Positions 1 through 64,000 of a stretch of 64,000 nucleotides of DNA are shown one piece after another. The number at the start of each line of letters is the position of its first letter. Positions within the stretch are counted from its first letter, which is position 1. The translations under genes were made by a program, and so were the position numbers. The stretch is from a virus (Duplodnaviria; Caudoviricetes). Where the stretch lies: IMG/VR virus record IMGVR_UViG_3300021431_004525; one strand, 5' to 3'. Under the pieces are notes generated by a model. That model did not search any database. It saw only the letters and a program-made list of their open reading frames with translations, and was not told the origin of the DNA.

Positions 1-188
1 TTCATCACATTCAGCCACATGGATAAGTTCTGTATCGACATGGCCTACATCAGCATAATCAACACCCTCGGATGCAAGAAACTTAGCACATTCTAAGGCT
101 CTTTCATCATTTTCAGACGCAAAGTAGTCCGAATCCGGATAATGTTTCTCACCATCAATAACACATTCGTAATCTGCTCTATAGTTAT

Positions 189-482
189 TCATAGGAAACC
201 GGTCATAAAATGTTCTTTATACTCCTTATACGTTATTTTACCCTTATGGTTTATGAAAGCGTCAATATAGTTCGCATTATCCCTATCATCAGACAAAGCC
301 AACTCATTGCCACTAAGTGCTTCAAGTCTCAAATCCGGTGGCTCATTGAAGAACTCATCCGGCTCAAAGTCGGAAAAATCTATTTTATCTTTAATGATTT
401 CAGCAGCCAAGTTCTTCCGTGCGTCATCAAAATTTTGTTCCGCTTCAATTATTTTCCTAATTAACCTCTCATATTTGTCCAT
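189..482 (-). CDS. hypothetical protein
   Basis: ORF track. Start trimmed to the ATG at 482. The stop overlaps the ATG of the next (partial) gene at 192. Confidence 0.7.
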   Translation of the reverse strand: MDKYERLIRKIIEAEQNFDDARKNLAAEIIKDKIDFSDFEPDEFFNEPPDLRLEALSGNELALSDDRDNANYIDAFINHKGKITYKEYKEHFMTGFL

Positions 483-584
483 AAACTCATTTTTAAGACT
501 CACAGAGCCGTTTTATATATTCAGATGATAAACTATACGTTTTAGAAATTTTAACGTCTTAGAAACGATTTTTTCTGTTTATAG

Positions 585-594
585 TGCAAAGTTA
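585..594 (-). promoter_or_regulatory. Bacteroidetes -7 promoter box (first of about 42 minus-strand copies)
   Basis: TAACTTTGCA with TTTGG upstream. Other copies near 1802, 2731, 3379, 4965, 6175, 8186, 9545, 11308, 12635, 14546, 16967, 18222, 19368, 20815, 22245, 24846, 26003, 27450, 28344, 29681, 30701, 31821, 32097, 35091, 36589, 38400, 39455, 40897, 42556, 43237, 44249, 44569, 44722, 45704, 46311, 47545, 48867, 50261, 50930, 54778. Confidence 0.9.
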
Positions 595-755
595 GGAAAA
601 ATAAACGATAATACCAAAATATTTTAGTTAAAGTAAGTTAAATTCAAGAAAAAGGTGGTACTTAATGGTACCGTCCAACTCTTATCTTCTAATAGTTTAA
701 GGGTCAAAGAGATAAATTATTAGAATGCCGTAAAAGTCTGCGAAACCGGCCAAGC

Positions 756-872
756 CTACACGCGAAGGAACGCCCGGACATAGTAGTTGTAGTTCTTACG
801 GTTGGCATCCACACTACCACCGTTCGTATACACGCGGTATGCGTGGCTACTATCATACTCAGAACTCGACCA
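756..872 (-). repeat. DGR variable repeat VR1
   Basis: Gap-free 117-nt alignment to 24956-25072, with differences concentrated at codon positions 1 and 2. Confidence 0.8.
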
Positions 873-1772
873 AAGCCAGCGATACAACAGAGTAGCACCC
901 TTCAACATTATAAGCGAAAGATTAATCTGTGTAGTATTTTCAAACATCTTCTCCAATTCACCTATCGCCCCTACATACCAATCTCCGGACTTCGTTCCTT
1001 TGGTTTTATATTTAGAAATCCACTTGAACATTGGGTAATTTGTAGGTTTATATTCCTTCGATTTAAGAACATTTTCAGTTAATTCCTTGCCGTTTAAGGA
1101 TTTTTCATAAGTTTCATAAGAAACTGCATTGTTAATAAGAGGACGCATACTATGTTCAAGTGTACACCACTTTTTTTCGACTTCATCTCTTGAAACGACA
1201 ACCGGTTTTCCATCCTCATTGAAAAATCCGACAACACCGATTATATTACCATCTTTTTCCGGAGTATAGTCTGACCGATGAATACACGTCTTGTTTCCAT
1301 TATCATCGGTCATACAAAAATCACCAATGGACACCTTATCTCCTTCAATATTCTGTGGGTATGCGTCAGCAATTGTTTCCATAATAATATCAATGGATTT
1401 TGCCTTAACCGGCTCTTTAATCACCTTATCGGTGATAAACATTTTTCTTGCACAAATCTGGCTTAATTCATCATTGACAAAAAATTCTGTTCCGGAAGGA
1501 ATAACTGCTTCAAATACAATATCTTTATTGCTTAAGCCTCCATGTTCATCCTCTGCATACAGCAAAGCATGGATAAATCCACCTCTTACTGAATTACGTC
1601 TGTTATTATTATATTCAATGCTTAAATCGTCAGCAACCATTTCCTTATTTAATTCTACATTAGTACGCTGATACGGAGTTGAATAAGTTCCATTTGGATT
1701 CTTCGTTAATACTTTATAGCAAATAATATCCTCTTTTGTTATAAGTTTTTTAATTCCGGTTGATAGACACAT
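756..1772 (-). CDS. DGR target-like protein with C-terminal C-type-lectin-fold (DUF1566-like) variable domain
   Basis: C-terminus WSSSEY..AY.V...G......K...YVRAFLRV*. Paralog of 24956-25969. Confidence 0.8.
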   Translation of the reverse strand: MCLSTGIKKLITKEDIICYKVLTKNPNGTYSTPYQRTNVELNKEMVADDLSIEYNNNRRNSVRGGFIHALLYAEDEHGGLSNKDIVFEAVIPSGTEFFVNDELSQICARKMFITDKVIKEPVKAKSIDIIMETIADAYPQNIEGDKVSIGDFCMTDDNGNKTCIHRSDYTPEKDGNIIGVVGFFNEDGKPVVVSRDEVEKKWCTLEHSMRPLINNAVSYETYEKSLNGKELTENVLKSKEYKPTNYPMFKWISKYKTKGTKSGDWYVGAIGELEKMFENTTQINLSLIMLKGATLLYRWLWSSSEYDSSHAYRVYTNGGSVDANRKNYNYYVRAFLRV

Positions 1773-2360
1773 ATTTTTTTGTTATTTTAATGTTTTTACA
1801 TTGCAAAAGTACAAAATAAATTTGAAATAACCAAATATTTTTTAATTAAGTAATATTAAATGGTTTTACTTTTTACTATTGTAAGACCGCCTTGTTTTTC
1901 TTTCGTTTCAAACTTAGCAAGTTCGGCAAAATAATTTTCCTTCTGTTCTATATTAAAAGCGTTATCCCTATCTTTTTCAGTGGCAAATAGTCTAACTTTT
2001 GGTATCTCATACCATTCTATTGCATCATCATACCACCCATCACGTTTTTTAGTGATGATTGCATATCCATATATCATAGTGCTTAATTATTGATATTAAT
2101 TATTTTCCACTTTAGTCCAGACAAACATTGTATCAGAGCCATCACCATAATTTGCCCCATCAGCACAGAAGAAAAACTCATTAGGCTGCGTAAGGTCTAC
2201 CTTATGGAAATGGTAAGCACAAGCACCGATAGTGTCCTCTTTGGTGAAAAACTCTACTGCCCGGTCATAAGACATCTTACCAATCTCCTCAAGGTCGTAA
2301 TAGTAAGACGGATTTACGCTTGCTGAAAAAATGGTTACTTTCATATTAATTAATTTTTAA

Positions 2361-2708
2361 TTATTTCTTAAAATCAAATCTCCAATAAGGAAAACCATTT
2401 GAAGTATTCTCATAACGTAAAATACGTACAAGAGTTAAGTTCTCATTATCAAGCATTATACGTAAGAATTTCTCAACATCTTCCGGATGGCGGTCTGAAT
2501 AGAACGCTTGGCCTTGATTGCCCCATATCTTCTGACACGTCTCATTATACTTCTTGCTATCCCATCCATAAAGCCGGTCAGAATATACAGATTCGCTTGC
2601 CTTTTCATTATTACCAAAGCCATATTGAATAATACCGCCATCATATCTGGCGAAATCATAACCAATCATAACGCCATTGCCATCGAAATAAATTACTTCT
2701 TCAATCAT
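2361..2708 (-). CDS. hypothetical protein
   Basis: 115-aa ORF directly behind promoter 2731. Confidence 0.8.
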   Translation of the reverse strand: MIEEVIYFDGNGVMIGYDFARYDGGIIQYGFGNNEKASESVYSDRLYGWDSKKYNETCQKIWGNQGQAFYSDRHPEDVEKFLRIMLDNENLTLVRILRYENTSNGFPYWRFDFKK

Positions 2709-2804
2709 ATATTACTTTTTAATTTGACACTGCAAAGGTATAAAGAAAAAACGGAATATCCAAACATTTTTAGTTAATAAATCTGAACATTCCGTTAATT
2801 GTTG

Positions 2805-3308
2805 TTAATCATCGTCATCCATTACCTTCATCTTCTTCTTTTTCCTACTCTCTTTATAGATTTTCTTCTGTTCTTTCTTCACCTCTTTCCAATATTGTTC
2901 CTCTTTCTTAGTACCTACATAATCAGTGGTATAGGTGGTTGTTACCTCACCATTCTCATTATAAGATGTGGTATAGGTGGTATGATAGACCGGTTTCCTT
3001 GTATCGGCATGGGTATTAAGGTAACTCTTTACAAGATACACTTCATCACTACGTCCGCCACCGGATGAATTTTTGAAACCGGTATCAGTGTTCTGTTCGG
3101 TCCGTCTTGATTGGTCGTTAAGATAGACACTATTCTCCCTCATAAAGTTACGATAGTGTGAAGGACGATAGACACTCTTATCTGAATAGGTACGAGAGAA
3201 ATCCGGCTTATAGCCATAAGGTCTGTTAGGAACATAATAGGTCGTTCCGCAACTTGTAAGCAAAAGCACACTTACCAAACAAATCAAAAACAAAACACTC
3301 TTTTTCAT
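2805..3308 (-). CDS. putative lipoprotein
   Basis: MKKSVLFLICLVSVLLLTSC lipobox signal. Start trimmed to 3308, downstream of promoter 3379. Confidence 0.7.
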   Translation of the reverse strand: MKKSVLFLICLVSVLLLTSCGTTYYVPNRPYGYKPDFSRTYSDKSVYRPSHYRNFMRENSVYLNDQSRRTEQNTDTGFKNSSGGGRSDEVYLVKSYLNTHADTRKPVYHTTYTTSYNENGEVTTTYTTDYVGTKKEEQYWKEVKKEQKKIYKESRKKKKMKVMDDDD

Positions 3309-3452
3309 ATTATTTAATTTTACAATAATCTTCCAACTTATTACTCTTATTATTATATATACTTCTTTAATTTGACGATGCAAAGTTAGCGAAAAAAACG
3401 CAGACCACCAAACAATTTTAGTTAATCTGCGCTAAAGAACTGTTAATGTGTG

Positions 3453-4211
3453 TTAATCACTTTCAAACTTCTCAATAAGTTGCCTTAGAATAGGTAATAC
3501 CTTATCACGATACTTTTCTTTCTGTCCGGATAATATCATATCAATATTCTGTATATCCGCATCTTTGAGGGAACTGAACGAATCAGATAGGCTGGTTAAA
3601 ATCTCAATCCCACTATTAACATCGGCAATAAGTTGTGTGGAAACAAGTGAATTAATTTGAGAAACAGCCTCCTCTGCATTACTGAAACTTAAACTAATCC
3701 AAGAATTTTGAATATCCCTTACAATACGTCCGGAAGTAGAATATTTATTCTTTTCTCCATCTGTACGATAATCCATCTCAAAAGAAATGCACACCATTTC
3801 ATCACCCATTGAATTATTAAGACGATAGGTTGAATAATTACTATTCCAATTCATCTTCATTCCTATCACATTGGTAAGATACCAGTGGATTTTTCTTTCC
3901 TCATTATAATAAGGCAGTGTCATTGGGTCATAACATATTGATGGAAATGCAAGTGTTTTATTATACTCCGTTACATCTGTAATAAGTTGGTCTGCATCTG
4001 TATAAGTCTTATCATTGAAGATAACGCTTTTCTTCATTGTCGGCTTTGCCGTCACAGAGAAGAAATAATCAAGGCCGCCACCTTCAGGGGAAATATATAC
4101 ATCATATAAGTTTGCGACCTTTTCCTCGGCAAAATCATTACGCTTGCACACATAATAGTCGGTATTGAGTGTGCGTAGTAACGTATTAGATGATTTAAAT
4201 AACTTGTTCAT
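3453..4211 (-). CDS. hypothetical protein
   Basis: 252-aa ORF. Confidence 0.85.
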   Translation of the reverse strand: MNKLFKSSNTLLRTLNTDYYVCKRNDFAEEKVANLYDVYISPEGGGLDYFFSVTAKPTMKKSVIFNDKTYTDADQLITDVTEYNKTLAFPSICYDPMTLPYYNEERKIHWYLTNVIGMKMNWNSNYSTYRLNNSMGDEMVCISFEMDYRTDGEKNKYSTSGRIVRDIQNSWISLSFSNAEEAVSQINSLVSTQLIADVNSGIEILTSLSDSFSSLKDADIQNIDMILSGQKEKYRDKVLPILRQLIEKFESD

Positions 4212-4216
4212 ATTAA

Positions 4217-4933
4217 TTAATCTTTAAGTGCTTCCGGATTTGTGAGTTTATCATCAATCCTATCAAACATAGTTCTGTATTCCTCGTCTTGTTTCATCCA
4301 AACCTTAATACCATTCATAATAACCTTCAAGATATGTTTATCTGTACCGAACTTGCCGACACCAGCAAGATATGTACGCATATCCTCGTCATTAAGCAAA
4401 TCCCATGGGCCACAAGTAGGATAGTTCATACAGAACTTATCTTCACCATTTCTGCATTCGTAGTCAATTGAGAAATAGTAAGGACGCTTGACAAGTGGCT
4501 TACCATCTTCATCGTAACCCTTAACATAACAGATACGCATCCACCTACCCATGTGTCCGACTTCCCATCCCTTACCTAAGTAATCCTCGATAATGCCGGA
4601 AATGTAATTCCTTGTACTTGTCTCAATCCCCTTAACCTTATCAATAAGGCTTGTACGTTTCGCCAATAGGTCTGCCTTATACTTCTCGCCCTCCGGTGTC
4701 TTGAAATATTCCTCCCTTTTCAGTTCTTTCTTTGCAGAAGCGATGGCATTCTTCACACAAGTAATGTCATGCTCCAATACAGGAGTCTTTGACTTCCGTA
4801 CATTGTAGTCAAACACACTGCCATTCAGATACTCGTCAGTCAGTTCAACAACCTTATCGGTCTCACCTTTAAGAGTATAATACTCATTCTTTAACTCGAT
4901 GTACTTCTTGTAAAGTTCTGCTTTCTTTGTCAT
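4217..4933 (-). CDS. hypothetical protein
   Basis: 238-aa ORF behind promoter 4965. Confidence 0.85.
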   Translation of the reverse strand: MTKKAELYKKYIELKNEYYTLKGETDKVVELTDEYLNGSVFDYNVRKSKTPVLEHDITCVKNAIASAKKELKREEYFKTPEGEKYKADLLAKRTSLIDKVKGIETSTRNYISGIIEDYLGKGWEVGHMGRWMRICYVKGYDEDGKPLVKRPYYFSIDYECRNGEDKFCMNYPTCGPWDLLNDEDMRTYLAGVGKFGTDKHILKVIMNGIKVWMKQDEEYRTMFDRIDDKLTNPEALKD

Positions 4934-5644
4934 AACTCAATCTGTTTTATTTGTTTAACGTGGTGCAAAGGTACAAAGGATATTTCAATCTACCAAACAA
5001 TTTTACTTAATAAATGTGAAACAAGTGTTAAAAGATTAAAAACGCATAAATCTCGTTAAACGTCATATTTCTCAATTTCTTTTTTCTGTTTCTTAATAAG
5101 TTCCTTGCAACTATCAATCTTCATCAAGGCAATACCGATTTCGGCTTGATTATCCTTAATTTTATCCAGAAGAATATTATATATTTTCCTCTTTGCATCA
5201 ATTTCAGTCGTGAACACATTATAATGCGTCTTTTGTGCATCACGGGACACATAATCAATCTTGAATTCACCCTCTTCCTCCGGAGAATTGGGTACTTTCT
5301 CTGCAATTGTAATTGTCACAGAATTATCAGATGGATATTCCACCTTACTGGCATGCCCTTCAAAAATTGATGGTATATCGCCATATTCAATGATATACAG
5401 AACATCACCCACTTTAACATCACCAAATGTCTTATACTCTCTTTCCATAAACTATCTTTGTCTGAAGTTAAATAAACAATGTAAAGTAAAATTATAACTA
5501 TCTTCTTCAAGCATAGAAGTTAATTCCTCTGTAATATCCTTTTCCGGAATAAATTGAAGAATATAACTTTTTAATTCTTCAGCGATTTCTTTTGGACGTA
5601 ACCTTAAATCCTTTGCTACGATGCGTTTGTACTCTCTTTCCATA

Positions 5645-5923
5645 TTACTCCCAAGTTACTTTCTTTTCCAAATATCCTTTACCTTTGCATCGTGGACAAG
5701 TATGATGTTCATAATATCCACCCATTGGACCATCCCAATGTTCATAAGGTTCTATCCATTTGCCCCTCCAACCACCTTCTCCGCCACATTCTGGACATAC
5801 AATACGTGTACCATCTAAGATTTTCTCATGGTGCTTACAATCTTCCAAAGATGTAAATTCTTGTCCATCCTTTGCTACATATACTTTGTAGTCAACGGTT
5901 TTCTGTCTTGTTACTTCTTTCAT
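5645..5923 (-). CDS. DnaJ-type zinc-finger (CxxCxGxG) small protein
   Basis: CPECGGEG and CPRCKGKG motifs. Confidence 0.7.
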   Translation of the reverse strand: MKEVTRQKTVDYKVYVAKDGQEFTSLEDCKHHEKILDGTRIVCPECGGEGGWRGKWIEPYEHWDGPMGGYYEHHTCPRCKGKGYLEKKVTWE

Positions 5924-6240
5924 ATTTATTTTTTAATTCTTCTATTTCATCATGCAATGCTTCAATGTTATCATTATTGAAAGCAACTCTGTTACTGATT
6001 ATAAATGTTCCGATATATAGAACTCCAACAGATACAGCAACAGCCCAATCACCCCATTTATACGCAAAATTACCAAACATTATACCGAGCAGAAAGATAA
6101 ACATTTTATCCCACGTAAAAACCTTTGGCTTAAATTCTTGATACTTCTTCATATTCTTATATTTTATTTCTGACTGCAAAGGTAATAAAAAAAGTCGAGA
6201 ATACCAAATGTTTTCCCGACTTTAACATTAGTTTAACAGT

Positions 6241-6738
6241 TTAAGGACGATATTTCTTGAATATATCACTGATTAACTTTTCATGACCAAATGCCCACCG
6301 ATAACCCTTGATGTCTTGTACCTTGATGAACTTAATCATTCCAACCTCTTTGCCCTCATTACCGGCATGGGAGAATTTGAAATCCTCTGCTTTCTTATCC
6401 TTGATAAATGCACAGAAACGGAAGGTAACATTCTGTCTGTTTTCCTTTGGACTATCATTGTAGCCGACAAACTGCAAATCACTCTCTTTAAGTGATACAC
6501 CGGTTTCCTCCTTTAATTCTTTACAAGCATTTTCTGCTGCGGTGACATTGAACTCAAGGTAGCCACAAGGACAATTCCAGTAACCCTGATAGTCTGCCGC
6601 TTCCTCTCCACGTTCAGACCCTAAAACACACCAATCGTTTTCTTTGTCTTTAGCAAAAACAAATACTGCCGTTGCCATAGACCTACTAAACCACCCAAGA
6701 AATTTCCCATTCTTGTCATAACATTCTTGATTCTGCAT
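6241..6738 (-). CDS. Nudix hydrolase
   Basis: Nudix box G-YLEFNVTAAENACKELKEETGV, plus a C-terminal AFGH motif as in ADP-ribose pyrophosphatase-like members. Confidence 0.9.
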   Translation of the reverse strand: MQNQECYDKNGKFLGWFSRSMATAVFVFAKDKENDWCVLGSERGEEAADYQGYWNCPCGYLEFNVTAAENACKELKEETGVSLKESDLQFVGYNDSPKENRQNVTFRFCAFIKDKKAEDFKFSHAGNEGKEVGMIKFIKVQDIKGYRWAFGHEKLISDIFKKYRP

Positions 6739-8056
6739 ATTCTAATTCTAAAATTTTATGTTTTAATTCATCTAAATTTTTGTATATTTTTTCACCAAAT
6801 AAAGTCTCTGGTGCAATAAATCTATCATCTTCTGCATAATAGAAAAGTTTTTTAATGTTTTCTTTGCATAAATTGTATTTTCGTAAATCTCTTTCTCGAT
6901 TTGTTTTTAATCCTTTTTCGCCACCATAAACATCAAGTGCTTTAAAGTGTTGTATTCCTTGACATTCAATAGCAACATCTAAATCCTTGATATAATAATC
7001 AAGATGTTGTAAACCTAACCATTTAGCATGATACCCATTTTTATATTTAATACCACATTCATCAAGTAATTTGCCAATTTTCAGTTCCAATTTGGATTTT
7101 CTACAATTAGGACAACTTTCACCGGCAAGATGTTTATTTGGTGACATCCAAAACTCGCCATGCTCCGGACAAATGATACAAACTTTATTTATGGCTTTTG
7201 TATAAACGACTTTTGAGTAATCATATTTGTCACCATGAATTTGTCTAAATTCTTTTATTACACTTTCGGTTGTTTTATATTTTCCTGCACAAGATGGGCA
7301 ACCTTTACCTCTTAAATGATTATTCGGTGTAACACAAAACTCGCCATGCTCCGGACAAATGATACAAACTTTCTTGTTTGATTTTTCATAAATCACCTTG
7401 GAATAGTCATACTTATTACCCCATATCTGTTTTGCCTTCTCAATAAACTCTTCAGTGTTGGACGTTAGTGCTGCGTGTTGACATCCTTTGCATCCTTGTC
7501 CTCGTACATGATTACTAGGGGTTTGCCAAAACTCACCGTGTTCCGGACAAATAATTCGCATTTTAGTAACCATATTAGTAAACGTATTTTCGTCATACTG
7601 ATATTTGTCACCATGAACTTTTCTTGCCCTTTCTATAAATTCAGTATATTGTATTTGATAACGTTCCTTATCATTCTTTTCTTTATTATTTTTTAGAAAA
7701 TTGCAAGGCTTTATGCTAAATTCGCCATATTTAGGACAGATTATAATAACCGGAATTTTCTCATTTATATACTCTACTTTGGAATAATCATACCTATCCC
7801 CATGTAAATTTTTAGCCTTACGAATAAACTCTTGTTTTAATTTTTCTCTCTGTTTCTCTTTGGTACATTCCGGACATTCTTGTCCTCCAAGTAAATGTGT
7901 CGCGGAAACTTCCCATATTAAATTATGTTTCTTACAGATTATTTTGACTTTTTCTTTCGGACTTTTGTATTCGACTAATGAATAATCATATCTATCTCCG
8001 TACTTTTCTTTTAATTTGTTAATAAATCTTTCTTGTAAATCCATTATTTTATTCAT
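6716..8056 (-). CDS. putative homing endonuclease: DUF723-like repeats plus C-terminal PD-(D/E)XK/Vsr-like nuclease
   Basis: Five repeats of HGDKYDYSKV.Y....KV.IICPEHGEF...P..HL.G..CP.C, then LDYYI...VAIECQGIQHF. Confidence 0.8.
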   Translation of the reverse strand: MNKIMDLQERFINKLKEKYGDRYDYSLVEYKSPKEKVKIICKKHNLIWEVSATHLLGGQECPECTKEKQREKLKQEFIRKAKNLHGDRYDYSKVEYINEKIPVIIICPKYGEFSIKPCNFLKNNKEKNDKERYQIQYTEFIERARKVHGDKYQYDENTFTNMVTKMRIICPEHGEFWQTPSNHVRGQGCKGCQHAALTSNTEEFIEKAKQIWGNKYDYSKVIYEKSNKKVCIICPEHGEFCVTPNNHLRGKGCPSCAGKYKTTESVIKEFRQIHGDKYDYSKVVYTKAINKVCIICPEHGEFWMSPNKHLAGESCPNCRKSKLELKIGKLLDECGIKYKNGYHAKWLGLQHLDYYIKDLDVAIECQGIQHFKALDVYGGEKGLKTNRERDLRKYNLCKENIKKLFYYAEDDRFIAPETLFGEKIYKNLDELKHKILELEYAESRML

Positions 8057-8254
8057 TTATATAAATAAATATAATGAACTCTCGCAAAAAAGCAACTTTT
8101 ATTGTTTAATAAAAATCTTTAATTATTTTTTTTTAATCATCCGAGGAATTTTTCCGGACTTATCATAACACTCTTGATTTTTCACTGCAAAGATACGAAA
8201 AATATTTCAAATAACCAAACAAATTACATTCTTTAACACAACTTTAACTTCTGT

Positions 8255-9496
8255 TTATGCTGCATAACGAACAAATAATTCATCAAGCCATCCATTATGT
8301 CTTGCCACATCGTATGCACCATTACTATATTTTCTAAATTCGTTTCTCGTCTTATATTTCTTTGCTTCGGCAAAAACGTTCTCCTTTGTCCAGAATCCTC
8401 TTGGTTTTTGTACTTCTTTAAACCAATCCATTTCGTTCAACCAACCATTTACTCTTGCAACTTGGTATGCTTTATTGTATGATGTTTTAAACTCACTTTT
8501 TGTTTTGAACTTCTTGGCAGCTTCAAATACATTCTGCTTGATATTCCAATATCCGTATGGCTTTAGTAATGATGTGAACCAACTCATTTCCTCAAGCCAA
8601 CCATTTCGTCTTGCAATATCGTATGCTGTATGACAACCATCAGAAAATTTTTTTCTTGTCTGATACTTCTTTGCTTCCGCAAACACTTTCTCTTTTGACC
8701 AGTATTCATTTGGCCTTTGTGATGATATAAGCCAAACCATTTCATCAATCCAATTATTTTTACAAGCAAAAGTGTATGCGCTGCTACAACCTTTTTTAAA
8801 TTCTCTTTTTGTTTTATATTTCTTTGCTTCTGAGAAAACCATCTCTTTTGTCCAGAAAAAATTTGGCTTCCTCCCTTCTTCAAACCAATTCATTTCTTTC
8901 AACAGACCTTTTCGTCTTGCCGCAACGTATGCACTACCACAACCACTCTGAAATTCATACTTCGTTTTATATTTCTTTGCTTCCGCAAATATAGTTTTTT
9001 TGTTCCATTTTCCACTATTAATTGCGCCCAATGAGCCACTACCAATACCGGTTTTTGCAATATTTAAAACATTATATCCTTTATTTTTATAATAGTTCTT
9101 CCAATAATCTTCTCTATCCAATCCTTCCTCGATTGTTAGATTATCCTCAATAATCTCCATTGCCGGAACTTCAAAACCATTTGCATCTGCATATTTGTAT
9201 ACTGTATCTTCTTCTTTTGTTCTGTGTCGACAAATGGTATCAACCTTATGTATTGTTCTACCAATGTAAATTGAGTTTGTTTCTTTGAAATAATATTTGT
9301 AAACACAATCAATTTTATTAGTTAATAGTTTTACTCTACCATCTTCAAACCAATTCATTTCATTAATCCATCCTTCTCGATAAGCAATCGCGTGCGCACT
9401 TGGACACCCTGTTTGAAAATCTGATTTTGTCTCATATTTTTTTGCTTCTGCAAACACATTATCCTTTGTCCAGAATCCTCTTGGTTTTCTTTCCAT
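8255..9496 (-). CDS. GIY-YIG-type endonuclease with ~47-aa tandem DNA-binding repeats
   Basis: CVYKY..IYIGRT and the EDYW..Y...GYNVLN GIY-YIG core. Six WTKE.VFAEAKKYKT..EF.....AY..ARRNGWL repeats. Confidence 0.8.
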   Translation of the reverse strand: MERKPRGFWTKDNVFAEAKKYETKSDFQTGCPSAHAIAYREGWINEMNWFEDGRVKLLTNKIDCVYKYYFKETNSIYIGRTIHKVDTICRHRTKEEDTVYKYADANGFEVPAMEIIEDNLTIEEGLDREDYWKNYYKNKGYNVLNIAKTGIGSGSLGAINSGKWNKKTIFAEAKKYKTKYEFQSGCGSAYVAARRKGLLKEMNWFEEGRKPNFFWTKEMVFSEAKKYKTKREFKKGCSSAYTFACKNNWIDEMVWLISSQRPNEYWSKEKVFAEAKKYQTRKKFSDGCHTAYDIARRNGWLEEMSWFTSLLKPYGYWNIKQNVFEAAKKFKTKSEFKTSYNKAYQVARVNGWLNEMDWFKEVQKPRGFWTKENVFAEAKKYKTRNEFRKYSNGAYDVARHNGWLDELFVRYAA

Positions 9497-9617
9497 AATT
9501 CTTAATTTATTTTATTTGTTAATAATGTTATTTCTTAATTTCGATACAAAGGTACAAAAAAAAGTTGAGAAAACCAAACATTTTCCCAACTTTAACACTT
9601 TTTTAACACTTTATTTT

Positions 9618-9944
9618 TCAAAGAAAATCAAAAACAAGATAATCTCGATGATATTCCGCATCATGTTTAGTTGCGAACATATTGTTAATGACACGCATAA
9701 ATTCATCACGTTTCTCATTCTCCCCAATATAGGTAATTGCTACTTTACCGGTGTCATTAATATAGTAATATTCATTTACCACACGAATTTTTGAACGCTT
9801 GATGTTATTTACTTTTTTCTTATTAAACAATTTAATGTCATAAGTATCATCCCAAGGGATATAACATTCAACTTGTCCAAATTCTATTTTCCCATTTAAC
9901 TTCAACGATACAATAGTACCCTCTTTTAATTTTTGATTTTTCAT
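9618..9944 (-). CDS. hypothetical protein, paralog of 12105-12581
   Basis: Shared YY.IN..G....TYIG.N..RD......N.F.T..(D/E)A motif. Confidence 0.75.
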   Translation of the reverse strand: MKNQKLKEGTIVSLKLNGKIEFGQVECYIPWDDTYDIKLFNKKKVNNIKRSKIRVVNEYYYINDTGKVAITYIGENEKRDEFMRVINNMFATKHDAEYHRDYLVFDFL

Positions 9945-10841
9945 ATTAATTGAATTTATATTCTTTTCCGTTTACAAACTTCACGTTTGTCTGATAAACC
10001 GCTACCTGTGTAGGTTTCTGCCTTTTGGAAATTGTTCCGTCTTTCTTGTAGTTAGCCCCATGAAATATCATTATCGGCATTTGTCTCACATAATCGTAAT
10101 AGTACGTCATTTTTTCAACCTTTATTGTCTGAAAGTGGTCTGTAACAATATCACCGATTTTAATATCATAATTCTCTTCAGCATATTGCCTTAAAATTGC
10201 TTCTTTGTCTTTGTCAAACTTTTCGGAAAGTTCATCTAATTTTTTCTTTAGTTCTTCTTTTGTCATAATATTTACTTCTTTTCTACTTCTTTTATTAAAA
10301 ATTCTATTGCATCACATTCATATTCCGATATACAATGTTGTGCGCCACTCCAATATTCATAGCACGAATCTAAAAATCTACGGGCAGCCTGTATTGCTTC
10401 TTCTTTTGTCATAATATTAATCTATTTAAAAATTTCTTCCGGTTTAACTATAAAACTATCATAATAGTGACCATCATCATCTGTCAATCTCTTGTAATAG
10501 TTATCCATTGTTTCATAATTGCAAAAACTATATGATATACTAATATCTCCATCCGGACGAAGATATGCGTCACTAAACATCACATAATCCTCTCCTTCCT
10601 TTGGCTTATAGTTCTTTTCAAACCATTTCTCAACTGCGAGAGAAAACTCATTTTTGGCTGAATCGTATTCTTCTTTTGCCAACTTTAAACGAATATCCGG
10701 TCTCATTTTTTATTCTTTTTACGATTACGTTTTCTTGCTCTATCTCTTTCTTCTTGTGTGATATAACCACCTTTACGTCCAGTTACCTCAAAGTAATTGT
10801 CACGATATATACGGCCAAGTTTTGTTAAAAGATTACTCATA

Positions 10842-11285
10842 TTATCCAAATGTTTCAAAAACGTCCTTAACCTTAGTTACCTTATCCTCTTCAATGAATT
10901 CCATATCTGTGATTGGATAGTCACGCCCTAACAGGTATCTCGGTTCATGCACACGATAATAAAACTCACCGTCTGTATTCCAATATTCATCAATAGATAC
11001 GTAGTTTCCGTCACCATTTACAAGTACGTCTCCGTCATAGATTTTCTTTCCGTTACAATCCTTGAAACCGGTCCAATTCCTGTAAGCAATAAAATGGCAT
11101 TTCTGTTTTTTATAATTTACATAGATATACCATCCGGCAGTAGAAGATTCAATTTCCCTAAAACCGTCGTTACGCAATTTACTTGTTATTTTATCAAGTT
11201 GTTCATCCAACTCATCATAACCGGTGGCTTTGGCAACTTTCTTACCGTCGAAATAAATCTCAAATTCCTTATTGTTTACTTTCAT
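10842..11285 (-). CDS. YopX-like domain protein
   Basis: TGFKDCNGKKIYDGDVL motif. Confidence 0.7.
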   Translation of the reverse strand: MKVNNKEFEIYFDGKKVAKATGYDELDEQLDKITSKLRNDGFREIESSTAGWYIYVNYKKQKCHFIAYRNWTGFKDCNGKKIYDGDVLVNGDGNYVSIDEYWNTDGEFYYRVHEPRYLLGRDYPITDMEFIEEDKVTKVKDVFETFG

Positions 11286-11550
11286 AATATATTGTTTTTA
11301 ATTGTAGTGCAAAAGTACGAAAAATATCTGAAACTACCAAATATTTCGGTGACTTTAACACTATTTTAACATCTACCAATATTCTTCGTCAACCAATTCT
11401 TCTGTTAACCTATATTCAGACGTATCTGTTTCTTCACGTTTGTATTCTTGCAATTTCATAATTGCTGAATGTTTGTCCCAGAATATATCATTCCTATTCC
11501 ACGTAAAACTCCAATTACCCCATCAACGACCAACATGATAGAACCGACTT

Positions 11551-12093
11551 TCAATCAGCCATCTTCTCTTTTTCTTCATTTTTCAAGACACATTCCTTTA
11601 TGATTTCCTCTGTAATAATATCATCATTGGCTTGGCTAAGTTTACTAAGTTTATAAACATCGAACTCTTTGGCAGAAAACTTGAACTGAATCCATTCCGG
11701 TTCATACTCACGATAATCAAGCCATGTTTTTGTTTCGTCCTTTTCAAGAACATACTTAACAAAACGCAGCAAGCGTTCACCGGCTTTCTTTGACTTTACA
11801 AATCCGGAAACATCATAATCGCTTACACCCCTTGAAGCCCAATACTCACCGCCACCTTCAGGACGTACATCAGGGGCAACGACCTTGATTTCATCCTTTT
11901 TGTCAAACTCGATACCGGCAACAAACCCCTTTCTTCCGCAACCGATAAATGTACCACATGGCTTATACTTGTGCCAACCCTCTCTGATAACAAATGGAAC
12001 TTCGGACGGGTCTTTGTGATTCAATTCACAATTACTGATTGCATCCACAATACCTTTATAGGCATCCTTTAATGAATAGATTTTTTCTTCCAT
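11551..12093 (-). CDS. hypothetical protein
   Basis: 180-aa ORF. Confidence 0.8.
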   Translation of the reverse strand: MEEKIYSLKDAYKGIVDAISNCELNHKDPSEVPFVIREGWHKYKPCGTFIGCGRKGFVAGIEFDKKDEIKVVAPDVRPEGGGEYWASRGVSDYDVSGFVKSKKAGERLLRFVKYVLEKDETKTWLDYREYEPEWIQFKFSAKEFDVYKLSKLSQANDDIITEEIIKECVLKNEEKEKMAD

Positions 12094-12104
12094 AAAAAAG
12101 TTGT

Positions 12105-12581
12105 TTAATATTTTCCGTTGGTAATCTCGTTATATCTGTTTTTTGCTTCTTCTTCGGTTTTAAACTGATTACCGGTCAAGAATAGCCATTTGTCACGCAT
12201 CTTGTTTTTGCCTATATAGGTAGCACAGATAACACCCTCTGTATTAATGAAATAATAACCATTTACAAGGACAATATCTCGTTCAGATACTATTTCACTA
12301 AAACCTCCATTGACTTCTTTTATTCTATATTTCTTAGAAGATGGTATAAACTCTGCGATACGGCAGAAATAAGTCCCCTTTGTATTTGAATAGAGAACAA
12401 ATGCACCAATATTATATTCCTGTTTATACTTACGGAAATACTCCGGATTATTGAAATTGATATCGAACACGCTACAATCAAAAGGAATACGTGACAAATT
12501 ATCCACATCAATTAATTCTCCTTTTCGGAAAATAATCTGACTACCTACTTTTACGCTATTAATGCACTCAACGATTTCCAT
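12105..12581 (-). CDS. hypothetical protein, paralog of 9618-9944
   Basis: 158-aa ORF behind promoter 12635. Confidence 0.8.
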   Translation of the reverse strand: MEIVECINSVKVGSQIIFRKGELIDVDNLSRIPFDCSVFDINFNNPEYFRKYKQEYNIGAFVLYSNTKGTYFCRIAEFIPSSKKYRIKEVNGGFSEIVSERDIVLVNGYYFINTEGVICATYIGKNKMRDKWLFLTGNQFKTEEEAKNRYNEITNGKY

Positions 12582-12705
12582 TCTAACCTGTTTTTATTTT
12601 GTTTGACTTGAAAGTTTATTTGTTATTTTCATAATGCAAAGGTACAAAATTATTTTGATTTGACCAAGGAAAATTAGTTATTTAACATAATTTTAACACC
12701 TTCTT

Positions 12706-12721
12706 GTACTCATTCGAGTAC
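12706..12721. repeat. 16-bp palindrome GTACTC-ATTY-GAGTAC (copy 1 of 6)
   Basis: Other copies at 23866, 41284, 48304, 48948, 49312, all intergenic. Confidence 0.9.
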
Positions 12722-15167
12722 GCCGGTTACTCTGTTGGTTGCAATTTGTTCACAAGTTCATCAAAACCACCTCTGAACACTTCTTTTCCCTCATTGCAGA
12801 TTGTTATCTCGCATTTATCCCTACGCTCATAGGTATCTCCAAATCCACTGAAAGCATTGACACTGATTTCCGAACCGCCAGATTGACACCCACTTGCATT
12901 GTCGATGAATAAAGTTGCATAACCAATATCGTCCTTTACTTGTGGATTACCGCCACGTTTTCCGGAGATTGCATATCCTAACCTACTCTGATTATCAAAC
13001 TTATGTGCTACGTCTTTATTTGTATATTTACTTGTCGAATTCATATTAATTTATTTTTGCTTTTCTTTGAGTGAAATAAGTTTTTTATAAACCCATTTAA
13101 TAAACCAAATAGTGACAACTGCCGGCCAAAATAGCCATACAGACATGGTTGCGGCATTTGCAATTGGTTCATCAATCTCCGTAACCTTTTTGCTTTCTCT
13201 GTCATAGTATATACATGCCACAACAAAGCCAACGATATAATAGATAATACCGACTATATCCATATTATTTGTCTTTTAAATCTTTCATTTTCACCCAACC
13301 AATAGGTAGATTATCAATAATCTCCGACTCCTTTTTAGCATCTTCCAGAACATCTTCATCATATTCCTCTGAATTATCAAGATACCACTGGTATTCCAAT
13401 CTCCGGTCTTTGAGGGTTTCGTCCGACACATTCACATAATCGTAATACAAGACAAATGCCTTAACAAATGCCATCCGTATTTCATCATCAGCGTATGAAA
13501 AGAAATGCAGTTCTCTTGTTAGAAAGTCGAAACTGAAACGCACCAACTCATTTCTCCATTTACCTTTGTCGAAAATATCCACAGAGGTATAATCAGGCGT
13601 ACCGGATAATTGTTCAACTCCGTACCCATAGTATTCAAAACTATTATTCAGCGGTGCATCCGCTTTGGTGATTTTATTTACCAATTTCTTCACCCATCCG
13701 TATGTGGGTTTCTTTTCCTTTGCCATATTATCAAAGACTTTCAATTACTTTTGCAACAATCCAACTACCATTTTTCATTGTAATGCTCATATAGCCCAAA
13801 TTCCATGGACATATTCTCTTAACTGCCATAAGGTCTAATGTATGCCACTCATTATCCAATCCCAAATATTTCAACATAAACCTTAATTGATTTTTATTAG
13901 TTATTACTCACCGGCATAGTAATCAAGTCCGGTGGTTTTAACGTAGTTCTTTGTTTCTCTTGTGATTCTCGATTTTTCCTTAGTGGTATTTGTGGCTGTG
14001 AAAATATCAAATGGTTCACCAAATACATCACAGGTATCTACATCTTCATATTCACCGGCGTAGACTGTGACCTCAATAACTTCTTCATCATTTTTAAACT
14101 GATTAGCAAGGGCAATTGCATCATCTGTTGCATCACCCTCATTGTAATAGTTTTTCAGACAATACATAGGTGTGACATCTTCACCGGTCTTGATGTTTAA
14201 TGCGCTGATAGTAAAGATATTCTGTTTTTTCATATCATTTAGAATTTATCAAAGATACCCATATCCTTACAAATCTTTTCCATGAGGGAAGCAATATGGC
14301 TATCATCCACACCTTTTTCACGTTGGATAGGATAACGTACATCACTTTCAACCTTAAACCACATGTTATACGACATCGCCCATTTACGTCTTTCATCGGG
14401 AATACCGGCACGGACGTTCTTAATCTCGCTATTGATGGTTTCTTCAAGTCCATTCTCTTTGATATACTTTTCAAGGCTTGAACGGACTTCATCATAATGA
14501 TGCTGTAACTTTAACTTTCCCATATTTTCTTACTTATTCTGATAGTGCAAAGGTACGAAAAATATTTGAAATAACAAAGGTTTTTCTTTATTTTAACTAA
14601 AGTTTAACACTTAGGTTTCAATAGTCCTCTCGTTCCATTCCACCGGATTGTGTCTATTGCCTTTTGTAGTCCGCGAAGATAATAGTACATTTCCCTTCCC
14701 GTAAGACACAAATCAGTACCGAAATTGCTTGCAGACATGCCACCACTTTCAAGACGTGTATAAAGGCTGTAACCGCCATTAGATTGGTATAAAACATACT
14801 GCTCCTTAGTTTGTCCGTTGATATTTTCAAGAATCGCCTTAAGCGTTTTTTCATTTATCTTATCCATTTTATTTAATTTTTTATTCTTTATAGTACAAAT
14901 GTAAAATATCAGCAAGGTTTGCTATTTCCTCAATAGTAAGTTCAGACTGGTAGTGAAGCGCATCATCACCCATGTCAAAACATAAACCTAATATTGGTGA
15001 ATATTCAACAAAATGAATTGTTATTGTTGAGTTGGCCATTCTATATCCCCAACAATCAAGGCTATGTTTACCAGTATCAGTAATGATACCATGTTTTAAC
15101 ACTAACTCTTTAATGTCAGTTATAATCTCATTACGAAGATTAAATACTTTTTCTGCAAAATTCATCT

Positions 15168-16199
15168 TTAATAGACCTTTATAGTATTCTTTAATACAAC
15201 ACCTTCAATATCATTTTGGCTTATAAACCTAAGTGTATCATAGGTTTTAACGGCATTTTCTCCCAATGCAACAATCTTCCAATCAGGTTCATGCCAACCT
15301 CCGGAAAGTATTTTATTTTTAGACAATCCGGTATTTTTAGAGATAATCTTCAATGCCTTATCTGTTATTTTACCCCAACCTTTATTCCAACTACTGGTTT
15401 CAACGCCTTTAATCGGTGTCTCAAGAGAATTAATAAGGAAATAAGCATACACCTCAAATTGTCCTTCCATGCCCTCAATGTATTTAGCAGCCAAGAGATA
15501 TGTTTCACCCTCATAATTGTAACCATAAGGGATTGAACGCTTATCATCAAACGTTTCCTCATACTCTTTAAACTCAATACGCAATTCCGTTATATCTGCA
15601 AGATTCTCTTCCGGTGTAGAAATATTCTTGAAGAACTTAATACCGAAATAGCGGCAGAAACGCATAAAAATACGGACAAACTTTTCATCTGAATAGTTAC
15701 TGCCACCATTCATTTTGCCATATTCCTCCGGTGTCAGCCAACGCAAGAACGGCTTTTCATCATGGCCTACGTTAATTTCCTCACCATCCTCATACTTGCG
15801 ATAGGTGTCCTCCCAACCAAGCAGAAAACCAATTTTGAAATTTGACGTACTATACTCTGTCTTTTTCTCTTTGATGTAAATTACCAAACCGCCATTGTTA
15901 TTGTCACCATAGTCAAAGACACGCACAATACTTGCAAAATTGTCTGGGTCAACATCTTCCAACACCTTTGTCGGTACTTCATCTGTGCAATCATAGAAAC
16001 TACTACTTGTGGCTACTGCCGCCGGAGTAAGGAATGAATAACCCTTTTTCCATGTGTCCTTATGGTAATCCTGAAAGAACATATCCATCAAAGCCATATA
16101 CATCACCCGACCAAAACCCCACTGATGGTGAAGAAATGTAACCTTACGTTCCTTTTTGTTATTCTCCTTGATAACCAATACTTGTGTTCTCTGACCCAT
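15168..16199 (-). CDS. hypothetical protein
   Basis: 343-aa ORF with N-terminal MGQRTQ...HHQWG. Confidence 0.85.
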   Translation of the reverse strand: MGQRTQVLVIKENNKKERKVTFLHHQWGFGRVMYMALMDMFFQDYHKDTWKKGYSFLTPAAVATSSSFYDCTDEVPTKVLEDVDPDNFASIVRVFDYGDNNNGGLVIYIKEKKTEYSTSNFKIGFLLGWEDTYRKYEDGEEINVGHDEKPFLRWLTPEEYGKMNGGSNYSDEKFVRIFMRFCRYFGIKFFKNISTPEENLADITELRIEFKEYEETFDDKRSIPYGYNYEGETYLLAAKYIEGMEGQFEVYAYFLINSLETPIKGVETSSWNKGWGKITDKALKIISKNTGLSKNKILSGGWHEPDWKIVALGENAVKTYDTLRFISQNDIEGVVLKNTIKVY

Positions 16200-17652
16200 A
16201 ACTTCTATCTTTATATTGATTCATATTTATTTTGCATCCTCTATTGTATAGTCTTGTACCTCATGCTCAACGACCATGACATTTGCATCGTCACCGGTAG
16301 CATAGCAATCTACATAGTCCATAATATCATCCACATCGTTAATGTCAGTATCAACGATAACACGCATTGTAACGTTAAGATAAATTTTACTCATTGTTAT
16401 ATTATTTTATGTTAATCAAATTCAACTTCTTCGCCAATTAACTCATGTGCTTCATATATAGCACTTATTTCACCAGAAGAATCAATTGCATCTACAATTT
16501 CATAAGCATAATCATCTATTTCACCGGTCTTTTCAATCCGGTCTTTCAACTGCTCAATTAATTTTTGATTTCTTTCTGTCATGTCTTGTATAATTTACAA
16601 CCATTTTCACTTGTAATTGACAAATACAACCTTAATCGGTTGTAATCTGCTTAAGATACTCATTGATAATCTCCTTGCACCGGTTCTTAACGTCCTCTGT
16701 CAGAATGGCAGTGTCTGTATCAAGATAGTCACCGCTTTCCTTCTCAAAGTAACTTACATTGAAATGCCAACTATCTTCATCGAGCCAGTATTCGGCTTGA
16801 ATATCCTTAGTGACGTTTTTATCTTCTTCGTCAGGGATAGTTTCAAACGAAAGAATACATGTATCATCATCGAGCATTTCAACACACTCAACAACAAGGT
16901 TTCCCACCTTAGTTCCTCTGAAATCATTAATCTCTGCCATAACTCTTACTTGTTTAATTTTGGTGGTGCAAAGTTACAAATAATTTCTGAAACTACCAAA
17001 CGTTTTACCGACTTTAACACTTTTTTAGCACTTTACGCTGCAATAGCCTTGATGATAACAAGTTCATCGAACAAAGTAAGATTTACCTCGATATCGTCAT
17101 AATGTTTCCAACTATTTGGTTTATCTGTGAAACTATCTATATCCACAATGGTGTTCCACACATACTTGCATTTAAGCATGGCCGCACAAATATCATGGGT
17201 AGATAATGTTGTCGTAAGGAACAAAGTATGCGTTTTCTTGTTCCGCTTATTCCTTTTGAAACCGGTAACACTATAATGATGTAACATAACGACAAACTTT
17301 TATTTATTATTTCTGTTCTTAATACGTTCTAAAAGTGCATCAGCATACACAAATCTAATATAAGAAGGACAACTACCATCACTCTTACAGAAATACCCAT
17401 CTTTGAAAAGATGCGGATAAACGTCCAGCACTCTTTTAATTGCCTTATTAAAGTAGGAACTATTATTAGTGTCAACTTGCACTTCTACATCATAAGGGCA
17501 TACCATTATAGGATATACCTCTGTCGAACTACCAGAAATCCATGTATAATCAATGATATGCTTTTGTATGACATTATTAGACAAGCAAGCCTCATATATA
17601 TCCCTTGCTATTTTGTCTTTTATTTCGGACAAATCTATTTTATACATAACTT

Positions 17653-18180
17653 TTACAATATTGAATTAGTAATTACAAAGTCACCGATAAGCAGTCTTGC
17701 AGTATCATCCCAAATGGCGCGCTCATTAGGATAATAGTCACGAAGCCAATCAATAATGTCACCATACATAGTTTGGCCGGAATTGAGAATAGTTGTTCTT
17801 TTCTTTCCGTAAATCTTTGTACGTCCTTTATTCAGAAGGGATAATTCACCTTTGACCTTTTCAAACAACTCCTTTGCAGTCATAGAACCTTTGAGTTTTC
17901 TTGTACGTTCTACCTCAATGGTTTTCTGATAGTCGTAGATAATATTGATATCATACTTGACCTCAATCTCTTTTCTGGGCGTTCCTGTAGGCTCTGTAAT
18001 CTCGACCTCATGCGAGAATACGGCAAAACCCCAAATATCACACACTTTTTCATTGCTCATATCCTCTTTGTAGCAATCGCCCAAAGATGCAAATTCACGG
18101 ATTCCCTTCATACATTCCTCAATAGATGTAAGGTTGTGAAGAACGTCCAACTTTTTAAAATCAAAAACTGAATATAACAT
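17653..18180 (-). CDS. hypothetical protein
   Basis: Start trimmed, because the track start MYLCI is just the promoter box read in frame. Confidence 0.8.
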   Translation of the reverse strand: MLYSVFDFKKLDVLHNLTSIEECMKGIREFASLGDCYKEDMSNEKVCDIWGFAVFSHEVEITEPTGTPRKEIEVKYDINIIYDYQKTIEVERTRKLKGSMTAKELFEKVKGELSLLNKGRTKIYGKKRTTILNSGQTMYGDIIDWLRDYYPNERAIWDDTARLLIGDFVITNSIL

Positions 18181-18642
18181 AACTCTAAAATTTAATTGTT
18201 TAACTTGTTTCTTAAATCTGATGCAAAGATACAATAAAAAAACGAATTATCCAAACTATTTTACTTAATAATTGTGAATAATTCGTTAAAAAATGTTAAT
18301 CAGATAATTTTCTTCATCAAAAGCAACCGGTGCATACGTCTGTAGGCCGTCAATCTGTCTATACATTTCACCTCAAATAAGAATATAGTTTCGTCTTTGA
18401 TGAAACGTATATATTTTACATACACCATCTTTTCTACCGAAGGTAAATTTATTTCACCCTCTGCCAAATACCACTGATATCCATCGTAATGTATAACTCT
18501 GGGAATACAACGCTCCGGATAGAAGATGTATAGAACGGCTCTGAAAATCTTTTTCTTAATCTTAGTTAATAATTTCATATTATCTTATTTTTATATTTAA
18601 CACATTTGTGTGAATAATTGCTGCCAATCAGTAGATTTATTT

Positions 18643-19326
18643 TTAGTAGAGTTTATAATCAAATGGATTACGTCCGGCTTCACCCCACTTCTTGATGGTG
18701 TTCACACATTCCTCTAACTTACCCATAGTCTTGGCAATCTTAACCGGAGACTGAGAGAAAAGTTGGTGCTTAAAGCCTAATTCTCTTGGTGTCTTACCAC
18801 CGAGCATACGACCCTCATAGACCGGCTGACCCTTGAACAGACGGATAGTAATTTCACGATTCTTGCTAACCTTATTGATAAGGTTGTTAAGGGCAATCTT
18901 CATATCGTCCAACTTCCAAGACAGCTGGATGGCGAAATCGTAAATCTCGTTCTCCTTCTTCTTGCCACATTCGTGCATAACGTTGATGATACGCTCGACC
19001 TCACGATACTTCGACTGATAAGCGGAATACTCCTTGCTATAAGGCTTCATAATCTGCTCTGAAACAATGCCGTAGGAGCGATATGCGTGACCATAGAACA
19101 CCGATAAGGACTTGAAGGGTGCAGCACTCTTAATCAGTTTCTCAACCTCCTCTGCAAGGATTGAAATGTCCTTATGATTACCAACGGTAGACTCTTCGCC
19201 GGTTCTGCGAACACGCTTCTTAGCAACTTTCTTTGGCTTCAGCGACTTCTTATAGTCAGCCATAGTCATTTTAACACCGTTAACTGTGATGTACTGCGTC
19301 TTGTCGAAATCAGATATTCCTGCCAT
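18643..19326 (-). CDS. basic hypothetical protein
   Basis: 227 aa, own promoter at 19368, GC-richer codons. Confidence 0.85.
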   Translation of the reverse strand: MAGISDFDKTQYITVNGVKMTMADYKKSLKPKKVAKKRVRRTGEESTVGNHKDISILAEEVEKLIKSAAPFKSLSVFYGHAYRSYGIVSEQIMKPYSKEYSAYQSKYREVERIINVMHECGKKKENEIYDFAIQLSWKLDDMKIALNNLINKVSKNREITIRLFKGQPVYEGRMLGGKTPRELGFKHQLFSQSPVKIAKTMGKLEECVNTIKKWGEAGRNPFDYKLY

Positions 19327-21196
19327 AATTGTAATTTTTAAATGTTTATACTTTGTTTATTTTGATAGTGCAAAGGTACGGCAAAAATTTGAATCTACCA
19401 AACTTTTTCTGTTAATAAAGGCAAAGAATCTGTTAAAAAATGTTTAGCCTTCTAAAAGTTGTGATTTATAATCATTCAATTCCTTCTTAATGTTATCTAT
19501 TTCCTCTTTAAGTGTCTGGATTTGCTTGTCTTGTTCCTCATTTCTTACACGCTCAATAGATATAAGACAAAGAACAATAAAAAACAATCCGGCAGTAAAG
19601 CCACCTATATAGTCAACAGCCATATAGCAACCCAACCCATACAATAAGAATATAAATAAATTCTTTAAACTATATTCCTTAAACATAACTCAATATTAAT
19701 TAGTTTTTAATACTCCCATCCGCATAAAGGTTTCCGGCCAATCTTTCCACCTTGTTCATCATCTGATATTTTCTTTCCTTTTAAACGGATATACTTATTG
19801 ACTTGTTTTTTAAGCCAACGTCTGGAATGTGAAAGATGCCTCCACGGATTATCCATGTTTCCATCTTTCTTCCACCAATATTCAAGATGTTCAATCTGTT
19901 CTCTTGTTAATGCCATATTAATAAGGACAATTAATACTATCTAAATAGTTTAACATTTTCTCTGATGTATTGCACGCATATTCATTTCGTTCATCAAACC
20001 AACCGGTTTTAGCGTTTTCTGCCAATATCTTGATATAAGCCATACACAATTTGAACATGTTAGACTGCAAAGTCCGGTGGTCACTTGCCATACGTTCTGC
20101 GGCCTTACGCTCATTGTGACTGCAATTATTCACATAGTCCGAAAAGAAACGTGCAAATACATCATCATTGGTTTCACCACTGCGAGGACAAAGTGTAGAC
20201 TTGAAACGCTCATAGACCTTTTTCATAAGGAACTCACGACCCATATCTGTGACATCGTGGTCTCCTTCAAGCAGTTCAACAATCTGGCCGTTGTTCAACT
20301 CATAGTCCTCATACTCTCTACCATTCAATTCAAACTTCATATTTAATACTTTTTAAATTGTTTTATGCCAAACCGGAAGATAACCATTATCCAAGTGTTC
20401 CTCACCGGAAATTAAATTGACAAATTCCTCAAAATCTTTCTTTGATTCAGTTTTCCAAAAATAACCAAGAGGTGCATCATATTCATCAAGCCATAATGAC
20501 CAATGACCAATACAACCATTATCCATTAATTTAATTCTATCCTGACAGATTTCATTACCGTCATCGACCATTTCATGTCCGGAATAGATATAGTCAATCA
20601 TTTCCTTTGCGGAAGAAAAATGGTACTTTTCAAGATGCTCAAGGTGTTCTACCTCTTTTTTAATTTTTTCGGCATACTCCTTAATTTTCTTCTTATAGAG
20701 TGCTTCTTCTGACATTTGAGATTCCACACCCATTTCGTCCATCATGTTCTGCCAATTATTTTTGGACTTTTCTGACATTTTAAACTCCATAGTAGATTTC
20801 CTTTTGAATTATAGTGCAAAGATAATAAAAAAAGTTGAGACTACCAAGGATAATTTCAACTTTAACATTATTTTAACGCTTATTCTTTAATAAATCCATT
20901 TTTCACACACCAGTCATATAGACCTTGCAATGCTTCGTTTGGTGTTTTACCATAGGCAAACGCATTATTATATGGCGGTTCTGTTGCATCCGGATTAAGG
21001 CATACAAAATTTCCCTCTGTACCATAGGAGGCTAACCAATCTTTTCCATCATTATGAAGATATAGCCACCCAATATCACCACCTTCCTTATTGTCTGTCT
21101 TATAAGCGACTACATTACCATCTTTATCCAGTACCTTATTACGACCAATATGGGATGGTAACTTTAAAAGTAATTCATCTGTCGACATGTCAAATA

Positions 21197-21700
21197 TTAT
21201 CTAATTTTTACTATCTTAACTTTTGTTTTCTTGAAATTTTTCTCACCGGCATGTTGCAATATATCTATGTAATGATTAAACCTCTTATTCATGGTGTCTC
21301 GCACTTCATAATACCCATGTCCTTCTATATGTACCACACTCCCTAAAGGAATGTATTTAAGCAAATCCCTGCTCACGGCACAATACTTAATCTCACCCTT
21401 TTTGAGTTTATTCAAATCTATTTTTGTTCCATCGGCAGTTACAAGTGGGTCATTATCACATTGTGATTCCACCGGATTATATGTTGTAAGTGTAACATGT
21501 GTAGTGAAACGTCCGGAATTATTGACTTTTTTCAGACTATCAGTCTTGACTTGAATACTATCTGTTACCGGTTTATCATTGATAGGTTTTCCGGTCTGCT
21601 CTTGCGTCTGATACAGAGAAAGCATAAACATAAACATAAGCATGTAAATGAAAACCACATTTGTGAGAGCGAATAGTATATACACAAAGAAATTCTTCAT
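21197..21700 (-). CDS. membrane-anchored 3D-domain (MltA-like) peptidoglycan-active protein
   Basis: N-terminal TM segment. TYNP..QCD.DPLVTADG, CAVSRD, YEVRDTM, IDI motifs. Confidence 0.85.
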   Translation of the reverse strand: MKNFFVYILFALTNVVFIYMLMFMFMLSLYQTQEQTGKPINDKPVTDSIQVKTDSLKKVNNSGRFTTHVTLTTYNPVESQCDNDPLVTADGTKIDLNKLKKGEIKYCAVSRDLLKYIPLGSVVHIEGHGYYEVRDTMNKRFNHYIDILQHAGEKNFKKTKVKIVKIR

Positions 21701-22355
21701 ATTAATTAATTTTTAGTGTAACAAACAATAACGTAACGTATTTCTCTCCTTACCACAACTTACTCACTCCAAGTTTTATTTGAAACAATATCAGCCTTAT
21801 TCTTATAATCCTCAATGGCAACATAATCATTCTTGAAAGTAGTTCCATCATACTCCGGAGAATATGCGAAAACAATCTCCTGATATACTTTCTCTTTATG
21901 CTTGTTTTCCTCATGCCAGAAACGATGTGCCGTAATATCAAACAAGAATGTTGAGATAATTACCGGTTCACACTTGACCACATATTTAGTGTTGATGGTC
22001 TTGTTTCGACCTTTGTAATCTTCAAGAGACACAAGTTGATGGCTTCCTTCCGGTACTGCTTCCGCAAAAAATTCATTCCAATTAGAGCCACCCATGCCAC
22101 CACCACAAGACATCTTGACACGATAGCCGACCTTTTCAGAACTATTGACGAACTTTGAAGGTGCGCAAGGCAAACCAATCTCAATCAAATTCCTTTTCAT
22201 ATTAATTGATTTTTTAAGTGTTTATATTTTATTTATTTTGATGGTACAAAGGTACAAATAATTTCTAAATTACCCAAATATTTTCACCACTTTAACACAA
22301 ATTTAACACTACGCGGCAGAATGATTGATACCAAGTGTCTGTAATTCATATAATT

Positions 22356-23772
22356 CTTTCAAGGAAACTCCATCCTTTAGGGTGGAGAGGAATTGAAAGT
22401 GGTCTTTTATTATTAAACTTATTTATTTTTTCATTTGCAAATTTACAATGTTTTCGGCAGAAAACAAAATATTTTTTGCAAAAAATATTTAATTATTGAT
22501 ATTTTTTATATTTATTAACATATTTATATATAAATTACGTTCACGACGTGAACAATACATAAATAAAATGATACTGACGTATAACATACAACTGCAACCG
22601 GATAAAACCACATATGACTACTGGGTTTCACTCCTTACAGATACTGCAAAAGCATACGACCTTTGCAGCGGCCTGCTTGCAGATAACAATACACCACTTA
22701 CCATCAAGTCAGTACATAATACATGCTATAACGTGGTACGTGAACAATTCCCCAACCTACCGGCACAATCCGTAATACGTGTACAAAAAGAAGCAATGTC
22801 CGCACTAAGAAGCAGAAAAGGCAACAAGCATAACGGAGATAAGCCAACAAAACATAACTTATCTCTCACACTCGATAAACGCATGTATTCAAGGCTTACA
22901 CCGGAAAACATTGCAATATGCGGAGGCATAAAGGGAAAACGCACCACCGTACCATTCGTCACCTACGACAAGGAAAAACAGATGTTTTCCATGTATAAGC
23001 CGTGTGACCCATTATTATTCCTACGTAGCAATACCCTATGGCTTTCTGTACCATTTAATGTACCGGATACCGTAGTATGCAATGACAACTCCATCGGTGT
23101 GGACTTGGGTATGAAACGTCTATTCGTCACATCTGAAGGTAATGCCTTCGTGGATAAGGAATACCTTCGTAATCGTAGAAAACTGCGTTACCTTAAACGC
23201 TGTTTGCAGAGTAAAGGTACTAAATCCGCAAAGAGACATTTGAAAAAAGTATCACGTAGGGAACGTAATATGTCAAGAGATATGCAGAACCGTGCGGTTC
23301 TTGCATTGATTGAATCCACCGATGCCGGTGTGATTGTAATGGAGGATTTAAGCAAGATTAAGAAAAACACGTCAAAGAGCAATGACGGATTTAAACGTAA
23401 GCGTCACAACAACGCAATTGCGCAAGTGCCGTTTGCGGAGTTCAAGACACGACTGACCAACAAGGCACACCTTTTCGGCAAGGAGGTGAAAACAGTTTCT
23501 CCGGTTTACACCAGTCAAACAGATTGCAGGAATGACAAGCGTAATGGCAAGCGTAATGGTTGCCGTTACTACTGCAAGGATGGTTTGGTATTGGATGCAG
23601 ACTGGAACGCAGCAGTCAACATAGCCAAGAAAGGCAAACACCCGTTTTCGAATATTCTTCCAGTCGACGGAAGGCTTAGGTTCTTAAACGGCAGGGTTTC
23701 GTCAATAACCCAATTGTCTGCATCCCTTAATGGGAACGGACAAGCCCCTCACTTTAGGGAGGGGTAATTGAC
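22356..23772 (+). mobile_element. IS200/IS605-family TnpB-only (IS1341-like) element
   Basis: Related subterminal hairpins CTCCATCC-TTTA-GGGTGGAG (left) and CCCCTCAC-TTTA-GGGAGGGG followed by TAATTGAC (right) flank tnpB. No tnpA. Exact ends uncertain. Confidence 0.8.
22568..23767 (+). CDS. tnpB: TnpB RNA-guided endonuclease
   Basis: RuvC I GVDLG, RuvC II VMEDL, YTSQT, RuvC III DADWNAAVNI. Start trimmed to ATG 22568. Confidence 0.92.
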   Translation: MILTYNIQLQPDKTTYDYWVSLLTDTAKAYDLCSGLLADNNTPLTIKSVHNTCYNVVREQFPNLPAQSVIRVQKEAMSALRSRKGNKHNGDKPTKHNLSLTLDKRMYSRLTPENIAICGGIKGKRTTVPFVTYDKEKQMFSMYKPCDPLLFLRSNTLWLSVPFNVPDTVVCNDNSIGVDLGMKRLFVTSEGNAFVDKEYLRNRRKLRYLKRCLQSKGTKSAKRHLKKVSRRERNMSRDMQNRAVLALIESTDAGVIVMEDLSKIKKNTSKSNDGFKRKRHNNAIAQVPFAEFKTRLTNKAHLFGKEVKTVSPVYTSQTDCRNDKRNGKRNGCRYYCKDGLVLDADWNAAVNIAKKGKHPFSNILPVDGRLRFLNGRVSSITQLSASLNGNGQAPHFREG

Positions 23773-24411
23773 ATATTAAACATTGAATAATAAAAAAGTA
23801 TGCTATATCATACATAATTTCAAACAACTGGGAAATTACATATAACATAGCATAGGCCTATATACGTACTCATTCGAGTACATTAGTAATCATCGACATC
23901 TAATTCTTCCATGCCATGTAACCAGTCATTATATCTTTCCGCTATCGGCATAGTGACATATAATTCATCGGTTGTACCGCCATATTGTTGCCAACTCTCA
24001 TAACAACGTTCAATGTAGATAACAGAACCGGTATTTAACTTTACCTTAATTTTTCTCCGTTTAGGCTGATTCACATACAGAAACTCAACCTTAGTTACTT
24101 TAATTTCATCATCTTTTCTTGCCATACTACGCTACTTCTTTAAGTTCATATCCATAGCCACGGAGCAGAATTTCCGGATTATCCTCACCTGAAATCCATT
24201 GACCGCAAAAATCAAGGCAGGCTTCATCCTTGGCTTCCAAATCTGTCCAGACTATTCCCTTGTCCTCGCACTGCTTATCAAACATGTCTGAAAGCATTGC
24301 CAACTCTCCGTATGATGGTTGTCTTTCCATGATTTATGTTTTTAAATAAATTAATCTTCAATCTACTTGTTTACCGGTTCCTTATTATTCATTTTTTGTC
24401 AGTCCAATTTA

Positions 24412-24807
24412 TTAAATCATATCACAGATGGCAACACGCTTTCCGGCACGTATTAACTTAGGGAGATAAGTATCAAGGGCATGGTATGGAAAACCGGTCA
24501 AATTATGCCATATACCCTTATAGTTACAAAGACTAATCCCCAGAATATTAGCAATATCTACTGCATCATTTTCGTAACTCTCATAGAAATCACCACAACG
24601 GAACAGAAGAATAGCATCCGGATACTTTGCCTTCAGTTCATGGTAAGTTACCACTTTCTCTTGAGCCTTGATACTCTCTATTTTCTTTTCGATAGACTGC
24701 TGACGTTGAAAAAGTGCTTCAGAAACAGCCTTTGCGTTCTGATAGGTCTTGTTCACGAAAGAAAGTTCATTCTCTAACTGCTTGATAAGTTCCTTATTAC
24801 TTTCCAT
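24412..24807 (-). CDS. stand-alone MutS domain I (mismatch-binding) protein with N-terminal coiled coil
   Basis: [23 protein letters not shown]...[25 protein letters not shown]. No ATPase domain. Confidence 0.88.
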
Positions 24808-24955
24808 AACTTTTGATTTTATTTGTTGTTCTGTTTTAATTACGATGCAAAGGTAATACATTTTTTCCAAATAACCAAGGAAATTACGCTAAATTATGTT
24901 AACAATATGTTAAAAAATATAAGGTGGTTTCAAAAGTCTGCAAAACAGACCGACC

Positions 24956-25072
24956 CTACACACGAAGGAATGCCCGGACATAGTGGAGGCTGCTCTTATT
25001 GTTGATACCCATGTAACTGCCGTACATATCCACGAGGTATGCGTCGACACAATCATACTCAGAACTCGACCA
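24956..25072 (-). repeat. DGR variable repeat VR2
   Basis: See VR1. Followed by a GTCTG-TTTTG-CAGAC hairpin. Confidence 0.8.
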
Positions 25073-25969
25073 ATATAATGAATCAAGCAACGTAGCACCA
25101 TTCAATAAAAACAATGAAAAATTAATAAGAATAGCGTTCTTTGACATTTTTTCCAACTCGCCAGCAGCACCTATATACCAATCTCCGGACTTCGTACCTT
25201 TGGTCTTATATTCACTAATACATTTGAATATAGGATATTTCTCTGGTTTGTAAACCTTTGATTTAAGGGCATTTTCAGTTAATTCCTTGCCATTTAAAGA
25301 TTTTTCATAAGTTTCATAAGAAACTGCATTGTTAATAATAGGACATTTGGACAATCCAAGAGTACACCAACGCTGCATACTACTTTCACGGGAAATAACT
25401 ACCGGATTACTATTCTCGTCATAGAAGCCAACTACACCAATAATATCCTTATCTATCTCTGCGGTATATTCATCACGATGAATATATTTCTTACTGCCAT
25501 CTGGCTGAACGACGCAAAAATCGCCAATAGATACTTTACCCTCCTCTATCGTCTGCCTATAATCATCCTGTAACATATCTATAATACAACCGATACTTTC
25601 ACGTCCATACGCTTTATCCACTACCCTGTCAGTAATGAAAATTTTACGGGCACAGATTTCAGAAAAATCATCAGATACATAAAACTCAGTACCAGCCGGA
25701 ATAGTTGATGTGAAAACCCTACAGCCTTCGCTAAAACCGCCAGTCGCATTTTTTACTATTAAGAGTGCATGAATAAATCCATCACCTATGTAGTTACGTC
25801 CATCCTTACAATATGTACGTTTATCTTTGGCCTTAAGAGTTTTATTCAGTTTAACAGATGTGCCTTGATATGGAGTTACATAACCACAATTATCACAAGA
25901 CCGAAGCACTTTGTAACAAGTGATGTCGTTTTTAGCGACCATCAATTTAATGTTTGTTGTTAGACACAT
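24956..25969 (-). CDS. second DGR target-like protein with C-type-lectin-fold variable domain
   Basis: Full-length paralog of 756-1772. Ends YWSSSEY...YVRAFLRV*. Confidence 0.8.
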   Translation of the reverse strand: MCLTTNIKLMVAKNDITCYKVLRSCDNCGYVTPYQGTSVKLNKTLKAKDKRTYCKDGRNYIGDGFIHALLIVKNATGGFSEGCRVFTSTIPAGTEFYVSDDFSEICARKIFITDRVVDKAYGRESIGCIIDMLQDDYRQTIEEGKVSIGDFCVVQPDGSKKYIHRDEYTAEIDKDIIGVVGFYDENSNPVVISRESSMQRWCTLGLSKCPIINNAVSYETYEKSLNGKELTENALKSKVYKPEKYPIFKCISEYKTKGTKSGDWYIGAAGELEKMSKNAILINFSLFLLNGATLLDSLYWSSSEYDCVDAYLVDMYGSYMGINNKSSLHYVRAFLRV

Positions 25970-26069
25970 AATTCTTATTTTTAAATCGTTTTCTTAATGT
26001 TTTGCAAAGGTAGTGAAAATATTTCAAGCCACCAAAGAAATTTATGACTTTAACACTATTTTACATTTC

Positions 26070-26471
26070 TTATACGGCCATGTGAATAGCGTTAAGCAAC
26101 CGGTTAAAAGTTTCCTCCGCATCTGTAAAAGGAATAAAATTGTTGTAGCCTCCACGATAATCTTTTTCATGCGCTGCTGTCCGGCAGAAAAACGGGCCCC
26201 TACAGCGTAAATTCGCATAGGCACGACCACCGGCATTACACGAATTGTCATAAGAAAAGTAGACATAGTGTCCGTCTCTCTCAATGAAACCTGACATATC
26301 ATAATGCCCTTTGGAGTAACTTACAAGACTTGCTCCTATATTCTTACAGATACGACTTATTTCACGTTTAAAAGCGTTCTGAAACGTGTTAAACTGCTTG
26401 GAAACGTATACACCATCGTCCTGCATATCTACCCCGCTCCACTTCTTTACAAATGCTGTTATCTTCTCCAT
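26070..26471 (-). CDS. phage hypothetical protein
   Basis: 133-aa ORF with GHY..SGF and RTA..EKDY.GG.NNF motifs. Confidence 0.8.
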   Translation of the reverse strand: MEKITAFVKKWSGVDMQDDGVYVSKQFNTFQNAFKREISRICKNIGASLVSYSKGHYDMSGFIERDGHYVYFSYDNSCNAGGRAYANLRCRGPFFCRTAAHEKDYRGGYNNFIPFTDAEETFNRLLNAIHMAV

Positions 26472-29400
26472 AACTTACTTTTAATTAATATTTAAACACA
26501 TTCCTCAACGTCCACTTCATCAATCTGTTCCAATTGCGTTCCCTCACCATCCTCAACATCAATCTCGTAGACATTTACGGCAAAGGGAATACATTGATTG
26601 GCATCACCACTACCAGTAGCAGGCTCTCCATCTTCATCAAGACCTCCCCAAACCTCAAAACTTAAACCATCCTCCTCAAAGTAATATACCCATGTATCTT
26701 CATAGGTCTCCTTATCAATTTCAGACTTCTCGACCTTATGGTTATAACGCTTTCCGTTATAGTTAAAACCAATTACAATATACTTCTCAAACTCCATATT
26801 AATTGATATTTAATCGTTACACAATTCCACATCAGCATTACAACGCACAAACACACTGGCCGTAGGATGGGCAGTACCATCTTTCTTAATCTTAGCCAAA
26901 ATAGGACGTACTTCATCCGTACCATTGTTAATCTCATAACCCTTGACGATACCATATTCATCATATCCGGTTGGAAAGTTACCACCATATTGTCTGTGAT
27001 GTACCACAACCTTAGTACCTACCGGCCACGGGCTATTACTCTCAACGTATGACTTTCTAAGGTCAGCCATTTGTTGCTCTAATGCCATGTACTTCTCAAT
27101 ATACTCCTTCTGTTCCATAATTTTACTAATTAATATACAAATGTATAAGTTGCTACCTCAACATCAATTCCATTCTCCTTGATATAATCATCCTCGATGT
27201 TCATATCAATATCATAGTCCTCACCTTTAAAGTTCTTCTCAAACTTGTTGAATATCCAACGTCTTACATCATAGATGTCATTACGAACAATTCCACACTC
27301 ATGGTTGCCCTTTACACACAGAACCATTTTGTTTTTCTTCTCTCCAAATTCATTAGTGAAGGTTGTCTTAGACACCTTTTTCACTTCTACTGAACCATAA
27401 CCTGCAAAATGCTTAACTTTCATAATCTATAAATGTTTTAATTTGATAGCGCAAAGATACAACAAATTTATGAATTATCCAAATATTTTCGTCACTTTAA
27501 CACAATTTTAACACTTATTCTTTAATAAAGACACCAAGAAATCCCATTAATCTTTAGTTTGTGGGTAGTTCACTTACATATTATATTAGCAATCCGGTCA
27601 ATCCTTAACGCATCATCAAAAATTTCCTCAATGGTATTGCCACGACCAATCATATTAAATTTAGATTTATATTTCTTGTCAAGTTCAATGGCTTGTTCTT
27701 TTGTGACAAGAACTTCTACATAGCCATCATAATCATCATTAAAACCGGTACCTTGTACGTCAATACCCATCCTTCTTAATTCATCGGCAAGATAATTCAG
27801 ACGATACTGGCGACCTTTGCAGTCATAGTAATGTACTTCTGCGTATACCTTTTCCATATTTTTATTGTTTATGCCCAACGTTTCCAATATGCTATTGAAT
27901 TTGATGTACTGAAGCCGAAATACTCTTTTACCCTATATTCTGTCGCATCACCCTCGTTAGCGTTGAATGTGGCTCTCATATCCCACTTTCCACGTTTCTC
28001 AACTCCATTGTTAAATACCTCACCAATAAGGTTTTCCTTTGGAGTTTTCCAAATGACAAGCAATGCCCCATTATCGTGCTTGTATATTGCAATTTTTACC
28101 ATATCTTTTATTTATTACTATACGTTTTCAAATTCGTTTGGTGTAAACTCGTCATCATCTGTATCTCGCTCACTTAAGTGTATTGCCACACAGCCAGCGA
28201 TAAAGTCTTTGAGAGAAATCGTATCATCACCCAATGCCCTCTGAATCATGTCGGCATGGAATAAATTGTAGTGGCTTTCGAGCAGCCATGAAAGTTTTTC
28301 GTCCATAATATTTATCTCCTTTTAATTTTTATTTCTTTTGTGATGCAAAGGTACAAAAAAATGCGCAGACCACAAAATAATCTGCGCTAATAAATGTTAA
28401 TTAATTGTTAAAATTTACTAATCCCATTCCATCTTACGTTTCAATTCCTCCAGTGCTTCCAAAGCACCAAGGACATTACAATCACGTTTGGTACTTCCAA
28501 GTCCATCAATAAAATCCAGAATGGTTTTCAGACACTTAATCGGCAACTCATGCAGATAGACAAACTCACCCCAATTATCCACTTCATCATCCGGATAATG
28601 CAGAATATATACCATCACTTCATTGGTGTCCTTAAATGCACAAATTTGAGCACAGACACAATCCTCCTCATTTGGAACTCTGATACCATCGGGTAAATCC
28701 AGATACTTCTCACGGGCAGTACAACCACGTTTGCCAAACTTCCATATCTTGCCGAAAACAGATGTATTATCCCTTCTCATATAATTTATATTAGTTAATT
28801 TTTATTATTATTTCTATATTCCGCTAACTTGCTTTGAGCATATTCTTCCACACTGGCATATTTCTCGCGTTCTTCTGCTCTTTTACGGCTTTCTTCCAAT
28901 TCTTCAAATGAAGGTTGGACCGCTATCTCTCTTAGTCTTTCCGGATAAAACATGATATAAATCGGTTAATCTTTATCGTCAATTACTATCAGCCATGTGA
29001 ACCAGTCACAATCACGCATCCATGTATTACGTCTGCCATCAAACCTACCTACCAGTTCAATCTGTGGCCATTTGTCAGTACAAAGCCTTGAAGAACGACT
29101 TTCTTCTTCTGTTAATGCACCGGACTTAACAAATGGTAAACTATGTAAGTGACATAACTTATCATTGTCAATAGGATATTTTGTCTTGTAATACTTTCCG
29201 GTCTTATGATTCTTGATTAACCACATATTATCTGATTTTTAATCCCATTCAGCAATATACTTATCTGTCTCGTTGTCGTAGATGTTCACTTGCGGACACT
29301 TTGCACTCCTATAGAACTCTGCTGCCTTTTTAAGAGCCAAAACTTCATTGTCTGTATCAATATGCTTGCCGGTTTCCTCAATCACATCACCATTCTCATT

Positions 29401-29755
29401 CAACTCATAGCAATGCACGGAATAACGTGCTTCAAGCGATTTGATATACTTCTCTACGTGTTTATTAACGTCATGGATAACACCATCGCCCATTGTGGCA
29501 CAATAACGCTCTATATGGTTGTTTACTTCGTCCTCATGAACACCATTATCAATGTCCATTGACTCCCATACAAGGGCATGAATGAAATCCTTGAAAGCCT
29601 TTTTAACTTTCTCGTAGTTTTCGTAATTCTCTTTAATTCTAATCTTATCCATATCTACTTATATTATTTAATTTTGATGGTGCAAAGTTACAAAGAAAAT
29701 TTAAAATAAACGAAAGAATTACATTATTTAACCTGAAATTAACGCTTTTTTACAT

Positions 29756-30142
29756 TTAAAGGTTGTATTCAGTTTGAAGATAATCAGCAAACTCATGGAT
29801 ATTAATACCGGTTTTCATCCAATTATTGTATTCATCCTTGCAACCATTATACACTTTCAAACATTCAGAAACCTTTGTATATCCAAATGTCTCCGCAAAA
29901 TCATCAATGTCGGTTGCATCTGCATAATACATTGCATCGGACAAAGAACAATACAAAGCATATACCAACCCCGTATCATCCAGAGACGTATCATTGCAAT
30001 AATAATCAAACTGAAGGTCAATACCATTCACGCATACTTTCACAATGTGATGTTGCTTAATATAATTCTCACTCCACGGGGTAGCAGTTCCGGCATACTC
30101 ACTCGATAAGGTAATCTTATTACCGTCAAAATTAATCTCCAT
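29756..30142 (-). CDS. phage hypothetical protein
   Basis: 128-aa ORF with LSDA...DDFAETFGY. Confidence 0.8.
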   Translation of the reverse strand: MEINFDGNKITLSSEYAGTATPWSENYIKQHHIVKVCVNGIDLQFDYYCNDTSLDDTGLVYALYCSLSDAMYYADATDIDDFAETFGYTKVSECLKVYNGCKDEYNNWMKTGINIHEFADYLQTEYNL

Positions 30143-31889
30143 AAACTATCTTATTTTATTTTTTCTTTTGCAATATCCATAATATGTGTAAGTTCACCAT
30201 TCCACAAACCCCAATCGGGATTAATATAGTAGTCAACATCAAACTTGACGTTCTTAAAGTCAAAAGCCAAAATCATTGTCTGCTCACCATCCATATCCAA
30301 AGGTATTTCAAGTAATTTGTACTTCTCGTCAAGCCAATCAAAGACTGAAGCAAACGGACTATCCGCCTTGTACATTGTGTAGCCATCATAGAGAAAATGC
30401 TCCTTCAATGCAGATAAAGCCATTTCCTTTGCTGCTGCGTCTGTTACACAACCAAAATAGTTCTCTACCCTTTTATTGTATTCACTGACGATAAGGTCTG
30501 CAATACCATCCAAACCAATTGCCACACAATGCTCGTCCAGAAAAATCTCAACATCTAATATATCGACCTCTCTGTCAGCAAGATAGCCGGAAGGCGAATC
30601 TGCCTTGATGATTTCCGTGAAAACGTTGATAACGTCCTTCTCGTTGAATTGTGCAAGATATTCTGAATTGTCCATATTGTTTATTGTTTTAATTTGATAC
30701 TGCAAAGGTACAAATAATTACTAAAACTACCAAAGAAAAAGTGTTAATTCTTTGTTAATAAAACGTTAATTAATCATAATCAACATCTTTCAACTGCCAG
30801 TAAGCATCTTCGGTAGTGTCTTTCTTTATAAAATCCAGTACCGCCTTTGCATCATCGGCATTATCCACATAGCCATTAACGATAGGGTAAATGTCTGCAT
30901 AAGTTTTATTATATGACCTCATGATTATTAAAATCACCTCGTCACCAATTTCCTCTATCCGCTTCTTACTTAACATAATTAATGTGAATTAATTTTTCTA
31001 GTTACTATTTTTTACTAACTGATACCAATGCAGATTGGAATATGTGTTCTTTCCTATAAAATTACTCATATAGTCTCTCAATGCCTCCTCCTTAGTATAG
31101 CCATTATCCATTGAACTGATACCTCTGTTGTCATCAAATCCAGCACGGATATAATGTGCTCTGCTCTCACCATTTACAATAATATCCCAGTCACGGCCAT
31201 TCTCACTTACCTCAACTTTAAGGCCAAACAGATTATTTGCAGCCTCCTCAATGGAATTAACCGGATACGGTATACCATTATAAACAACTATGTAATTACT
31301 TGCATTATCCATAACTAACTATTTCTGAAATAACTCCTTAACATACATAATTCTCTCCGGCTGCTCACGCTCCCACATCTTAATTGTATCACCTCCAATC
31401 ATTTCATCAGCGTCATAAATGCGATAGACCTTTACACTATGTAATCGGTACTTTGAAATTGCCTTATTAGCCGCCTTTTCAGCAGATTTTAAGTTCTTAT
31501 ACACCTTCAGATGGTTGTTGTCAAAATACCAATTCATTACGTCACGACCTTGCAACATATAAGGTATGGTATAAATCCAACCCACTACGATGAACTTGTT
31601 GAAAGCAATTGTATTCATATCTTTAACACCTATAATGATTATCTTCAATATATCCTATTAGTTTATCGACAAATTTATCAACACTATCACATGTATTATT
31701 TGTTTCTACTCTTGTGCCAGTCCAATCCGTATGAGTGGACATATTCTGTTCACAGAACTCTTTGATAATTTCTCTATTTGTTCTAAAACTTGCCATATTC
31801 TATCTGTTTTTTAATTACGATACAAAGGTACAACATTTTTTTGAGAAAAACGAAGAAATTACATTCTTTAACACAACTTTAACTTCTGT

Positions 31890-32048
31890 TTAGGCCGCTT
31901 TTGGAAATAATTCATCCAACCAACCATTTGCCCTTGCAATTTCGTATGCACCATTACTATATTTTCCAAATTCACCTTTTGTTTTATACTTTTTTGCTTC
32001 TGCAAACACATTATCCTTTGTCCAGAATCTTCTTGGTTTTTTTTCCAT
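31890..32048 (-). CDS. 52-aa single-repeat derivative of the 8255-9496 endonuclease (no nuclease domain)
   Basis: Own translation: MEKKPRRFWTKDNVFAEAKKYKTKGEFGKYSNGAYEIARANGWLDELFPKAA. Flanks match those of 8255-9496. Confidence 0.8.
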   Translation of the reverse strand: MEKKPRRFWTKDNVFAEAKKYKTKGEFGKYSNGAYEIARANGWLDELFPKAA

Positions 32049-34070
32049 AATTCTTAATTGATTTTATTTGTTAATAATGTTATTTTTTAATTGTACTGCA
32101 AAGTTACGAAAAAAAATTGGGAAAACCAAACATTTCCCCAACTTTAACATTTTTTTAACACTTAAGTCGTTCTTTTCAACTCATTGAATACATTGGTAAC
32201 TTTATTCATCAGTCTTTTATATTTTTCCCCGATATAATAAATACCAACGTAGTACCCTTTATATGGAATTATTTCAATGTTACTGAAATCACCATCAACC
32301 GGAAAATCTTCCGGTTCGTTTAAAACAATTTCTTTAATTTCATTTTCACTCTCGCCAACAATAATGCCCTCAATACCGGTGGTAAATGTAAAAAAAGTAC
32401 CAATCACAATAAAGGCCGTAGGCATTCCATAATTATCGGTTGTGTGGTAACACTTCCACAATTCAAAATATGAATCACTAAAATTCTCTTTTAGAAATTT
32501 TCTTGCAATCTCACGTCTTTCCATAATTTTAACACCTAATCTTTGAAATACTTCTTATCAATTTTTACGGGTCGACAGAAATCAGTTCCTACACAATATT
32601 CATTTTCAGTGTTCAATTCCGGTAATATCATAACCTTATCACCCTCATTGTAGTTCTCACTTCCATCTGAAAATGGTATCTTACAAGTCTTATATTCTAC
32701 TTTCATATTAATCTATTTTTTCACCACTTAAATCTCATATAGACCATCACAATTTTCATCAATGTAATCATCTAAGGTTACTAAGTCGTTGTCTATACAT
32801 ATACCATCTTCTTCCAGAAAATGATGCACCCGATATACTTCAAGTTTTCTACTACAGCCAAATGCTAATTGCATTTCCGGTGTCGTTCTGAACCCATCAC
32901 CAACCCGATAGTCACCATCGTATGAAATATGATAATATTTTATCTTTTCGTCATATTCAAATTCTTCATACCAATCTTGACCATGAGAATATTCCGGTTG
33001 TTTGACAGGTCCAAGAAATACTAATTGGACATTCATTGTATATATCAATTAAGATTACTTTTCTTCATAAATGTTTCAAGAACTTCTTTCTTTACAAACT
33101 CCTTAAACAGACTAATGATTTTATCACCACACTCAACAATCTGACCATATTCAAATCCATAGTCGTAATCCCATTTGCTTTCCTTGCCTTTCCAGACATC
33201 TTCCCATGTGGGTGTGTTAATGAAAACACCATCAAACACATTCAGACACAAGGTATCACCATTCCGGTGTTCAAATACGGCAATATTAAATCCCTTGCTG
33301 AAACACCATACAGAAAAGATATATCCCTGCTCACGGCCATTCTCATAACGGCCAACCCTAACATGAACAAACGAAAGTAAACACTCTATTTCAGCCTTTT
33401 CTTCGTCACTCGTCTCTATATCCTTAACATTATCGGCAAATTTACGGACATAAGCCAAAACCGCTTGCTCTTGCCATCCGGCACCATCATCCATGTAACG
33501 GCTAATCTCTATCATAACTCTATATTATTTAATATTTACTTTGTAATCACTTGTCACAGAATACTTATCTTTAACCAAATACAAATTGCAAGGTTCATAT
33601 CTCATGCTTTCCGGTCTAAATGATTCTGACATATCATCATATCCGCTAATAGACGGATAGAAGTCAACATCGTCCATATTAAGGGCAATAAGGTAAAAAT
33701 ACAAAGCAAGGTATTTAGGACTTTGCTCACATCTGAAATAAGGTTTGTATGACAATTCTCCATGACTATACCAACTATTACTATATCGGTTACGATATAA
33801 TCTCTCATGGTCATTCATAGACCTTATAATTGTAACGGCTTCATTGTTCCGGAAATAGTCATTGAAAAACTCAAAACTCTCCTTAATCTCATTTAATATA
33901 ACCCTATCCTTAAATTCCTTAAATTCGGTCTCATGCTCTTTGGCAAATGACTTGTAGTAATCCGGATTAGTAGAACACTTATCAACCCGATTACCTGCCA
34001 TGTACCAACGAATAGCAGAAAAGAACTCCCTTATCTTATTAATGAATTTCATATTAATTTATTTTTAATG

Positions 34071-34334
34071 CTATCGTTGCTCTACAAAAATTACTTTACC
34101 TTCCATTGCACCCCATAGAGAACTCTCTTTAAAAACTTTTGTTTTAGGTGTATAATCATTATCCATTGGTTCAACAAGATACCAGAGATTATCTTCCTTC
34201 CACGTAGCCTCCACCAGTTTCTCGCCCTTTTCCAACCGAATTGTCGTTGAACCACCAAAAGAACGTGTTACCTTCTGGCAACTTGTTAAAACAATGCTAA
34301 CAAACAGCAATAAAATAAACCCAATTTTCTTCAT
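34071..34334 (-). CDS. putative lipoprotein
   Basis: MKKIGFILLLFVSIVLTSC lipobox. Confidence 0.75.
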   Translation of the reverse strand: MKKIGFILLLFVSIVLTSCQKVTRSFGGSTTIRLEKGEKLVEATWKEDNLWYLVEPMDNDYTPKTKVFKESSLWGAMEGKVIFVEQR

Positions 34335-36662
34335 ATTAATTGATTTTTATTTAAGACTTTTCAAATATTCAATAAACTCCTTAGAATTTGTTGACCTGCC
34401 CCAAAGCCGGTGTCCCTTAATTTGGTCCTTGATAAGTTTCATATTTACACCGCTATTACGGAAAGCGGATGGAAAATTCTTTACAAGGAATAAACGTTTC
34501 AGTGCAATATCCTCACATAAAAACCGGTTACTATCGTCCAGAAAATTATTTTTACCTCTCTTAACCTTAAGTATATCCTCTAACTGACTTAGATAAGCAT
34601 AAATGTCCAGAATTTCATTTTTCTCGTCCTTTGTCAACTTGACCTTTTCCATATTATTTATTTTTAAACGTTTGGAACAATGTCATACCCTATTGTATCT
34701 CCTTGCTCGGAAATAAATTCTTGACAATCATCGAAAGAGCCAATATATACTCCCTCTTTACCAATTTCATCGGTATAGTCAATTACTTTATGACTTGTAA
34801 TCCTGTTTGGGTCTAAATTTGCCATAATCTATCTTATTTCTAATTAATATTTACCATACAATTATTTTCAGTAAGGAACTCCTCCACCTCAATCTGTTCC
34901 TTAATGTCATTCTCTAACATATCTCCATCAATGACATCATCGAATGAATAGTCAGCCAAACTACGGCCTGCAAGTTCACAGACGAACTCGCCATTTTCTT
35001 CGACATCAAGACCATTGATAGTCTCTATCACAACATAACCTAAACCCGTTTCGTATGTACGCATAATCTATAAATGTTTTAATTTGATACTGCAAAGGTA
35101 CGAAAAAATTCTGAAATAGCCAAACAATTTCCTATAATAAACGTTAAGCAATCGTTAAAAAACGTTACTCAAATTTTATGTTATTCTTCTTAGTCCAATC
35201 ATCCGGCTGCCACACACCGAAACCAATAGACACAACACCATCCTTACGGCCAACGTAGATACAACCATCAAGAAAATCATTACTTGGCTCTCTGTTGGCA
35301 TATACTTCCGGTTTAACAGCCAACTTGACCGCAACCTTATTGTCCGGCATGATATTATGCTCCCTCTCAAGATACCTCTCGATATTTTTCCATAAATCAT
35401 TTAACCATCCGTCAAATGGTGTCTCATAATTGGGACTGGTATTCACAACACGTAACGTAACAATGGACGTGTATGGAAAATATTCAGCAATCTTGAAATT
35501 CTCCAAAGTAAGAGTTTCCTCTAACATGAAACCAACTATATCCCTACGTAATGCCATAATAAAATGAATCTATTTTTATTTAATCTTCTTCAAATGATAT
35601 TTCCTTGATGATTACACTCTTTCCATCCTTTTTTCCGGATGGATAAGAAATGTCACAATCCCAAAAACCATCATCAAGGGAATTGTCAATCTCGTCTTGT
35701 TCAATATTTGGCATAATCTCATGGATGCAATCAGCAAAATACTTCTCGGCTTTCTCCGTATCAGTAAAAGCCTTAGAATTGTATGTCGACATATCACTCT
35801 TGATAACAACCTCAACCAAAATAATCTCCTTAACCATAATATTAATCTATTTTTAATTTAGTCTGAAAAATTACAATCCTTAATCATACCATTCAACATA
35901 TCAATGTAGTCAGAAGAACCATAGAAACGTTCCCTATCGTTCAGATACTTCACACAGACCTCAACAATGGTCTTATATTCCATATACCGGAAAGATGCGA
36001 ACCATTTCTCAATCCAATCCTCTGACAAATCAATCCATACCTCATAATAAAGACCCTTACACTCCGGACGTAACTTCAATGAGGGGTTAATGATATTATC
36101 ATATACCTCCCAAGCCTTGTCAACCTCTTTCTGGTAACTTACTTTACGGAATATCTCCCGTAACTCGCCATCGGACATCAAGGGCTGACGAATATTCTTC
36201 TCATTACGAAGGTAATTCTTCGCACGAACAGAAAATTCCTCTGATGTGTTACATACTCCGGCAATGCTCTCCAATTCTTCTTTAATTGTTTTCATATAAA
36301 TTGATTTTTAAGTTCTTATCTTTTCAGAACCTATGCAAGGTCAGTCAAGAAATACCACCAGTTATTAAGAAGTTGCTCTTTTGCTTTTGGATTATTCAAA
36401 ACAACCTCACTAAATTCTTCCACGCTCTCAAATATCGCAGTATCTGCATCACAAAGAGCAAGGTCGCTCATTTCCTTGTCAGAAATTGAATCCATCCATT
36501 CCTTATCGTAAGACGAATCTTTAGGAACACCGATTACTCTAACATTAAGATGTTTATCCATATTCTACTTTTTTATTTTGTTTGACAATGCAAAGATACA
36601 AATAATTCTCTAAATAACCAAATATTTCACCATAATAAAAGTTAAGAAAACGTTAAAAGATA

Positions 36663-37268
36663 TTAATGCAATCTCACATATATAAGTTCAGAACCTTCAT
36701 CCCTCAATAATTCATAACCAGACTTCAATAATGACAATTCAAATTCCGGTAACGTGGTATCTAACTTATATTCAATACCCATGTCATCCTTAACAGAAAG
36801 ATATTCAACTATTTTGTAATCTACATTATATTCCCTGATATAACAACACCTTATGAAATTATACCATTCACTCTCATATAAACCGGCAGTGTATCCATGA
36901 TACAAATTTATTCCAAATTTCTTATTGAAAGACGGAACTTCATACTCTTTACTATATGCAGTACGAATATTCTTGCCGACACATAGCCATTCACCAGAAA
37001 AACCATCAGAAAAAACAAACTCTTTAAAAACCGGCGTTAATTCATAGTTGTGGTGACCAAAGTATTTTGAAATAACATGATATGTTTTTTCCATTTCAAG
37101 CAATACGTCACTAAACGTCTTATCATTGAAAGTTGAACGACATCTGCGAAGATAAAATTCAACGGCAAAATTACATAAGTCACTACCGGACTTGTCCTCT
37201 AACAATAAGGATAAATTAACAGATAACTTCTTTAAGGCTCTGTCGTAAAAGTATTTGCTAATATTCAT
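36663..37268 (-). CDS. hypothetical protein
   Basis: 201-aa ORF. Confidence 0.8.
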   Translation of the reverse strand: MNISKYFYDRALKKLSVNLSLLLEDKSGSDLCNFAVEFYLRRCRSTFNDKTFSDVLLEMEKTYHVISKYFGHHNYELTPVFKEFVFSDGFSGEWLCVGKNIRTAYSKEYEVPSFNKKFGINLYHGYTAGLYESEWYNFIRCCYIREYNVDYKIVEYLSVKDDMGIEYKLDTTLPEFELSLLKSGYELLRDEGSELIYVRLH

Positions 37269-37307
37269 ATTAATTTGTTTTTATTACTTAATAATCAATA
37301 TATGTGG

Positions 37308-37706
37308 CTATTTGTATCTTATGAAATGAAACCGGTGATACGGATAAAATTCTTCCTTGAATATTCCGATTAACGGATTTCTATTATAATAGGCTTTTTG
37401 CGCTTTATCGACAATCCAACACATATCACCCCCGTTTACATATAAATCAGATGAAAGGGAATGGCAATCATAATAACCGGAGTTATCCCAATCAACTTTG
37501 ATATGATGTGCTTTGGTATGATGTCCACCCATTACCTTAAACTCTCTAAAGACCGGCTGACTGAACTTGACTAATGTCGAATCATCGCCATCATATTGCC
37601 AGACATAAATGTAGCGGTTATCCTCATGGTCAATCCTGTCAGACCTGCCACAAGACACAAATAAAACCGCACTAAATAAAAATATAAACCTAAACAACCT
37701 ATACAT
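37308..37706 (-). CDS. putative lipoprotein
   Basis: MYRLFRFIFLFSAVLFVSC lipobox. Confidence 0.7.
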   Translation of the reverse strand: MYRLFRFIFLFSAVLFVSCGRSDRIDHEDNRYIYVWQYDGDDSTLVKFSQPVFREFKVMGGHHTKAHHIKVDWDNSGYYDCHSLSSDLYVNGGDMCWIVDKAQKAYYNRNPLIGIFKEEFYPYHRFHFIRYK

Positions 37707-40700
37707 AATATTAATTCATTTTTACCATTCAACATAACTGGCTTTTTCAATTTCCTTATTGAAAAACTCTTTTTCTTCTTCTGTCGCCAAACGATACTCT
37801 CTGGTATAACCCAAACCAGTCATAGGATAAGGACGTTTATGTTTTTCAACTTCTCCATTTTCACGTCTGATATAAAACGCATCAGTCTCCAACGCTTCGC
37901 CATTGAAGCCACAATATCGGCACATACAACACTCCATGCCAAAAACCTTAAGATGTTCGTCTTTCTTGACAATAATATCATCCTTTTTAAAACCATTGGT
38001 CAATTCAGCAAGGGTGTAAATAGTAACACTATCTTCATCACAGATGGCAACCAAACCGGCATTCTCCAGTAACTCACTATTGTAAATCTCAACCATGTTA
38101 TTCTATTTTTAATCCGTAATTTTTGTCATTGCTTAATTCTTATAGGGGTCACGCATTATCGTCCAGAACCTTTCATTTGCAAACTTGTTCACACCATCCC
38201 TTAACAGAACCATGGTATAATAGTTGCTCAATATACTCGGCTCACGCTGATACCACTTGAACTGATTGATGAACTCCTTATACTCTACACTACCATCGTT
38301 AGTAAAGACAGAATCACAATCCACATCTTTCAACCGGAAATGAAATTGCTTTAAATCATCTAAATTTATCTTCATGACCATATCTGTTTTGTTTGATGGT
38401 ACAAAGGTACGAAATTATTTTCAATTTACCAAATAAAAATCGAATTTTTTTTTTAGATTTATAATAAAATTCCTTTATGCTTAAACACATCAATGTCTTT
38501 AATGTTTTAATATACGCTTTTTATGCTAAGTTTATTTTGTTTTCCACTTTCTAAGACCTTTGCCATAATATGCAACATAGTTTTTTATTGTATCTCTTAT
38601 GCAGTCATTTAACGTCTCATATCCAAAATATGTACCGTCTTTATAACCCTTAGATTTTGAGTATTCCCAATTTTTGGGGTTATGGTATGCTCTGATTATT
38701 TTATGCTTTAGAATTGATATTTTTTTCATAATCTCTCCAATACGTTTTTTAACTTAAATAATTTTTAAATGAAACGAAATGTTCATCACCCCAATAGAGG
38801 TTGTCTGCATCTTCACCATCTTCAAAATAACCACTTTGTAGCCACTCTAAAAGCGATATTTCATTAATAGAGTTGTCTTGATTAAACCATACACAGACTT
38901 CATAGACTTTTTCTTCTATTGAAAAGAAAGCCATGTATCTGTCAAGTCCATCATCATCAGTTGCTTCGTACTCTAAATAATAACGATTAATCGTTATATC
39001 CATTGTCACGTTCCCGATTTTCAGGACTGCTTTAATACCACTTGGGGCAATGTGCTTTCTCTCGTCCTTATCATGGCATAACGTTTCTTCCGTTACTTTT
39101 TTTACGAAAGTGTTCCCATAGAAAGGATTTTCATCCCCCATAGTATTTTTGTCTCTATTTTCTAAGGTCTCAACTCTTAATTTTGCTTCTACCATAATTT
39201 ATCTCCTTTATAGGTATTAAGTATCATGCTTTTTCCTCTTTCCATTTCCTCATGCAACAACATTCTTTGCAATAGCACTCGTCACTTTCATCCCACCCAA
39301 AATTCTCACCGGTGTTGGGGTTAAACCAACTTTTCTCTAATATATTGTCTGAACCGCATACCGCACAAACAATCTTTATTCCATTAAAACTTTTCTGTCC
39401 CATAATCTTTATCTCCTATTTTTAATTGTGAATACTAATGTTTATTATTTCTACTGCAAAGGTACGAAATTATTTTGAAATATCCAAATAAATCCGTACC
39501 TTTAACATAAAATTAACAAATCTCACGTTCCACTACATAATACTTATGAAATTGATTTTGCTGGCCGGCCGCATAACTATCTGCATCACCCTCTTTGTAA
39601 AACACTTTTACCGGTGATACCTCACTGCCAAACCGGCGCATTACAATGTATACTTCCATATTAATCTATTTTTAATAAAACTTATCTTTCTTCTCGCCAA
39701 TAGACTTCAACGTCTCAACAGAAATAAACCCATATATACACACCAACCTGCAATTTACGATTTTCTTGTTAGTTAATCGCTCATTTCCGGAATGATATAC
39801 AATGCCTAACGTCCGGTAAATATCCAAGCCGGTATGCTCATATTCATTAATAAAATCATAACACATGGTTAAATGCGTATAAGTCGAAATAACCGATAGT
39901 ATGGAATCACCGGAAATCTCAACGACACTGAAATACTTCTCACTATCCTCTATATGACCGCCACGACGTAAATCCTCATTAAGAAGGTCATTCAGCCTAC
40001 TTACACGACTACGCTCACGATTAACCAGTTTCTTTAATATAAAAATAAATTCAGATAACTTACTCATATTTCTTCAAATTAATTGTTTCTTAATTATTAT
40101 ACCGGCCAAGCATCCACAATTACGGAATCCGCAATCAGTTTGACATTATGATGCTTGTCGTAATACTTCCAGAATGTTTCCTCGTTCTTTGAAATGATTG
40201 TCTCAACTCTGATACGACCACTATTGTATTTTGTCTCAACCTCAAAACAAGTCAGTTGTTCTTCCATGTTAAAAATTAATCTTTTTTTTTTTTCAATTAT
40301 TCGCACGCTTTATCAACTAAGTATAACTGGTATTTATTAATCTCTTCTTCACTAAACCAGTACTTACTTTCCAATGGCTTAAACGACAAAAGAAGGTCAT
40401 AGTAACTATACCGGTCTAAAATTTTTATCACAAATTCATCATGATACTTTATATCAACAAATGAACGCTGAACACTTAATTGGCACTTATAATGAAAAAC
40501 AGCATTATTCCTAAATAAAAAATAATAACATAACCCAATTAATATGGTCATAAAAATATAGAAAAAGACCGACTTAAATGATATATTTTTCATATTAATA
40601 TATTTTTTTTTTCAATTATTATGTTACCTCTACTTCTGAAATCCCAACGTGATACATATTACCGCCATTTGCACCCTCATAGTCAAATATGGTTTCACCC

Positions 40701-41315
40701 ATTTCTTCAAGTATCGTGTTATCACCGGTTGTCTCGGCAATGTCAGCGAGGTAATCGTTGAAATACTTCTGTGCCACATTCTTGTTACGTGTTACTCTCT
40801 GCCCCGTGTAAATGTCACCACAAAAGGTCATTACACAGACATAAACCACAACATAAACCTTTTCCATATATCCGTTATATTTGTTTTGTTTGACTATGCA
40901 AAGATACAAAGAAAAAATGACATTACCAAATATTTTGTGTTAAGTAATACTAATTAATTGTTAAAATATACTAACGGATGAATATAACACCATCACGCTT
41001 TTCATCTATATCCCAATCCTCACCGCGTCCGGTAAGTATAAAATATAAATTCAACATACGCTTCGTCATATAATAACCCTTAGAACCTAAACCCATGTAC
41101 TTGTTATAAGGTGCAGAATAAAATTTATTACCGCCACTCATAAAACTCCGGCCATTGGCATTGCACCACTTCATATAAATCTCTGCCATGAATAATGATG
41201 TATTATCATTAACGTCAGAATAATAATGACTACCAGATTTTAACATGATAAAAACTAATTAATATTTAACCTATTTCTAAAACGTACTCATTTGAGTACA
41301 TATATTAATCTATTT

Positions 41316-42209
41316 TTATTTCCCACGGCATTCTACAATGATACTCCGGTATTGTGGCTTTTTCCATTCCCAATAACGAGGGTCTTTCAGACTATACTTC
41401 TTTCCGTCAATCTCAACCACCGGTTTGAAACTGCCATCACTATTCATGTACTTGTCAGCAGATAATATAATATCAATAGGATGATAGTAACTATCCTGAT
41501 TACGATACTCCATATCCAATCCGGAATGAATACAACCGATTATCCTATGAATATATTCGTAATCACAAAGTTTATTTTCGTTTATGCAGTCGTGAACACA
41601 ACGACATTCACCATATACATGAATAGATTTCAAAAATCCCCTATCACCTAAACAAAAATCACCAATACCATATTTCATCGTCTTACACGATAAATTCCGG
41701 TAACTGCTCTTCAGTAACACATCACAGAACTTGTTACCATCCACAACGTGAATATTATAACCCAATACCTCTACCGGTTCTTTAAAGTACGATAATACCT
41801 TTGATATAATTTCACTGGGACTATACTGATTACGATATTCGTTAATCTCAAAGAATAACCATAAAGGTAGTCTTTCCTCAAAACCCTTAGAATAATCATC
41901 AGCCATCCGGTTCTTCATTTCAATCAACTTCTTACCATCAATAAGCGGATAGGGAAGCATAATTCCGGACTTCATGTACTTGTTGATGTCAGCACTATAA
42001 GATACGGAAGAACCGGACAACTTCTCATACACCTTTACAAAGATGTTATCGCAGAAACTGAACTCTATCCACGCTTCACCACAATCACGACCATCCCAAT
42101 AACTATCGGTAATGACGCAGCCTAATGACTGAATAAATGACTTGGCACTCTCCATGTCACCTCTATGCTCACAATCACATACAAAGTATTTTCCGCTAAT
42201 CTTCTCCAT
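41316..42209 (-). CDS. hypothetical protein
   Basis: 297-aa ORF. Confidence 0.85.
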   Translation of the reverse strand: MEKISGKYFVCDCEHRGDMESAKSFIQSLGCVITDSYWDGRDCGEAWIEFSFCDNIFVKVYEKLSGSSVSYSADINKYMKSGIMLPYPLIDGKKLIEMKNRMADDYSKGFEERLPLWLFFEINEYRNQYSPSEIISKVLSYFKEPVEVLGYNIHVVDGNKFCDVLLKSSYRNLSCKTMKYGIGDFCLGDRGFLKSIHVYGECRCVHDCINENKLCDYEYIHRIIGCIHSGLDMEYRNQDSYYHPIDIILSADKYMNSDGSFKPVVEIDGKKYSLKDPRYWEWKKPQYRSIIVECRGK

Positions 42210-43175
42210 ATCTCTATATACCTTATTTAATATTAATCTTTATTTTCTTTGAAACTATACTCAAAGTTAATGCTTTTGACACCATGACGTATCAAAAACA
42301 AGTCTTGTTCAATGTACCAAAGCAACTTAGCGTAATCTACATCGAAATCAAAGAATAAGCCATTAAAAGGCTTTTTGAGACCATGACTATATACTGATAT
42401 ACTCCCGTCTGAATTGACCACAACACGGTCAAAATAATGTTCCTTAGTGTTGTTGCATACTACTTCCGATATGTTCTCACGAAGAAGAACAGATACAAAT
42501 AACTGAAAATATAACTCCTTTGTATTCATATTATTTTACATCTTTTATTTTCAAATGCAAAGGTAAGCATTTTATTTGAAATAACCAAGAAAATTACGTT
42601 CTTTAACTCTTTTTTAACCGATTTTTACAACTTTTCGTAACTAACTGATAATCAGGCTATTATAAATTCCAATTTACCATTGCTTAACGTAAGTGTTTCA
42701 GTATCAGACACTTACAAATCTTAAAATTTAAGTATTTGAGTATTAATTTGATAGCATTTTAGAAATAAAATAGGGTTTTTAAGATATGCAGTACTATAGT
42801 ATTTGCCGGAAAATGTTCTCTTTTGAAAAATGTGATATGAAAATTTTTTACTGGATTTTGAAATGACAGATAGGTAAATTTACGGGAAAAATCCGTGTGG
42901 TGTGTATTTTTTAACAAATTTTAAATAATATGAAGTCATGTTAAAATTAGATAATAAATGTTAAATTTAGGATTATTTAACAAATGTATATTTATGCACA
43001 TATTTTGAATATATATACTAATTAATAACAAAGTGTCACATTTCCTTCTTTACACTTTGTCCGGATAATAATATTTTTAATTACAAATTGTAAATAAGTG
43101 GTGCAAATTTATTCAGTTAAAAAATGTTAAAGTTTCTAAAAATTTAATTAAAATTAACAATTTTCATTTAAATAT

Positions 43176-43210
43176 GTTGGAGACTATACTTTAGAATTTC
43201 ACTTCTACCT
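43176..43210 (-). ncRNA. 35-nt hairpin RNA motif, copy A
   Basis: AGGTAGAAGTGAAATTCTAAAGTATAGTCTCCAAC behind promoter 43237. No ORF. Confidence 0.7.
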
Positions 43211-43307
43211 CTGTCAATTTCTTTATCTTTTGACAATGCAAAGGTAGTAAAAAAAACCGAGACTACCAAATAATCTCGGTTAAAGAATGTTAATGTAATT
43301 GTTAAAT

Positions 43308-43652
43308 TCAGTTTTCTATTTTCACCCAATAGGAGAATAGTTCATTTTTTGCCCTATATCTGTCGGGCATATGTCCATATCCGTCTGTATCGAGCCAATA
43401 GGCAAAATCGTCCAATAGTTCATCAAAGGTGTCGATAGTTTCTCTTACACTGCCATAATAGTAAGGCTTACAACCTTTTTTATATTCATGTGCAGTTGTC
43501 AGTGAGGTCACGGGATTTCTGTCAGATGTCATTACATATAGTCTGCCATTGCCTTCCTCAAATATCTCCCTTGCCCTTGTTTTTGAGACACGTAGATATG
43601 TTCCTATATCACTATCTGATATTAATTGAATTTTCTTTTTACTTATTGTCAT
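43308..43652 (-). CDS. hypothetical protein, weakly similar to 48975-49280
   Basis: Shared pattern A...(F/Y)E.G and F.....DF.Y(W/Y). Start trimmed. Confidence 0.7.
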   Translation of the reverse strand: MTISKKKIQLISDSDIGTYLRVSKTRAREIFEEGNGRLYVMTSDRNPVTSLTTAHEYKKGCKPYYYGSVRETIDTFDELLDDFAYWLDTDGYGHMPDRYRAKNELFSYWVKIEN

Positions 43653-43757
43653 ATAGATATTATTTAATTGTTTTCCCTTTGGTTTTCTTTTCAAGGATAA
43701 GCCACAGAACACCTATCAAGGCGAATACCAATGCTACAATAAGATTACCGGTAGCCA

Positions 43758-44204
43758 TTAGAAGTCCGTTTTATTTTCAAGATATTCTGTTACATAATGT
43801 TCATAGATTGCTTGGTATTCCTCACAACGTGTAACATATTTGAACACAAACGGAAGGAGTTCATCAAGCCATGCTATCATGTTCCTCTGAAGGTCTTTCA
43901 ATCTACCTATCATATATGGGGCTGAATAGTTTTCCCCATAGAGGAAAAGCGGCAATAGGTTTTCAGTTTGTACCTTATTCCAAATCCATGCGATATCGGT
44001 AACACCCAAATCACATTCATTTACCAGATACTGCAAATCCTCTTTGTCAGTAATATCGAAGATATAGTCGGCTCCGTTTCTTTCATCGTTTTGCATACGA
44101 TTATAGGCTGCAAGAACCATCTCAAGAACCTTATCATCAGTTTTGATGTCACGGGTAATTCTTGGTTTGATAATCTCGATAATGTTATTGAAAATCTGTT
44201 CCAT
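43758..44204 (-). CDS. hypothetical protein
   Basis: 148 aa behind promoter 44249. Confidence 0.8.
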   Translation of the reverse strand: MEQIFNNIIEIIKPRITRDIKTDDKVLEMVLAAYNRMQNDERNGADYIFDITDKEDLQYLVNECDLGVTDIAWIWNKVQTENLLPLFLYGENYSAPYMIGRLKDLQRNMIAWLDELLPFVFKYVTRCEEYQAIYEHYVTEYLENKTDF

Positions 44205-44672
44205 ATTTTCTTTTTTTTTATTTAAAATGATTTTGTTTCTAATTGTGATGCAAAGGTAATAATAAATTTTGAATTATCCAAATGAATTACATTATTTAAC
44301 ATTGATTTAACTAAGAATTAACGTTTAGTATTCCATTTTAGATAATATGAGATATACTTTCTGTTCACAGCCATGCAGCATATTATTCGTACCATATCCT
44401 TGCCCATAGAGTTTATAGATACGTTCCATTTGCTGTTTAATGGTGTCATAGGACTTAGCCGGTCTTGCGACACTTGCTGATGTGATAATTGCTGTAAGAA
44501 TCATATTTTTGTCCTCCTATTACATTGGTTTTAAAATTATACATATTATATATTAATTGATTTTTCAAGTACAAAGTTAGTGATAATTTTTGAGAGTACC
44601 AAATTTTTTGAGTTAAATCATCGTTAAATCCATGTGAAATTTATATAAAATTAACAATTCCGTACAGGACGT

Positions 44673-44707
44673 GTTGGAGACTATACTCTAAGGTTTTACC
44701 CTTACCT
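44673..44707 (-). ncRNA. 35-nt hairpin RNA motif, copy B
   Basis: AGGTAAGGGTAAAACCTTAGAGTATAGTCTCCAAC behind promoter 44722. Confidence 0.7.
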
Positions 44708-45130
44708 ATCAATTTTGATAATGCAAAGGTACGAATAATTTCTGAGAAAAACGAATTATTTTAGTTAATAGACATTAACAGATTGTTAAGAAATGTTAAT
44801 AGCCGCTATAGTGATATATCTTCTTCATCTGTATCTATTATATAATCTATTTCCGGTTTGATATATCTTATCTCTGTTGCTTTGCCGTACAATCCCACAT
44901 ATTCATTCAAATTCCATATACCATTGTATTTATCCATTCTGAATGAGATATTATGTTTATTGGGTTTGAAGTAACATTTGCAGAATATGCTATTGGTTGC
45001 TTTGAATATTCCGGTTTTATTGATATTTTCATCAATATATGTTTTATCAGCAGGGAATGTATTAACCATTTCCTTGGCCATATTCCAATACTTGATAATC
45101 TCTGAACCTTTAATTGATATGTAATTCATA

Positions 45131-45679
45131 TTATTTGATTTTTTCTATTGTGAATGTATATGGTGCTACTGCTCCGGAAAGCCATCTTGGGTTATCTATT
45201 TTCCACATTCTGTTTGGTTCTATTACATTCACGGCAAGTTTCTCATTATTGATTTCGTTCATCATATTAATCTCGCTTTGAATAAATTCATCTGTCAATT
45301 CATGTCCGAGAAGGATTTGTTCAGCGAAATGCCTGAAAGCAAGATACCAGTTCATTGATAAATCACCGCCATTAGGAAATACTCCACCATTCATAACAGA
45401 AACTTCGTGTTTTCCAAACTTATCTATGAATTTATATTTACCGCCAACAATGAAATATTTGTCGATTTTCTTGTGTGAAGGCTTATCCCAAGTTTCAATC
45501 GTATGTCGAATAATGTCAACCGACCTATACTGCCCGCCAACAAGATATGAATCTGCTGCTTTAGTAATAGTTACTTTTACCTTTGGGTATTGATACATTT
45601 TATTCTCATAGGCGATACATTTATCCTCTGTGTCGAATAAACGTCCATTGAAAGCCTTATAAGCGATTACTTGTTCCAT
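45131..45679 (-). CDS. hypothetical protein
   Basis: 182 aa. The N-terminal YKAFNG..F.....C..YE resembles the start of 5645-5923. Confidence 0.8.
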   Translation of the reverse strand: MEQVIAYKAFNGRLFDTEDKCIAYENKMYQYPKVKVTITKAADSYLVGGQYRSVDIIRHTIETWDKPSHKKIDKYFIVGGKYKFIDKFGKHEVSVMNGGVFPNGGDLSMNWYLAFRHFAEQILLGHELTDEFIQSEINMMNEINNEKLAVNVIEPNRMWKIDNPRWLSGAVAPYTFTIEKIK

Positions 45680-45917
45680 AACTGATATTGTTTAAATTTA
45701 TACTGCAAAGGTACAAAAAAGTTTTGATTTATCCAAATTGTTGAGGCTTAATCTTCGTTAAAACTATGTGAATTTTATATAATTTTAACAATTCCGTACA
45801 GACCATAAAGGAAACCTTTCTTCTTTCTTTTATATATTTTCTTTCTTCTGGGGAAGAAATGAAAATGAAAATTATATTAGTTAAAAATATAATTTTCCAT
45901 ACTTATACGATAAAATA

Positions 45918-45955
45918 CTCTATAGGTTCCGGTCTTGGACCTATAGAGATTTTTT
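45918..45955. terminator. intrinsic terminator-like hairpin
   Basis: CTCTATAGGT...ACCTATAGAG flanked by A- and T-tracts, downstream of the minus-strand gene ending at 45976. Confidence 0.6.
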
Positions 45956-46596
45956 ATTTTGAATTGATTTTTATTTTATCCCTGACATTCAGGGATTGAA
46001 ACCTCATGGAACTTGAATATACCTTTTAGTCGTTCAGATGCCTTATACGAAGCCATCATTGCCCCTCCTACGCTTGGATAGTGCATTGCATCATCCATGT
46101 TTTCTGTAAGACTTGTGCCATCATTGGAAAGAAATCCCTTCAAATCCTCTGAATAGATTACATACGTTTTGTTGCTCATACTCCTTTTATTTATTGAATT
46201 ATCGTTTTTACCACTTTTAAGGCTCGTAGGACGCATTTCTTTATTCAGATGGATAGTTATTAGTCTGAGACGTTAAAATGCGTTTATAAGCCATTTCTGA
46301 CGTTTTACGATGCAAAGATACAAATAATATCTCATACGGCCAAAGAATTTCTGTTAATTCATGCTAACAGAATGTTAAAAAATACAAAAAGGTCTTACCT
46401 ATCTATCTCAGACTTGTAAGACCCAAAATTAGTATTAACCTTAATTAAATAAAACCGGTGATAGTATCTGATACTACCTTTATCACGTTACTTGTCTTCA
46501 GTATATAAAAAATTTTCATTCGTGATAGGTGTCCGGTTAGTAACCCGTCCTAACTAAAATCAATTCATATAAAAATAACCTCACACTTGAGATTTA

Positions 46597-46673
46597 TGGT
46601 GGACCTGGGGAATTTTGCAATCCCGACCTTCGGCTTATGAGGCCGCTGCTACTTACTTCTGAGCTACAGGTCC
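46597..46673 (-). tRNA. tRNA with CAT anticodon (Ile2 or Met), encoded CCA, atypical D and T loops
   Basis: GGACCTGTAGCTCAG...CGGC-CTCATAA-GCCG...GGGATTGCAAAATTCCC-CAGGTCC-A-CCA. Confidence 0.8.
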
Positions 46674-46680
46674 TCTAAAT

Positions 46681-47270
46681 GTGAGTTCCTATCGTTCCCG
46701 TAAAGCGTCCGCCTCCACCTCCAATGGTCGCAAGGCCGTTATAGGAAACTCACCGCACTACTTTGGAAATTCTTGCAAGTGTTGGTTGTGACCTCTCCAA
46801 CGTGTTTTTGCACGGGCCTAATCGGCTATAAGACCTTTACGTTCACATTAACCAACAATTTCCACTTTTCATGCCGGCACATCTCCTAAATCATCATCGT
46901 AATCACTACGTTAATGTAAACTCTCTTAGTACATGCCATTGTCAGAATTATTGCAAATCATTCCGACTGAGTTTATCCTTCTCGTCCCTGCGTTACCGCT
47001 TGCCAATCAGGCCCGGTCCGCAATCTGCGCTTGAAGGTTGAGCCACTTTCCGAAAGAGAACGTAGAGAGAACCGGATATGGCATTGCCACTTACACATGC
47101 AATGAAAGATTATAATCCAACAATTGACACGGGCGAATTTCATATAGTCCACTGACTTTAATTCGCAAAGGCGATGTGGCTTGTTCTCACTTTGGTCTAT
47201 GCTGCGGTATCTGTGCGTCACCGTTTCACCTATATAACGGGCTGCGTTGATTAGCGTCAGCAATAAGCCT
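46681..47270. ncRNA. candidate large structured ncRNA region next to the tRNA
   Basis: About 600 nt, visibly GC-richer than its surroundings, no credible ORF, several stems (e.g. GTGAGTT-CCTAT...ATAGG-AAACTCAC at 46681-46753). Confidence 0.45.
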
Positions 47271-47779
47271 TATTTTAAATATGAATTTATATTATACTAA
47301 CCTTATTTGTCAAGGCTTGTCCCTTACTCTTATCATAGTTCCAAAGTCTTATATTAATATTAAACAAATCAAATCTTACATGCCCTTTAATTGGGCGGAG
47401 GTCTTGTGTCCATATTATTTGAACTATTACGGATTGGTACTAAGGTGGAATATTCCCCACAACCTCCCATCATCCATCGTTGGTTTTACAACTCCGCTAA
47501 TACTTTCTTGCGGGTGTCACGGTCATTTGTTTTATTTTGACAATGCAAAGTTACAACAATTTTCTCATATTTCCAAATATTTTATGTTAAAAAGTGTAAA
47601 GCCTTATGTTAAAAACCGTTTAGTGTTTGCGTTTTCGTTCACCAAAGGATTTAGGGTCATTAGCAATCTCTGTTGCACCGGCTTTCAGCATTTGAGGAAT
47701 ACGCTCATACTCTCTTTGGGTGAAAAAATTTACGATATAAGGTGTTTCCATATAGATTGATATTTCTTTTTATTATTTA

Positions 47780-47904
47780 ATCACGGGGAATTAGCGGTTG
47801 CCGGTTAAGCCCTCACCAGTTTTTGTTTAGACCTCCTTCTTAAACTGCGCAGCGGTTAGGTACTGGGTCTGCTTGGGTTCCGGTCAACCCCGCTATTCCG
47901 TGAT
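47780..47904. ncRNA. candidate ~125-nt structured RNA
   Basis: Long closing stem ATCACGG..GAA.TAGCGG.TTG.CCGG / CCGG.CAA.CCGCTATTCCGTGAT with internal hairpin GTTTAG-n8-CTAAAC. Confidence 0.55.
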
Positions 47905-47928
47905 ATGTTTTACTTTCGTTTATTCTTT

Positions 47929-48255
47929 TCAAGCAGCCAACTTGTTAATAACCTGCTTCAACCTACTTGTCACAAAGCCTTTCGTCTTGTTGTCCTTGAT
48001 GGTGTCGCTCAACATGTCGCAGATATAGTTCAGCGTTGGAATGACATTCTCAGATGTAATGTTTCCGGTACCGACTTTTGCAGCGGCCTTGCTAAGTTCC
48101 TCTCCATGGCTTTCAATTGCAAGAATGATAGCGTCCTTATCCCAAGCATGGATGCCGGTGAATGTGGCCAATGCCTTGCCGTTCTTACACACTACTACGT
48201 TTCCGTTCTTGTCCATCACGTCAAACGTACCTACTTTTGTCACAATCTGTACCAT
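47929..48255 (-). CDS. hypothetical protein ending LAA
   Basis: 108 aa, GC-richer codons. Confidence 0.85.
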   Translation of the reverse strand: MVQIVTKVGTFDVMDKNGNVVVCKNGKALATFTGIHAWDKDAIILAIESHGEELSKAAAKVGTGNITSENVIPTLNYICDMLSDTIKDNKTKGFVTSRLKQVINKLAA

Positions 48256-48326
48256 AATTCTTAGATGTTTTTATTAATCAATGTTTAACTTAATCTGTCT
48301 ACCATACTCATTTGAGTACATGGGGG

Positions 48327-48400
48327 TGACTCCGGCGTGGCTCGAACACGCGACACCAAGTTTAGGAAACTTGTGCTCTATCCAACTGAGCTACGGAGCC
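48327..48400 (-). tRNA. tRNA-Arg(CCT)
   Basis: GGCTCCGTAGCTCAGTTGGATAGAGCA-CAAGT-TTCCTAA-ACTTG...GTTCGAG...CGGAGTCA. Canonical cloverleaf, CCA not encoded. Confidence 0.95.
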
Positions 48401-48974
48401 TGTTTGTAGGTTTTCCTATTCCACCTACCAAGCCACATGGACTTAACTCTCACCATGTTCTACCGGTCAATTCCGTTTGGGTCAGGACTAATCTAACACA
48501 CCTCTCGGCTTGTCTGCACTTTCTTAGGGTGCTTGCGGCCTAATTGAAAACCCACTATTGGTAAAACTCCTTCAGCCTATTGTCCTTAGTTTTTATTCCA
48601 TTGTCGGCATAAATAGATTTACAAAATGAGCATAAAATAGGCTTGTGGCATCAGCTAATTGACTTATATTTTCATTCTCGGCAGTGATTGAAACAAAAAC
48701 AAAGCCTTCATAGATGTCCTCTTTATATGAAAACTTGGTGCCAAAGGCTGGAAAAACTGAATTGATAAACTCTTTCAGTTGCTCTAATTCTTTTTCATTT
48801 CCACTTTTTTCGATGTTCAAAAGCTGAATCTTCATAATCTAATCTCCTATTAATTTAAATTGACACTGCAAAGTTACGAATAATTTTTTAATCTACCAAA
48901 CTTTTTTGCTTAAAGAAGTTTAATGAATTGTTAATTGATGTTAATGTGTACTCATTCGAGTACATGGGGTCTGC

Positions 48975-49280
48975 TCATGCTGCCTCCACGAAGAAGATAG
49001 GATATTTTCCACGTTCATTGTCGCAATTGTAATACCGGAAGTCATTAACGATATTCTCAAAGGTACTGCCATTGGTAAAGGCATTATCCTCAACATGTTT
49101 CTTACTTGTGGGGAAAGGTTTTTGCCACACATTGTTTACACGCATCATGCAAGGGTGCATCCATATAGGTTCACCATTCTCATAGGCTTTCTTTGCCATA
49201 GGTGCTGTAACTTGTTTCACTTTGTGAGAAATACCATCACAGTCTACCATTTGAAAAGTCATTCCTTTATAGCGTAACAT
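48975..49280 (-). CDS. phage hypothetical protein ending EAA
   Basis: FRYYNCDNERGKYP motif. Confidence 0.85.
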   Translation of the reverse strand: MLRYKGMTFQMVDCDGISHKVKQVTAPMAKKAYENGEPIWMHPCMMRVNNVWQKPFPTSKKHVEDNAFTNGSTFENIVNDFRYYNCDNERGKYPIFFVEAA

Positions 49281-49348
49281 ATTCTTATTTCTAAATAATA
49301 TTTGTTATTTGTTACTCATTTGAGTACATGGGTAGGTAATGTGGGGGC

Positions 49349-50038
49349 TTATGCGGCCTCCACGTTACACACCTTACCTTTAAGACTACTCTCTTTGTAA
49401 TAGACGGCTTCACCATTTGAGAAAACACCGCCACAGACGTAAACCTCCTCACAGATATACCGGCACACATCGTCGACCTCATCAGATAGTTTTTCTATCA
49501 TACCATTCAGCCACTTCACAAGGTTTTTCCTTTGGATTTTAGCCAATCCGGCATTCCATGTGTCACACCATGAATCGGTGACATTTTCTTGCCATGTGTC
49601 GGCAATATCATCCACAAGAGACTCTATGGAATAATTTTCAGAAATCCGGAAGTGATTACCGTAATTATCAGATATACAAATGTCCCAATCGTAGTTCATT
49701 CCGGAATAATGACCGCTATGAACATAAATCTCCTGACTGAATTCAAAATTGTTGAAATCCATGTCAGCACCCTTTTTACCGAAAGCATACCATTTAGACT
49801 TAGACGAAAGACAAGATGCGTGCATACTATCTTGATAGGAGTTACGGTCATTGTAGTCCACAGGGTCAAAACCCTTTTCCTTTGCGCTTTCTTGTGCAAA
49901 GTCGATATCGCAATCATAGTCAATGGAATCCTTAAATACCTCGACCTCCTCCTCAAGTTCATCATCATAAGCGGTTGTTGTATCGCCTACGACATAATAA
50001 TTACGTGCATTGATTTTGTGGAAATTAGGACAACTCAT
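49349..50038 (-). CDS. acidic hypothetical protein ending EAA
   Basis: 229 aa, FSNGEAVY near the C-terminus. Confidence 0.85.
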   Translation of the reverse strand: MSCPNFHKINARNYYVVGDTTTAYDDELEEEVEVFKDSIDYDCDIDFAQESAKEKGFDPVDYNDRNSYQDSMHASCLSSKSKWYAFGKKGADMDFNNFEFSQEIYVHSGHYSGMNYDWDICISDNYGNHFRISENYSIESLVDDIADTWQENVTDSWCDTWNAGLAKIQRKNLVKWLNGMIEKLSDEVDDVCRYICEEVYVCGGVFSNGEAVYYKESSLKGKVCNVEAA

Positions 50039-50260
50039 AATGTAAAGAATTTTTATTTGTTATACTTCTCGAATACATAGCCATAAGCAAGAATAGACGC
50101 AAAAAACCCTACAGAAATCGTTAAAAAACTTCTGTACGGATTGGATAAACAGAATACGCTATAGCCTAATATAGCGCACCATATAAGTGTAATAAACACT
50201 AAAAGAAATCTTTTCTTATTATTCATATACCTTAATTTTTAGATGTTATTTGAAATCGGA

Positions 50261-50403
50261 TGCAAAGGTAAGCATAATATTTGAGACCACCAAATTTTCA
50301 GCGTTTTTTTATGATTTGTTAAGGAATACCCATGAATTGTGTTAAAGTAATGTTAAACACCTCAAAATATTTGCATAATTCAAAGAAATGTATTACCTTT
50401 GCA
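50261..50403. promoter_or_regulatory. divergent promoter pair at the strand switch
   Basis: Minus TACCTTTGCA at 50261-50270 and plus TACCTTTGCA at 50394-50403, with TGTTAA boxes between. Further plus copies near 51073, 51456, 51996, 52148, 52433, 53154, 53352, 53833, 54914, 56398. Confidence 0.88.
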
Positions 50404-50468
50404 GTGTCAAAAGTTAAGGGAATGACACCCCACAAGTTTAACATCTTTAATTTATAGGAGAGACAAAT

Positions 50469-50756
50469 ATGACTAACAAGGATTTGATTAAGGCTTTTAT
50501 CAACGGCAAAGAGGCACAGAATAAGTCAATGCGTACCAATGGTACAAAGTTGTTCAGTTATTTTACTTGCATCGCTCAGAAGACTTCTGACGGCATTCTA
50601 TTTAACGTCTGCAAGTATAGCACGACAACAAGCAAGCAGCAGACCTACACACGAGATGAACTTGAGATACACGGAAAAAAGTTTACAGAAGTAGGTGCGG
50701 ACACATACATACCGCGTGGCACATGCGACCTCACACGCTACCATAAGGCAGCATAA
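50469..50756 (+). CDS. phage hypothetical protein ending KAA
   Basis: LFSY.T.IA...YSTTTSKQQ motif. Confidence 0.85.
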   Translation: MTNKDLIKAFINGKEAQNKSMRTNGTKLFSYFTCIAQKTSDGILFNVCKYSTTTSKQQTYTRDELEIHGKKFTEVGADTYIPRGTCDLTRYHKAA

Positions 50757-50876
50757 GGTTAAAATAAAATTTCATTTTTTTGTTTTTTGAATTTTTATAT
50801 TTATCTTTCCCCTTCAGTCCGTGATGGATAGAGGGGGGATTTATTTAACATTTTTTAATAAATAAAAATTGGACAT

Positions 50877-50911
50877 GTTGGAAACTATACTTCAAAGTTT
50901 CACCCTTGCCC
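50877..50911 (-). ncRNA. 35-nt hairpin RNA motif, copy C
   Basis: GGGCAAGGGTGAAACTTTGAAGTATAGTTTCCAAC behind minus promoter 50930. Confidence 0.7.
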
Positions 50912-51130
50912 TTTGTCTTTCATTGACGATACAAAGGTACAAAGAATCTTTGAAATATCCAAATAAAAATCAATTTATTTTCAACGGGTTATTGTTTTTT
51001 AACAGAAAATTAACGAATTGCAAAACTATATTAAAAAATCGCCAAAAATTTGGTAGTCTCAGATTTTTGTTGTACCTTTGCATCAGAAATCAAGGAATAA
51101 TTCCGAGATAACATAAATTAGTTTTTTAAT

Positions 51131-51391
51131 ATGGAACGTTTAGAAATAAAAAAGTACGACAAAAATTTCGGTGCATATCTTGTTATTAATACAAGTGAGT
51201 GTGAATCGTGGGCTGTAGATGGTGACAAGCCATTAATTCATGAGGTGACATCAGCCGAGGACTTTATGAATTTAGGTTTAGAGGTCTCAACCGATGGCAG
51301 ACCGTTCACAGACCTCAAAATAGGTGAAAAAGTTGCCGATATTGATTTTGGCGGTGACTATGAGGGTGTATATGTAATGAGAGTTGGTTAA
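51131..51391 (+). CDS. hypothetical protein
   Basis: 86 aa behind promoter 51073. Confidence 0.8.
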   Translation: MERLEIKKYDKNFGAYLVINTSECESWAVDGDKPLIHEVTSAEDFMNLGLEVSTDGRPFTDLKIGEKVADIDFGGDYEGVYVMRVG

Positions 51392-51496
51392 CATCTTTTA
51401 ACAATTCTGAAATGCTTTTTAACTAAAATAATTTGCATATTTCAGAAAAATGTATTACCTTTGCAGTGTCAAATTAAAAATCAATTCATATAAGTT

Positions 51497-51844
51497 ATGG
51501 TCAGAACAGAATATCAGATAAAATTGAAAAGCGGCTTATATGTCGGCTTAGTAAATTTCGGCAGAACCTATAAGGCTTGCAAGAAGGCTTGCCGTTTGAG
51601 TGGAATCACGGAAGATACCGCAAAGCGTCTCGCAATGGATTGGGATGGCGAATTAACAGAGTTTACGCTTCTCCCGTGTGTGATGTCCAACTATGGCGAA
51701 GGATGGGACGTGGAATGTTTTTGCGCCACGAAAGAGGAGGCAAAGGCAGACCTTCAATCCTACCGTGAGAATTGCCGTGATGCGGCATTCCAAATAAAGT
51801 GGAAATGGAGTGAAAGATACATCAGCCTCAAGGAGGTTGCATAG
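51497..51844 (+). CDS. hypothetical protein
   Basis: 115 aa with NYG.GWD.E and L..YREN motifs. Confidence 0.8.
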   Translation: MVRTEYQIKLKSGLYVGLVNFGRTYKACKKACRLSGITEDTAKRLAMDWDGELTEFTLLPCVMSNYGEGWDVECFCATKEEAKADLQSYRENCRDAAFQIKWKWSERYISLKEVA

Positions 51845-52019
51845 AGATACGCGAAGGGGTGGCTACCCTTCTATTAGGAAAAGTAACAGAGCCTAACGTA
51901 GAAGCAAGACCAAAGTGTTTACCCTCAAAACATTTTTTAACAATTCATTTAAGTTTCTTTAGCACGAAAAAGTTGCATAATTCAGATTTTATTCGTACCT
52001 TTGTAGTACAAAAATAAAG

Positions 52020-52054
52020 AGGTAGGAGTGAAATCCTAAAGTATGGTCTCCGAC
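52020..52054 (+). ncRNA. 35-nt hairpin RNA motif, copy D
   Basis: AGGTAGGAGTGAAATCCTAAAGTATGGTCTCCGAC behind promoter 51996. Confidence 0.7.
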
Positions 52055-52504
52055 ACGAGCCAATTAAAATTGTTAATATTCCTTAATTTTTAACATTCTT
52101 TAACAAAAATAACTGGGCAAAAATTTGTATATTCCAAAAAATTGTCGTACCTTTGCACTATCAAAAATGAATTAGTAATAACCCTTTAATATTAATAAGG
52201 TATGGTAGCAATAAATAAAAATCATCTGAAAATTGGACGTTACACAATCCAACATGATTGGAATGAAGGTTTTGTTGTCCTTGATGAAGAAGGTCAGCAG
52301 TACGGAAGTGGCTACGACCATGTATGTGATGCAATCGAACAAGTTTTGATGTATAACGACTGAGAATTGTTAAAGGAGGTTAAAACCAGTGTTAAAAACT
52401 GTAAATCCCTTGGTTATTCCAAAAAATATTCGTAACTTTGCATCGTCAAAATAAGACAAGTAATTCACATTAAGTTTAATTCTAAAAAATAGGAGATTTA
52501 AGTT

Positions 52505-53044
52505 ATGGCAAAAAATTCAGTTGAAACCGCAATTCGTAACGCTGCAAGCAGCAAGGTGGCAGGCAAGTTCAATCTTCCGCAGTACAAGAAAGAAGGTACA
52601 AAGCATTATGACGAGCGACAGAAGGCACTTCTGCACAAGCGTATCTGTGAGGAAATCGTAGCCTTTGCAGACAGCCACAAGGACATCCCATTCTATTTCA
52701 TCCTTCAAGTAGGTGTCTCTAAGGGTGCTTTCAAAATGTCGGAGTTTGAGAAGGGTTACAAGCAGTTCAAGGCTTGCAAGGTGGAGCAAGTTCACATGAT
52801 GGGCATGGAGTACAACAAGTACAACGGACTTGAGGGAAAGAAGATGTCAGACGTGACCATCCGTTTGGTGATGCGTTACTACGAGAAAGTTAGCAGTGAT
52901 TTCGTGACGTTCATCAACGACCTCAACAAGTCCGAGAAATTGGGCAAGCAGTGTGGGGCACGCGGCAATTACGAAGCACTCTGCAAGAACCTTAATATCC
53001 CCGTCAAGGAGACCGAGGACAAGCCAATGGCAGATGCAGCCTAA
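52505..53044 (+). CDS. hypothetical protein ending DAA
   Basis: 179 aa, own promoter at 52433, GC-richer codons. Confidence 0.88.
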   Translation: MAKNSVETAIRNAASSKVAGKFNLPQYKKEGTKHYDERQKALLHKRICEEIVAFADSHKDIPFYFILQVGVSKGAFKMSEFEKGYKQFKACKVEQVHMMGMEYNKYNGLEGKKMSDVTIRLVMRYYEKVSSDFVTFINDLNKSEKLGKQCGARGNYEALCKNLNIPVKETEDKPMADAA

Positions 53045-53045
53045 A

Positions 53046-53061
53046 TGTTCCACGTGGAACA
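53046..53061. promoter_or_regulatory. parS: parS centromere-like site (perfect)
   Basis: TGTTCCACGTGGAACA matches the canonical bacterial parS consensus TGTTNCACGTGRAACA. Confidence 0.88.
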
Positions 53062-53177
53062 TCAACCAAAGGGGAAGGGTATAACGCTCTTCCCTTAATT
53101 TTTTTAACTATGTTAAAAGTGTTAATTTGCTTGCGTAATTCAATTATTTTTTGTACCTTTGCAGTAGAAAAATTAAA

Positions 53178-53212
53178 AGGTAGGGGTGAAACTCTAAAGT
53201 ATAGTCTCCAAT
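53178..53212 (+). ncRNA. 35-nt hairpin RNA motif, copy E
   Basis: AGGTAGGGGTGAAACTCTAAAGTATAGTCTCCAAT behind promoter 53154. Confidence 0.7.
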
Positions 53213-53403
53213 ACACCCCATTATATAAATGTGAATTTTATTTAATATTATATGAATGTTATATAATTTTAACATTTTCGTACTATACTATCAGAAATGT
53301 TAATTTAATGTTAAACATACGAATTTCCTTGGTTATTTGAAAAAATTGTATTACCTTTGCATCACAATTAAAAAACAAGTTAAACATTCAAATATTAAAT
53401 AAT

Positions 53404-53661
53404 ATGTTCGGAAAAGGTTCTAAATATAGTTTCAATGGTGACGGCAATTTAGATTGTCAGTTTCTCACCTCCACCTTTGAGGATGGATATCCATATTCTG
53501 TAGGTGTCGTGAATCATACCAAAAAAACGGTTAACCCTGTTCATGGCTACCACTACCCAAACAGATGCGCAAAAGGTCTTATGAACTATGCGCTTAAATT
53601 AGGCTACACCTATGAGGACAGCGAAATGCCAAACAAATTGAATAAAACAATTAAAAACTAA
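53404..53661 (+). CDS. hypothetical protein
   Basis: 85 aa behind promoter 53352. Confidence 0.75.
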   Translation: MFGKGSKYSFNGDGNLDCQFLTSTFEDGYPYSVGVVNHTKKTVNPVHGYHYPNRCAKGLMNYALKLGYTYEDSEMPNKLNKTIKN

Positions 53662-53882
53662 ATGATATGATATACTTTGTAAATGGTAAGGCTAAATTTG
53701 CCTTCGGTGACAAGTCAATGAACGACCATGCAAGACAAGTCATGGATAATCTGAAATGTAAAGAAACCGGAAAAAGATTTGCTGCTTAACATTCTTTAGC
53801 ACGGAATATTTGCATATATCAGATTTTATGACTATCTTTGCACCATCAAATTTAAGTTTAACGTTTTAATTCATTTAAAGTT

Positions 53883-54407
53883 ATGGCATACGATATTAAC
53901 AACATCATGGCAAAGGAAAACGCAATGCGCGACCCTAAGAACGTAACAGAATGGAAACAGCAACGAGAAATGTTACGCGACTATCTGATACCCATCAGCA
54001 CTGCTGAAAACGTCTCTGTGGGCGAAATATACGGCTTCTGCCCCTATATCATTTATGTAAGGATGGACGCACTGAAGCGAGAGGATTGGCCGAATAACAT
54101 CGCCGAAAATTCCATCTATATCGACTTTAAAATAGACCTTTTTAACAAAAAGGTGGAAGTACATCAAAATGGGCATATTTGGCTTTCACCATACGACAAA
54201 ACAACACCAAAGTACAAGTATCTCGCCATGAAGTCAATGCAAGACGTATTGGTCGACAATGGTGGCAAGAAGTTCCGCAAACAGGGCTATAAGGACATTA
54301 AAGACCTTGCCAACAAAATGCAGAAGTATTACGCACAAGTCATGGAAGCCGTCAATGACTACACCGATGGCTATCCATACAAACAAGGAACAAAACAAGC
54401 GGCATAA
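53883..54407 (+). CDS. hypothetical protein ending QAA
   Basis: 174 aa behind promoter 53833. Confidence 0.88.
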   Translation: MAYDINNIMAKENAMRDPKNVTEWKQQREMLRDYLIPISTAENVSVGEIYGFCPYIIYVRMDALKREDWPNNIAENSIYIDFKIDLFNKKVEVHQNGHIWLSPYDKTTPKYKYLAMKSMQDVLVDNGGKKFRKQGYKDIKDLANKMQKYYAQVMEAVNDYTDGYPYKQGTKQAA

Positions 54408-54519
54408 ACAGATTTTTTAAATTAATACTATGTTGTTAGTCCGTTCAGTCCGAGAGGATAGGACGGATTTTATTTTACTTACATTTTGAAACATAAATTA
54501 ACATATTATCAATGGATGG

Positions 54520-54554
54520 GTCGGAGATTATACTCTAAGGTGTCACCCTTACCA
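54520..54554 (-). ncRNA. 35-nt hairpin RNA motif, copy F
   Basis: TGGTAAGGGTGACACCTTAGAGTATAATCTCCGAC at the 3' end of the non-coding unit from promoter 54778. Confidence 0.65.
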
Positions 54555-54595
54555 ATCATCCATCGTTGGTTTTACAACTCCGAAACTCGTTTGTG

Positions 54596-54738
54596 TGACT
54601 CATTGGGGAATCGAACCCCAAAGGTGAACATTTTTGCCGACAGCACCATCTGTTTCCGACTACTCATGCGCTGACACCATACTTTATCATAGGATTGGTA
54701 GTCCTAAAAGCCTCCAAGCCAGCCTTATCGTTTGAGCC
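54596..54738 (-). ncRNA. tRNA-like RNA (acceptor stem plus T-arm, enlarged body)
   Basis: 5' GGCTCA can pair with 3' TGAGTC-A. Perfect T-arm TGGGG-TTCGATT-CCCCA. No canonical D or anticodon arms. Confidence 0.55.
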
Positions 54739-54971
54739 TTTGTTATTTGAAAGAACGCCTTTTATTTCTTTTGACGATGCAAAGGTACAAAATAATCTTG
54801 AATTTCTATGTTAATTGACTGTTAAAAATTCGTTAAAAAACGTTCAATTGTTAAATAAACTAAATCCACTAAAAATAAATTCATTTTTTCTTGCATATAT
54901 CAGTTTTTTTCCGTACCTTTGCATCGTGAAATTAAAACAAATAGTAATAACTCTTTAATACATTATTTATT

Positions 54972-56075
54972 ATGACACAGATTTTGAATATCAACGGACA
55001 GAGTAACGTGAGCGTTAATCCTAACACAGAGACGGGCGCACAGCGTGTAGCATGGCAGCAGTTCGGTACAATCTGCGAGAAGGGTGCAACCATCCACGAC
55101 GTTATGGCAGACGTAACAAGTGAAAACCGCATTAACTATGAGGTTGGCGAAATGCCACTGATGCGTGTACCTTCTGAAATGGTTGAGGCTATCCGCAAAG
55201 GTGAGGCTTTCGATTGGAATCCGTCAGTGTCCGACATCATCAGCACCCATAAGGCTACGCTGCGCACTGACAATAACGACACACTTGGTATCGTAGGTAA
55301 GGGCTACGGAATCGTGCAGAACAGCAAGGCTTTCGACTTCATGGACTTCATTAAGGAGGCAAGCGGTAGTGAACCCGTTATCGAATCCTATGGCGCACTT
55401 GGCTATGGCGAACGTATGTTCATCACTGCCACACTTGGTGAGGATTCGTATCTTAACCCTAACGACGCAATCAAGAACTATGTGGTGTTCACTAACTCAC
55501 ATGATGGCAGTGGCGGTGTCATGGCTTTCTTCACCCCGATTCGTGTGATTTGTCAGAACACGCTGAACATGGCTATTAAGGGCTGCGCCAACAAAGTGGT
55601 GTTCAAGCACACTTCTAAGGTCGACGAGCGTCTTGATTGGACTATCGAGCGCAACCGCAAAATTGCTGCTGAACTTTTCAGCAAGTCAGTGAAATTTAGC
55701 GACAAGTTCATGGAGCGTATGCTTGGACTCAAGGAGGAGACCATCACTGCTGAATATGCACGAGACTTCGTAGGCAAGTTGTGTCTGACTGCTCCCGCCT
55801 TTGAACTTTGGAAGAAGGCTGACTTCAAGGCTGACCACGTTGAGGAAATCAGCACACGGACAAAGAACATTATGGCAGCCCTGACGGACAGCATCGAGAA
55901 TGGAGTAGGACAGGAGTACAATCGTGGCACAAAGGTGTGGCTGCTGAATGGTGTGACTACCTACCTTCAGAATGAGAAAAATTGGAAATCTCAGGAAGAC
56001 AAGTTCAACGCTATGATGTTCGGTAGCGCACAGAAGAAGGTCGAGGATGCTTACCAACTGCTGATGGCTGCGTAA
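54972..56075 (+). CDS. DUF932/DUF945-family phage/plasmid protein
   Basis: LGIVG..Y.IVQN..AF.F, G.L..GER.FI, TNSHDGSG, TPIRVICQNTL. Confidence 0.9.
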   Translation: MTQILNINGQSNVSVNPNTETGAQRVAWQQFGTICEKGATIHDVMADVTSENRINYEVGEMPLMRVPSEMVEAIRKGEAFDWNPSVSDIISTHKATLRTDNNDTLGIVGKGYGIVQNSKAFDFMDFIKEASGSEPVIESYGALGYGERMFITATLGEDSYLNPNDAIKNYVVFTNSHDGSGGVMAFFTPIRVICQNTLNMAIKGCANKVVFKHTSKVDERLDWTIERNRKIAAELFSKSVKFSDKFMERMLGLKEETITAEYARDFVGKLCLTAPAFELWKKADFKADHVEEISTRTKNIMAALTDSIENGVGQEYNRGTKVWLLNGVTTYLQNEKNWKSQEDKFNAMMFGSAQKKVEDAYQLLMAA

Positions 56076-56091
56076 GGTTTCACGTGGAACA
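56076..56091. promoter_or_regulatory. parS: parS site (15/16)
   Basis: GGTTTCACGTGGAACA immediately after the DUF932 stop codon. Confidence 0.8.
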
Positions 56092-56439
56092 TACACGGAG
56101 GGGGATGTGGTAGGGCTACTGCACCCCCTCCCTATGTACCCCCTACCTACGTATCCACCCTCTCAGCCACCCCCTATGTTTCCGGCTGACGGTAGCACAC
56201 GGTTTGCTCTGCAAATCTTTGAAAAAATTCTGGAAAAAAATTAAGGGGGTGGGGGTTATTCTATTAAAGGTTATTTCAAAAAAAATTCCAGAAAAATTTT
56301 TGAAAATCTAAAATATGACATATATTAAACAAATGTACTAAATATGTAAATTTAAGTTTCTTTAACTAAAAAGATTTGGCTATTTTGGCAAAAATGAGTA
56401 ATTTTGCATTTGAAATTATTTTAAAATGAAAAAATACTT

Positions 56440-58182
56440 ATGGAAGTACAACAACAGAAAAAAATCACAGAAATTTTCAACACAATTGGTTGGAAACGTC
56501 AAAATGCTGAACGTTTAGTAATTGAAGAAAATGAACAGCGCGGTTATGAATGGGGGACTCAGCAGTTCAAAGAATTGATGGAAGACATTGAAGAACAAAT
56601 AGCGTCTAAATCCCCTAAAGAAATATATTTATCAACATTTCTTAGTCACCAAGAAGCAAATTCTCCATTTACTAAGATATTTGATGGTAATCAACGTTTA
56701 ACTACAATTTTAATACTATTAATTGCTCTTCGTGATTATATCAAGCACAATTTTGAAGAGAACTTATATTATAATGACATTATTCGTAGAATTGAAGAAT
56801 GTATTTTTAATTCTAACAATGAATGTATTATGATTTTGCAAAACGAAGATAACAATTGTCTTACTGATATTCTCAATAACAGTGATTCTGTGTTCAAGAG
56901 TGTATATATGTTTAAAAACAATCTTGTTAACAAAATGTATCGTAACTGTTATAATTACATACACATGCGCACAGAACAATGTCCTGATTATCCGTTTTTA
57001 CTTTTTACAAAAGGCATTGAAAATGTAGTAATGGCAGAAGAACGTGCAACAACAAAAAATGAGGCAAGGCGTTTGTTTGGTAGAAAGAACGCTTCTGGTA
57101 TTAATGTAGCAAAAGGAAATGTAATTTCCTCTTTTATTTGTGGTTTAATTGATTTATATACTGACAGTCGTGATGAGTTCATTCACGTCAAGACTAAATT
57201 TGATGGTGCAATGTCTCGTATTCCGTCAAAAGAGTACACTGACTTTTACCGTCTTTTTCTTTATTATTTAAAAGACACATATTTAACTCCGTCTCAAACA
57301 CAAAAGGAAATTGAAAAAATCACTAAATCGGCATTAAAGGGTACTGAAAAGAATGACCATTTTAGTAACATTTCTGAATTGATTGACTGTATTGACCGTT
57401 TCAGTAAATTTATGTCTGAAGTTAGTCATAAGCGTTTAAGTGAGTTTGCACCTTCGCATAAGATTAATCGTCTGCTTTCATTAACACCAGATGAAATAAC
57501 AATTACGATTACGATGATAGATTTATTTACTGACAAATATTCTAATTACAACATTGATAATGAAGATAAATATCAAATATTAAATGGTGTAATGAAAATT
57601 ATCGTAAGAAGAATGTTCGCGCCAAATTCTACTAACCATTCGGAAAAGACTATGCTTAATGTAATGGGAAACATCCTAACTTTGAAGGGGTGTAATGAAC
57701 ATTTATATCAGACGTTTAAACGTTACATGTCTGGCGAAACAAACAAGGCACTATGTTATGGCTATTTGACTGAAAGTGACCTTATAGAAAGAGTATCTAA
57801 AATTCCGGTTTATAGGCGTTTAGGTTCTAGGATGCAAGTGTTAAAATACTTATTCCATAACTTAAACAAATATGTTAATAGTGGTATCGAACAATATGTC
57901 TACACTGACTTTAATGATATGACTATAGAACACATTAAATCACAAAATGAATTTTCATCGAAAGACCTTTTACAACACACAATTGGTAATCTTACACCAC
58001 TTACACGAAATAATAACTCACGCTGTAAAAATCGTCCATTCAATGATAAAAAGGCTGTATACCTTAATAGCGGAATAAAATTAACAGAAAGTGTCGGCTC
58101 AAAGGCATATTTCAATAATGAAGAAATTGTTAATAGGAGTAATGAACTTGCCCCATTAATTATGGAAATTACAAGATTATAA
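56440..58182 (+). CDS. GmrSD/SspE-like DUF262 + DUF1524 (HNH) nuclease
   Basis: QRGYEW, DGNQRLTT, F...NASG. C-terminal TIEHI, IGNLT.L...NN and F.DKK..Y. Confidence 0.88.
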   Translation: MEVQQQKKITEIFNTIGWKRQNAERLVIEENEQRGYEWGTQQFKELMEDIEEQIASKSPKEIYLSTFLSHQEANSPFTKIFDGNQRLTTILILLIALRDYIKHNFEENLYYNDIIRRIEECIFNSNNECIMILQNEDNNCLTDILNNSDSVFKSVYMFKNNLVNKMYRNCYNYIHMRTEQCPDYPFLLFTKGIENVVMAEERATTKNEARRLFGRKNASGINVAKGNVISSFICGLIDLYTDSRDEFIHVKTKFDGAMSRIPSKEYTDFYRLFLYYLKDTYLTPSQTQKEIEKITKSALKGTEKNDHFSNISELIDCIDRFSKFMSEVSHKRLSEFAPSHKINRLLSLTPDEITITITMIDLFTDKYSNYNIDNEDKYQILNGVMKIIVRRMFAPNSTNHSEKTMLNVMGNILTLKGCNEHLYQTFKRYMSGETNKALCYGYLTESDLIERVSKIPVYRRLGSRMQVLKYLFHNLNKYVNSGIEQYVYTDFNDMTIEHIKSQNEFSSKDLLQHTIGNLTPLTRNNNSRCKNRPFNDKKAVYLNSGIKLTESVGSKAYFNNEEIVNRSNELAPLIMEITRL

Positions 58183-58200
58183 TAATATGAATACAATATA

Positions 58201-59016
58201 ATGAATAAAATAGAACCTATTGATTTTAATGATATAAAAGATAAATTATTTGAGAGTGGGGATTATTTACCATTTAATATAAATGAGTGTTCTGATAAAC
58301 CGGTAAACAATTTTCTTATTTCTGAGACATTGATGTTCGACAATCCAATGTCAATAGGTCTTTTAGATGAAGATGATATGTTATGGGAGGGTTTAATAAG
58401 GACATATCCTATTGAAACATTGAAAAAATATGTTTGTCGGGCATTGCAATTTAACGAGAAGCAATTTCAAATAAAAGAGAAAAACGGTCAGAAGTGTGCT
58501 TCAATATATTATCGTTATGACGAAGAAACAAAAAAATGGATAATAAAAGCCATGAATCTTGGCGGATATTATATGTCACAGGAAATAATTGGTAAAGGCG
58601 CAAATGAAGGTTTAAGAGAAATGAGATTTGAACCTAAATTTGAGGATGATATATACACACAAGTTATGGAAAGTTGCAAAGTTCTGTATCACGTTACCGA
58701 AAAGAAAAATATCAATCGTATACGTCACATAGGAATTTGTTCACGTTCAAATTGTTCAATTTTTGATTATCCTGCCAGAATTTATTTACTAAAAGATAGT
58801 GTTGATAAACAATTTATTATATCTTTAGCAAAATCGTTGTCAGTTTCAAAATACGGTAAAAATGGACATATAGATTATTCGCTTATTACAATTAATCCGA
58901 GACTGTTGCCCAAAGATACAAGATTTTACGAAGATGTTAATTTACCACAAGGAATTTTTATGTATGGAAATATATCACCAAAATGTATAATAGATATTAA
59001 AGATTTAGACATATGA
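58201..59016 (+). CDS. putative ADP-ribosyltransferase-fold protein with acidic N-terminal leader
   Basis: LYHVT...NI..I...GI, then YP.RIYL and D.N...G.F...NISP.CI, an ART/KptA-like pattern. Confidence 0.5.
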   Translation: MNKIEPIDFNDIKDKLFESGDYLPFNINECSDKPVNNFLISETLMFDNPMSIGLLDEDDMLWEGLIRTYPIETLKKYVCRALQFNEKQFQIKEKNGQKCASIYYRYDEETKKWIIKAMNLGGYYMSQEIIGKGANEGLREMRFEPKFEDDIYTQVMESCKVLYHVTEKKNINRIRHIGICSRSNCSIFDYPARIYLLKDSVDKQFIISLAKSLSVSKYGKNGHIDYSLITINPRLLPKDTRFYEDVNLPQGIFMYGNISPKCIIDIKDLDI

Positions 59017-59609
59017 ATACAATAATTGAATTAAAGTCAGTATATGACTATACTACTGAAGAGGAAACCGAGAAAAGCATATATGAATCTGTTGTCGGAT
59101 ATTACAGTAGTATTGATAAGGCTATTAAGCAGATGAAGGTGCTAACAACTAAAGACAATAACTATGTGATGTTTCTTGTATCTGAGTATATATTAGATGA
59201 TATTTCTGACGATAATGATACATGGACACGTTGGATTAAGGAATGCCAATACAAATGTATCGATAGCGAAATTGTAATGACACATGAGTCAAATAAAATT
59301 TACAATGGCTTTGTAGCAGATGAATTTAGTTATAAGCCGGGTGATATTATTGAATATATTGGTTTTAAAGATACGGTTTATCAAGGAATAGTAGGATATA
59401 CCCCACCAACTGTTGAAGAAATAGAAAAGCGTAGGCTAATAGTGGATGATACGGATGATTGTTATTTAGTATATGCATTGGGTGATGGAGATACACATGA
59501 CCATGTAAGGACAAATTATATTATTGGTTATGCAGATGTATCACCGGAAATATATAAACAATATAAAGATAAATTAAAAGAAAGGAATGAAGTAAATGGA
59601 AAAAGGTGA
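59013..59609 (+). CDS. hypothetical protein
   Basis: 198 aa, translationally coupled to its neighbours. Confidence 0.85.
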   Translation: MNTIIELKSVYDYTTEEETEKSIYESVVGYYSSIDKAIKQMKVLTTKDNNYVMFLVSEYILDDISDDNDTWTRWIKECQYKCIDSEIVMTHESNKIYNGFVADEFSYKPGDIIEYIGFKDTVYQGIVGYTPPTVEEIEKRRLIVDDTDDCYLVYALGDGDTHDHVRTNYIIGYADVSPEIYKQYKDKLKERNEVNGKR

Positions 59610-60009
59610 AAGATATATACATATTAAGTCAATGAATCTTTATACATTAATTACTGATAATTTTATGTTTAAGGATAATGGTGAATGGCGAAAGGGTCTT
59701 TGTTTATATAAGACGGATGGTGAGTATTTTGCAAGGACAAGGGAAGATTTCGAGAAGAACTTTATGTTGTATGATGATTGGCTTGTATTTTTGCAAAAAG
59801 GTTATCGTGAATATGAGCCTACTGCTGATGAGATTGCCAAGATTAATGAAATGCTTGGTCATGAATGTGGAAATGATTATGTGTTTCACATTAACGACAA
59901 TGGCAACATATTTGTATCTACTAATACTGATACATGGCTATGTCTTGCTGGACGTGAATGGATAATTGATTTCGAGAATAAGACTTGGAAACTATTAAGT
60001 ATGAGTTAG
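59596..60009 (+). CDS. DUF1653-like N-terminal domain protein
   Basis: G.RY.H.K....Y...LY.....FART..DF...F pattern. Confidence 0.55.
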   Translation: MEKGERYIHIKSMNLYTLITDNFMFKDNGEWRKGLCLYKTDGEYFARTREDFEKNFMLYDDWLVFLQKGYREYEPTADEIAKINEMLGHECGNDYVFHINDNGNIFVSTNTDTWLCLAGREWIIDFENKTWKLLSMS

Positions 60010-60010
60010 T

Positions 60011-60622
60011 ATGAAAAGGAATGTTGGTTTATTTTGTGGAACATTTAATCCCATACATAATGGTCATTTAATGATGTGTAATTACATATTGGGTCATTAT
60101 GGTCTTGATGGCATTATTTTGGTTGTAAGTCCCGATTCTCATTTCAAGAAGCATACCCATTTGGCTAAATTCGATACACGTATTAGTTTATGTGCTTCTG
60201 CCACCATTGATGACGATAGGCTTGTGGTATCGTCTATTGAAGATGAATTACCGAAGCCGTCATATACATATCAGACCTTGGAGTATTTCAAGAAAAAATA
60301 TGATAATATAGAGTTCGTTCTTATTATTGGTGCTGATAATCTTGTTGGCTTAAGTGAGTTCAAGAATGTTGAATACATTTTATCGAATTTTAGGATAATG
60401 GTATGTCCTCGCAATGGTATTGACTGTAAGATGTATGTAGATGAGTTATATAGGAACTTCGGTGATATTGATATAAAAAGTATAGAGTTAATTGAGGGCA
60501 TTCCTGATGTTGGTTTATCATCCACATTTATAAGGGATGAGGTTGCCAAAGGGAAATCAATTAAATACTATGTTCCTGAGAATATTGAAACATCTGTGGA
60601 AGTTGAATATGGTTCATCGTGA
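60011..60622 (+). CDS. nadD: nicotinate/nicotinamide-nucleotide adenylyltransferase
   Basis: GTFNPIHNGH, SYTYQTL, IIGADNL, LSSTFIR motifs. Confidence 0.95.
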   Translation: MKRNVGLFCGTFNPIHNGHLMMCNYILGHYGLDGIILVVSPDSHFKKHTHLAKFDTRISLCASATIDDDRLVVSSIEDELPKPSYTYQTLEYFKKKYDNIEFVLIIGADNLVGLSEFKNVEYILSNFRIMVCPRNGIDCKMYVDELYRNFGDIDIKSIELIEGIPDVGLSSTFIRDEVAKGKSIKYYVPENIETSVEVEYGSS

Positions 60623-60655
60623 TATTTATACTATATATGAATTATGTAGTATAAA

Positions 60656-60976
60656 ATGAATTTATTTTTAAAATTTGCGAAGAACAATACCGGTTACAGT
60701 GTTAAGAATTTATTTGTAATCATAATAGTAATAATAGGTTGTTTATTATTATTAGTACCGTTAGTATCTTTAACGATTGAGGCGATTTACATGCATACGA
60801 TTGCCACAGACTTAATGGGTATGTCCGCATACATTACGTCTGTTTCCGCATTATTTGGTATTGCGGGCTATACAAAGGTTAGTTCTGAGAAACATGAAAG
60901 ACCGTTTACACCACCTAATAATGAAGAGGAAAATGGAAATGAAATAGTTGAATCAGAGGAAATTGCTAATGAATAG
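60656..60976 (+). CDS. two-TM membrane protein, holin-like
   Basis: Two hydrophobic segments and a charged C-terminal tail. Confidence 0.5.
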   Translation: MNLFLKFAKNNTGYSVKNLFVIIIVIIGCLLLLVPLVSLTIEAIYMHTIATDLMGMSAYITSVSALFGIAGYTKVSSEKHERPFTPPNNEEENGNEIVESEEIANE

Positions 60977-61066
60977 GTAATAATATAGTAGATGGCACAA
61001 ATATCGAATAATACAAATCTTGATGATATTTATTAGAAAGATGGCGAATTAAATTCGTATTATAAT

Positions 61067-61816
61067 ATGAATAAGAGACTTATAAGACTAACAGAATCAG
61101 ACCTTCATAGGATTGTAAAAGAATGTGTAAAACGTCTTATTAATGAAGATAAAGAATATGTAAGTGTTACTGATTTCAATTATGATGGTAAAGAGTTATA
61201 TGATGTAGGCGATGGTGATTCATTTTGTTATCTCCCTTGTGACATATATGGTACGCCGAAACTATATTATGCAGATTGTCACTTTTCGTGCGCACTACAA
61301 TCACTTGAAGACATAATCTATTCTTTTTATAAGGGTAATATAGAGAGTTTAATAGATGAAGACGATATACATAGCATAGCAGAAGAATTATGGCTTAACT
61401 GCATAAGTGAGCCTGGAAGGGTATTTTATAAAAAGTATATCGTAGTTGGCTTTGATGGACACATACCATCTTGTGAATATGTTAAAGGTGTGATTGAATA
61501 TTTGGGCGGTAATTCAAGCAATTATTGTGTAGTATATAATGAAGAAGATTCAGTAAAAGAAATACCTTGTAATTTTTTTCTTGCTCAAGGGATAAATGGG
61601 AAAGATAAACCAACTATTATGGAAGTTCCAAGAGAACTCAAGATGATTTATGACAAGATGCACACAAAAAGGGATGCCGTTGATAGAAAATTTCCTATGA
61701 ATATGACAAGGGCTGAATATTATTGGCTTACAAGGCAAGAAAACAAAAAAAGTTATGATAAAGTAATAATAGAAGTTATCAATCAATACTTAAAACAGAA
61801 CTTGGTATTAAACTAA
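61067..61816 (+). CDS. LTESDL-motif protein (putative head-packaged protein)
   Basis: RLTESDLHRIVKECVKRLINE N-terminus. Confidence 0.7.
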   Translation: MNKRLIRLTESDLHRIVKECVKRLINEDKEYVSVTDFNYDGKELYDVGDGDSFCYLPCDIYGTPKLYYADCHFSCALQSLEDIIYSFYKGNIESLIDEDDIHSIAEELWLNCISEPGRVFYKKYIVVGFDGHIPSCEYVKGVIEYLGGNSSNYCVVYNEEDSVKEIPCNFFLAQGINGKDKPTIMEVPRELKMIYDKMHTKRDAVDRKFPMNMTRAEYYWLTRQENKKSYDKVIIEVINQYLKQNLVLN

Positions 61817-61846
61817 ATGAGCAACCTTGATTGGCTGCTCATTTTT
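61816..61846. terminator. bidirectional terminator between convergent genes
   Basis: AAATGAGCA.CC...GG.TGCTCATTTTT. Confidence 0.7.
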
Positions 61847-61851
61847 GTATA

Positions 61852-62541
61852 TTATTGATATCTCATATAATCTGCTAATAATTCTCTACCTCTTTCAGTT
61901 TCAACATATGCAGCACCGTTTTCATCGAATTCAATTTCCATCCAGTCAGTTGGTTCTCCGCCATAGAATTTAAAACGTGCTGAATCGCCAGACGGATGAA
62001 TTTGCACCTCATGTCCTCCTGAATTAGTGACAGTTCTATATCCTGTTGGTTTAAATTCATCTGATTCTTTCAATTGTTTATTAGTGCTTTCCGCCAACAC
62101 TTCTGTTATACATTCTTTAATAAGATTATTAAGTTGGCTTTCGGTCATATTGAATTTTTGTTTTTTCGATTCCGTATATTTCTGTTTTAAGTAATTATCG
62201 TATCTTTGTCCTGTTTGTCTTGGTGTGCCTTTTGTCATTTGTGCTATATTTGCTACGTCTTTATCGTTTGACATTGCATCCATACCAAGTTGTCCTTTTA
62301 AATCATCTGCGTTAATGTTGCTATCAAGATATGAGCCTACATTGGCATCTTGCTGTTGCTGTGCCAATCTATTTTTATTATTGTCGTTAAATTCTTTCCA
62401 TGAGGCATCTATCTGCTGTTGTTTGGTCATAGGTGTCTGTGGCTGCATATCATATCCATTGAAACCACTTTCTTTAAGTGCTTTGGTTATTGCTTCTTTG
62501 ACAATATTAACAAATTGTTTTTGTTTTATTTTCTGTGCCAT
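61852..62541 (-). CDS. LTESDL-like motif protein
   Basis: NIVKEAITKALKE and MTESQLNNLIKECITEVLAE. Confidence 0.75.
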   Translation of the reverse strand: MAQKIKQKQFVNIVKEAITKALKESGFNGYDMQPQTPMTKQQQIDASWKEFNDNNKNRLAQQQQDANVGSYLDSNINADDLKGQLGMDAMSNDKDVANIAQMTKGTPRQTGQRYDNYLKQKYTESKKQKFNMTESQLNNLIKECITEVLAESTNKQLKESDEFKPTGYRTVTNSGGHEVQIHPSGDSARFKFYGGEPTDWMEIEFDENGAAYVETERGRELLADYMRYQ

Positions 62542-62602
62542 TTATATATGTCGATACATATGTTTTTATTTTAGGTAATTATATATTATTTGACCCGACT
62601 TG

Positions 62603-62860
62603 TTAAATTCTTGATATAGAATCTTTCATTCTAATATTAGATAATATCCCTTGTAGAGTATTTACCATAGAATGTATCTCTTGCCTATATGAATAGGGGA
62701 CTTTGCCCTCTAAATCATATAAATTATGCATTTCATTTTTTATAAGCTGTTCATAATTAGCATCATAATCATAAATATCACTTTCGTTAAGGATATTTTT
62801 AATTGCTTCTTTAACTACTTTATGAACATCTTGTTCTGTAAGTTTAATTCTTTTCTTCAT
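62603..62860 (-). CDS. LTESDL-like motif protein
   Basis: KLTEQDVHKVVKEAIKNILNE. Confidence 0.75.
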   Translation of the reverse strand: MKKRIKLTEQDVHKVVKEAIKNILNESDIYDYDANYEQLIKNEMHNLYDLEGKVPYSYRQEIHSMVNTLQGILSNIRMKDSISRI

Positions 62861-62911
62861 ATATCTTATATTAAATTATTATTGGGTCTAATTCTATATA
62901 GATGCCTTATT

Positions 62912-64000
62912 TTATTTGTTTTTTGAACGTCTGTCGAATACTTCCTTTTCATCTACGATGTAGACTCTTGGGCTTCTTACGCCAGTTTTCTCTTCGATGT
63001 AGTACCAAACCATGCTTTCAACTTCTTCTTCGATTGCATCCATTGGCATATCAGGAGAAGATACCGCAACCTCTACTGACACATCATATCCGTCAAATCC
63101 ATCTGGCTGAAGTATGATTTGTCTTACCAAGACTGATGAATAGTTATTGGAATTGTCAATATATTCATCCTTTACTGATTGTAATTCTTGTACTTTCTCA
63201 GGTGTTAACTCATCGAACATTCCGTCGACGTTAAGTTTCATAATTGCACCATATGAATAGTCTGACAAATCGTCATCCTCTTCTGGATACCACGACTCTT
63301 TAAGTTGTTTTTTCAGTGATTTGATTTTATTAGTAAGTGGTGTTGTATCTTTTCCATCATCCTCATAGTCAGAAATTTGTTGACGTAATTTCCTTATTTG
63401 TCTGTTAATTTCTTTATTCGCCTCATCTCTTTTTAACCTATGTTTTTTAGAGTCTTCGTTATCCTGTGATGAATGTACTTGGCCTGTATCTATTTCCTCA
63501 TGGATTTTTCCTTCGTTTGCAGTTACTTTTTCAACTTTGTTAAGAGGAACTGACATTAATGTCCATGTTTTACCATCTTTCTGATAATCGACATCACATG
63601 TTTCTTCCCATGTCATAAGGTGTGTACCGAAATCTTTAATGACACCTTCTATATTTTGAGTTCTACCGTGTACTATTACTTTATCACCGGTTTGGAATTG
63701 TCCGTCAGATGATTTGGCATGATATGTACCGTTGGCTTGTTGCATTGCCTTTATATATTCTCTCATATCATAACTCATTTCATCATCTTGTTCTTGTTTC
63801 CAATGTTCATCATCGTCTGACAAATCATCGATGGCTTCTTTAACCATATTTCTTATTTTGCTTTCCAATGCCGCTGTTGGGTGTTTAATTTCCTTTCTTT
63901 TTGAAAGAACCAATCGACGTTCTCTGTCTGATGGTTTATTCCAATGTACGCCTTCCTCTGCCCAATCAGGTTTGTTGAGGAAATTATACCAGTAACCACC
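62912..64000 (-). CDS. large acidic LxE-motif protein, 5' end beyond the window
   Basis: Frame is open to base 64000 (GGYWYNFLNKPDW...). Contains ALESKIRNMVKEAI and LKES. Confidence 0.8.
   Translation of the reverse strand, partial: GGYWYNFLNKPDWAEEGVHWNKPSDRERRLVLSKRKEIKHPTAALESKIRNMVKEAIDDLSDDDEHWKQEQDDEMSYDMREYIKAMQQANGTYHAKSSDGQFQTGDKVIVHGRTQNIEGVIKDFGTHLMTWEETCDVDYQKDGKTWTLMSVPLNKVEKVTANEGKIHEEIDTGQVHSSQDNEDSKKHRLKRDEANKEINRQIRKLRQQISDYEDDGKDTTPLTNKIKSLKKQLKESWYPEEDDDLSDYSYGAIMKLNVDGMFDELTPEKVQELQSVKDEYIDNSNNYSSVLVRQIILQPDGFDGYDVSVEVAVSSPDMPMDAIEEEVESMVWYYIEEKTGVRSPRVYIVDEKEVFDRRSKNK

Follow-up and report, generated by a model that had tools for sequence, protein, structure and literature searches.

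Two paralogous genes in the genome of a Bacteroidales phage of roughly 392 kb end in short hypervariable-looking blocks that are probably, though by no means certainly, DGR-type variable regions (VRs) written by mutagenic retrohoming from one remote template repeat (TR), with the TR and its reverse transcriptase (RT) most likely located elsewhere in the same genome. Phage DGR targets have so far been mostly tail or receptor-binding proteins that adjoin their RT. Here, the variable regions sit on promoter-equipped cassettes lacking signal peptides in what appears to be an early-gene region, and the protein is probably not a tail protein. Should they prove to be active targets, the known reach of DGRs would widen to intracellular effectors and, inside a single phage genome, to targeting over very long distances; they would also offer a natural scaffold in which an enzyme-like domain is joined to a programmable binder. 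The largest metagenomic DGR survey was unable to detect remote targets (PMC8144416).

Two paralogous genes and their variable ends

The window (the whole 64,000-nucleotide stretch analyzed here) contains the following features, all on the minus strand.

756-1772, minus: copy A gene, an ORF of 338 aa, with an N-terminal beta-rich domain (aa 1-~120) and a DUF1566/Lcl_C C-type-lectin-fold region (aa ~141-338)
756-872, possibly to 884, minus: variable region A (VR_A), the last 38 codons plus stop, delimited by the codon table, the sliding table and TR-class adenine mapping
732-755, minus: post-stop segment of copy A, carrying the conserved GCAGACTTTT and a weak hairpin only (DNA fold z-score 0.10)
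1068-1160, minus: second near-identity island between the paralogs (aa ~205-235; sliding table), with its partner at about 25268-25360
1804-1835, minus: promoter motif of copy A, Bacteroidota-type TTTG-N-TAnnTTTG, 31 nt upstream of the start codon
24956-25969, minus: copy B gene, an ORF of 337 aa, 57% identical in alignment to its paralog, copy A
24956-25072, minus: variable region B (VR_B), delimited by the codon and sliding tables and TR-class adenine mapping
24932-24955, minus: post-stop segment of copy B, a 5-bp hairpin (GTCTG/CAGAC) followed by TTTT
26005-26036, minus: promoter motif of copy B, Bacteroidota-type TTTG-N-TAnnTTTG, 35 nt upstream of the start codon
24412-24870, minus: stand-alone MutS domain I protein of 152 aa, directly downstream of copy B (Pfam MutS_I, E = 5e-22; NCBIfam)

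Both ORFs proposed in the initial annotation were borne out, with the proviso that they run on the minus strand; copy B is protein P0049 of the same 391,794-bp contig. The annotation's central count, 23 differences at codon positions 1 and 2 and 4 at position 3 across the gap-free last 39 codons, was reproduced exactly by our codon table, whereas the 71 codons directly upstream carry 27 and 35 such differences, respectively (Fisher p = 0.0004). Across most of the gene, third-position differences between the copies are saturated at 10-16 per 20 codons; in the final 40 codons they fall to only 2 per 20, while position-1/2 differences reach 12-19. The third base is the same in both copies at all but one variable codon and is mostly C or T. 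Near-identity at third positions is confined to the variable region and one short island, with saturation elsewhere, a pattern that points to a recent shared template. GC content is 0.49-0.51 in the variable regions and 0.35 in the remainder of the gene.

The island at aa ~205-235 is probably a gene-conversion patch. Patchy gene conversion between the paralogs could account for part of the third-position identity.

The 20-mer that opens the block, TGGTCGAGTTCTGAGTATGA, occurs at only two sites in the window, one in each copy, where none would be expected by chance. As had also been noted, both copies conserve the 3' end of the block and, past the stop codon, GCAGACTTTT. Within this end, GTCCGGGCGTTCC, a candidate IMH, is common to the variable regions and to the TRs of the class described below, and divergence begins past GTCCGGGCGTTCC. 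The hairpin that follows is weak for both copies and more distinct for P0007; such hairpins may be simple terminators.

Structure prediction agrees with the earlier proposal of a C-type-lectin fold. In the AlphaFold2 model of copy A (pLDDT 89.6), the variable region is the C-terminal end of a predicted C-type-lectin-fold domain, and residues 141-338 match 4eps with a Z score of 18.2 (188 aligned, r.m.s.d. 2.8), and the Lcl C-terminal domain (8q4e) with 12.2. The matches also include two known DGR targets, TvpA (2y3c) at 6.4 and Mtd at 4.8. The two copies score 22.6 and 14.7 bits against Pfam PF07603 (Lcl_C, DUF1566; E = 1.4e-4 for copy A), both under the gathering threshold of 34.9 bits. Given this combination of a strong fold-level match and sub-threshold Pfam scores, we regard the domain as a divergent Lcl_C relative and not as a member by Pfam's criterion.

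A class of template repeats and the search for the cognate one

A profile search with the variable regions retrieved many Asn-rich TR-encoded ORFs, located in avd-TR-RT cassettes, and it is at the Asn positions of these ORFs that copies A and B vary. This TR class encodes YWSSSEY..NN..A.N.NTNNGN.NNNNKNNNNYVRAF. Among VR_A, VR_B and P0007, variation falls on 31 of 45 TR-class adenine sites and on 7 of 61 other sites (p = 9e-10), and comparison of the variable regions with non-cognate TRs of the class gives mismatches at 45-52% of adenine sites and 13-21% of others. The protein family is conserved in eight or more huge-phage assemblies that range from about 290 to 400 kb, and its orthologue clusters include one of 44 and one of 8 members. 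In sister-phage clusters of 90%-identical copy A orthologues, the variable region has an entropy of 0.72 bits, compared with 0.08-0.11 in other parts. The variable columns hold N, G, Y, S, A, T, D, H, L, C, V, P, R, F and I, the set derived from AAY codons; a single K also occurs, and E, Q, M and W are absent. The adenine mapping and this residue set uphold the annotation's assignment of the blocks as DGR-type variable regions.

In the mechanism we favor, the gene product would comprise the N-terminal beta-rich domain and a DUF1566/Lcl_C C-type-lectin domain that is variable over its last ~38 codons. Both variable regions would be written from one template repeat by mutagenic retrohoming, in which cDNA made by the DGR reverse transcriptase randomizes adenines of the template, chiefly those in AAY codons. 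Template and RT would lie outside the examined 73 kb, most likely elsewhere in the phage genome as an avd-TR-RT cassette like those of other huge phages.

The region examined directly comprised the window and 9 kb upstream, together 73 kb of the 391,794-bp contig. Repeat, 20-mer and 22-mer searches of the window (3 mismatches) returned only the two variable regions, and neither a TR nor a third copy. Five RTs and five Avds, compared by phmmer with all six-frame ORFs of the window and the 9 kb upstream, gave nothing significant; a 423-aa plus-strand ORF (22496-23767) considered as an RT candidate is a TnpB. Since neither the window nor the 9 kb upstream contains an RT, an Avd or a TR, whatever template exists has to be remote, as the initial annotation proposed. 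A single trans-acting RT and TR in this genome are something we infer, because the cognate pair was never found.

Wider searches covered several collections. Neither L001 nor the TR ORFs from an exhaustive profile search yielded a cognate TR, and none of those ORFs lies on a contig of the window phage. GenBank phages gave no DNA match and, by tblastn, only the distant Bacuni_F1 and Lak phages; GTDB genomes gave distant Alphaproteobacteria matches only. IMG/VR contained 0 matches to exact and degenerate TR/VR patterns, and 13 matches there to a 17-mer from the 3' end were all judged to be chance. In JGI metagenomes, the variable-region profile identified 25 loci, some with several VR-like copies, with no RT in their flanks and none cognate. 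A search for a shorter TR-encoded protein produced a single match, a truncated target.

An RT homologue search and cluster listings defined three huge-phage DGR lineages with avd-TR-RT cassettes, L082/L081 (311 kb), L063/L062 (378/334 kb) and L065/L066 (380/318 kb), none of which has a TR cognate to the window variable regions. DGRs of this class are active in other huge phages. None of the RT-bearing contigs inspected or listed matched in length the contigs of the window's phage clade.

Alternative origins of the variable regions

A rather unlikely alternative is that both genes are fossil targets, written by an ancestral DGR or acquired together with the domain, that have no cognate TR or RT now and change by ordinary mutation and selection. 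The empty search of the window and 9 kb upstream fits this account, as does the copy B cluster, where the variable region is the same in three of the four variants although 7-8 residues differ elsewhere, which makes current activity here doubtful; no variants of copy A itself are on record. In P0022, a distant family member, two samples show one and the same variable region, which differs from the TR of the nearest huge phage by a 3-nt indel and at sites other than adenines. Two further observations count against the mechanism we favor: between copy B and a 91.5%-identical relative (L067), the variable region shows 16 nucleotide differences, only partly at inferred adenine sites, and the downstream hairpin is weak. 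In line with fossil targets, the Lak-A1 megaphage carries two such domains with no PF00078 match in 541 kb (its second copy, considered as a TR, was rejected as a paralog with a 12-nt indel). What speaks against fossil targets is timing: the almost identical third positions of the paralogs' variable regions, set against a saturated flank, indicate that the writing was recent, and the sister-phage orthologue clusters are hypervariable today. In support of the mechanism we favor, the body of copy A belongs with a clade in which variable regions end in RVRAFAAF, whereas its own variable region is of the copy B type, a mismatch that fits homogenization within one genome.

It is more improbable still that the cognate TR and RT belong to an element of the Bacteroidales host, such as a temperate phage, and rewrite huge-phage genes during infection. 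The closest TRs at the DNA level, L060 and L061, do come from avd-TR-RT cassettes outside huge phages (that of L061 on a 55.8-kb contig with an integrase, that of L060 on a 1-kb fragment) and match both variable-region ends exactly (TGGTCGAGTTC.GAG and CTATGTCCGGGCGTTCC). RTs 64-88% identical to that of L061 occur in Paludibacteraceae and Prevotella MAGs, and the GC content of the variable regions is nearer to the 0.43 of the L061 element than to the 0.35 of the phage. However, both TRs are non-cognate, with 8-13 non-adenine mismatches to the variable regions, several huge phages encode their own cassette, and the TRs of AT-rich huge phages themselves look GC-rich by eye. Homing of a DGR from one genome into another has no precedent known to us.

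An origin with no retroelement at all, through diversifying selection acting on a binding loop together with gene conversion between the paralogs, is very improbable. It would accommodate the separate conversion-like island at aa 205-235 and the position-1/2 excess expected from positive selection, but selection does not explain why variation falls on the adenines of an independent TR class, why the third base of nearly every variable codon is unchanged, or why the repertoire is 15 AAY-derived residues in which E, Q, K, M and W are nearly absent.

Possible roles and relation to known systems

Bacteroidota-type promoters (TTTG...TAnnTTTG), anticipated as host-sigma-type in the initial annotation, lie upstream of both genes, and the motif has 43 matches in the window against 4.5 expected. 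Its statement that signal peptides are lacking also held: neither gene encodes a hydrophobic N-terminus or a lipobox. Both genes are probably remote, non-structural, DGR-written targets of unusual architecture; 'early', 'intracellular' and 'anti-defence' are tentative labels drawn only from location, promoter type and a weak fold resemblance. We infer that diversification would be ongoing, that the cognate TR and RT would share this genome and that the proteins would act inside the infected cell.

The N-terminal beta-rich domain is possibly ADP-ribosyltransferase (ART)-like. In a wide PDB fold search, a large majority of the top 50 chains had the ART fold, although at Z scores of at most 4.6; these weak matches include Tpt1/KptA, Arr, Tne2, Scabin, PARPs and DarT. 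Foldseek, Pfam, PADLOC and a PDB sequence profile returned nothing for this domain. Its invariant features are C2, D15, K20, T32, H68 and an IPxGT motif. In other viruses, the domain is joined to ankyrin or pentapeptide repeats, and protein-based scans of IMG/VR found only homologues of this domain, in ~97-100-kb phages without an RT.

It is possible, if doubtful, that a DGR here diversifies the targeting domain of intracellular early effectors, each with an ART-like catalytic domain and a hypervariable lectin tip, and does so in several genes tens to hundreds of kilobases from its RT, perhaps even from a host-resident retroelement. Were this so, targeted hypermutation would be a weapon in the intracellular arms race between phage and host. 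The phage T4 proteins Alt, ModA and ModB are ADP-ribosyltransferases that act on host proteins early in infection. Their relation to the copies is one of functional analogy only, with no sequence similarity, Z scores of at most 4.6 and no catalytic motif identified, and the T4 proteins lack any hypervariable domain.

One close parallel is the Legionella pneumophila DGR, whose target LdtA likewise has its variable region at the C-terminus of a DUF1566/Lcl_C-type domain. LdtA is a surface lipoprotein adjoining its RT, whereas the window genes encode no signal peptide or lipobox, carry a different N-terminal domain and lie in a putative phage early-gene region with no RT within 73 kb. In Wu et al. 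2018 (PMC5758913), the LdtA class (category 'd', or CLec2 DUF1566) includes accessory proteins of the small MutS-like (MSL) kind, 112-283 aa long, and the 152-aa MutS_I protein adjoining copy B could possibly be an accessory of this MSL type. There is no avd or RT close to its gene. The adjacency of MutS_I and target is kept in L067; in L014, MutS_I stays put and the target sits elsewhere, so we rejected a strict link between the two.

Among phages, Bacteroides uniformis phage Bacuni_F1 (MT635598; PMC8143477) has a DUF1566 target that matches residues 186-336 of copy A (tblastn, 28% identity, E = 1e-6); between its avd and RT genes, the TR is called as a short ORF rich in Asn. This siphovirus has a compact genome of 40 kb, with target, avd, TR and RT together in its tail/structural module, whereas the window targets are isolated and have their own promoters. 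The three huge-phage lineages carry TRs of the class that matches the window variable regions (WSSSE...NNNNK...VRA), none of them cognate; L082 and L063 have an adjacent target with an N-terminal part unlike that of the window genes, and the bAvd-TR-RT cassette of L065 has no adjacent target. For Treponema denticola, one TR has been proposed to serve several dispersed targets of C-type-lectin fold (TvpA), in a cellular DGR with surface lipoprotein targets unlike the phage genes described here. Remote targets (>100 kb) were not expected for phage DGRs (Wu et al., PMC5758913), but a genome of 392 kb makes them possible.

Codon signature of the two paralogs

The variable regions (VRs) under study form the 3′ ends of two paralogous genes, whose products share 57% protein identity:

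756–1772, minus strand: copy A ORF, 338 aa
24956–25969, minus strand: copy B ORF, 337 aa

Across the last 39 codons, aligned gap-free from the stop, the initial annotation had counted 23 differences at first or second codon positions and 4 at third positions; these counts are exact, and the 71 codons 5′ of the block show 27 and 35, respectively (Fisher p = 0.0004 versus the block). In a gene-wide sliding table, third-position differences are near saturation at 10–16 per 20 codons except in two places, one a short island at aa ~205–235, the other the last ~40 codons. In the latter, they fall to just 2 per 20 codons while first- and second-position differences reach 12–19. The third base, mostly C or T, is nearly always conserved in the variable codons (AGC/GTC, CAC/GAC, GCC/ATC, AAC/CTC). 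Within the window, the opening 20-mer of the block and a 22-mer near the stop are each confined to copies A and B, and a repeat search of the window found no third copy of the block. The other island of near identity (1068–1160 and about 25268–25360) is separated from the VR by saturated sequence and looks like patchy gene conversion.

Probable template-directed writing of the variable regions

When a profile of the 42-residue block was compared with 1.84 billion representative proteins, it retrieved many short Asn-rich ORFs (for example, P0058, P0062 and P0075). With an Avd-like gene on one side and a reverse transcriptase (RT) on the other, these are translated template repeats (TRs). Their Asn positions are the positions that differ between copies A and B. 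At the DNA level, the TRs of two avd–TR–RT loci outside huge phages, L060 and L061, have both ends exactly as in the VRs of the window, with mismatches at 45–52% of adenine sites and 13–21% of others. Among VR_A, VR_B and the related P0007, 31 of 45 TR-class adenines vary versus 7 of 61 other sites (p = 9e-10).

Orthologue clusters from sister huge phages (≥90% identity) vary almost exclusively in the block, with a mean column entropy of 0.72 bits there versus 0.08–0.11 elsewhere; columns with at least three residues number 17/43 versus 6/302 in one cluster and 14/44 versus 2/301 in another. The residues at variable columns (N, G, Y, S, A, T, D, H, L, C, V, P, R, F and I) are those that AAY codons can yield when their adenines are mutagenized. 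The body of copy A groups with the clade of its syntenic orthologue P0032 (391,872-bp contig), whose VRs end in RVRAFAAF, whereas its own VR is of the copy B type, YVRAFLRV, a mismatch that a genome-specific template would be expected to produce. Very likely, then, the VRs were written by a diversity-generating retroelement (DGR), and recently compared with the time over which the paralogs have diverged.

That part of the initial DGR reading stands; its cognate TR and RT were not found. Neither the window nor the 9 kb upstream contains a TR, RT or Avd. Searches of IMG/VR, GenBank phages, GTDB genomes and JGI metagenomes likewise returned no cognate repeat, and the nearest TRs are relatives rather than the template because 8–13 non-adenine sites differ. 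We favor a cognate TR/RT elsewhere in the phage genome; it may instead be carried by a host element, or it may no longer exist. For a phage-encoded system there is precedent: RT homologue searches and cluster listings turned up DGRs of the same class in three further huge-phage lineages.

L082:8769–9880, also L081: DGR cassette, 311-kb huge phage
L063:6780–8010, also L062: DGR cassette, 378/334-kb huge phages
L065:10001–11635 (380,007-bp contig), also L066: bAvd–TR–RT cassette with no adjacent target

The first two are textbook target–avd–TR–RT cassettes and are active, since sample-to-sample differences in their VRs are confined to TR adenines. In the third, which sits in a replication module flanked by replication and nucleotide-metabolism genes, the RT ORF (544 aa) carries the TR as an in-frame fusion at its 5′ end, with a bAvd-like gene upstream. 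Such huge phages thus encode their own DGRs, which can lack a neighboring target, although this does not prove that the phage of the window encodes one, and none of these TRs matches its VRs. The Lak-A1 megaphage (MK250016) carries two DUF1566-like C-terminal paralogs 128 kb apart (401296–401536 and 529257–529498), 73% identical with a 12-nt indel; PF00078 has no match across its 541-kb genome.

Evidence on present-day activity is mixed. The copy B VR is unchanged in three variants with 7–8 residue differences elsewhere. Against the 91.5%-identical relative L067, its 43 codons show 10 changes at first or second positions and 6 at third positions, versus 17 and 22 in the 295 codons of the rest of the gene; three VR codons changed at both first positions, but several changes fall off the inferred adenine sites. 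No variants are on record for copy A. Taken together, activity looks lineage- or target-specific.

Target proteins and their genomic setting

AlphaFold2 gave a confident model (pLDDT 89.6, pTM 0.86), whose C-terminal domain supports the proposed C-type-lectin fold: residues 141–338 match 4eps, a fimbrial protein of Bacteroides ovatus (Z 18.2, rmsd 2.8 over 188 residues), the Legionella Lcl C-terminal domain (Z 12.2) and, at lower rank, many C-type lectins, including the DGR targets TvpA and Mtd. Pfam Lcl_C (DUF1566) matches below threshold only. Residues 1–~120 form an all-beta domain (pLDDT 89.0 modelled alone) with invariant C2, D15, K20, T32 and H68 and an IPxGT motif; Foldseek, Pfam, PADLOC and PDB-sequence searches gave no match. 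In a wide PDB search, nearly all of its top 50 chains had the ADP-ribosyltransferase fold (Tpt1/KptA, Arr, Tne2, Scabin, PARPs and DarT), all at Z ≤ 4.6, a lead rather than an assignment. Among predicted viral structures, this domain stands alone in phages, whereas giant viruses join it to ankyrin, pentapeptide or DUF4116 repeats; ~97–100 kb IMG/VR phages without an RT also have it as a single domain.

Both exact proteins (copy B as P0049) are encoded on one 391,794-bp ENA metagenome contig. Because the window maps from about position 368,052 to beyond where this contig stops, a circular or terminally redundant genome is probable. Family homologues occupy contigs of 292–400 kb and therefore define a clade of huge phages, whose hosts are apparently Bacteroidales. 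Small minus-strand genes densely fill the window, many preceded by TTTG-N17-23-TAnnTTTG, the Bacteroidota −33/−7 promoter motif. This motif occurs 43 times in the whole window (4.5 expected); as far as ~50.9 kb almost all copies lie on the minus strand, thereafter on the plus strand, so that almost every small gene is equipped with a separate promoter. It lies 31 nt (copy A) and 35 nt (copy B) before the ATG, in agreement with the host-type promoters first annotated.

6716–8056, minus strand: HNH/DUF723-type endonuclease (phrog_559, E = 2e-73)
8255–9496, minus strand: repeat-rich gene after this endonuclease, 153-nt internal periodicity, repeat families D7 and D9
22496–23767, plus strand: TnpB, RNA-guided endonuclease gene (NCBIfam guided_TnpB, E = 4.5e-43)
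24412–24870, minus strand: stand-alone MutS domain I protein, 152 aa, 3′ of copy B

In the related phage locus L014, a copy-B-like gene together with promoter and terminator (9050–10277) is found in another intergenic site, 5.5 kb off, whose flanks correspond to window 19431 and 19440, while the copy B position (24846–26024) lacks it; by this comparison, the target genes behave as mobile cassettes. The MutS_I protein, which has its own promoter motif, lacks the ATPase domain and is 91% identical to its L014 counterpart, recalls by analogy the MSL accessory class known in category 'd' DGRs (PMC5758913); its association with the target is unproven, because it keeps its place when the target moves. 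The TnpB gene opposes its neighbors in strand, and its segment is absent from L067, which marks it as an IS200/IS605-type element that recently inserted into the early region of a huge phage. A partial copy of the repeat-rich gene lies at 31911–32163.

Comparison with known systems

Promoter type, position, the absence of a signal peptide (as annotated, the target proteins have no hydrophobic N-terminus) and a weak fold resemblance lead us to infer that these proteins are non-structural effectors. Their VRs belong to the class that Wu et al. 2018 (PMC5758913) list as DUF1566/CLec2 'category d', exemplified by Legionella LdtA and represented in phages by Bacteroides uniformis phage Bacuni_F1, whose target matches copy A residues 186–336. 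Phage DGR targets more than 100 kb away were not expected by Wu et al. 2018 (PMC5758913), and remote targets were undetectable for Roux et al. 2021 (PMC8144416). Unlike in LdtA and Bacuni_F1, no RT lies within at least 25–49 kb on either side of the targets described here, which carry an unrelated, possibly enzyme-like N-terminal domain and are encoded among promoter-equipped early-region cassettes rather than in the tail module.

Follow-up and report, generated by a model that had tools for sequence, protein, structure and literature searches.

The lambdoid nut (boxA/boxB) and HK022 put sites are promoter-proximal antitermination RNAs, in which a small hairpin with a GNRA-like loop is combined with a linear element, and they are found at each early transcription unit. 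The PeSL (promoter-early stem-loop) cassettes of T4-type phages, for which a role in DNA recombination has been proposed, carry a terminator stem-loop upstream of the promoter (PMC2839356, PMC4122927), and it is resemblance to a CRISPR repeat that defines viral solitary repeat units, or Racr (Camara-Wilpert et al. 2023; PMC10651486). Here, we describe an RNA element from a 64,000-nt stretch of a Caudoviricetes virus record (IMGVR_UViG_3300021431_004525; hereafter referred to as the window) that shares features with each of these systems. Like nut and put, it combines a promoter-proximal hairpin with a conserved linear element in the (here predicted) nascent RNA; however, the two differ in sequence and in the order of their parts, a partner of the N or Nus type was not found here, and a fifth of the element units are closed by a terminator that no further gene follows. 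With the PeSL cassettes, it has in common that many modules of promoter and stem-loop are dispersed over gene-variable regions of a large phage, before unrelated small ORFs. In contrast to them, its hairpin has a weak 5-bp stem and lies 17–29 nt downstream of the -7 box rather than forming a terminator before the promoter; it is placed in the predicted 5′ end of the transcript and covaries as RNA, with an invariant loop and tail. Racr and the element are both short, hairpin-bearing and solitary; each follows closely on a promoter of its own, away from cas genes, and would be expected to act in a dose-dependent manner. Yet, no CRISPR repeat that resembles the element or is complementary to its tail was found, and the stems of the element vary within one phage.

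A degenerate 34-nt consensus matches the window six times, at 43176, 44673, 50877 and 54520 on the minus strand as well as at 52021 and 53179 on the plus strand, with 0 matches expected from shuffled sequences (100 shuffles). All six copies lie where the original prediction had placed them, and an HMM trained on them revealed no seventh copy anywhere in the window. The copies, together with one degenerate and one diverged unit, are as follows:

43176..43210, minus strand: RNA element copy 1, stem TAGAA/TTCTA
44673..44707, minus strand: RNA element copy 2, stem TAAGG/CCTTA
50877..50911, minus strand: RNA element copy 3, stem CAAGG/CTTTG with a G-U pair; stand-alone, convergent with ORF 50469-50756
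52020..52054, plus strand: RNA element copy 4, stem TAGGA/TCCTA
53178..53212, plus strand: RNA element copy 5, stem TAGGG/CTCTA with a G-U pair
54520..54554, minus strand: RNA element copy 6, stem TAAGG/CCTTA; without an adjacent promoter; stand-alone, convergent with ORF 53883-54407
54673..54706, minus strand: degenerate element-like unit, UAGGA/UCCUA stem followed by AAGUAUGGUGUC (read by eye)
47431..47496, minus strand: diverged paralog of the copy-6 unit, an identical upstream segment of 28 nt followed by a degenerate hairpin and tail

The diverged paralog at 47431..47496 lies at the 5′ end of a transcript that is highly abundant.

A structure-blind family search, in which the fold was not used for finding copies, yielded 324 copies, of which 258 are unique. 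They are spread over 161 phage-like loci in metagenomes of ruminant and human guts; the metagenome loci with the element number at least 119, and its carriers include complete genomes of ~380 kb. The 5-bp stem covaries in these larger sets, and all six stems of the window pair as they had been listed in the original prediction. Among the 258 unique copies, 1285 of the 1290 stem cells are paired, by means of 32 different stems, while a set of 72 unique copies from related phages shows pairing in 355/355 stem cells and compensatory changes in four of the five pairs. The observed covariation score was matched by none of 500 shuffles, and slid controls pair in 28–56% of cells. The stems of the 258 unique copies contain 63 G-U pairs versus 2 A-C mismatches; therefore, the element is an RNA of the promoter-sense strand, as had been called from the six copies. 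The loop (GURANA) and the tail (RAGUAUANUCUCC) are near-invariant across the 258 unique copies, with positions conserved to 93–100% and tail position 37 being free. Furthermore, the base pairs at the foot of the hairpin are fixed (GG-UA...UA), the tail that follows the hairpin is single-stranded, and foot and tail end are separated by 12–13 nt. The 20 nt 3′ of the tail start with a semi-conserved AACAC(A/G) and are A/T-rich at their end, and non-coding, AT-rich DNA follows every copy.

Each genome carries 6–12 copies, which are confined to one island of 13–18 kb with small early-type genes: 12 copies lie within 18 kb in a complete 380-kb genome and likewise in a 220-kb contig, and 6 copies within 13 kb in a relative of the window. 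In every record, copies are at least ~900 nt apart, and a tandem arrangement was never seen. Their neighbors are small ORFan genes as well as DUF932 and GmrSD-type genes; no protein partner of the RNA was found, and the two best-conserved neighboring ORFans have confident predicted folds, for which no known fold and no Pfam or PHROG matches were found. Within 151 Bacteroidales genomes, the covariance model matched exclusively on phage-like contigs; it was silent in 150 host genomes, and a search of 50,697 GenBank phage records revealed no match to the element. Nor does the element correspond to a described Rfam motif, an option that had been raised in the original prediction: no Rfam 15 family reaches the gathering threshold on any element (only two tRNAs do so in the window), and at E values of up to 5, the sole overlap is a weak, chance-level match of SpF51_sRNA to the tail of copy 5 (21.3 bits, E 4.7). 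We can confirm the element as a previously uncatalogued RNA motif that is real, widespread and phage-specific, and the view of a promoter-driven, strand-specific, multicopy structured RNA of large Bacteroidales phages is supported.

The promoter box TACCTTTG occurs 39 times in the window compared to 2.7 expected occurrences. It was found upstream of 5/6 copies, with a gap of 17–29 nt between box and GG, which agrees with the earlier claim of an own promoter for five copies at a distance of about 15–25 nt. For copy 6, the nearest promoter is ~230 nt upstream, so that promoter proximity is not required. Across the family, the Bacteroidota promoter box TAnnTTTG precedes 237/258 copies (92%) with a gap of 19–37 nt, most commonly at -25/-26. 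The promoter boxes (P1 upstream of the element, P2 as second promoter) and further features of the units in the window are given below; the 40-nt element model, to which one of the positions refers, starts 3 nt before the GG.

43239..43246, minus strand: P1 -7 box (TACCTTTG) of copy 1
44724..44731, minus strand: P1 -7 box of copy 2
50932..50939, minus strand: P1 -7 box of copy 3
51996..52003, plus strand: P1 -7 box of copy 4
53154..53161, plus strand: P1 -7 box of copy 5
54780..54787, minus strand: distal promoter of the transcript bearing copy 6
44572..44579, minus strand: P2 (TAACTTTG) of the copy-2 cassette, drives ORF 44325-44504
52148..52155, plus strand: P2 of the copy-4 cassette, 130 nt past the start of the 40-nt model, drives ORF 52202-52363
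53352..53359, plus strand: P2 of the copy-5 cassette, drives ORF 53404-53661
52072..52076, plus strand: GTTAA box at copy 4 as an example, exactly 20 nt past the tail; one of the general GTTAA/TTAAC boxes upstream of promoters
50809..50837, minus strand: closing hairpin of the stand-alone copy-3 unit, common to the convergent plus-strand gene
54440..54467, minus strand: closing hairpin of the stand-alone copy-6 unit

The spacing from tail to GTTAA is exactly 20 nt in 176/258 copies and is free of indels in the 72-copy set. An extension of the motif by GTTAA was nevertheless rejected, since this box is found generally upstream of most promoters in the phage.

Two types of units can be distinguished. 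Approximately 20% of the copies are self-contained small-RNA genes with a terminator that faces a convergent gene, the 3′ end of a convergent ORF being next downstream in at least 14/73 copies. Strong hairpins are located at about +70 to +115 in these stand-alone units, several of them with U-runs, and the small-RNA genes, as predicted from sequence, are ~125–145 nt long and end at the terminator. That orientation is set by the promoter, even against local genes, had been proposed before and is reflected in those small-RNA genes that oppose a neighboring gene. In contrast, ~70% of the copies are followed by a second promoter, which in ~40/73 copies lies at +130 to +144, and by a highly diverse small ORF; as there is no terminator in between, many copies may be leaders rather than free small RNAs. 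The downstream ORFs, 164 in number, fall into 88 clusters, so that the element is a generic module. The earlier statement that copies lack an ORF is correct for the inside of the unit, but for 3 or 4 of the window copies, a second promoter with a small ORF follows at a distance of ~100 nt.

Solitary, promoter-proximal and hairpin-bearing units of ~35 nt in high copy number, as seen here, match what has been published on viral solitary repeat units (PMC10651486), and the location in an island of small ORFan genes adjoining DUF932 and GmrSD-type genes would likewise suit a counter-defence decoy. Such a decoy would soak up a host immune protein, either by resembling or pairing with a CRISPR repeat (Racr/SRU-like) or by imitating a type III antitoxin RNA. 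We nevertheless consider it improbable. In 185,579 prokaryote species, represented by one genome each, no CRISPR array with the motif was found, only dispersed copies on phage-like contigs. On either strand, the tail 12-mer occurs about as often as expected by chance across 401 Bacteroidales genomes, and in the three MAGs with phage-like contigs, no contig contains it more than once. Repeat mimicry as well as the originally suggested tail antisense to CRISPR repeats find no support in these searches; moreover, no Rfam CRISPR-DR family is matched at the elements, the covariance model is silent in the 150 host genomes, and a mimic of a single repeat would forbid the variation of stems among copies inside one phage. 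The pseudo-ToxI reading is opposed by the wide spacing of copies, which are never in tandem, whereas ToxI-like antitoxins are tandem arrays of ~34–45-nt repeats, and the comparison with type III antitoxins yielded neither an Rfam match nor host copies in the genomes searched. A TnpB omega-RNA or Cas12 guide RNA does not fit the observations: PF07282, the zinc-ribbon family of the TnpB type, is missing in both the complete 380-kb genome and the 220-kb contig, which have 12 copies each, no element-like sequence was found beside tnpB, and the 3′ flank is semi-conserved instead of a freely variable guide.

More weight, while still on the doubtful side, can be given to an action in cis on transcription elongation, in which RNA polymerase, soon after P1, would be brought to pause or become resistant to termination by the nascent hairpin and the conserved 12–13 nt that follow it. 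Whether transcription reads through into P2 and the small genes beyond would be regulated in this way, similar to a hairpin-dependent pause or lambdoid nut/put. The element is inside the first ~60 nt of the predicted transcript in 92% of copies, the distance from foot to tail end fits transcription-pause geometry, with a GNRA-like loop as in boxB, and both the indel-free spacing to GTTAA in 72 copies with the recurrent second promoter and the same-strand gene that comes next, without a terminator between, in ~70% of copies are in line with this reading. However, the units that run into a terminator and a convergent gene have no downstream gene to regulate, the distance of copy 54520 from its promoter argues against an elongation role, and the GTTAA/TTAAC boxes are general to phage promoters rather than specific to the element. 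In addition, no NusG/RfaH-like protein is encoded in five phage records (one of them complete), and the tail only partly fits the consensus pause signal, which has a G at -10, a pyrimidine at -1 and a G at +1. As a base-pairing small RNA, the element would use its tail as a seed for host or phage mRNAs with GGAGA-N-UAUACU-like sites. The stand-alone layout of promoter, 5′ hairpin, conserved single-stranded stretch and terminator is classic for small RNAs, and the tail is the most conserved part of the element, but the free position 37 in mid-tail would be unusual for a seed. Furthermore, the tail complement with up to 2 mismatches has 4 sites in the window outside the elements versus 3.2 total matches expected by chance, and its exact form occurs about as often as chance predicts in 401 genomes of the host order, which makes base pairing very doubtful, while shorter seeds of 7–8 nt may still be compatible. 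Least credible, in our opinion, is a role at the level of DNA or replication, be it as a PeSL-like recombination cassette, an operator, or a source of an origin primer or R-loop transcript. Dispersed cassettes before highly diverse small genes resemble PeSLs (PMC4122927), the cluster straddles the minimum of the cumulative GC skew and a divergent gene switch at ~50–52 kb, and the AT-rich non-coding DNA after each copy could be counted in its favor. Yet, the excess of G-U over A-C and stems that are free but always paired indicate that selection acts on how one strand folds by itself rather than on the DNA duplex, which also opposes the dsDNA operator against which the original prediction was to be checked. 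Moreover, the skew minimum is not independent evidence for an origin, because it coincides with the change in gene orientation, and PeSL stem-loops are terminators before the promoter, not after it (PMC4122927).

Reading transcription, timing, protein binding and biological role from the sequence, we infer, as a tentative explanation that falls only a little short of an even chance, that the element is the conserved 5′ module of phage-specific short transcripts and serves as a protein-recognition handle. Host RNA polymerase would start at the promoter of the Bacteroidota sigma-A type (TTTG at -33, TAnnTTTG at -7), and an A-rich leader of ~10–15 nt would precede the 5-bp hairpin in the RNA, in which any paired stem sequence would be tolerated while loop, foot pairs and single-stranded tail would be fixed. 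A loop and tail that hardly vary, joined to a stem that covaries freely, suggest a handle for a sequence-specific RNA-binding protein, and this putative reader could be of phage or of host origin. The copies of a genome would all fire from its one island, about one-fifth of them as complete small-RNA genes and most others as the upstream member of a tandem-promoter cassette, and the RNA might act in bulk, either titrating its partner or tagging the promoter-distal transcripts, whose fate this partner would then control. Rather unlikely is a new kind of tool for takeover or counter-defence that consists of RNA and has no relation to CRISPR repeats, with a dozen strong promoters flooding the cell early and the RNA capturing a conserved host protein, which could be, for example, an immune sensor, a nuclease or an RNA-binding regulator of Bacteroidales. 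If true, this would represent a strategy common to a large clade of gut jumbo phages.

While Bacteroidales are dominant in the gut, their large phages are almost wholly uncharacterised. The compact RNA motif defined here covaries with unusual clarity and has hundreds of examples from ruminant and human gut metagenomes, and its genomic logic is one of multiple, promoter-linked copies in one island. Bacteroidota are not known to possess Hfq or ProQ, and a protein that reads the motif would therefore be of interest in itself. The motif provides an experimental handle on how gut phages control, or protect, their early programme.

All six copies of the ~35-nt element that the original prediction had placed at 43176, 44673, 50877 and 54520 (minus strand) and at 52020 and 53178 (plus strand) were recovered, since a degenerate consensus matches the window at exactly these positions, against a chance expectation of none. 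An HMM built from the six found no further copies in the window. The -7 promoter box of Bacteroidota is TAnnTTTG, and TACCTTTG, one form of this box, occurs 39 times in the window compared to 2.7 expected occurrences. It lies upstream of five of the six copies, as had been claimed; in these, the GG at the start of the element follows the box by 17-29 nt. Across the 258 unique copies of the wider family described below, 237 carry a TAnnTTTG box upstream, most commonly 25-26 nt before the model start. Since copy 54520 sits approximately 230 nt from its promoter, adjacency to the promoter is not obligatory.

Two IMG/VR contigs are 80-87% identical to the window, and a wider search with a looser pattern (N at every stem position), followed by a structure-blind HMM, revealed 92 copies in 34 viral loci, mostly on contigs of 215-380 kb. 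A metagenome scan yielded at least 119 loci with the motif, including contigs of 380-400 kb as well as assemblies with human gut in their name. Together, the collected loci comprise at least 324 copies in at least 161 loci, with 258 unique copies among the matches listed. DNA of the window itself is present in sequencing runs from sheep, goat and bovine gut, and the bacterial assemblies that carry the motif are Bacteroidales MAGs from rumen and cecum (Paludibacteraceae, Muribaculaceae, UBA3724), with the copies scattered over short phage-like contigs. No GenBank phage record contains the motif, and no description of it was found in the literature. With a covariance model, 12 copies were located inside 175-193 kb of a complete 380-kb genome, 12 inside 7.5-25.8 kb of a 220-kb contig, 7 inside 10 kb of a 42-kb fragment, and 6 inside 74-87 kb of the 125-kb relative of the window (CheckV completeness 32%, on which estimate its phage may be far larger). 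The strand order of the copies is conserved, running from a minus block through a plus block to a second minus block.

The covarying hairpin that had been proposed was borne out in larger alignments. An alignment of 72 unique copies has no gaps across 91 columns, and the 5-bp hairpin is the only structure predicted from it by RNAalifold. The stem pairs in 355 of 355 cells, with compensatory changes in four of the five pairs and 103 double-change cells compared to 28 in shuffles, none of which (n = 500) reached the observed value. In slid controls, 28-56% of cells pair. Among the 258 unique copies, 1285 of 1290 stem cells pair and 32 distinct stems occur; the metagenome pattern held the two outer stem pairs fixed, and the three inner pairs were free in all searches. 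The assignment to the promoter-sense strand, previously based on G-U wobbles, likewise holds, with 63 G-U compared to 2 A-C combinations in these copies. Stem pairing, compensatory changes and the excess of G-U over A-C therefore identify the fold as that of the single-stranded promoter-sense strand.

The consensus consists of an A-rich leader, GG, [U/C]A-NNN, the loop G-U-R-A-N-A, NNN-U[A/G] and, after the stem, the tail R-A-G-U-A-U-A-N-U-C-U-C-C. In the 258 copies, every loop or tail position not written R or N is 93-100% conserved, and tail position 37 is free to vary. An additional helix between the 5' GG region and the tail CUCC was rejected, as compensating changes were absent when the 72-copy alignment was inspected by eye. 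A possible pseudoknot of 3 bp between loop and tail (columns 19-21 with 33-35) fits 99% of cells, but only one side varies, so that it is unproven. A mini-ORF was also rejected: a GUG in the loop shares its frame with a stop codon (UAA/UAG/UGA) at the stem foot, yet this start codon lacks conservation, half of the copies having GUA. In the Rfam search that the original prediction had proposed, the element matched no family. Only two tRNAs in the window reach the gathering threshold of Rfam 15, and at E up to 5 the sole overlap with an element is a weak, chance-level match of SpF51_sRNA to the tail of copy 53178 (21.3 bits, E 4.7). The motif is real, a multicopy RNA linked to promoters and specific to one strand, and neither Rfam nor the literature searched contains it.

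Two arrangements follow the element. In approximately 40 of 73 copies, a second promoter (P2) lies at +130 to +144, with a start codon then at ~+165 to +205, and no terminator was found between element and P2. The ORFs behind these cassettes are very diverse, with 164 ORFs, mostly 50-120 aa long, forming 88 clusters. In at least 14 of 73 copies, a convergent ORF has its 3' end behind a strong hairpin at ~+70 to +115, and several of these closing hairpins have U-runs on the element strand. Read at the sequence level, such stand-alone units have all the parts that an sRNA gene of ~125-145 nt would need. In the window, copies 50877 and 54520 form such units. The following hairpins belong to stand-alone units or their surroundings:

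50809-50837, closing hairpin of the unit of copy 50877, loop CTATCC-N-C-N-CGGACTGAA
54440-54467, closing hairpin of the unit of copy 54520, loop CTATCC-N-C-N-CGGACTGAA
~1965-1995 in L002, closing hairpin, loop CTATCC-N-C-N-CGGACTGAA
54597-54647, minus strand, perfect T-arm-like hairpin GGGG-TTCGATT-CCCC between the distal promoter and copy 54520

The closing-hairpin loop is common to stand-alone units despite the different convergent genes alongside. The T-arm-like hairpin has a weak mascRNA-type Rfam match (16.5 bits); a complete tRNA at this place was rejected, as ARAGORN reported nothing, the fold z-score was +1.2, and the T-arm-like hairpin stands alone.

The main rival explanation is that the element acts in cis on pausing or antitermination. 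The best argument linking the element to events at the DNA level is the fixed distance to a GTTAA box, which lies exactly 20 nt past the tail in 176 of 258 unique copies, the intervening stretch being without indels in the 72-copy alignment. Two or three GTTAA (or complementary TTAAC) boxes in a 10-11 bp phase, at about -53 and -42, lie upstream of almost all real promoters in the window and are therefore a general feature of promoter architecture. Examples upstream of TAnnTTTG promoters are:

52368-52395
9554-
22254-
2740-
30710-

These boxes probably serve as the site for a transcription factor of either phage or host, and their two orientation classes may mark temporal groups. A NusG/RfaH-like reader was not found in five phage records.

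The suggested mimicry of, or antisense pairing with, CRISPR repeats found no support in the host genomes. In one genome per species for 185,579 prokaryotic species, no CRISPR array contained the motif, and of the seven loci obtained, two were single matches in unrelated taxa and the others held dispersed copies on contigs of rumen/gut Bacteroidales MAGs. Each of 401 Bacteroidales genomes contains the tail 12-mer, on either strand, 0-3 times, much like a reversed control; if one mismatch is permitted, repeats of it in the three carrier MAGs are confined to phage-like contigs, and the covariance model has no matches in 150 further genomes. Furthermore, mimicry of a fixed repeat is disfavored because stem sequences differ between copies within one phage. 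The element has the form described for SRU/Racr (PMC10651486), in that it is solitary and close to a promoter and no cas genes lie nearby, but it lacks their defining likeness to a CRISPR repeat. ToxI-like tandem repeats, also raised earlier, are not supported either, as copies are never less than ~900 nt apart among the matches listed. A guide RNA for TnpB/Cas12 was also considered. The window has a gene of this type:

22496-23767, plus strand, TnpB-type gene with Cas12f1-like TNB and OrfB_IS605 domains

Nine TnpB-type genes are present in a related 282-kb phage record and none in the complete 380-kb genome; the family is absent from both records with 12 element copies each, and this reading was rejected. 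The 20 nt behind the tail are only partly variable in the 258 copies. A base-pairing seed gained no support, the complement of the tail not being enriched in the window or in host genomes.

At 50-52 kb, the cluster in the window spans both the point where gene orientation switches and the minimum of the cumulative GC skew, and two promoters lie back to back here, at 50939 (minus) and 51073 (plus). The region ~50000-52000 could be a replication origin or merely a change in gene orientation, the two signals being confounded. Across 42.5-55.5 kb, four metatranscriptome runs from three studies, as assembled contigs that cannot show small RNAs, ends or levels, give an RNA-contig depth of 29-424 over the ORF-poor stretch 46707-47372, compared to ~1-10 in its neighbors. 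This stretch lies between the minus-strand promoter 47553 and a minus-strand tRNA (46600-46673), is probably transcribed from the minus strand, and may represent an abundant non-coding RNA of ~650 nt that is co-transcribed with the tRNA. It has no Rfam match, is conserved (83%) in the closest relative only, and contains in its 5' part a diverged paralog of the unit of copy 54520.

Elements in distant phages repeatedly have members of four ORFan families nearby, all without family matches; two of these families, which lack Pfam and PHROG matches, are represented in the window by:

52505-53044, plus strand, 179-aa ORFan, all-helical predicted fold (pLDDT 86)
53883-54407, 174-aa ORFan, predicted fold (pLDDT 89)

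Both predictions are confident, and a PDB fold search with them gave nothing better than E 0.06. Among the proteins of the island, the 179-aa ORFan is conserved best, with 55-96% identity in 18 of 19 aligned relatives, 33% in the remaining one, and 62-66% in distant jumbo-phage loci; its C-terminus has an invariant final Ala and a consensus end Ala-Ala. Genes of the DUF932 and GmrSD types (N- and C-terminal domains; 54972-58182, plus strand) directly adjoin the element island.

The stem is free in sequence yet always paired, and loop, stem foot and tail are invariant, a pattern suggesting that a protein recognizes the element. The occurrence of complete sRNA genes among the copies and the high copy number suggest that the RNA itself has a role. 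The element RNA would then titrate a factor or, alternatively, tag transcripts derived from its own upstream promoter (P1). The context would at most be compatible with a role in counter-defense.

Follow-up and report, generated by a model that had tools for sequence, protein, structure and literature searches.

A jumbo phage genome was found to carry two 16-mers of the chromosomal parS type in its early region. The reading that we favour, at a probability of roughly two in three, is that both are working parS sites on which the ParB of the host loads, making the phage genome a client of the host ParABS system. The window, that is, the whole 64,000-nt stretch of DNA analysed, is part of a phage genome of roughly 350–390 kb.

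Two parS sites in the early region

Both sites belong to the chromosomal-type parS class of 16-bp palindromes matching TGTTNCACGTGNAACA, with no mismatch to this consensus at site 1 and one, at the outermost base, at site 2, so that the original prediction of two parS-type 16-mers in phage DNA holds. Site 1 reads TGTTCCACGTGGAACA, the form of chromosomal parS met most often in the Bacteroidales genomes sampled. At the base composition of the window, 0.00023 exact and 0.010 one-mismatch sites would be expected by chance in 64 kb, and dinucleotide shuffles gave a mean of 0.18 sites when up to three mismatches were allowed.

Site 1 starts 1 nt past the TAA of the ORF at 52505–53044 and site 2 lies immediately past the TAA of the ORF at 54972–56075, with 3030 nt from one site to the other, in agreement with the predicted spacing of 3 kb and distance of at most 1 nt from a stop codon. 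The sites had also been placed near the centre of divergent transcription; the divergent promoter point is at about 50.3 kb, which leaves 2.7 kb to site 1 and 5.8 kb to site 2. The comparison with GC skew that had been proposed puts the cumulative minimum of the window at 48–50 kb, near both parS sites and in the same region as the divergent promoter point. The features at and around the sites are given in Table 1.

Table 1. Features at and around the two parS sites, in positions of the window
Feature	Position	Strand	Remarks
parS site 1	53046..53061	.	Perfect palindrome TGTTCCACGTGGAACA; conserved as TGTTCCACGTGAAACA in L001 and L002
parS site 2	56076..56091	.	GGTTTCACGTGGAACA; one mismatch, outermost base
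Early gene, 179 aa, no assigned function	52505..53044	+	Stop abuts site 1; C-terminus ...NYEALCKNLNI...ADAA
Intrinsic-terminator-like hairpin, then T run	53071..53106	+	Directly after site 1; read from the sequence
DUF932 gene, 367 aa	54972..56075	+	PF06067 1.4e-36 and phrog_1221; stop abuts site 2
G/C-rich hairpin GGAGGGGG...CCCCCTCC, without T run	56097..56131	+	Directly after site 2; read from the sequence
Conserved single-copy non-coding element, ~200 nt	56098..56301	+	Alignment; nhmmer
GmrSD-type (DUF262 + DUF1524) nuclease gene	56440..58182	+	Pfam; neighbour, outside the feature

Around site 1 the stop codon is followed by parS and then by the terminator, and the relative G071 has the same order at 790–850. 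The 179-aa protein encoded before site 1 had no Pfam or PHROG family and all of its Atlas matches were sub-threshold; the gene 5' of the first parS of G071 has only the C-terminal motif YExLCxxLNI in common with it (E 0.01). Adjacency to the stop codon is not conserved, with site 1 of L001 lying 40 nt past the stop and the sites of L006–L009, L012 and L013 lying approximately 70–90 nt past it, beyond a terminator. Relatives of the window have a hairpin in the same place as that directly after site 2. Bacteroidota-type promoters (TTTG...TAnnTTTG) were found ahead of genes in the window, and an Rfam search of the window returned two tRNAs only.

The DUF932 gene adjoins parS in most relatives but not all. 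Its profile matched nothing among PDB sequences, its AlphaFold model (mean pLDDT only 66.7) had no Foldseek match at E ≤ 0.001, and in the literature, judging by titles and abstracts, it is seemingly cited only as an annotation.

Conservation of parS in related contigs

The parS sites are kept in related IMG/VR contigs even though the neighbouring DUF932 protein is only 43–56% identical. Orthologues of site 2 were found in L001–L004, L006–L009, L012, L013 and G071. Across ten related contigs totalling 1.85 Mb there were 12 orthologously placed sites with at most one mismatch, together with two further look-alikes mutated in the core; about 0.3 sites would be expected by chance in this amount of sequence, and the reversed control pattern gave 0. 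A comparison of five lineages gave a pairwise identity of 89% for the columns of parS, against 38% for the upstream and 51% for the downstream flank. Within parS most of the changes are at positions 5, 12 and 1; in known parS sites these belong to the free or outer ones.

The sites are few and clustered at a fixed locus, with one or two per genome of 279–351 kb (exactly one each in G005, 351 kb and CheckV 100%, and in G003, 279 kb), consistent with selective retention. Decaying copies were also observed, the core of L006 reading CATGTG and site 2 of L001 having two mismatches. G071 has two parS sites 100 nt apart and about 17 kb from DUF932, and the non-coding element is present without parS in the complete relative G072 and in the fragments L005 and L029. 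Since parS is missing from a complete genome, its function would be accessory and the site itself dispensable. The best reading is that the parS sites serve for the loading of host ParB and are retained by selection as an accessory.

The original prediction had named a lack of conservation in relatives and a chimera with host DNA as grounds for rejecting it. The sites are kept across independent metagenomes, and they lie between phage genes with phage-specific promoters and terminators and so are no chimera. Both outcomes favour the prediction, which overall is supported in part.

Partition genes in the phage and in candidate hosts

No parA or parB had been recognised in the window, and tblastn with Bacteroidales ParA and ParB likewise found none there. 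The proposed scan of relatives, which recovered the conserved parS sites described above, detected no ParB_N (PF02195) and no match to a Bacteroidales ParB protein query in G001–G005, one of which is CheckV-complete; this includes the near-identical contig G001 (124.8 kb), which gave no ParB_N match. The same five contigs had no ParA (PF13614) and no tyrosine integrase, and no self-encoded ParABS cassette, with parA and parB on the same replicon, was found. A megaplasmid in place of a phage was rejected, since each related contig has one large terminase (TerL) and no ParAB. A megablast of 50–58 kb against cultured-phage records gave no match.

The Bacteroidota-type promoters point to Bacteroidota as the likely host phylum, which is not known to form endospores, so a use tied to sporulation, as in phi29, is unlikely here. 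One to four clustered exact parS sites, most often TGTTCCACGTGGAACA, were found in 43 of 61 genomes of the Bacteroidales, the order of G006. Canonical ParB was present in G006 and in the control genome of B. thetaiotaomicron. With no ParB found in the relatives, and with candidate hosts having both ParB and the identical 16-mer, host ParB is the likely reader of the phage parS. The prediction had left open whether the phage recruits the ParB of its host or its own; the former is now likely and the latter was not found in G001–G005. A ParABS system has been reported in gut Bacteroidetes (PMC10197239). Loading of SMC is less likely as the purpose of parS, because two gut Bacteroidetes have been reported to be without known condensin homologues (PMC10197239).

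A single-copy non-coding element beside parS

Directly downstream of site 2 is a conserved non-coding element that contains CCCTAYGTAYCCCC repeats, GGCACACGGTT, two A-tract/TTCCRG/A-tract boxes and a GGGGGTGGGGG run. It was searched for with an nhmmer model built without parS, the strict motif CCTAYGTAWCCCC being too narrow for scanning. The model gave a single match in the window and in each of two complete genomes, namely G005, where the match adjoins the only parS of that genome, and the parS-less G072; the element was found in every lineage examined. In most lineages parS abuts the element, even with DUF932 elsewhere. A general association of parS with DUF932 was ruled out: 40 bacterial DUF932 loci (220 kb) had no good-quality parS within two mismatches and, with the G071 sites some 17 kb from the gene, this indicates a link to the element. 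Judged from sequence, then, parS tracks a single-copy non-coding element and not DUF932, and this is the new point here.

RNAalifold on the element returned only the parS palindrome itself, without covariation. In G005 the element lies in a 20-kb strand island away from the main GC-skew switch, and the switch nearest to it in G072 is at a distance of approximately 30 kb. A mimic of a replication origin with DnaA boxes was rejected, as the window has just two exact boxes, at 12.5 and 30.9 kb, neither of them close to parS. The slot downstream of the element is variable, holding the GmrSD-type gene in the window, an HNH protein in L009 and genes of unknown and ART-PolyVal type in L012.

Proposed mechanism

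ParB binding at the sites, like its purpose, is predicted. Upon entry of the phage DNA, the chromosomal ParB of the host would recognise both parS sites and, by analogy with studied ParB proteins, would form a closed, CTP-bound clamp that spreads across the early region around them. The phage genome would in this way be served by the host ParABS machinery while encoding none of its parts. The most likely purpose would be the positioning or partitioning of phage genomes that replicate or persist while the host grows, whether during a prolonged infection or in an episomal carrier state of this integrase-less phage, and the single-copy element next to one site may be a cis-acting site that ParB helps to organise. 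Because both window sites precede the terminator or hairpin of transcribed early genes, placing parS in their 3' untranslated part, transcription could evict ParB. The phage DNA might be modified, which would count against reading by host ParB.

Alternative explanations

Host ParB could instead be loaded for a local purpose other than partition, marking or insulating a cis-acting site of the phage (a replication origin, for instance), or acting as a KorB-like roadblock that dampens early transcription. The position of parS against the element in most lineages would suit such a role, as would the promoter-dense divergent island in which parS lies both in the window and in G005, but the element persists without parS in G072, L005 and L029, there is no DnaA-box cluster near the window sites, and the element lies away from the main GC-skew switch in G005 and from the nearest in G072; we consider a purely local purpose rather unlikely. 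A use of the sites as decoys appears improbable. A replicating phage would then multiply parS, draining host ParB and disturbing host segregation or replication control; the mere one to four sites of a host genome would be outnumbered once tens to hundreds of phage copies were present, and the absence of phage partner proteins in G001–G005 fits this. Against this, a decoy could lie anywhere, whereas the site keeps its place next to one element from lineage to lineage, and one or two sites per 350 kb would be a weak sink early in infection.

It is also conceivable, at a similarly low probability, that the 16-mers are not functionally ParB sites and represent the operator of an unrecognised phage DNA-binding protein, a 3'-end RNA hairpin or a recombination hotspot for cassette exchange. 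The placement of the site after the YExLCxxLNI gene between stop codon and terminator in the window and G071, the similar abutment of site 2 on a stop codon and the variable slot downstream are in keeping with this, and sites 100 nt apart in G071 versus sites bracketing 3 kb including DUF932 in the window lineage would fit an insertion between repeats. However, the sequence is kept rather than the pairing, with no compensatory change detected by RNAalifold, and a hairpin formed by TGTTCCACGTGAAACA on the sense strand would contain a C-A mismatch. The sites agree with host parS at each of the 14 specified positions, so binding by host ParB would be expected regardless of any other binder, and Pfam, PHROG and Atlas searches yielded no candidate phage binder. 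Chance matches or misassembled host DNA, to which the rise in GC content up to 0.43 at 54–56 kb might point, are hardly credible and are refuted by conservation across contigs: some 0.0002 exact sites are expected in 64 kb, and at least nine independent contigs, which come from different samples, share the arrangement, with phage promoters, terminators and genes at its flanks.

Beyond the preferred reading of parS as loading sites for host ParB, a bolder version is put forward only tentatively: parS and the adjoining element could act together as the organising centre of these jumbo phages. The element would then be a cis-site of the phage (e.g. its replication origin) with host ParB clamps loaded at its side, so that an integrase-less 350-kb phage is positioned or inherited like a mini-chromosome in Bacteroidota.

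Comparison with known systems

The idea is not new in kind, given the precedent of the virulent Bacillus phages phi29 and Nf, in which host Spo0J uses host-type parS to handle the phage genome (Meijer et al. 2005, as summarised in PMC2731898). Phage phi29 has a 19-kb genome with five dispersed parS sites, the use of which is tied to sporulation, Spo0A boxes and spore entrapment. The present phage resembles phi29 and Nf as an apparently lytic phage without its own ParB that bears the parS sequence of the host chromosome; TerL is present, and no integrase or ParB was found. It differs in having a genome of about 350 kb with one or two sites clustered in the early region, one of them fixed beside a single-copy element, in its likely Bacteroidota host, and in that its use of host ParB is predicted from sequence.

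The cassettes of other phages, namely P1 ParAB-parS, N15 SopAB-sopC and mycobacteriophage parABS (see also PMC7157519), share with the present case a centromere-like phage site presumed to serve extrachromosomal inheritance, but belong to temperate phages with their own ParA and ParB and their own site specificity. In the present case, searches for ParA, ParB and integrase found none, and the specificity of the site is that of the host. The chromosomal parS clusters of the Bacteroidales have the identical 16-mer in similarly few copies, whereas here it is on a virus, a replicon without parAB. In B. subtilis, a single chromosomal parS reportedly stabilises a plasmid via host Soj/Spo0J (Lin and Grossman, 1998). 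There, as proposed here, a single site of the host type suffices for a foreign replicon to be served by the host system, although that replicon was an engineered plasmid and not a natural virus.

Wider occurrence and implications

The exact 16-mer was found in at least 120 IMG/VR contigs of 23–71% GC, compared with three for the reversed control, and none of the 120 fetched loci shows ParA or ParB. Orphan host-type parS in phages may be general, and with the exact parS word in such strong excess among viral contigs, the strategy may be a widespread and unsurveyed one. The analysis also singles out a defined 200-nt cis-element for experiment. If the proposed reading is true, the principle known from phi29 would be extended beyond sporulation to another phylum and an approximately 20-fold larger genome. 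Jumbo phages of the gut and rumen that lack lysogeny genes would gain a simple means of positioning or inheritance in dividing cells, which would be relevant to a question still open, the persistence of such phages in company with their hosts.

Nature of the source genome

Genes in the window were short and mostly without functional assignment. The minus strand carried most of them; a plus-strand island spanned ~50.3 to 61.8 kb. Nearly every small gene at 50-56 kb was preceded by its own promoter, TTTG-N19-TAnnTTTG, the Bacteroides primary-sigma consensus, and these motifs tracked gene orientation across the whole window. Relatives were retrieved from IMG/VR using the two proteins flanking parS; a megablast of 50-58 kb gave no similar sequence among cultured-phage records. 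Contig G001 (124.9 kb) had 93-99% protein identity to the window and a CheckV completeness of 32%, and the genome is therefore estimated at ~350-390 kb. More distant relatives were contigs of 216-351 kb, two of them rated complete. Each of the five relatives tested encoded exactly one large terminase, and a tyrosine integrase was not found in any of the five, which identifies the source as a lytic-looking jumbo phage, probably of Bacteroidota, and not a megaplasmid.

The parS sites and their conservation

Relative to the consensus TGTTNCACGTGNAACA, site 1 had no mismatches and site 2 one, at the outermost base. With the base composition of the window, chance would yield 0.00023 exact sites and 0.010 with one mismatch in 64 kb, so the two parS 16-mers of the original prediction are confirmed as real. 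After site 1 came a canonical hairpin and T run; after site 2 the hairpin was G/C-rich and had no T run. The predicted placement within 1 nt of a stop codon held at both sites but was not kept across relatives; in distant lineages the terminator sits between stop codon and parS.

The two closest contigs carried both sites at orthologous places. A single site was present 3' of the DUF932 gene (the 367-aa ORF of the window) in related loci L006-L009, with 54% protein identity, and in L012 and L013, with 43%. Whole-record scans found one site in the complete genome G005 (351 kb), one in contig G003 (279 kb), two in G001 and no others; the reversed control word had 0 matches in all scanned records, and across the 1.85 Mb searched chance would give ~0.3 sites at one mismatch or fewer. 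Among five lineage representatives, pairwise identity was 89% in the parS columns versus 38% just upstream and 51% downstream. Position 1 and the two free N positions, 5 and 12, accounted for most differences, and a few copies showed decay (the L006 core reads CATGTG; site 2 of locus L001 has two mismatches). A core-mutated look-alike, TGTTGCACTTGAAACA, was common to the distant relatives G001 (C1:92279-92294, L195) and G072 (C1:98227-98242, L196); in G001 it falls within a 554-aa ORF and is probably conserved coding sequence rather than parS.

Features of the window by position
Feature	Position	Strand	Remarks
TnpB (IS605 OrfB/Cas12f-like) gene	22496-23767	+	Opposite to surrounding minus-strand genes; local GC raised, skew reversed
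tRNA-Arg(CCT)	46600-46673	-	ARAGORN and Rfam
Second tRNA gene	48325-48400	-	Rfam only
20-nt word TACTCATTTGAGTACATGGG	48305-48324, 48949-48968, 49313-49332		Three copies
Host-type promoter, then conserved leader GGTAGGGGTGAAACTCTAAAGTATAGTCTCC	50867-50914 (inverted), 51973-52056, 53131-53214		Three copies
parS site 1, TGTTCCACGTGGAACA	53046-53061		Starts 1 nt past TAA of 179-aa ORF (52505-53044)
parS site 2, GGTTTCACGTGGAACA	56076-56091		Starts immediately past TAA of 367-aa ORF (54972-56075)
Non-coding element	56098-56301		In order: hairpin; CCCTAYGTAYCCCC repeats; GGCACACGGTT; two A-tract/TTCCRG/A-tract boxes; G run (alignment A2)
GmrSD-type type IV restriction nuclease (DUF262 + DUF1524)	56440-58182
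NadD-like cytidylyltransferase-family nucleotidyltransferase	60011-60622

The adjoining non-coding element

A non-coding stretch of ~200 nt 3' of site 2 was also conserved. An nhmmer model of it, built without parS, had one match in the window, one in complete G005, beside that genome's sole parS, and one in complete G072, which has no parS; related loci L005 and L029 likewise had the element without parS. This pattern indicates that the element is universal and single-copy among the lineages examined, with parS as an accessory set beside it. In contig G071, where the DUF932 gene lies ~17 kb from parS, there were two exact parS sites 100 nt apart. The first showed the order stop codon, parS, terminator, as at site 1, after a gene having only a C-terminal YExLCxxLNI motif in common with the 179-aa protein of the window; the second directly preceded the element. 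The gene slot 3' of the element varied (GmrSD in the window, HNH in L009, unknown and ART-PolyVal genes in L012), so the element does not merely serve a single conserved gene as its promoter. Bacterial DUF932 genes had no accompanying parS in the 40 loci checked.

Candidate ParB proteins

The original observation that the window lacks parA/parB was borne out by tblastn. Extending the search to five relatives, including a complete genome, gave no ParB_N domain, no match with a Bacteroidales ParB query and no ParA (PF13614); a self-encoded ParABS cassette, defined by its own parA/parB, was thus rejected. The sole ParB/Srx-fold protein nearby was the lineage-specific GmrSD_N domain of a nuclease, for which we know of no parS activity. 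In a Paludibacteraceae MAG, three exact copies of TGTTCCACGTGGAACA fell within 3 kb, with canonical ParAB encoded elsewhere in the genome. Among 61 sampled genomes of the same order, 43 had exact parS, at 1-4 per genome and usually clustered, with TGTTCCACGTGGAACA the commonest spelling. ParABS homologues and parS clusters have been reported in gut Bacteroidetes (PMC10197239). With no ParB found in the window or the five relatives, and with identical sites and ParAB in candidate hosts, a perfect parS entering such a cell would probably be bound by host ParB.

More broadly, at least 120 IMG/VR contigs (loci L071-L190; 23-71% GC) contained exact TGTTCCACGTGGAACA, against 3 with the reversed word, a control matched in composition. 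No ParA/ParB was found with Bacteroidales queries in the flanks of 120 loci among the matches listed. One recurrent family among these listed matches had gaatTGTTCCACGTGGAACAatgg in contigs of 54-105 kb. The excess, which possibly includes prophage flanks, is a lead rather than a result.

Other features

Seven plausible early genes (47929-56075) end in Ala-Ala (KLAA, VEAA, VEAA, HKAA, ADAA, KQAA and LMAA). Across the window, 217 ORFs reach 60 aa or more, and only 10 of these have that ending; the C-termini of DUF932 orthologues elsewhere are LAA, SA, IA or VA. The Ala-Ala tails may function as ssrA-like C-terminal degrons of early proteins. The two direct copies of promoter plus GGTAGGGGTGAAACTCTAAAGTATAGTCTCC were 81% identical, and the arrangement was kept 3' of site 1 in L001 and L002; this segment may represent either a small RNA or a common 5' leader. 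On the minus strand TACTCATTTGAGTACATGGG reads CCCATGTACTCAAATGAGTA, a hairpin found immediately 3' of tRNA-Arg and also 3' of two genes ending in Ala-Ala; the word is similar to the CCCTAYGTAC repeats in the single-copy element. GC was raised at 46-48.6 kb, and the ORFs there were poor. The GmrSD nuclease and NadD-like nucleotidyltransferase are candidate tools for inter-phage competition or counter-defence.

Possible function of the parS sites

The closest known case is phi29/Nf, likewise virulent, with host-type parS and no phage ParB. The present genome differs in being ~20 times larger, in a probable host phylum (Bacteroidota, judging from promoters) not known to sporulate, in having 1-2 clustered sites and in the attachment of parS to a single-copy element. 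For phi29, PMC2731898 describes host Spo0J and five parS sites as serving spore entrapment.

Several other roles were weighed. Lying against the element, parS might serve locally to mark an origin, to insulate or to restrain early genes; this is the strongest competitor but an unlikely one, as the window has no DnaA-box cluster and loss of parS leaves the element in place. Less probable still is a ParB decoy, which the fixed parS position argues against. About equally doubtful is a role unrelated to ParB, with the palindrome acting as an operator, a hairpin in RNA or a site of recombination: sequence rather than pairing was conserved, without covariation, and some copies contained C-A mismatches. 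SMC loading is a less likely purpose, since homologues of known condensins were reported absent in two gut Bacteroidetes (PMC10197239). A chance match, or the assembly chimera with host DNA raised originally, is refuted by conservation across contigs and retains negligible probability.

Overall, the sequence comparisons suggest, with a probability of roughly 0.65, that both sites are functional host ParB loading sites kept by selection. Lin and Grossman reportedly found in 1998 that a single parS suffices for plasmid partition in B. subtilis. Given this, the phi29 precedent and the phage's lack of its own lysogeny or partition genes, the favoured purpose would be to position or partition phage genomes, either replicating or persisting, via host ParB.
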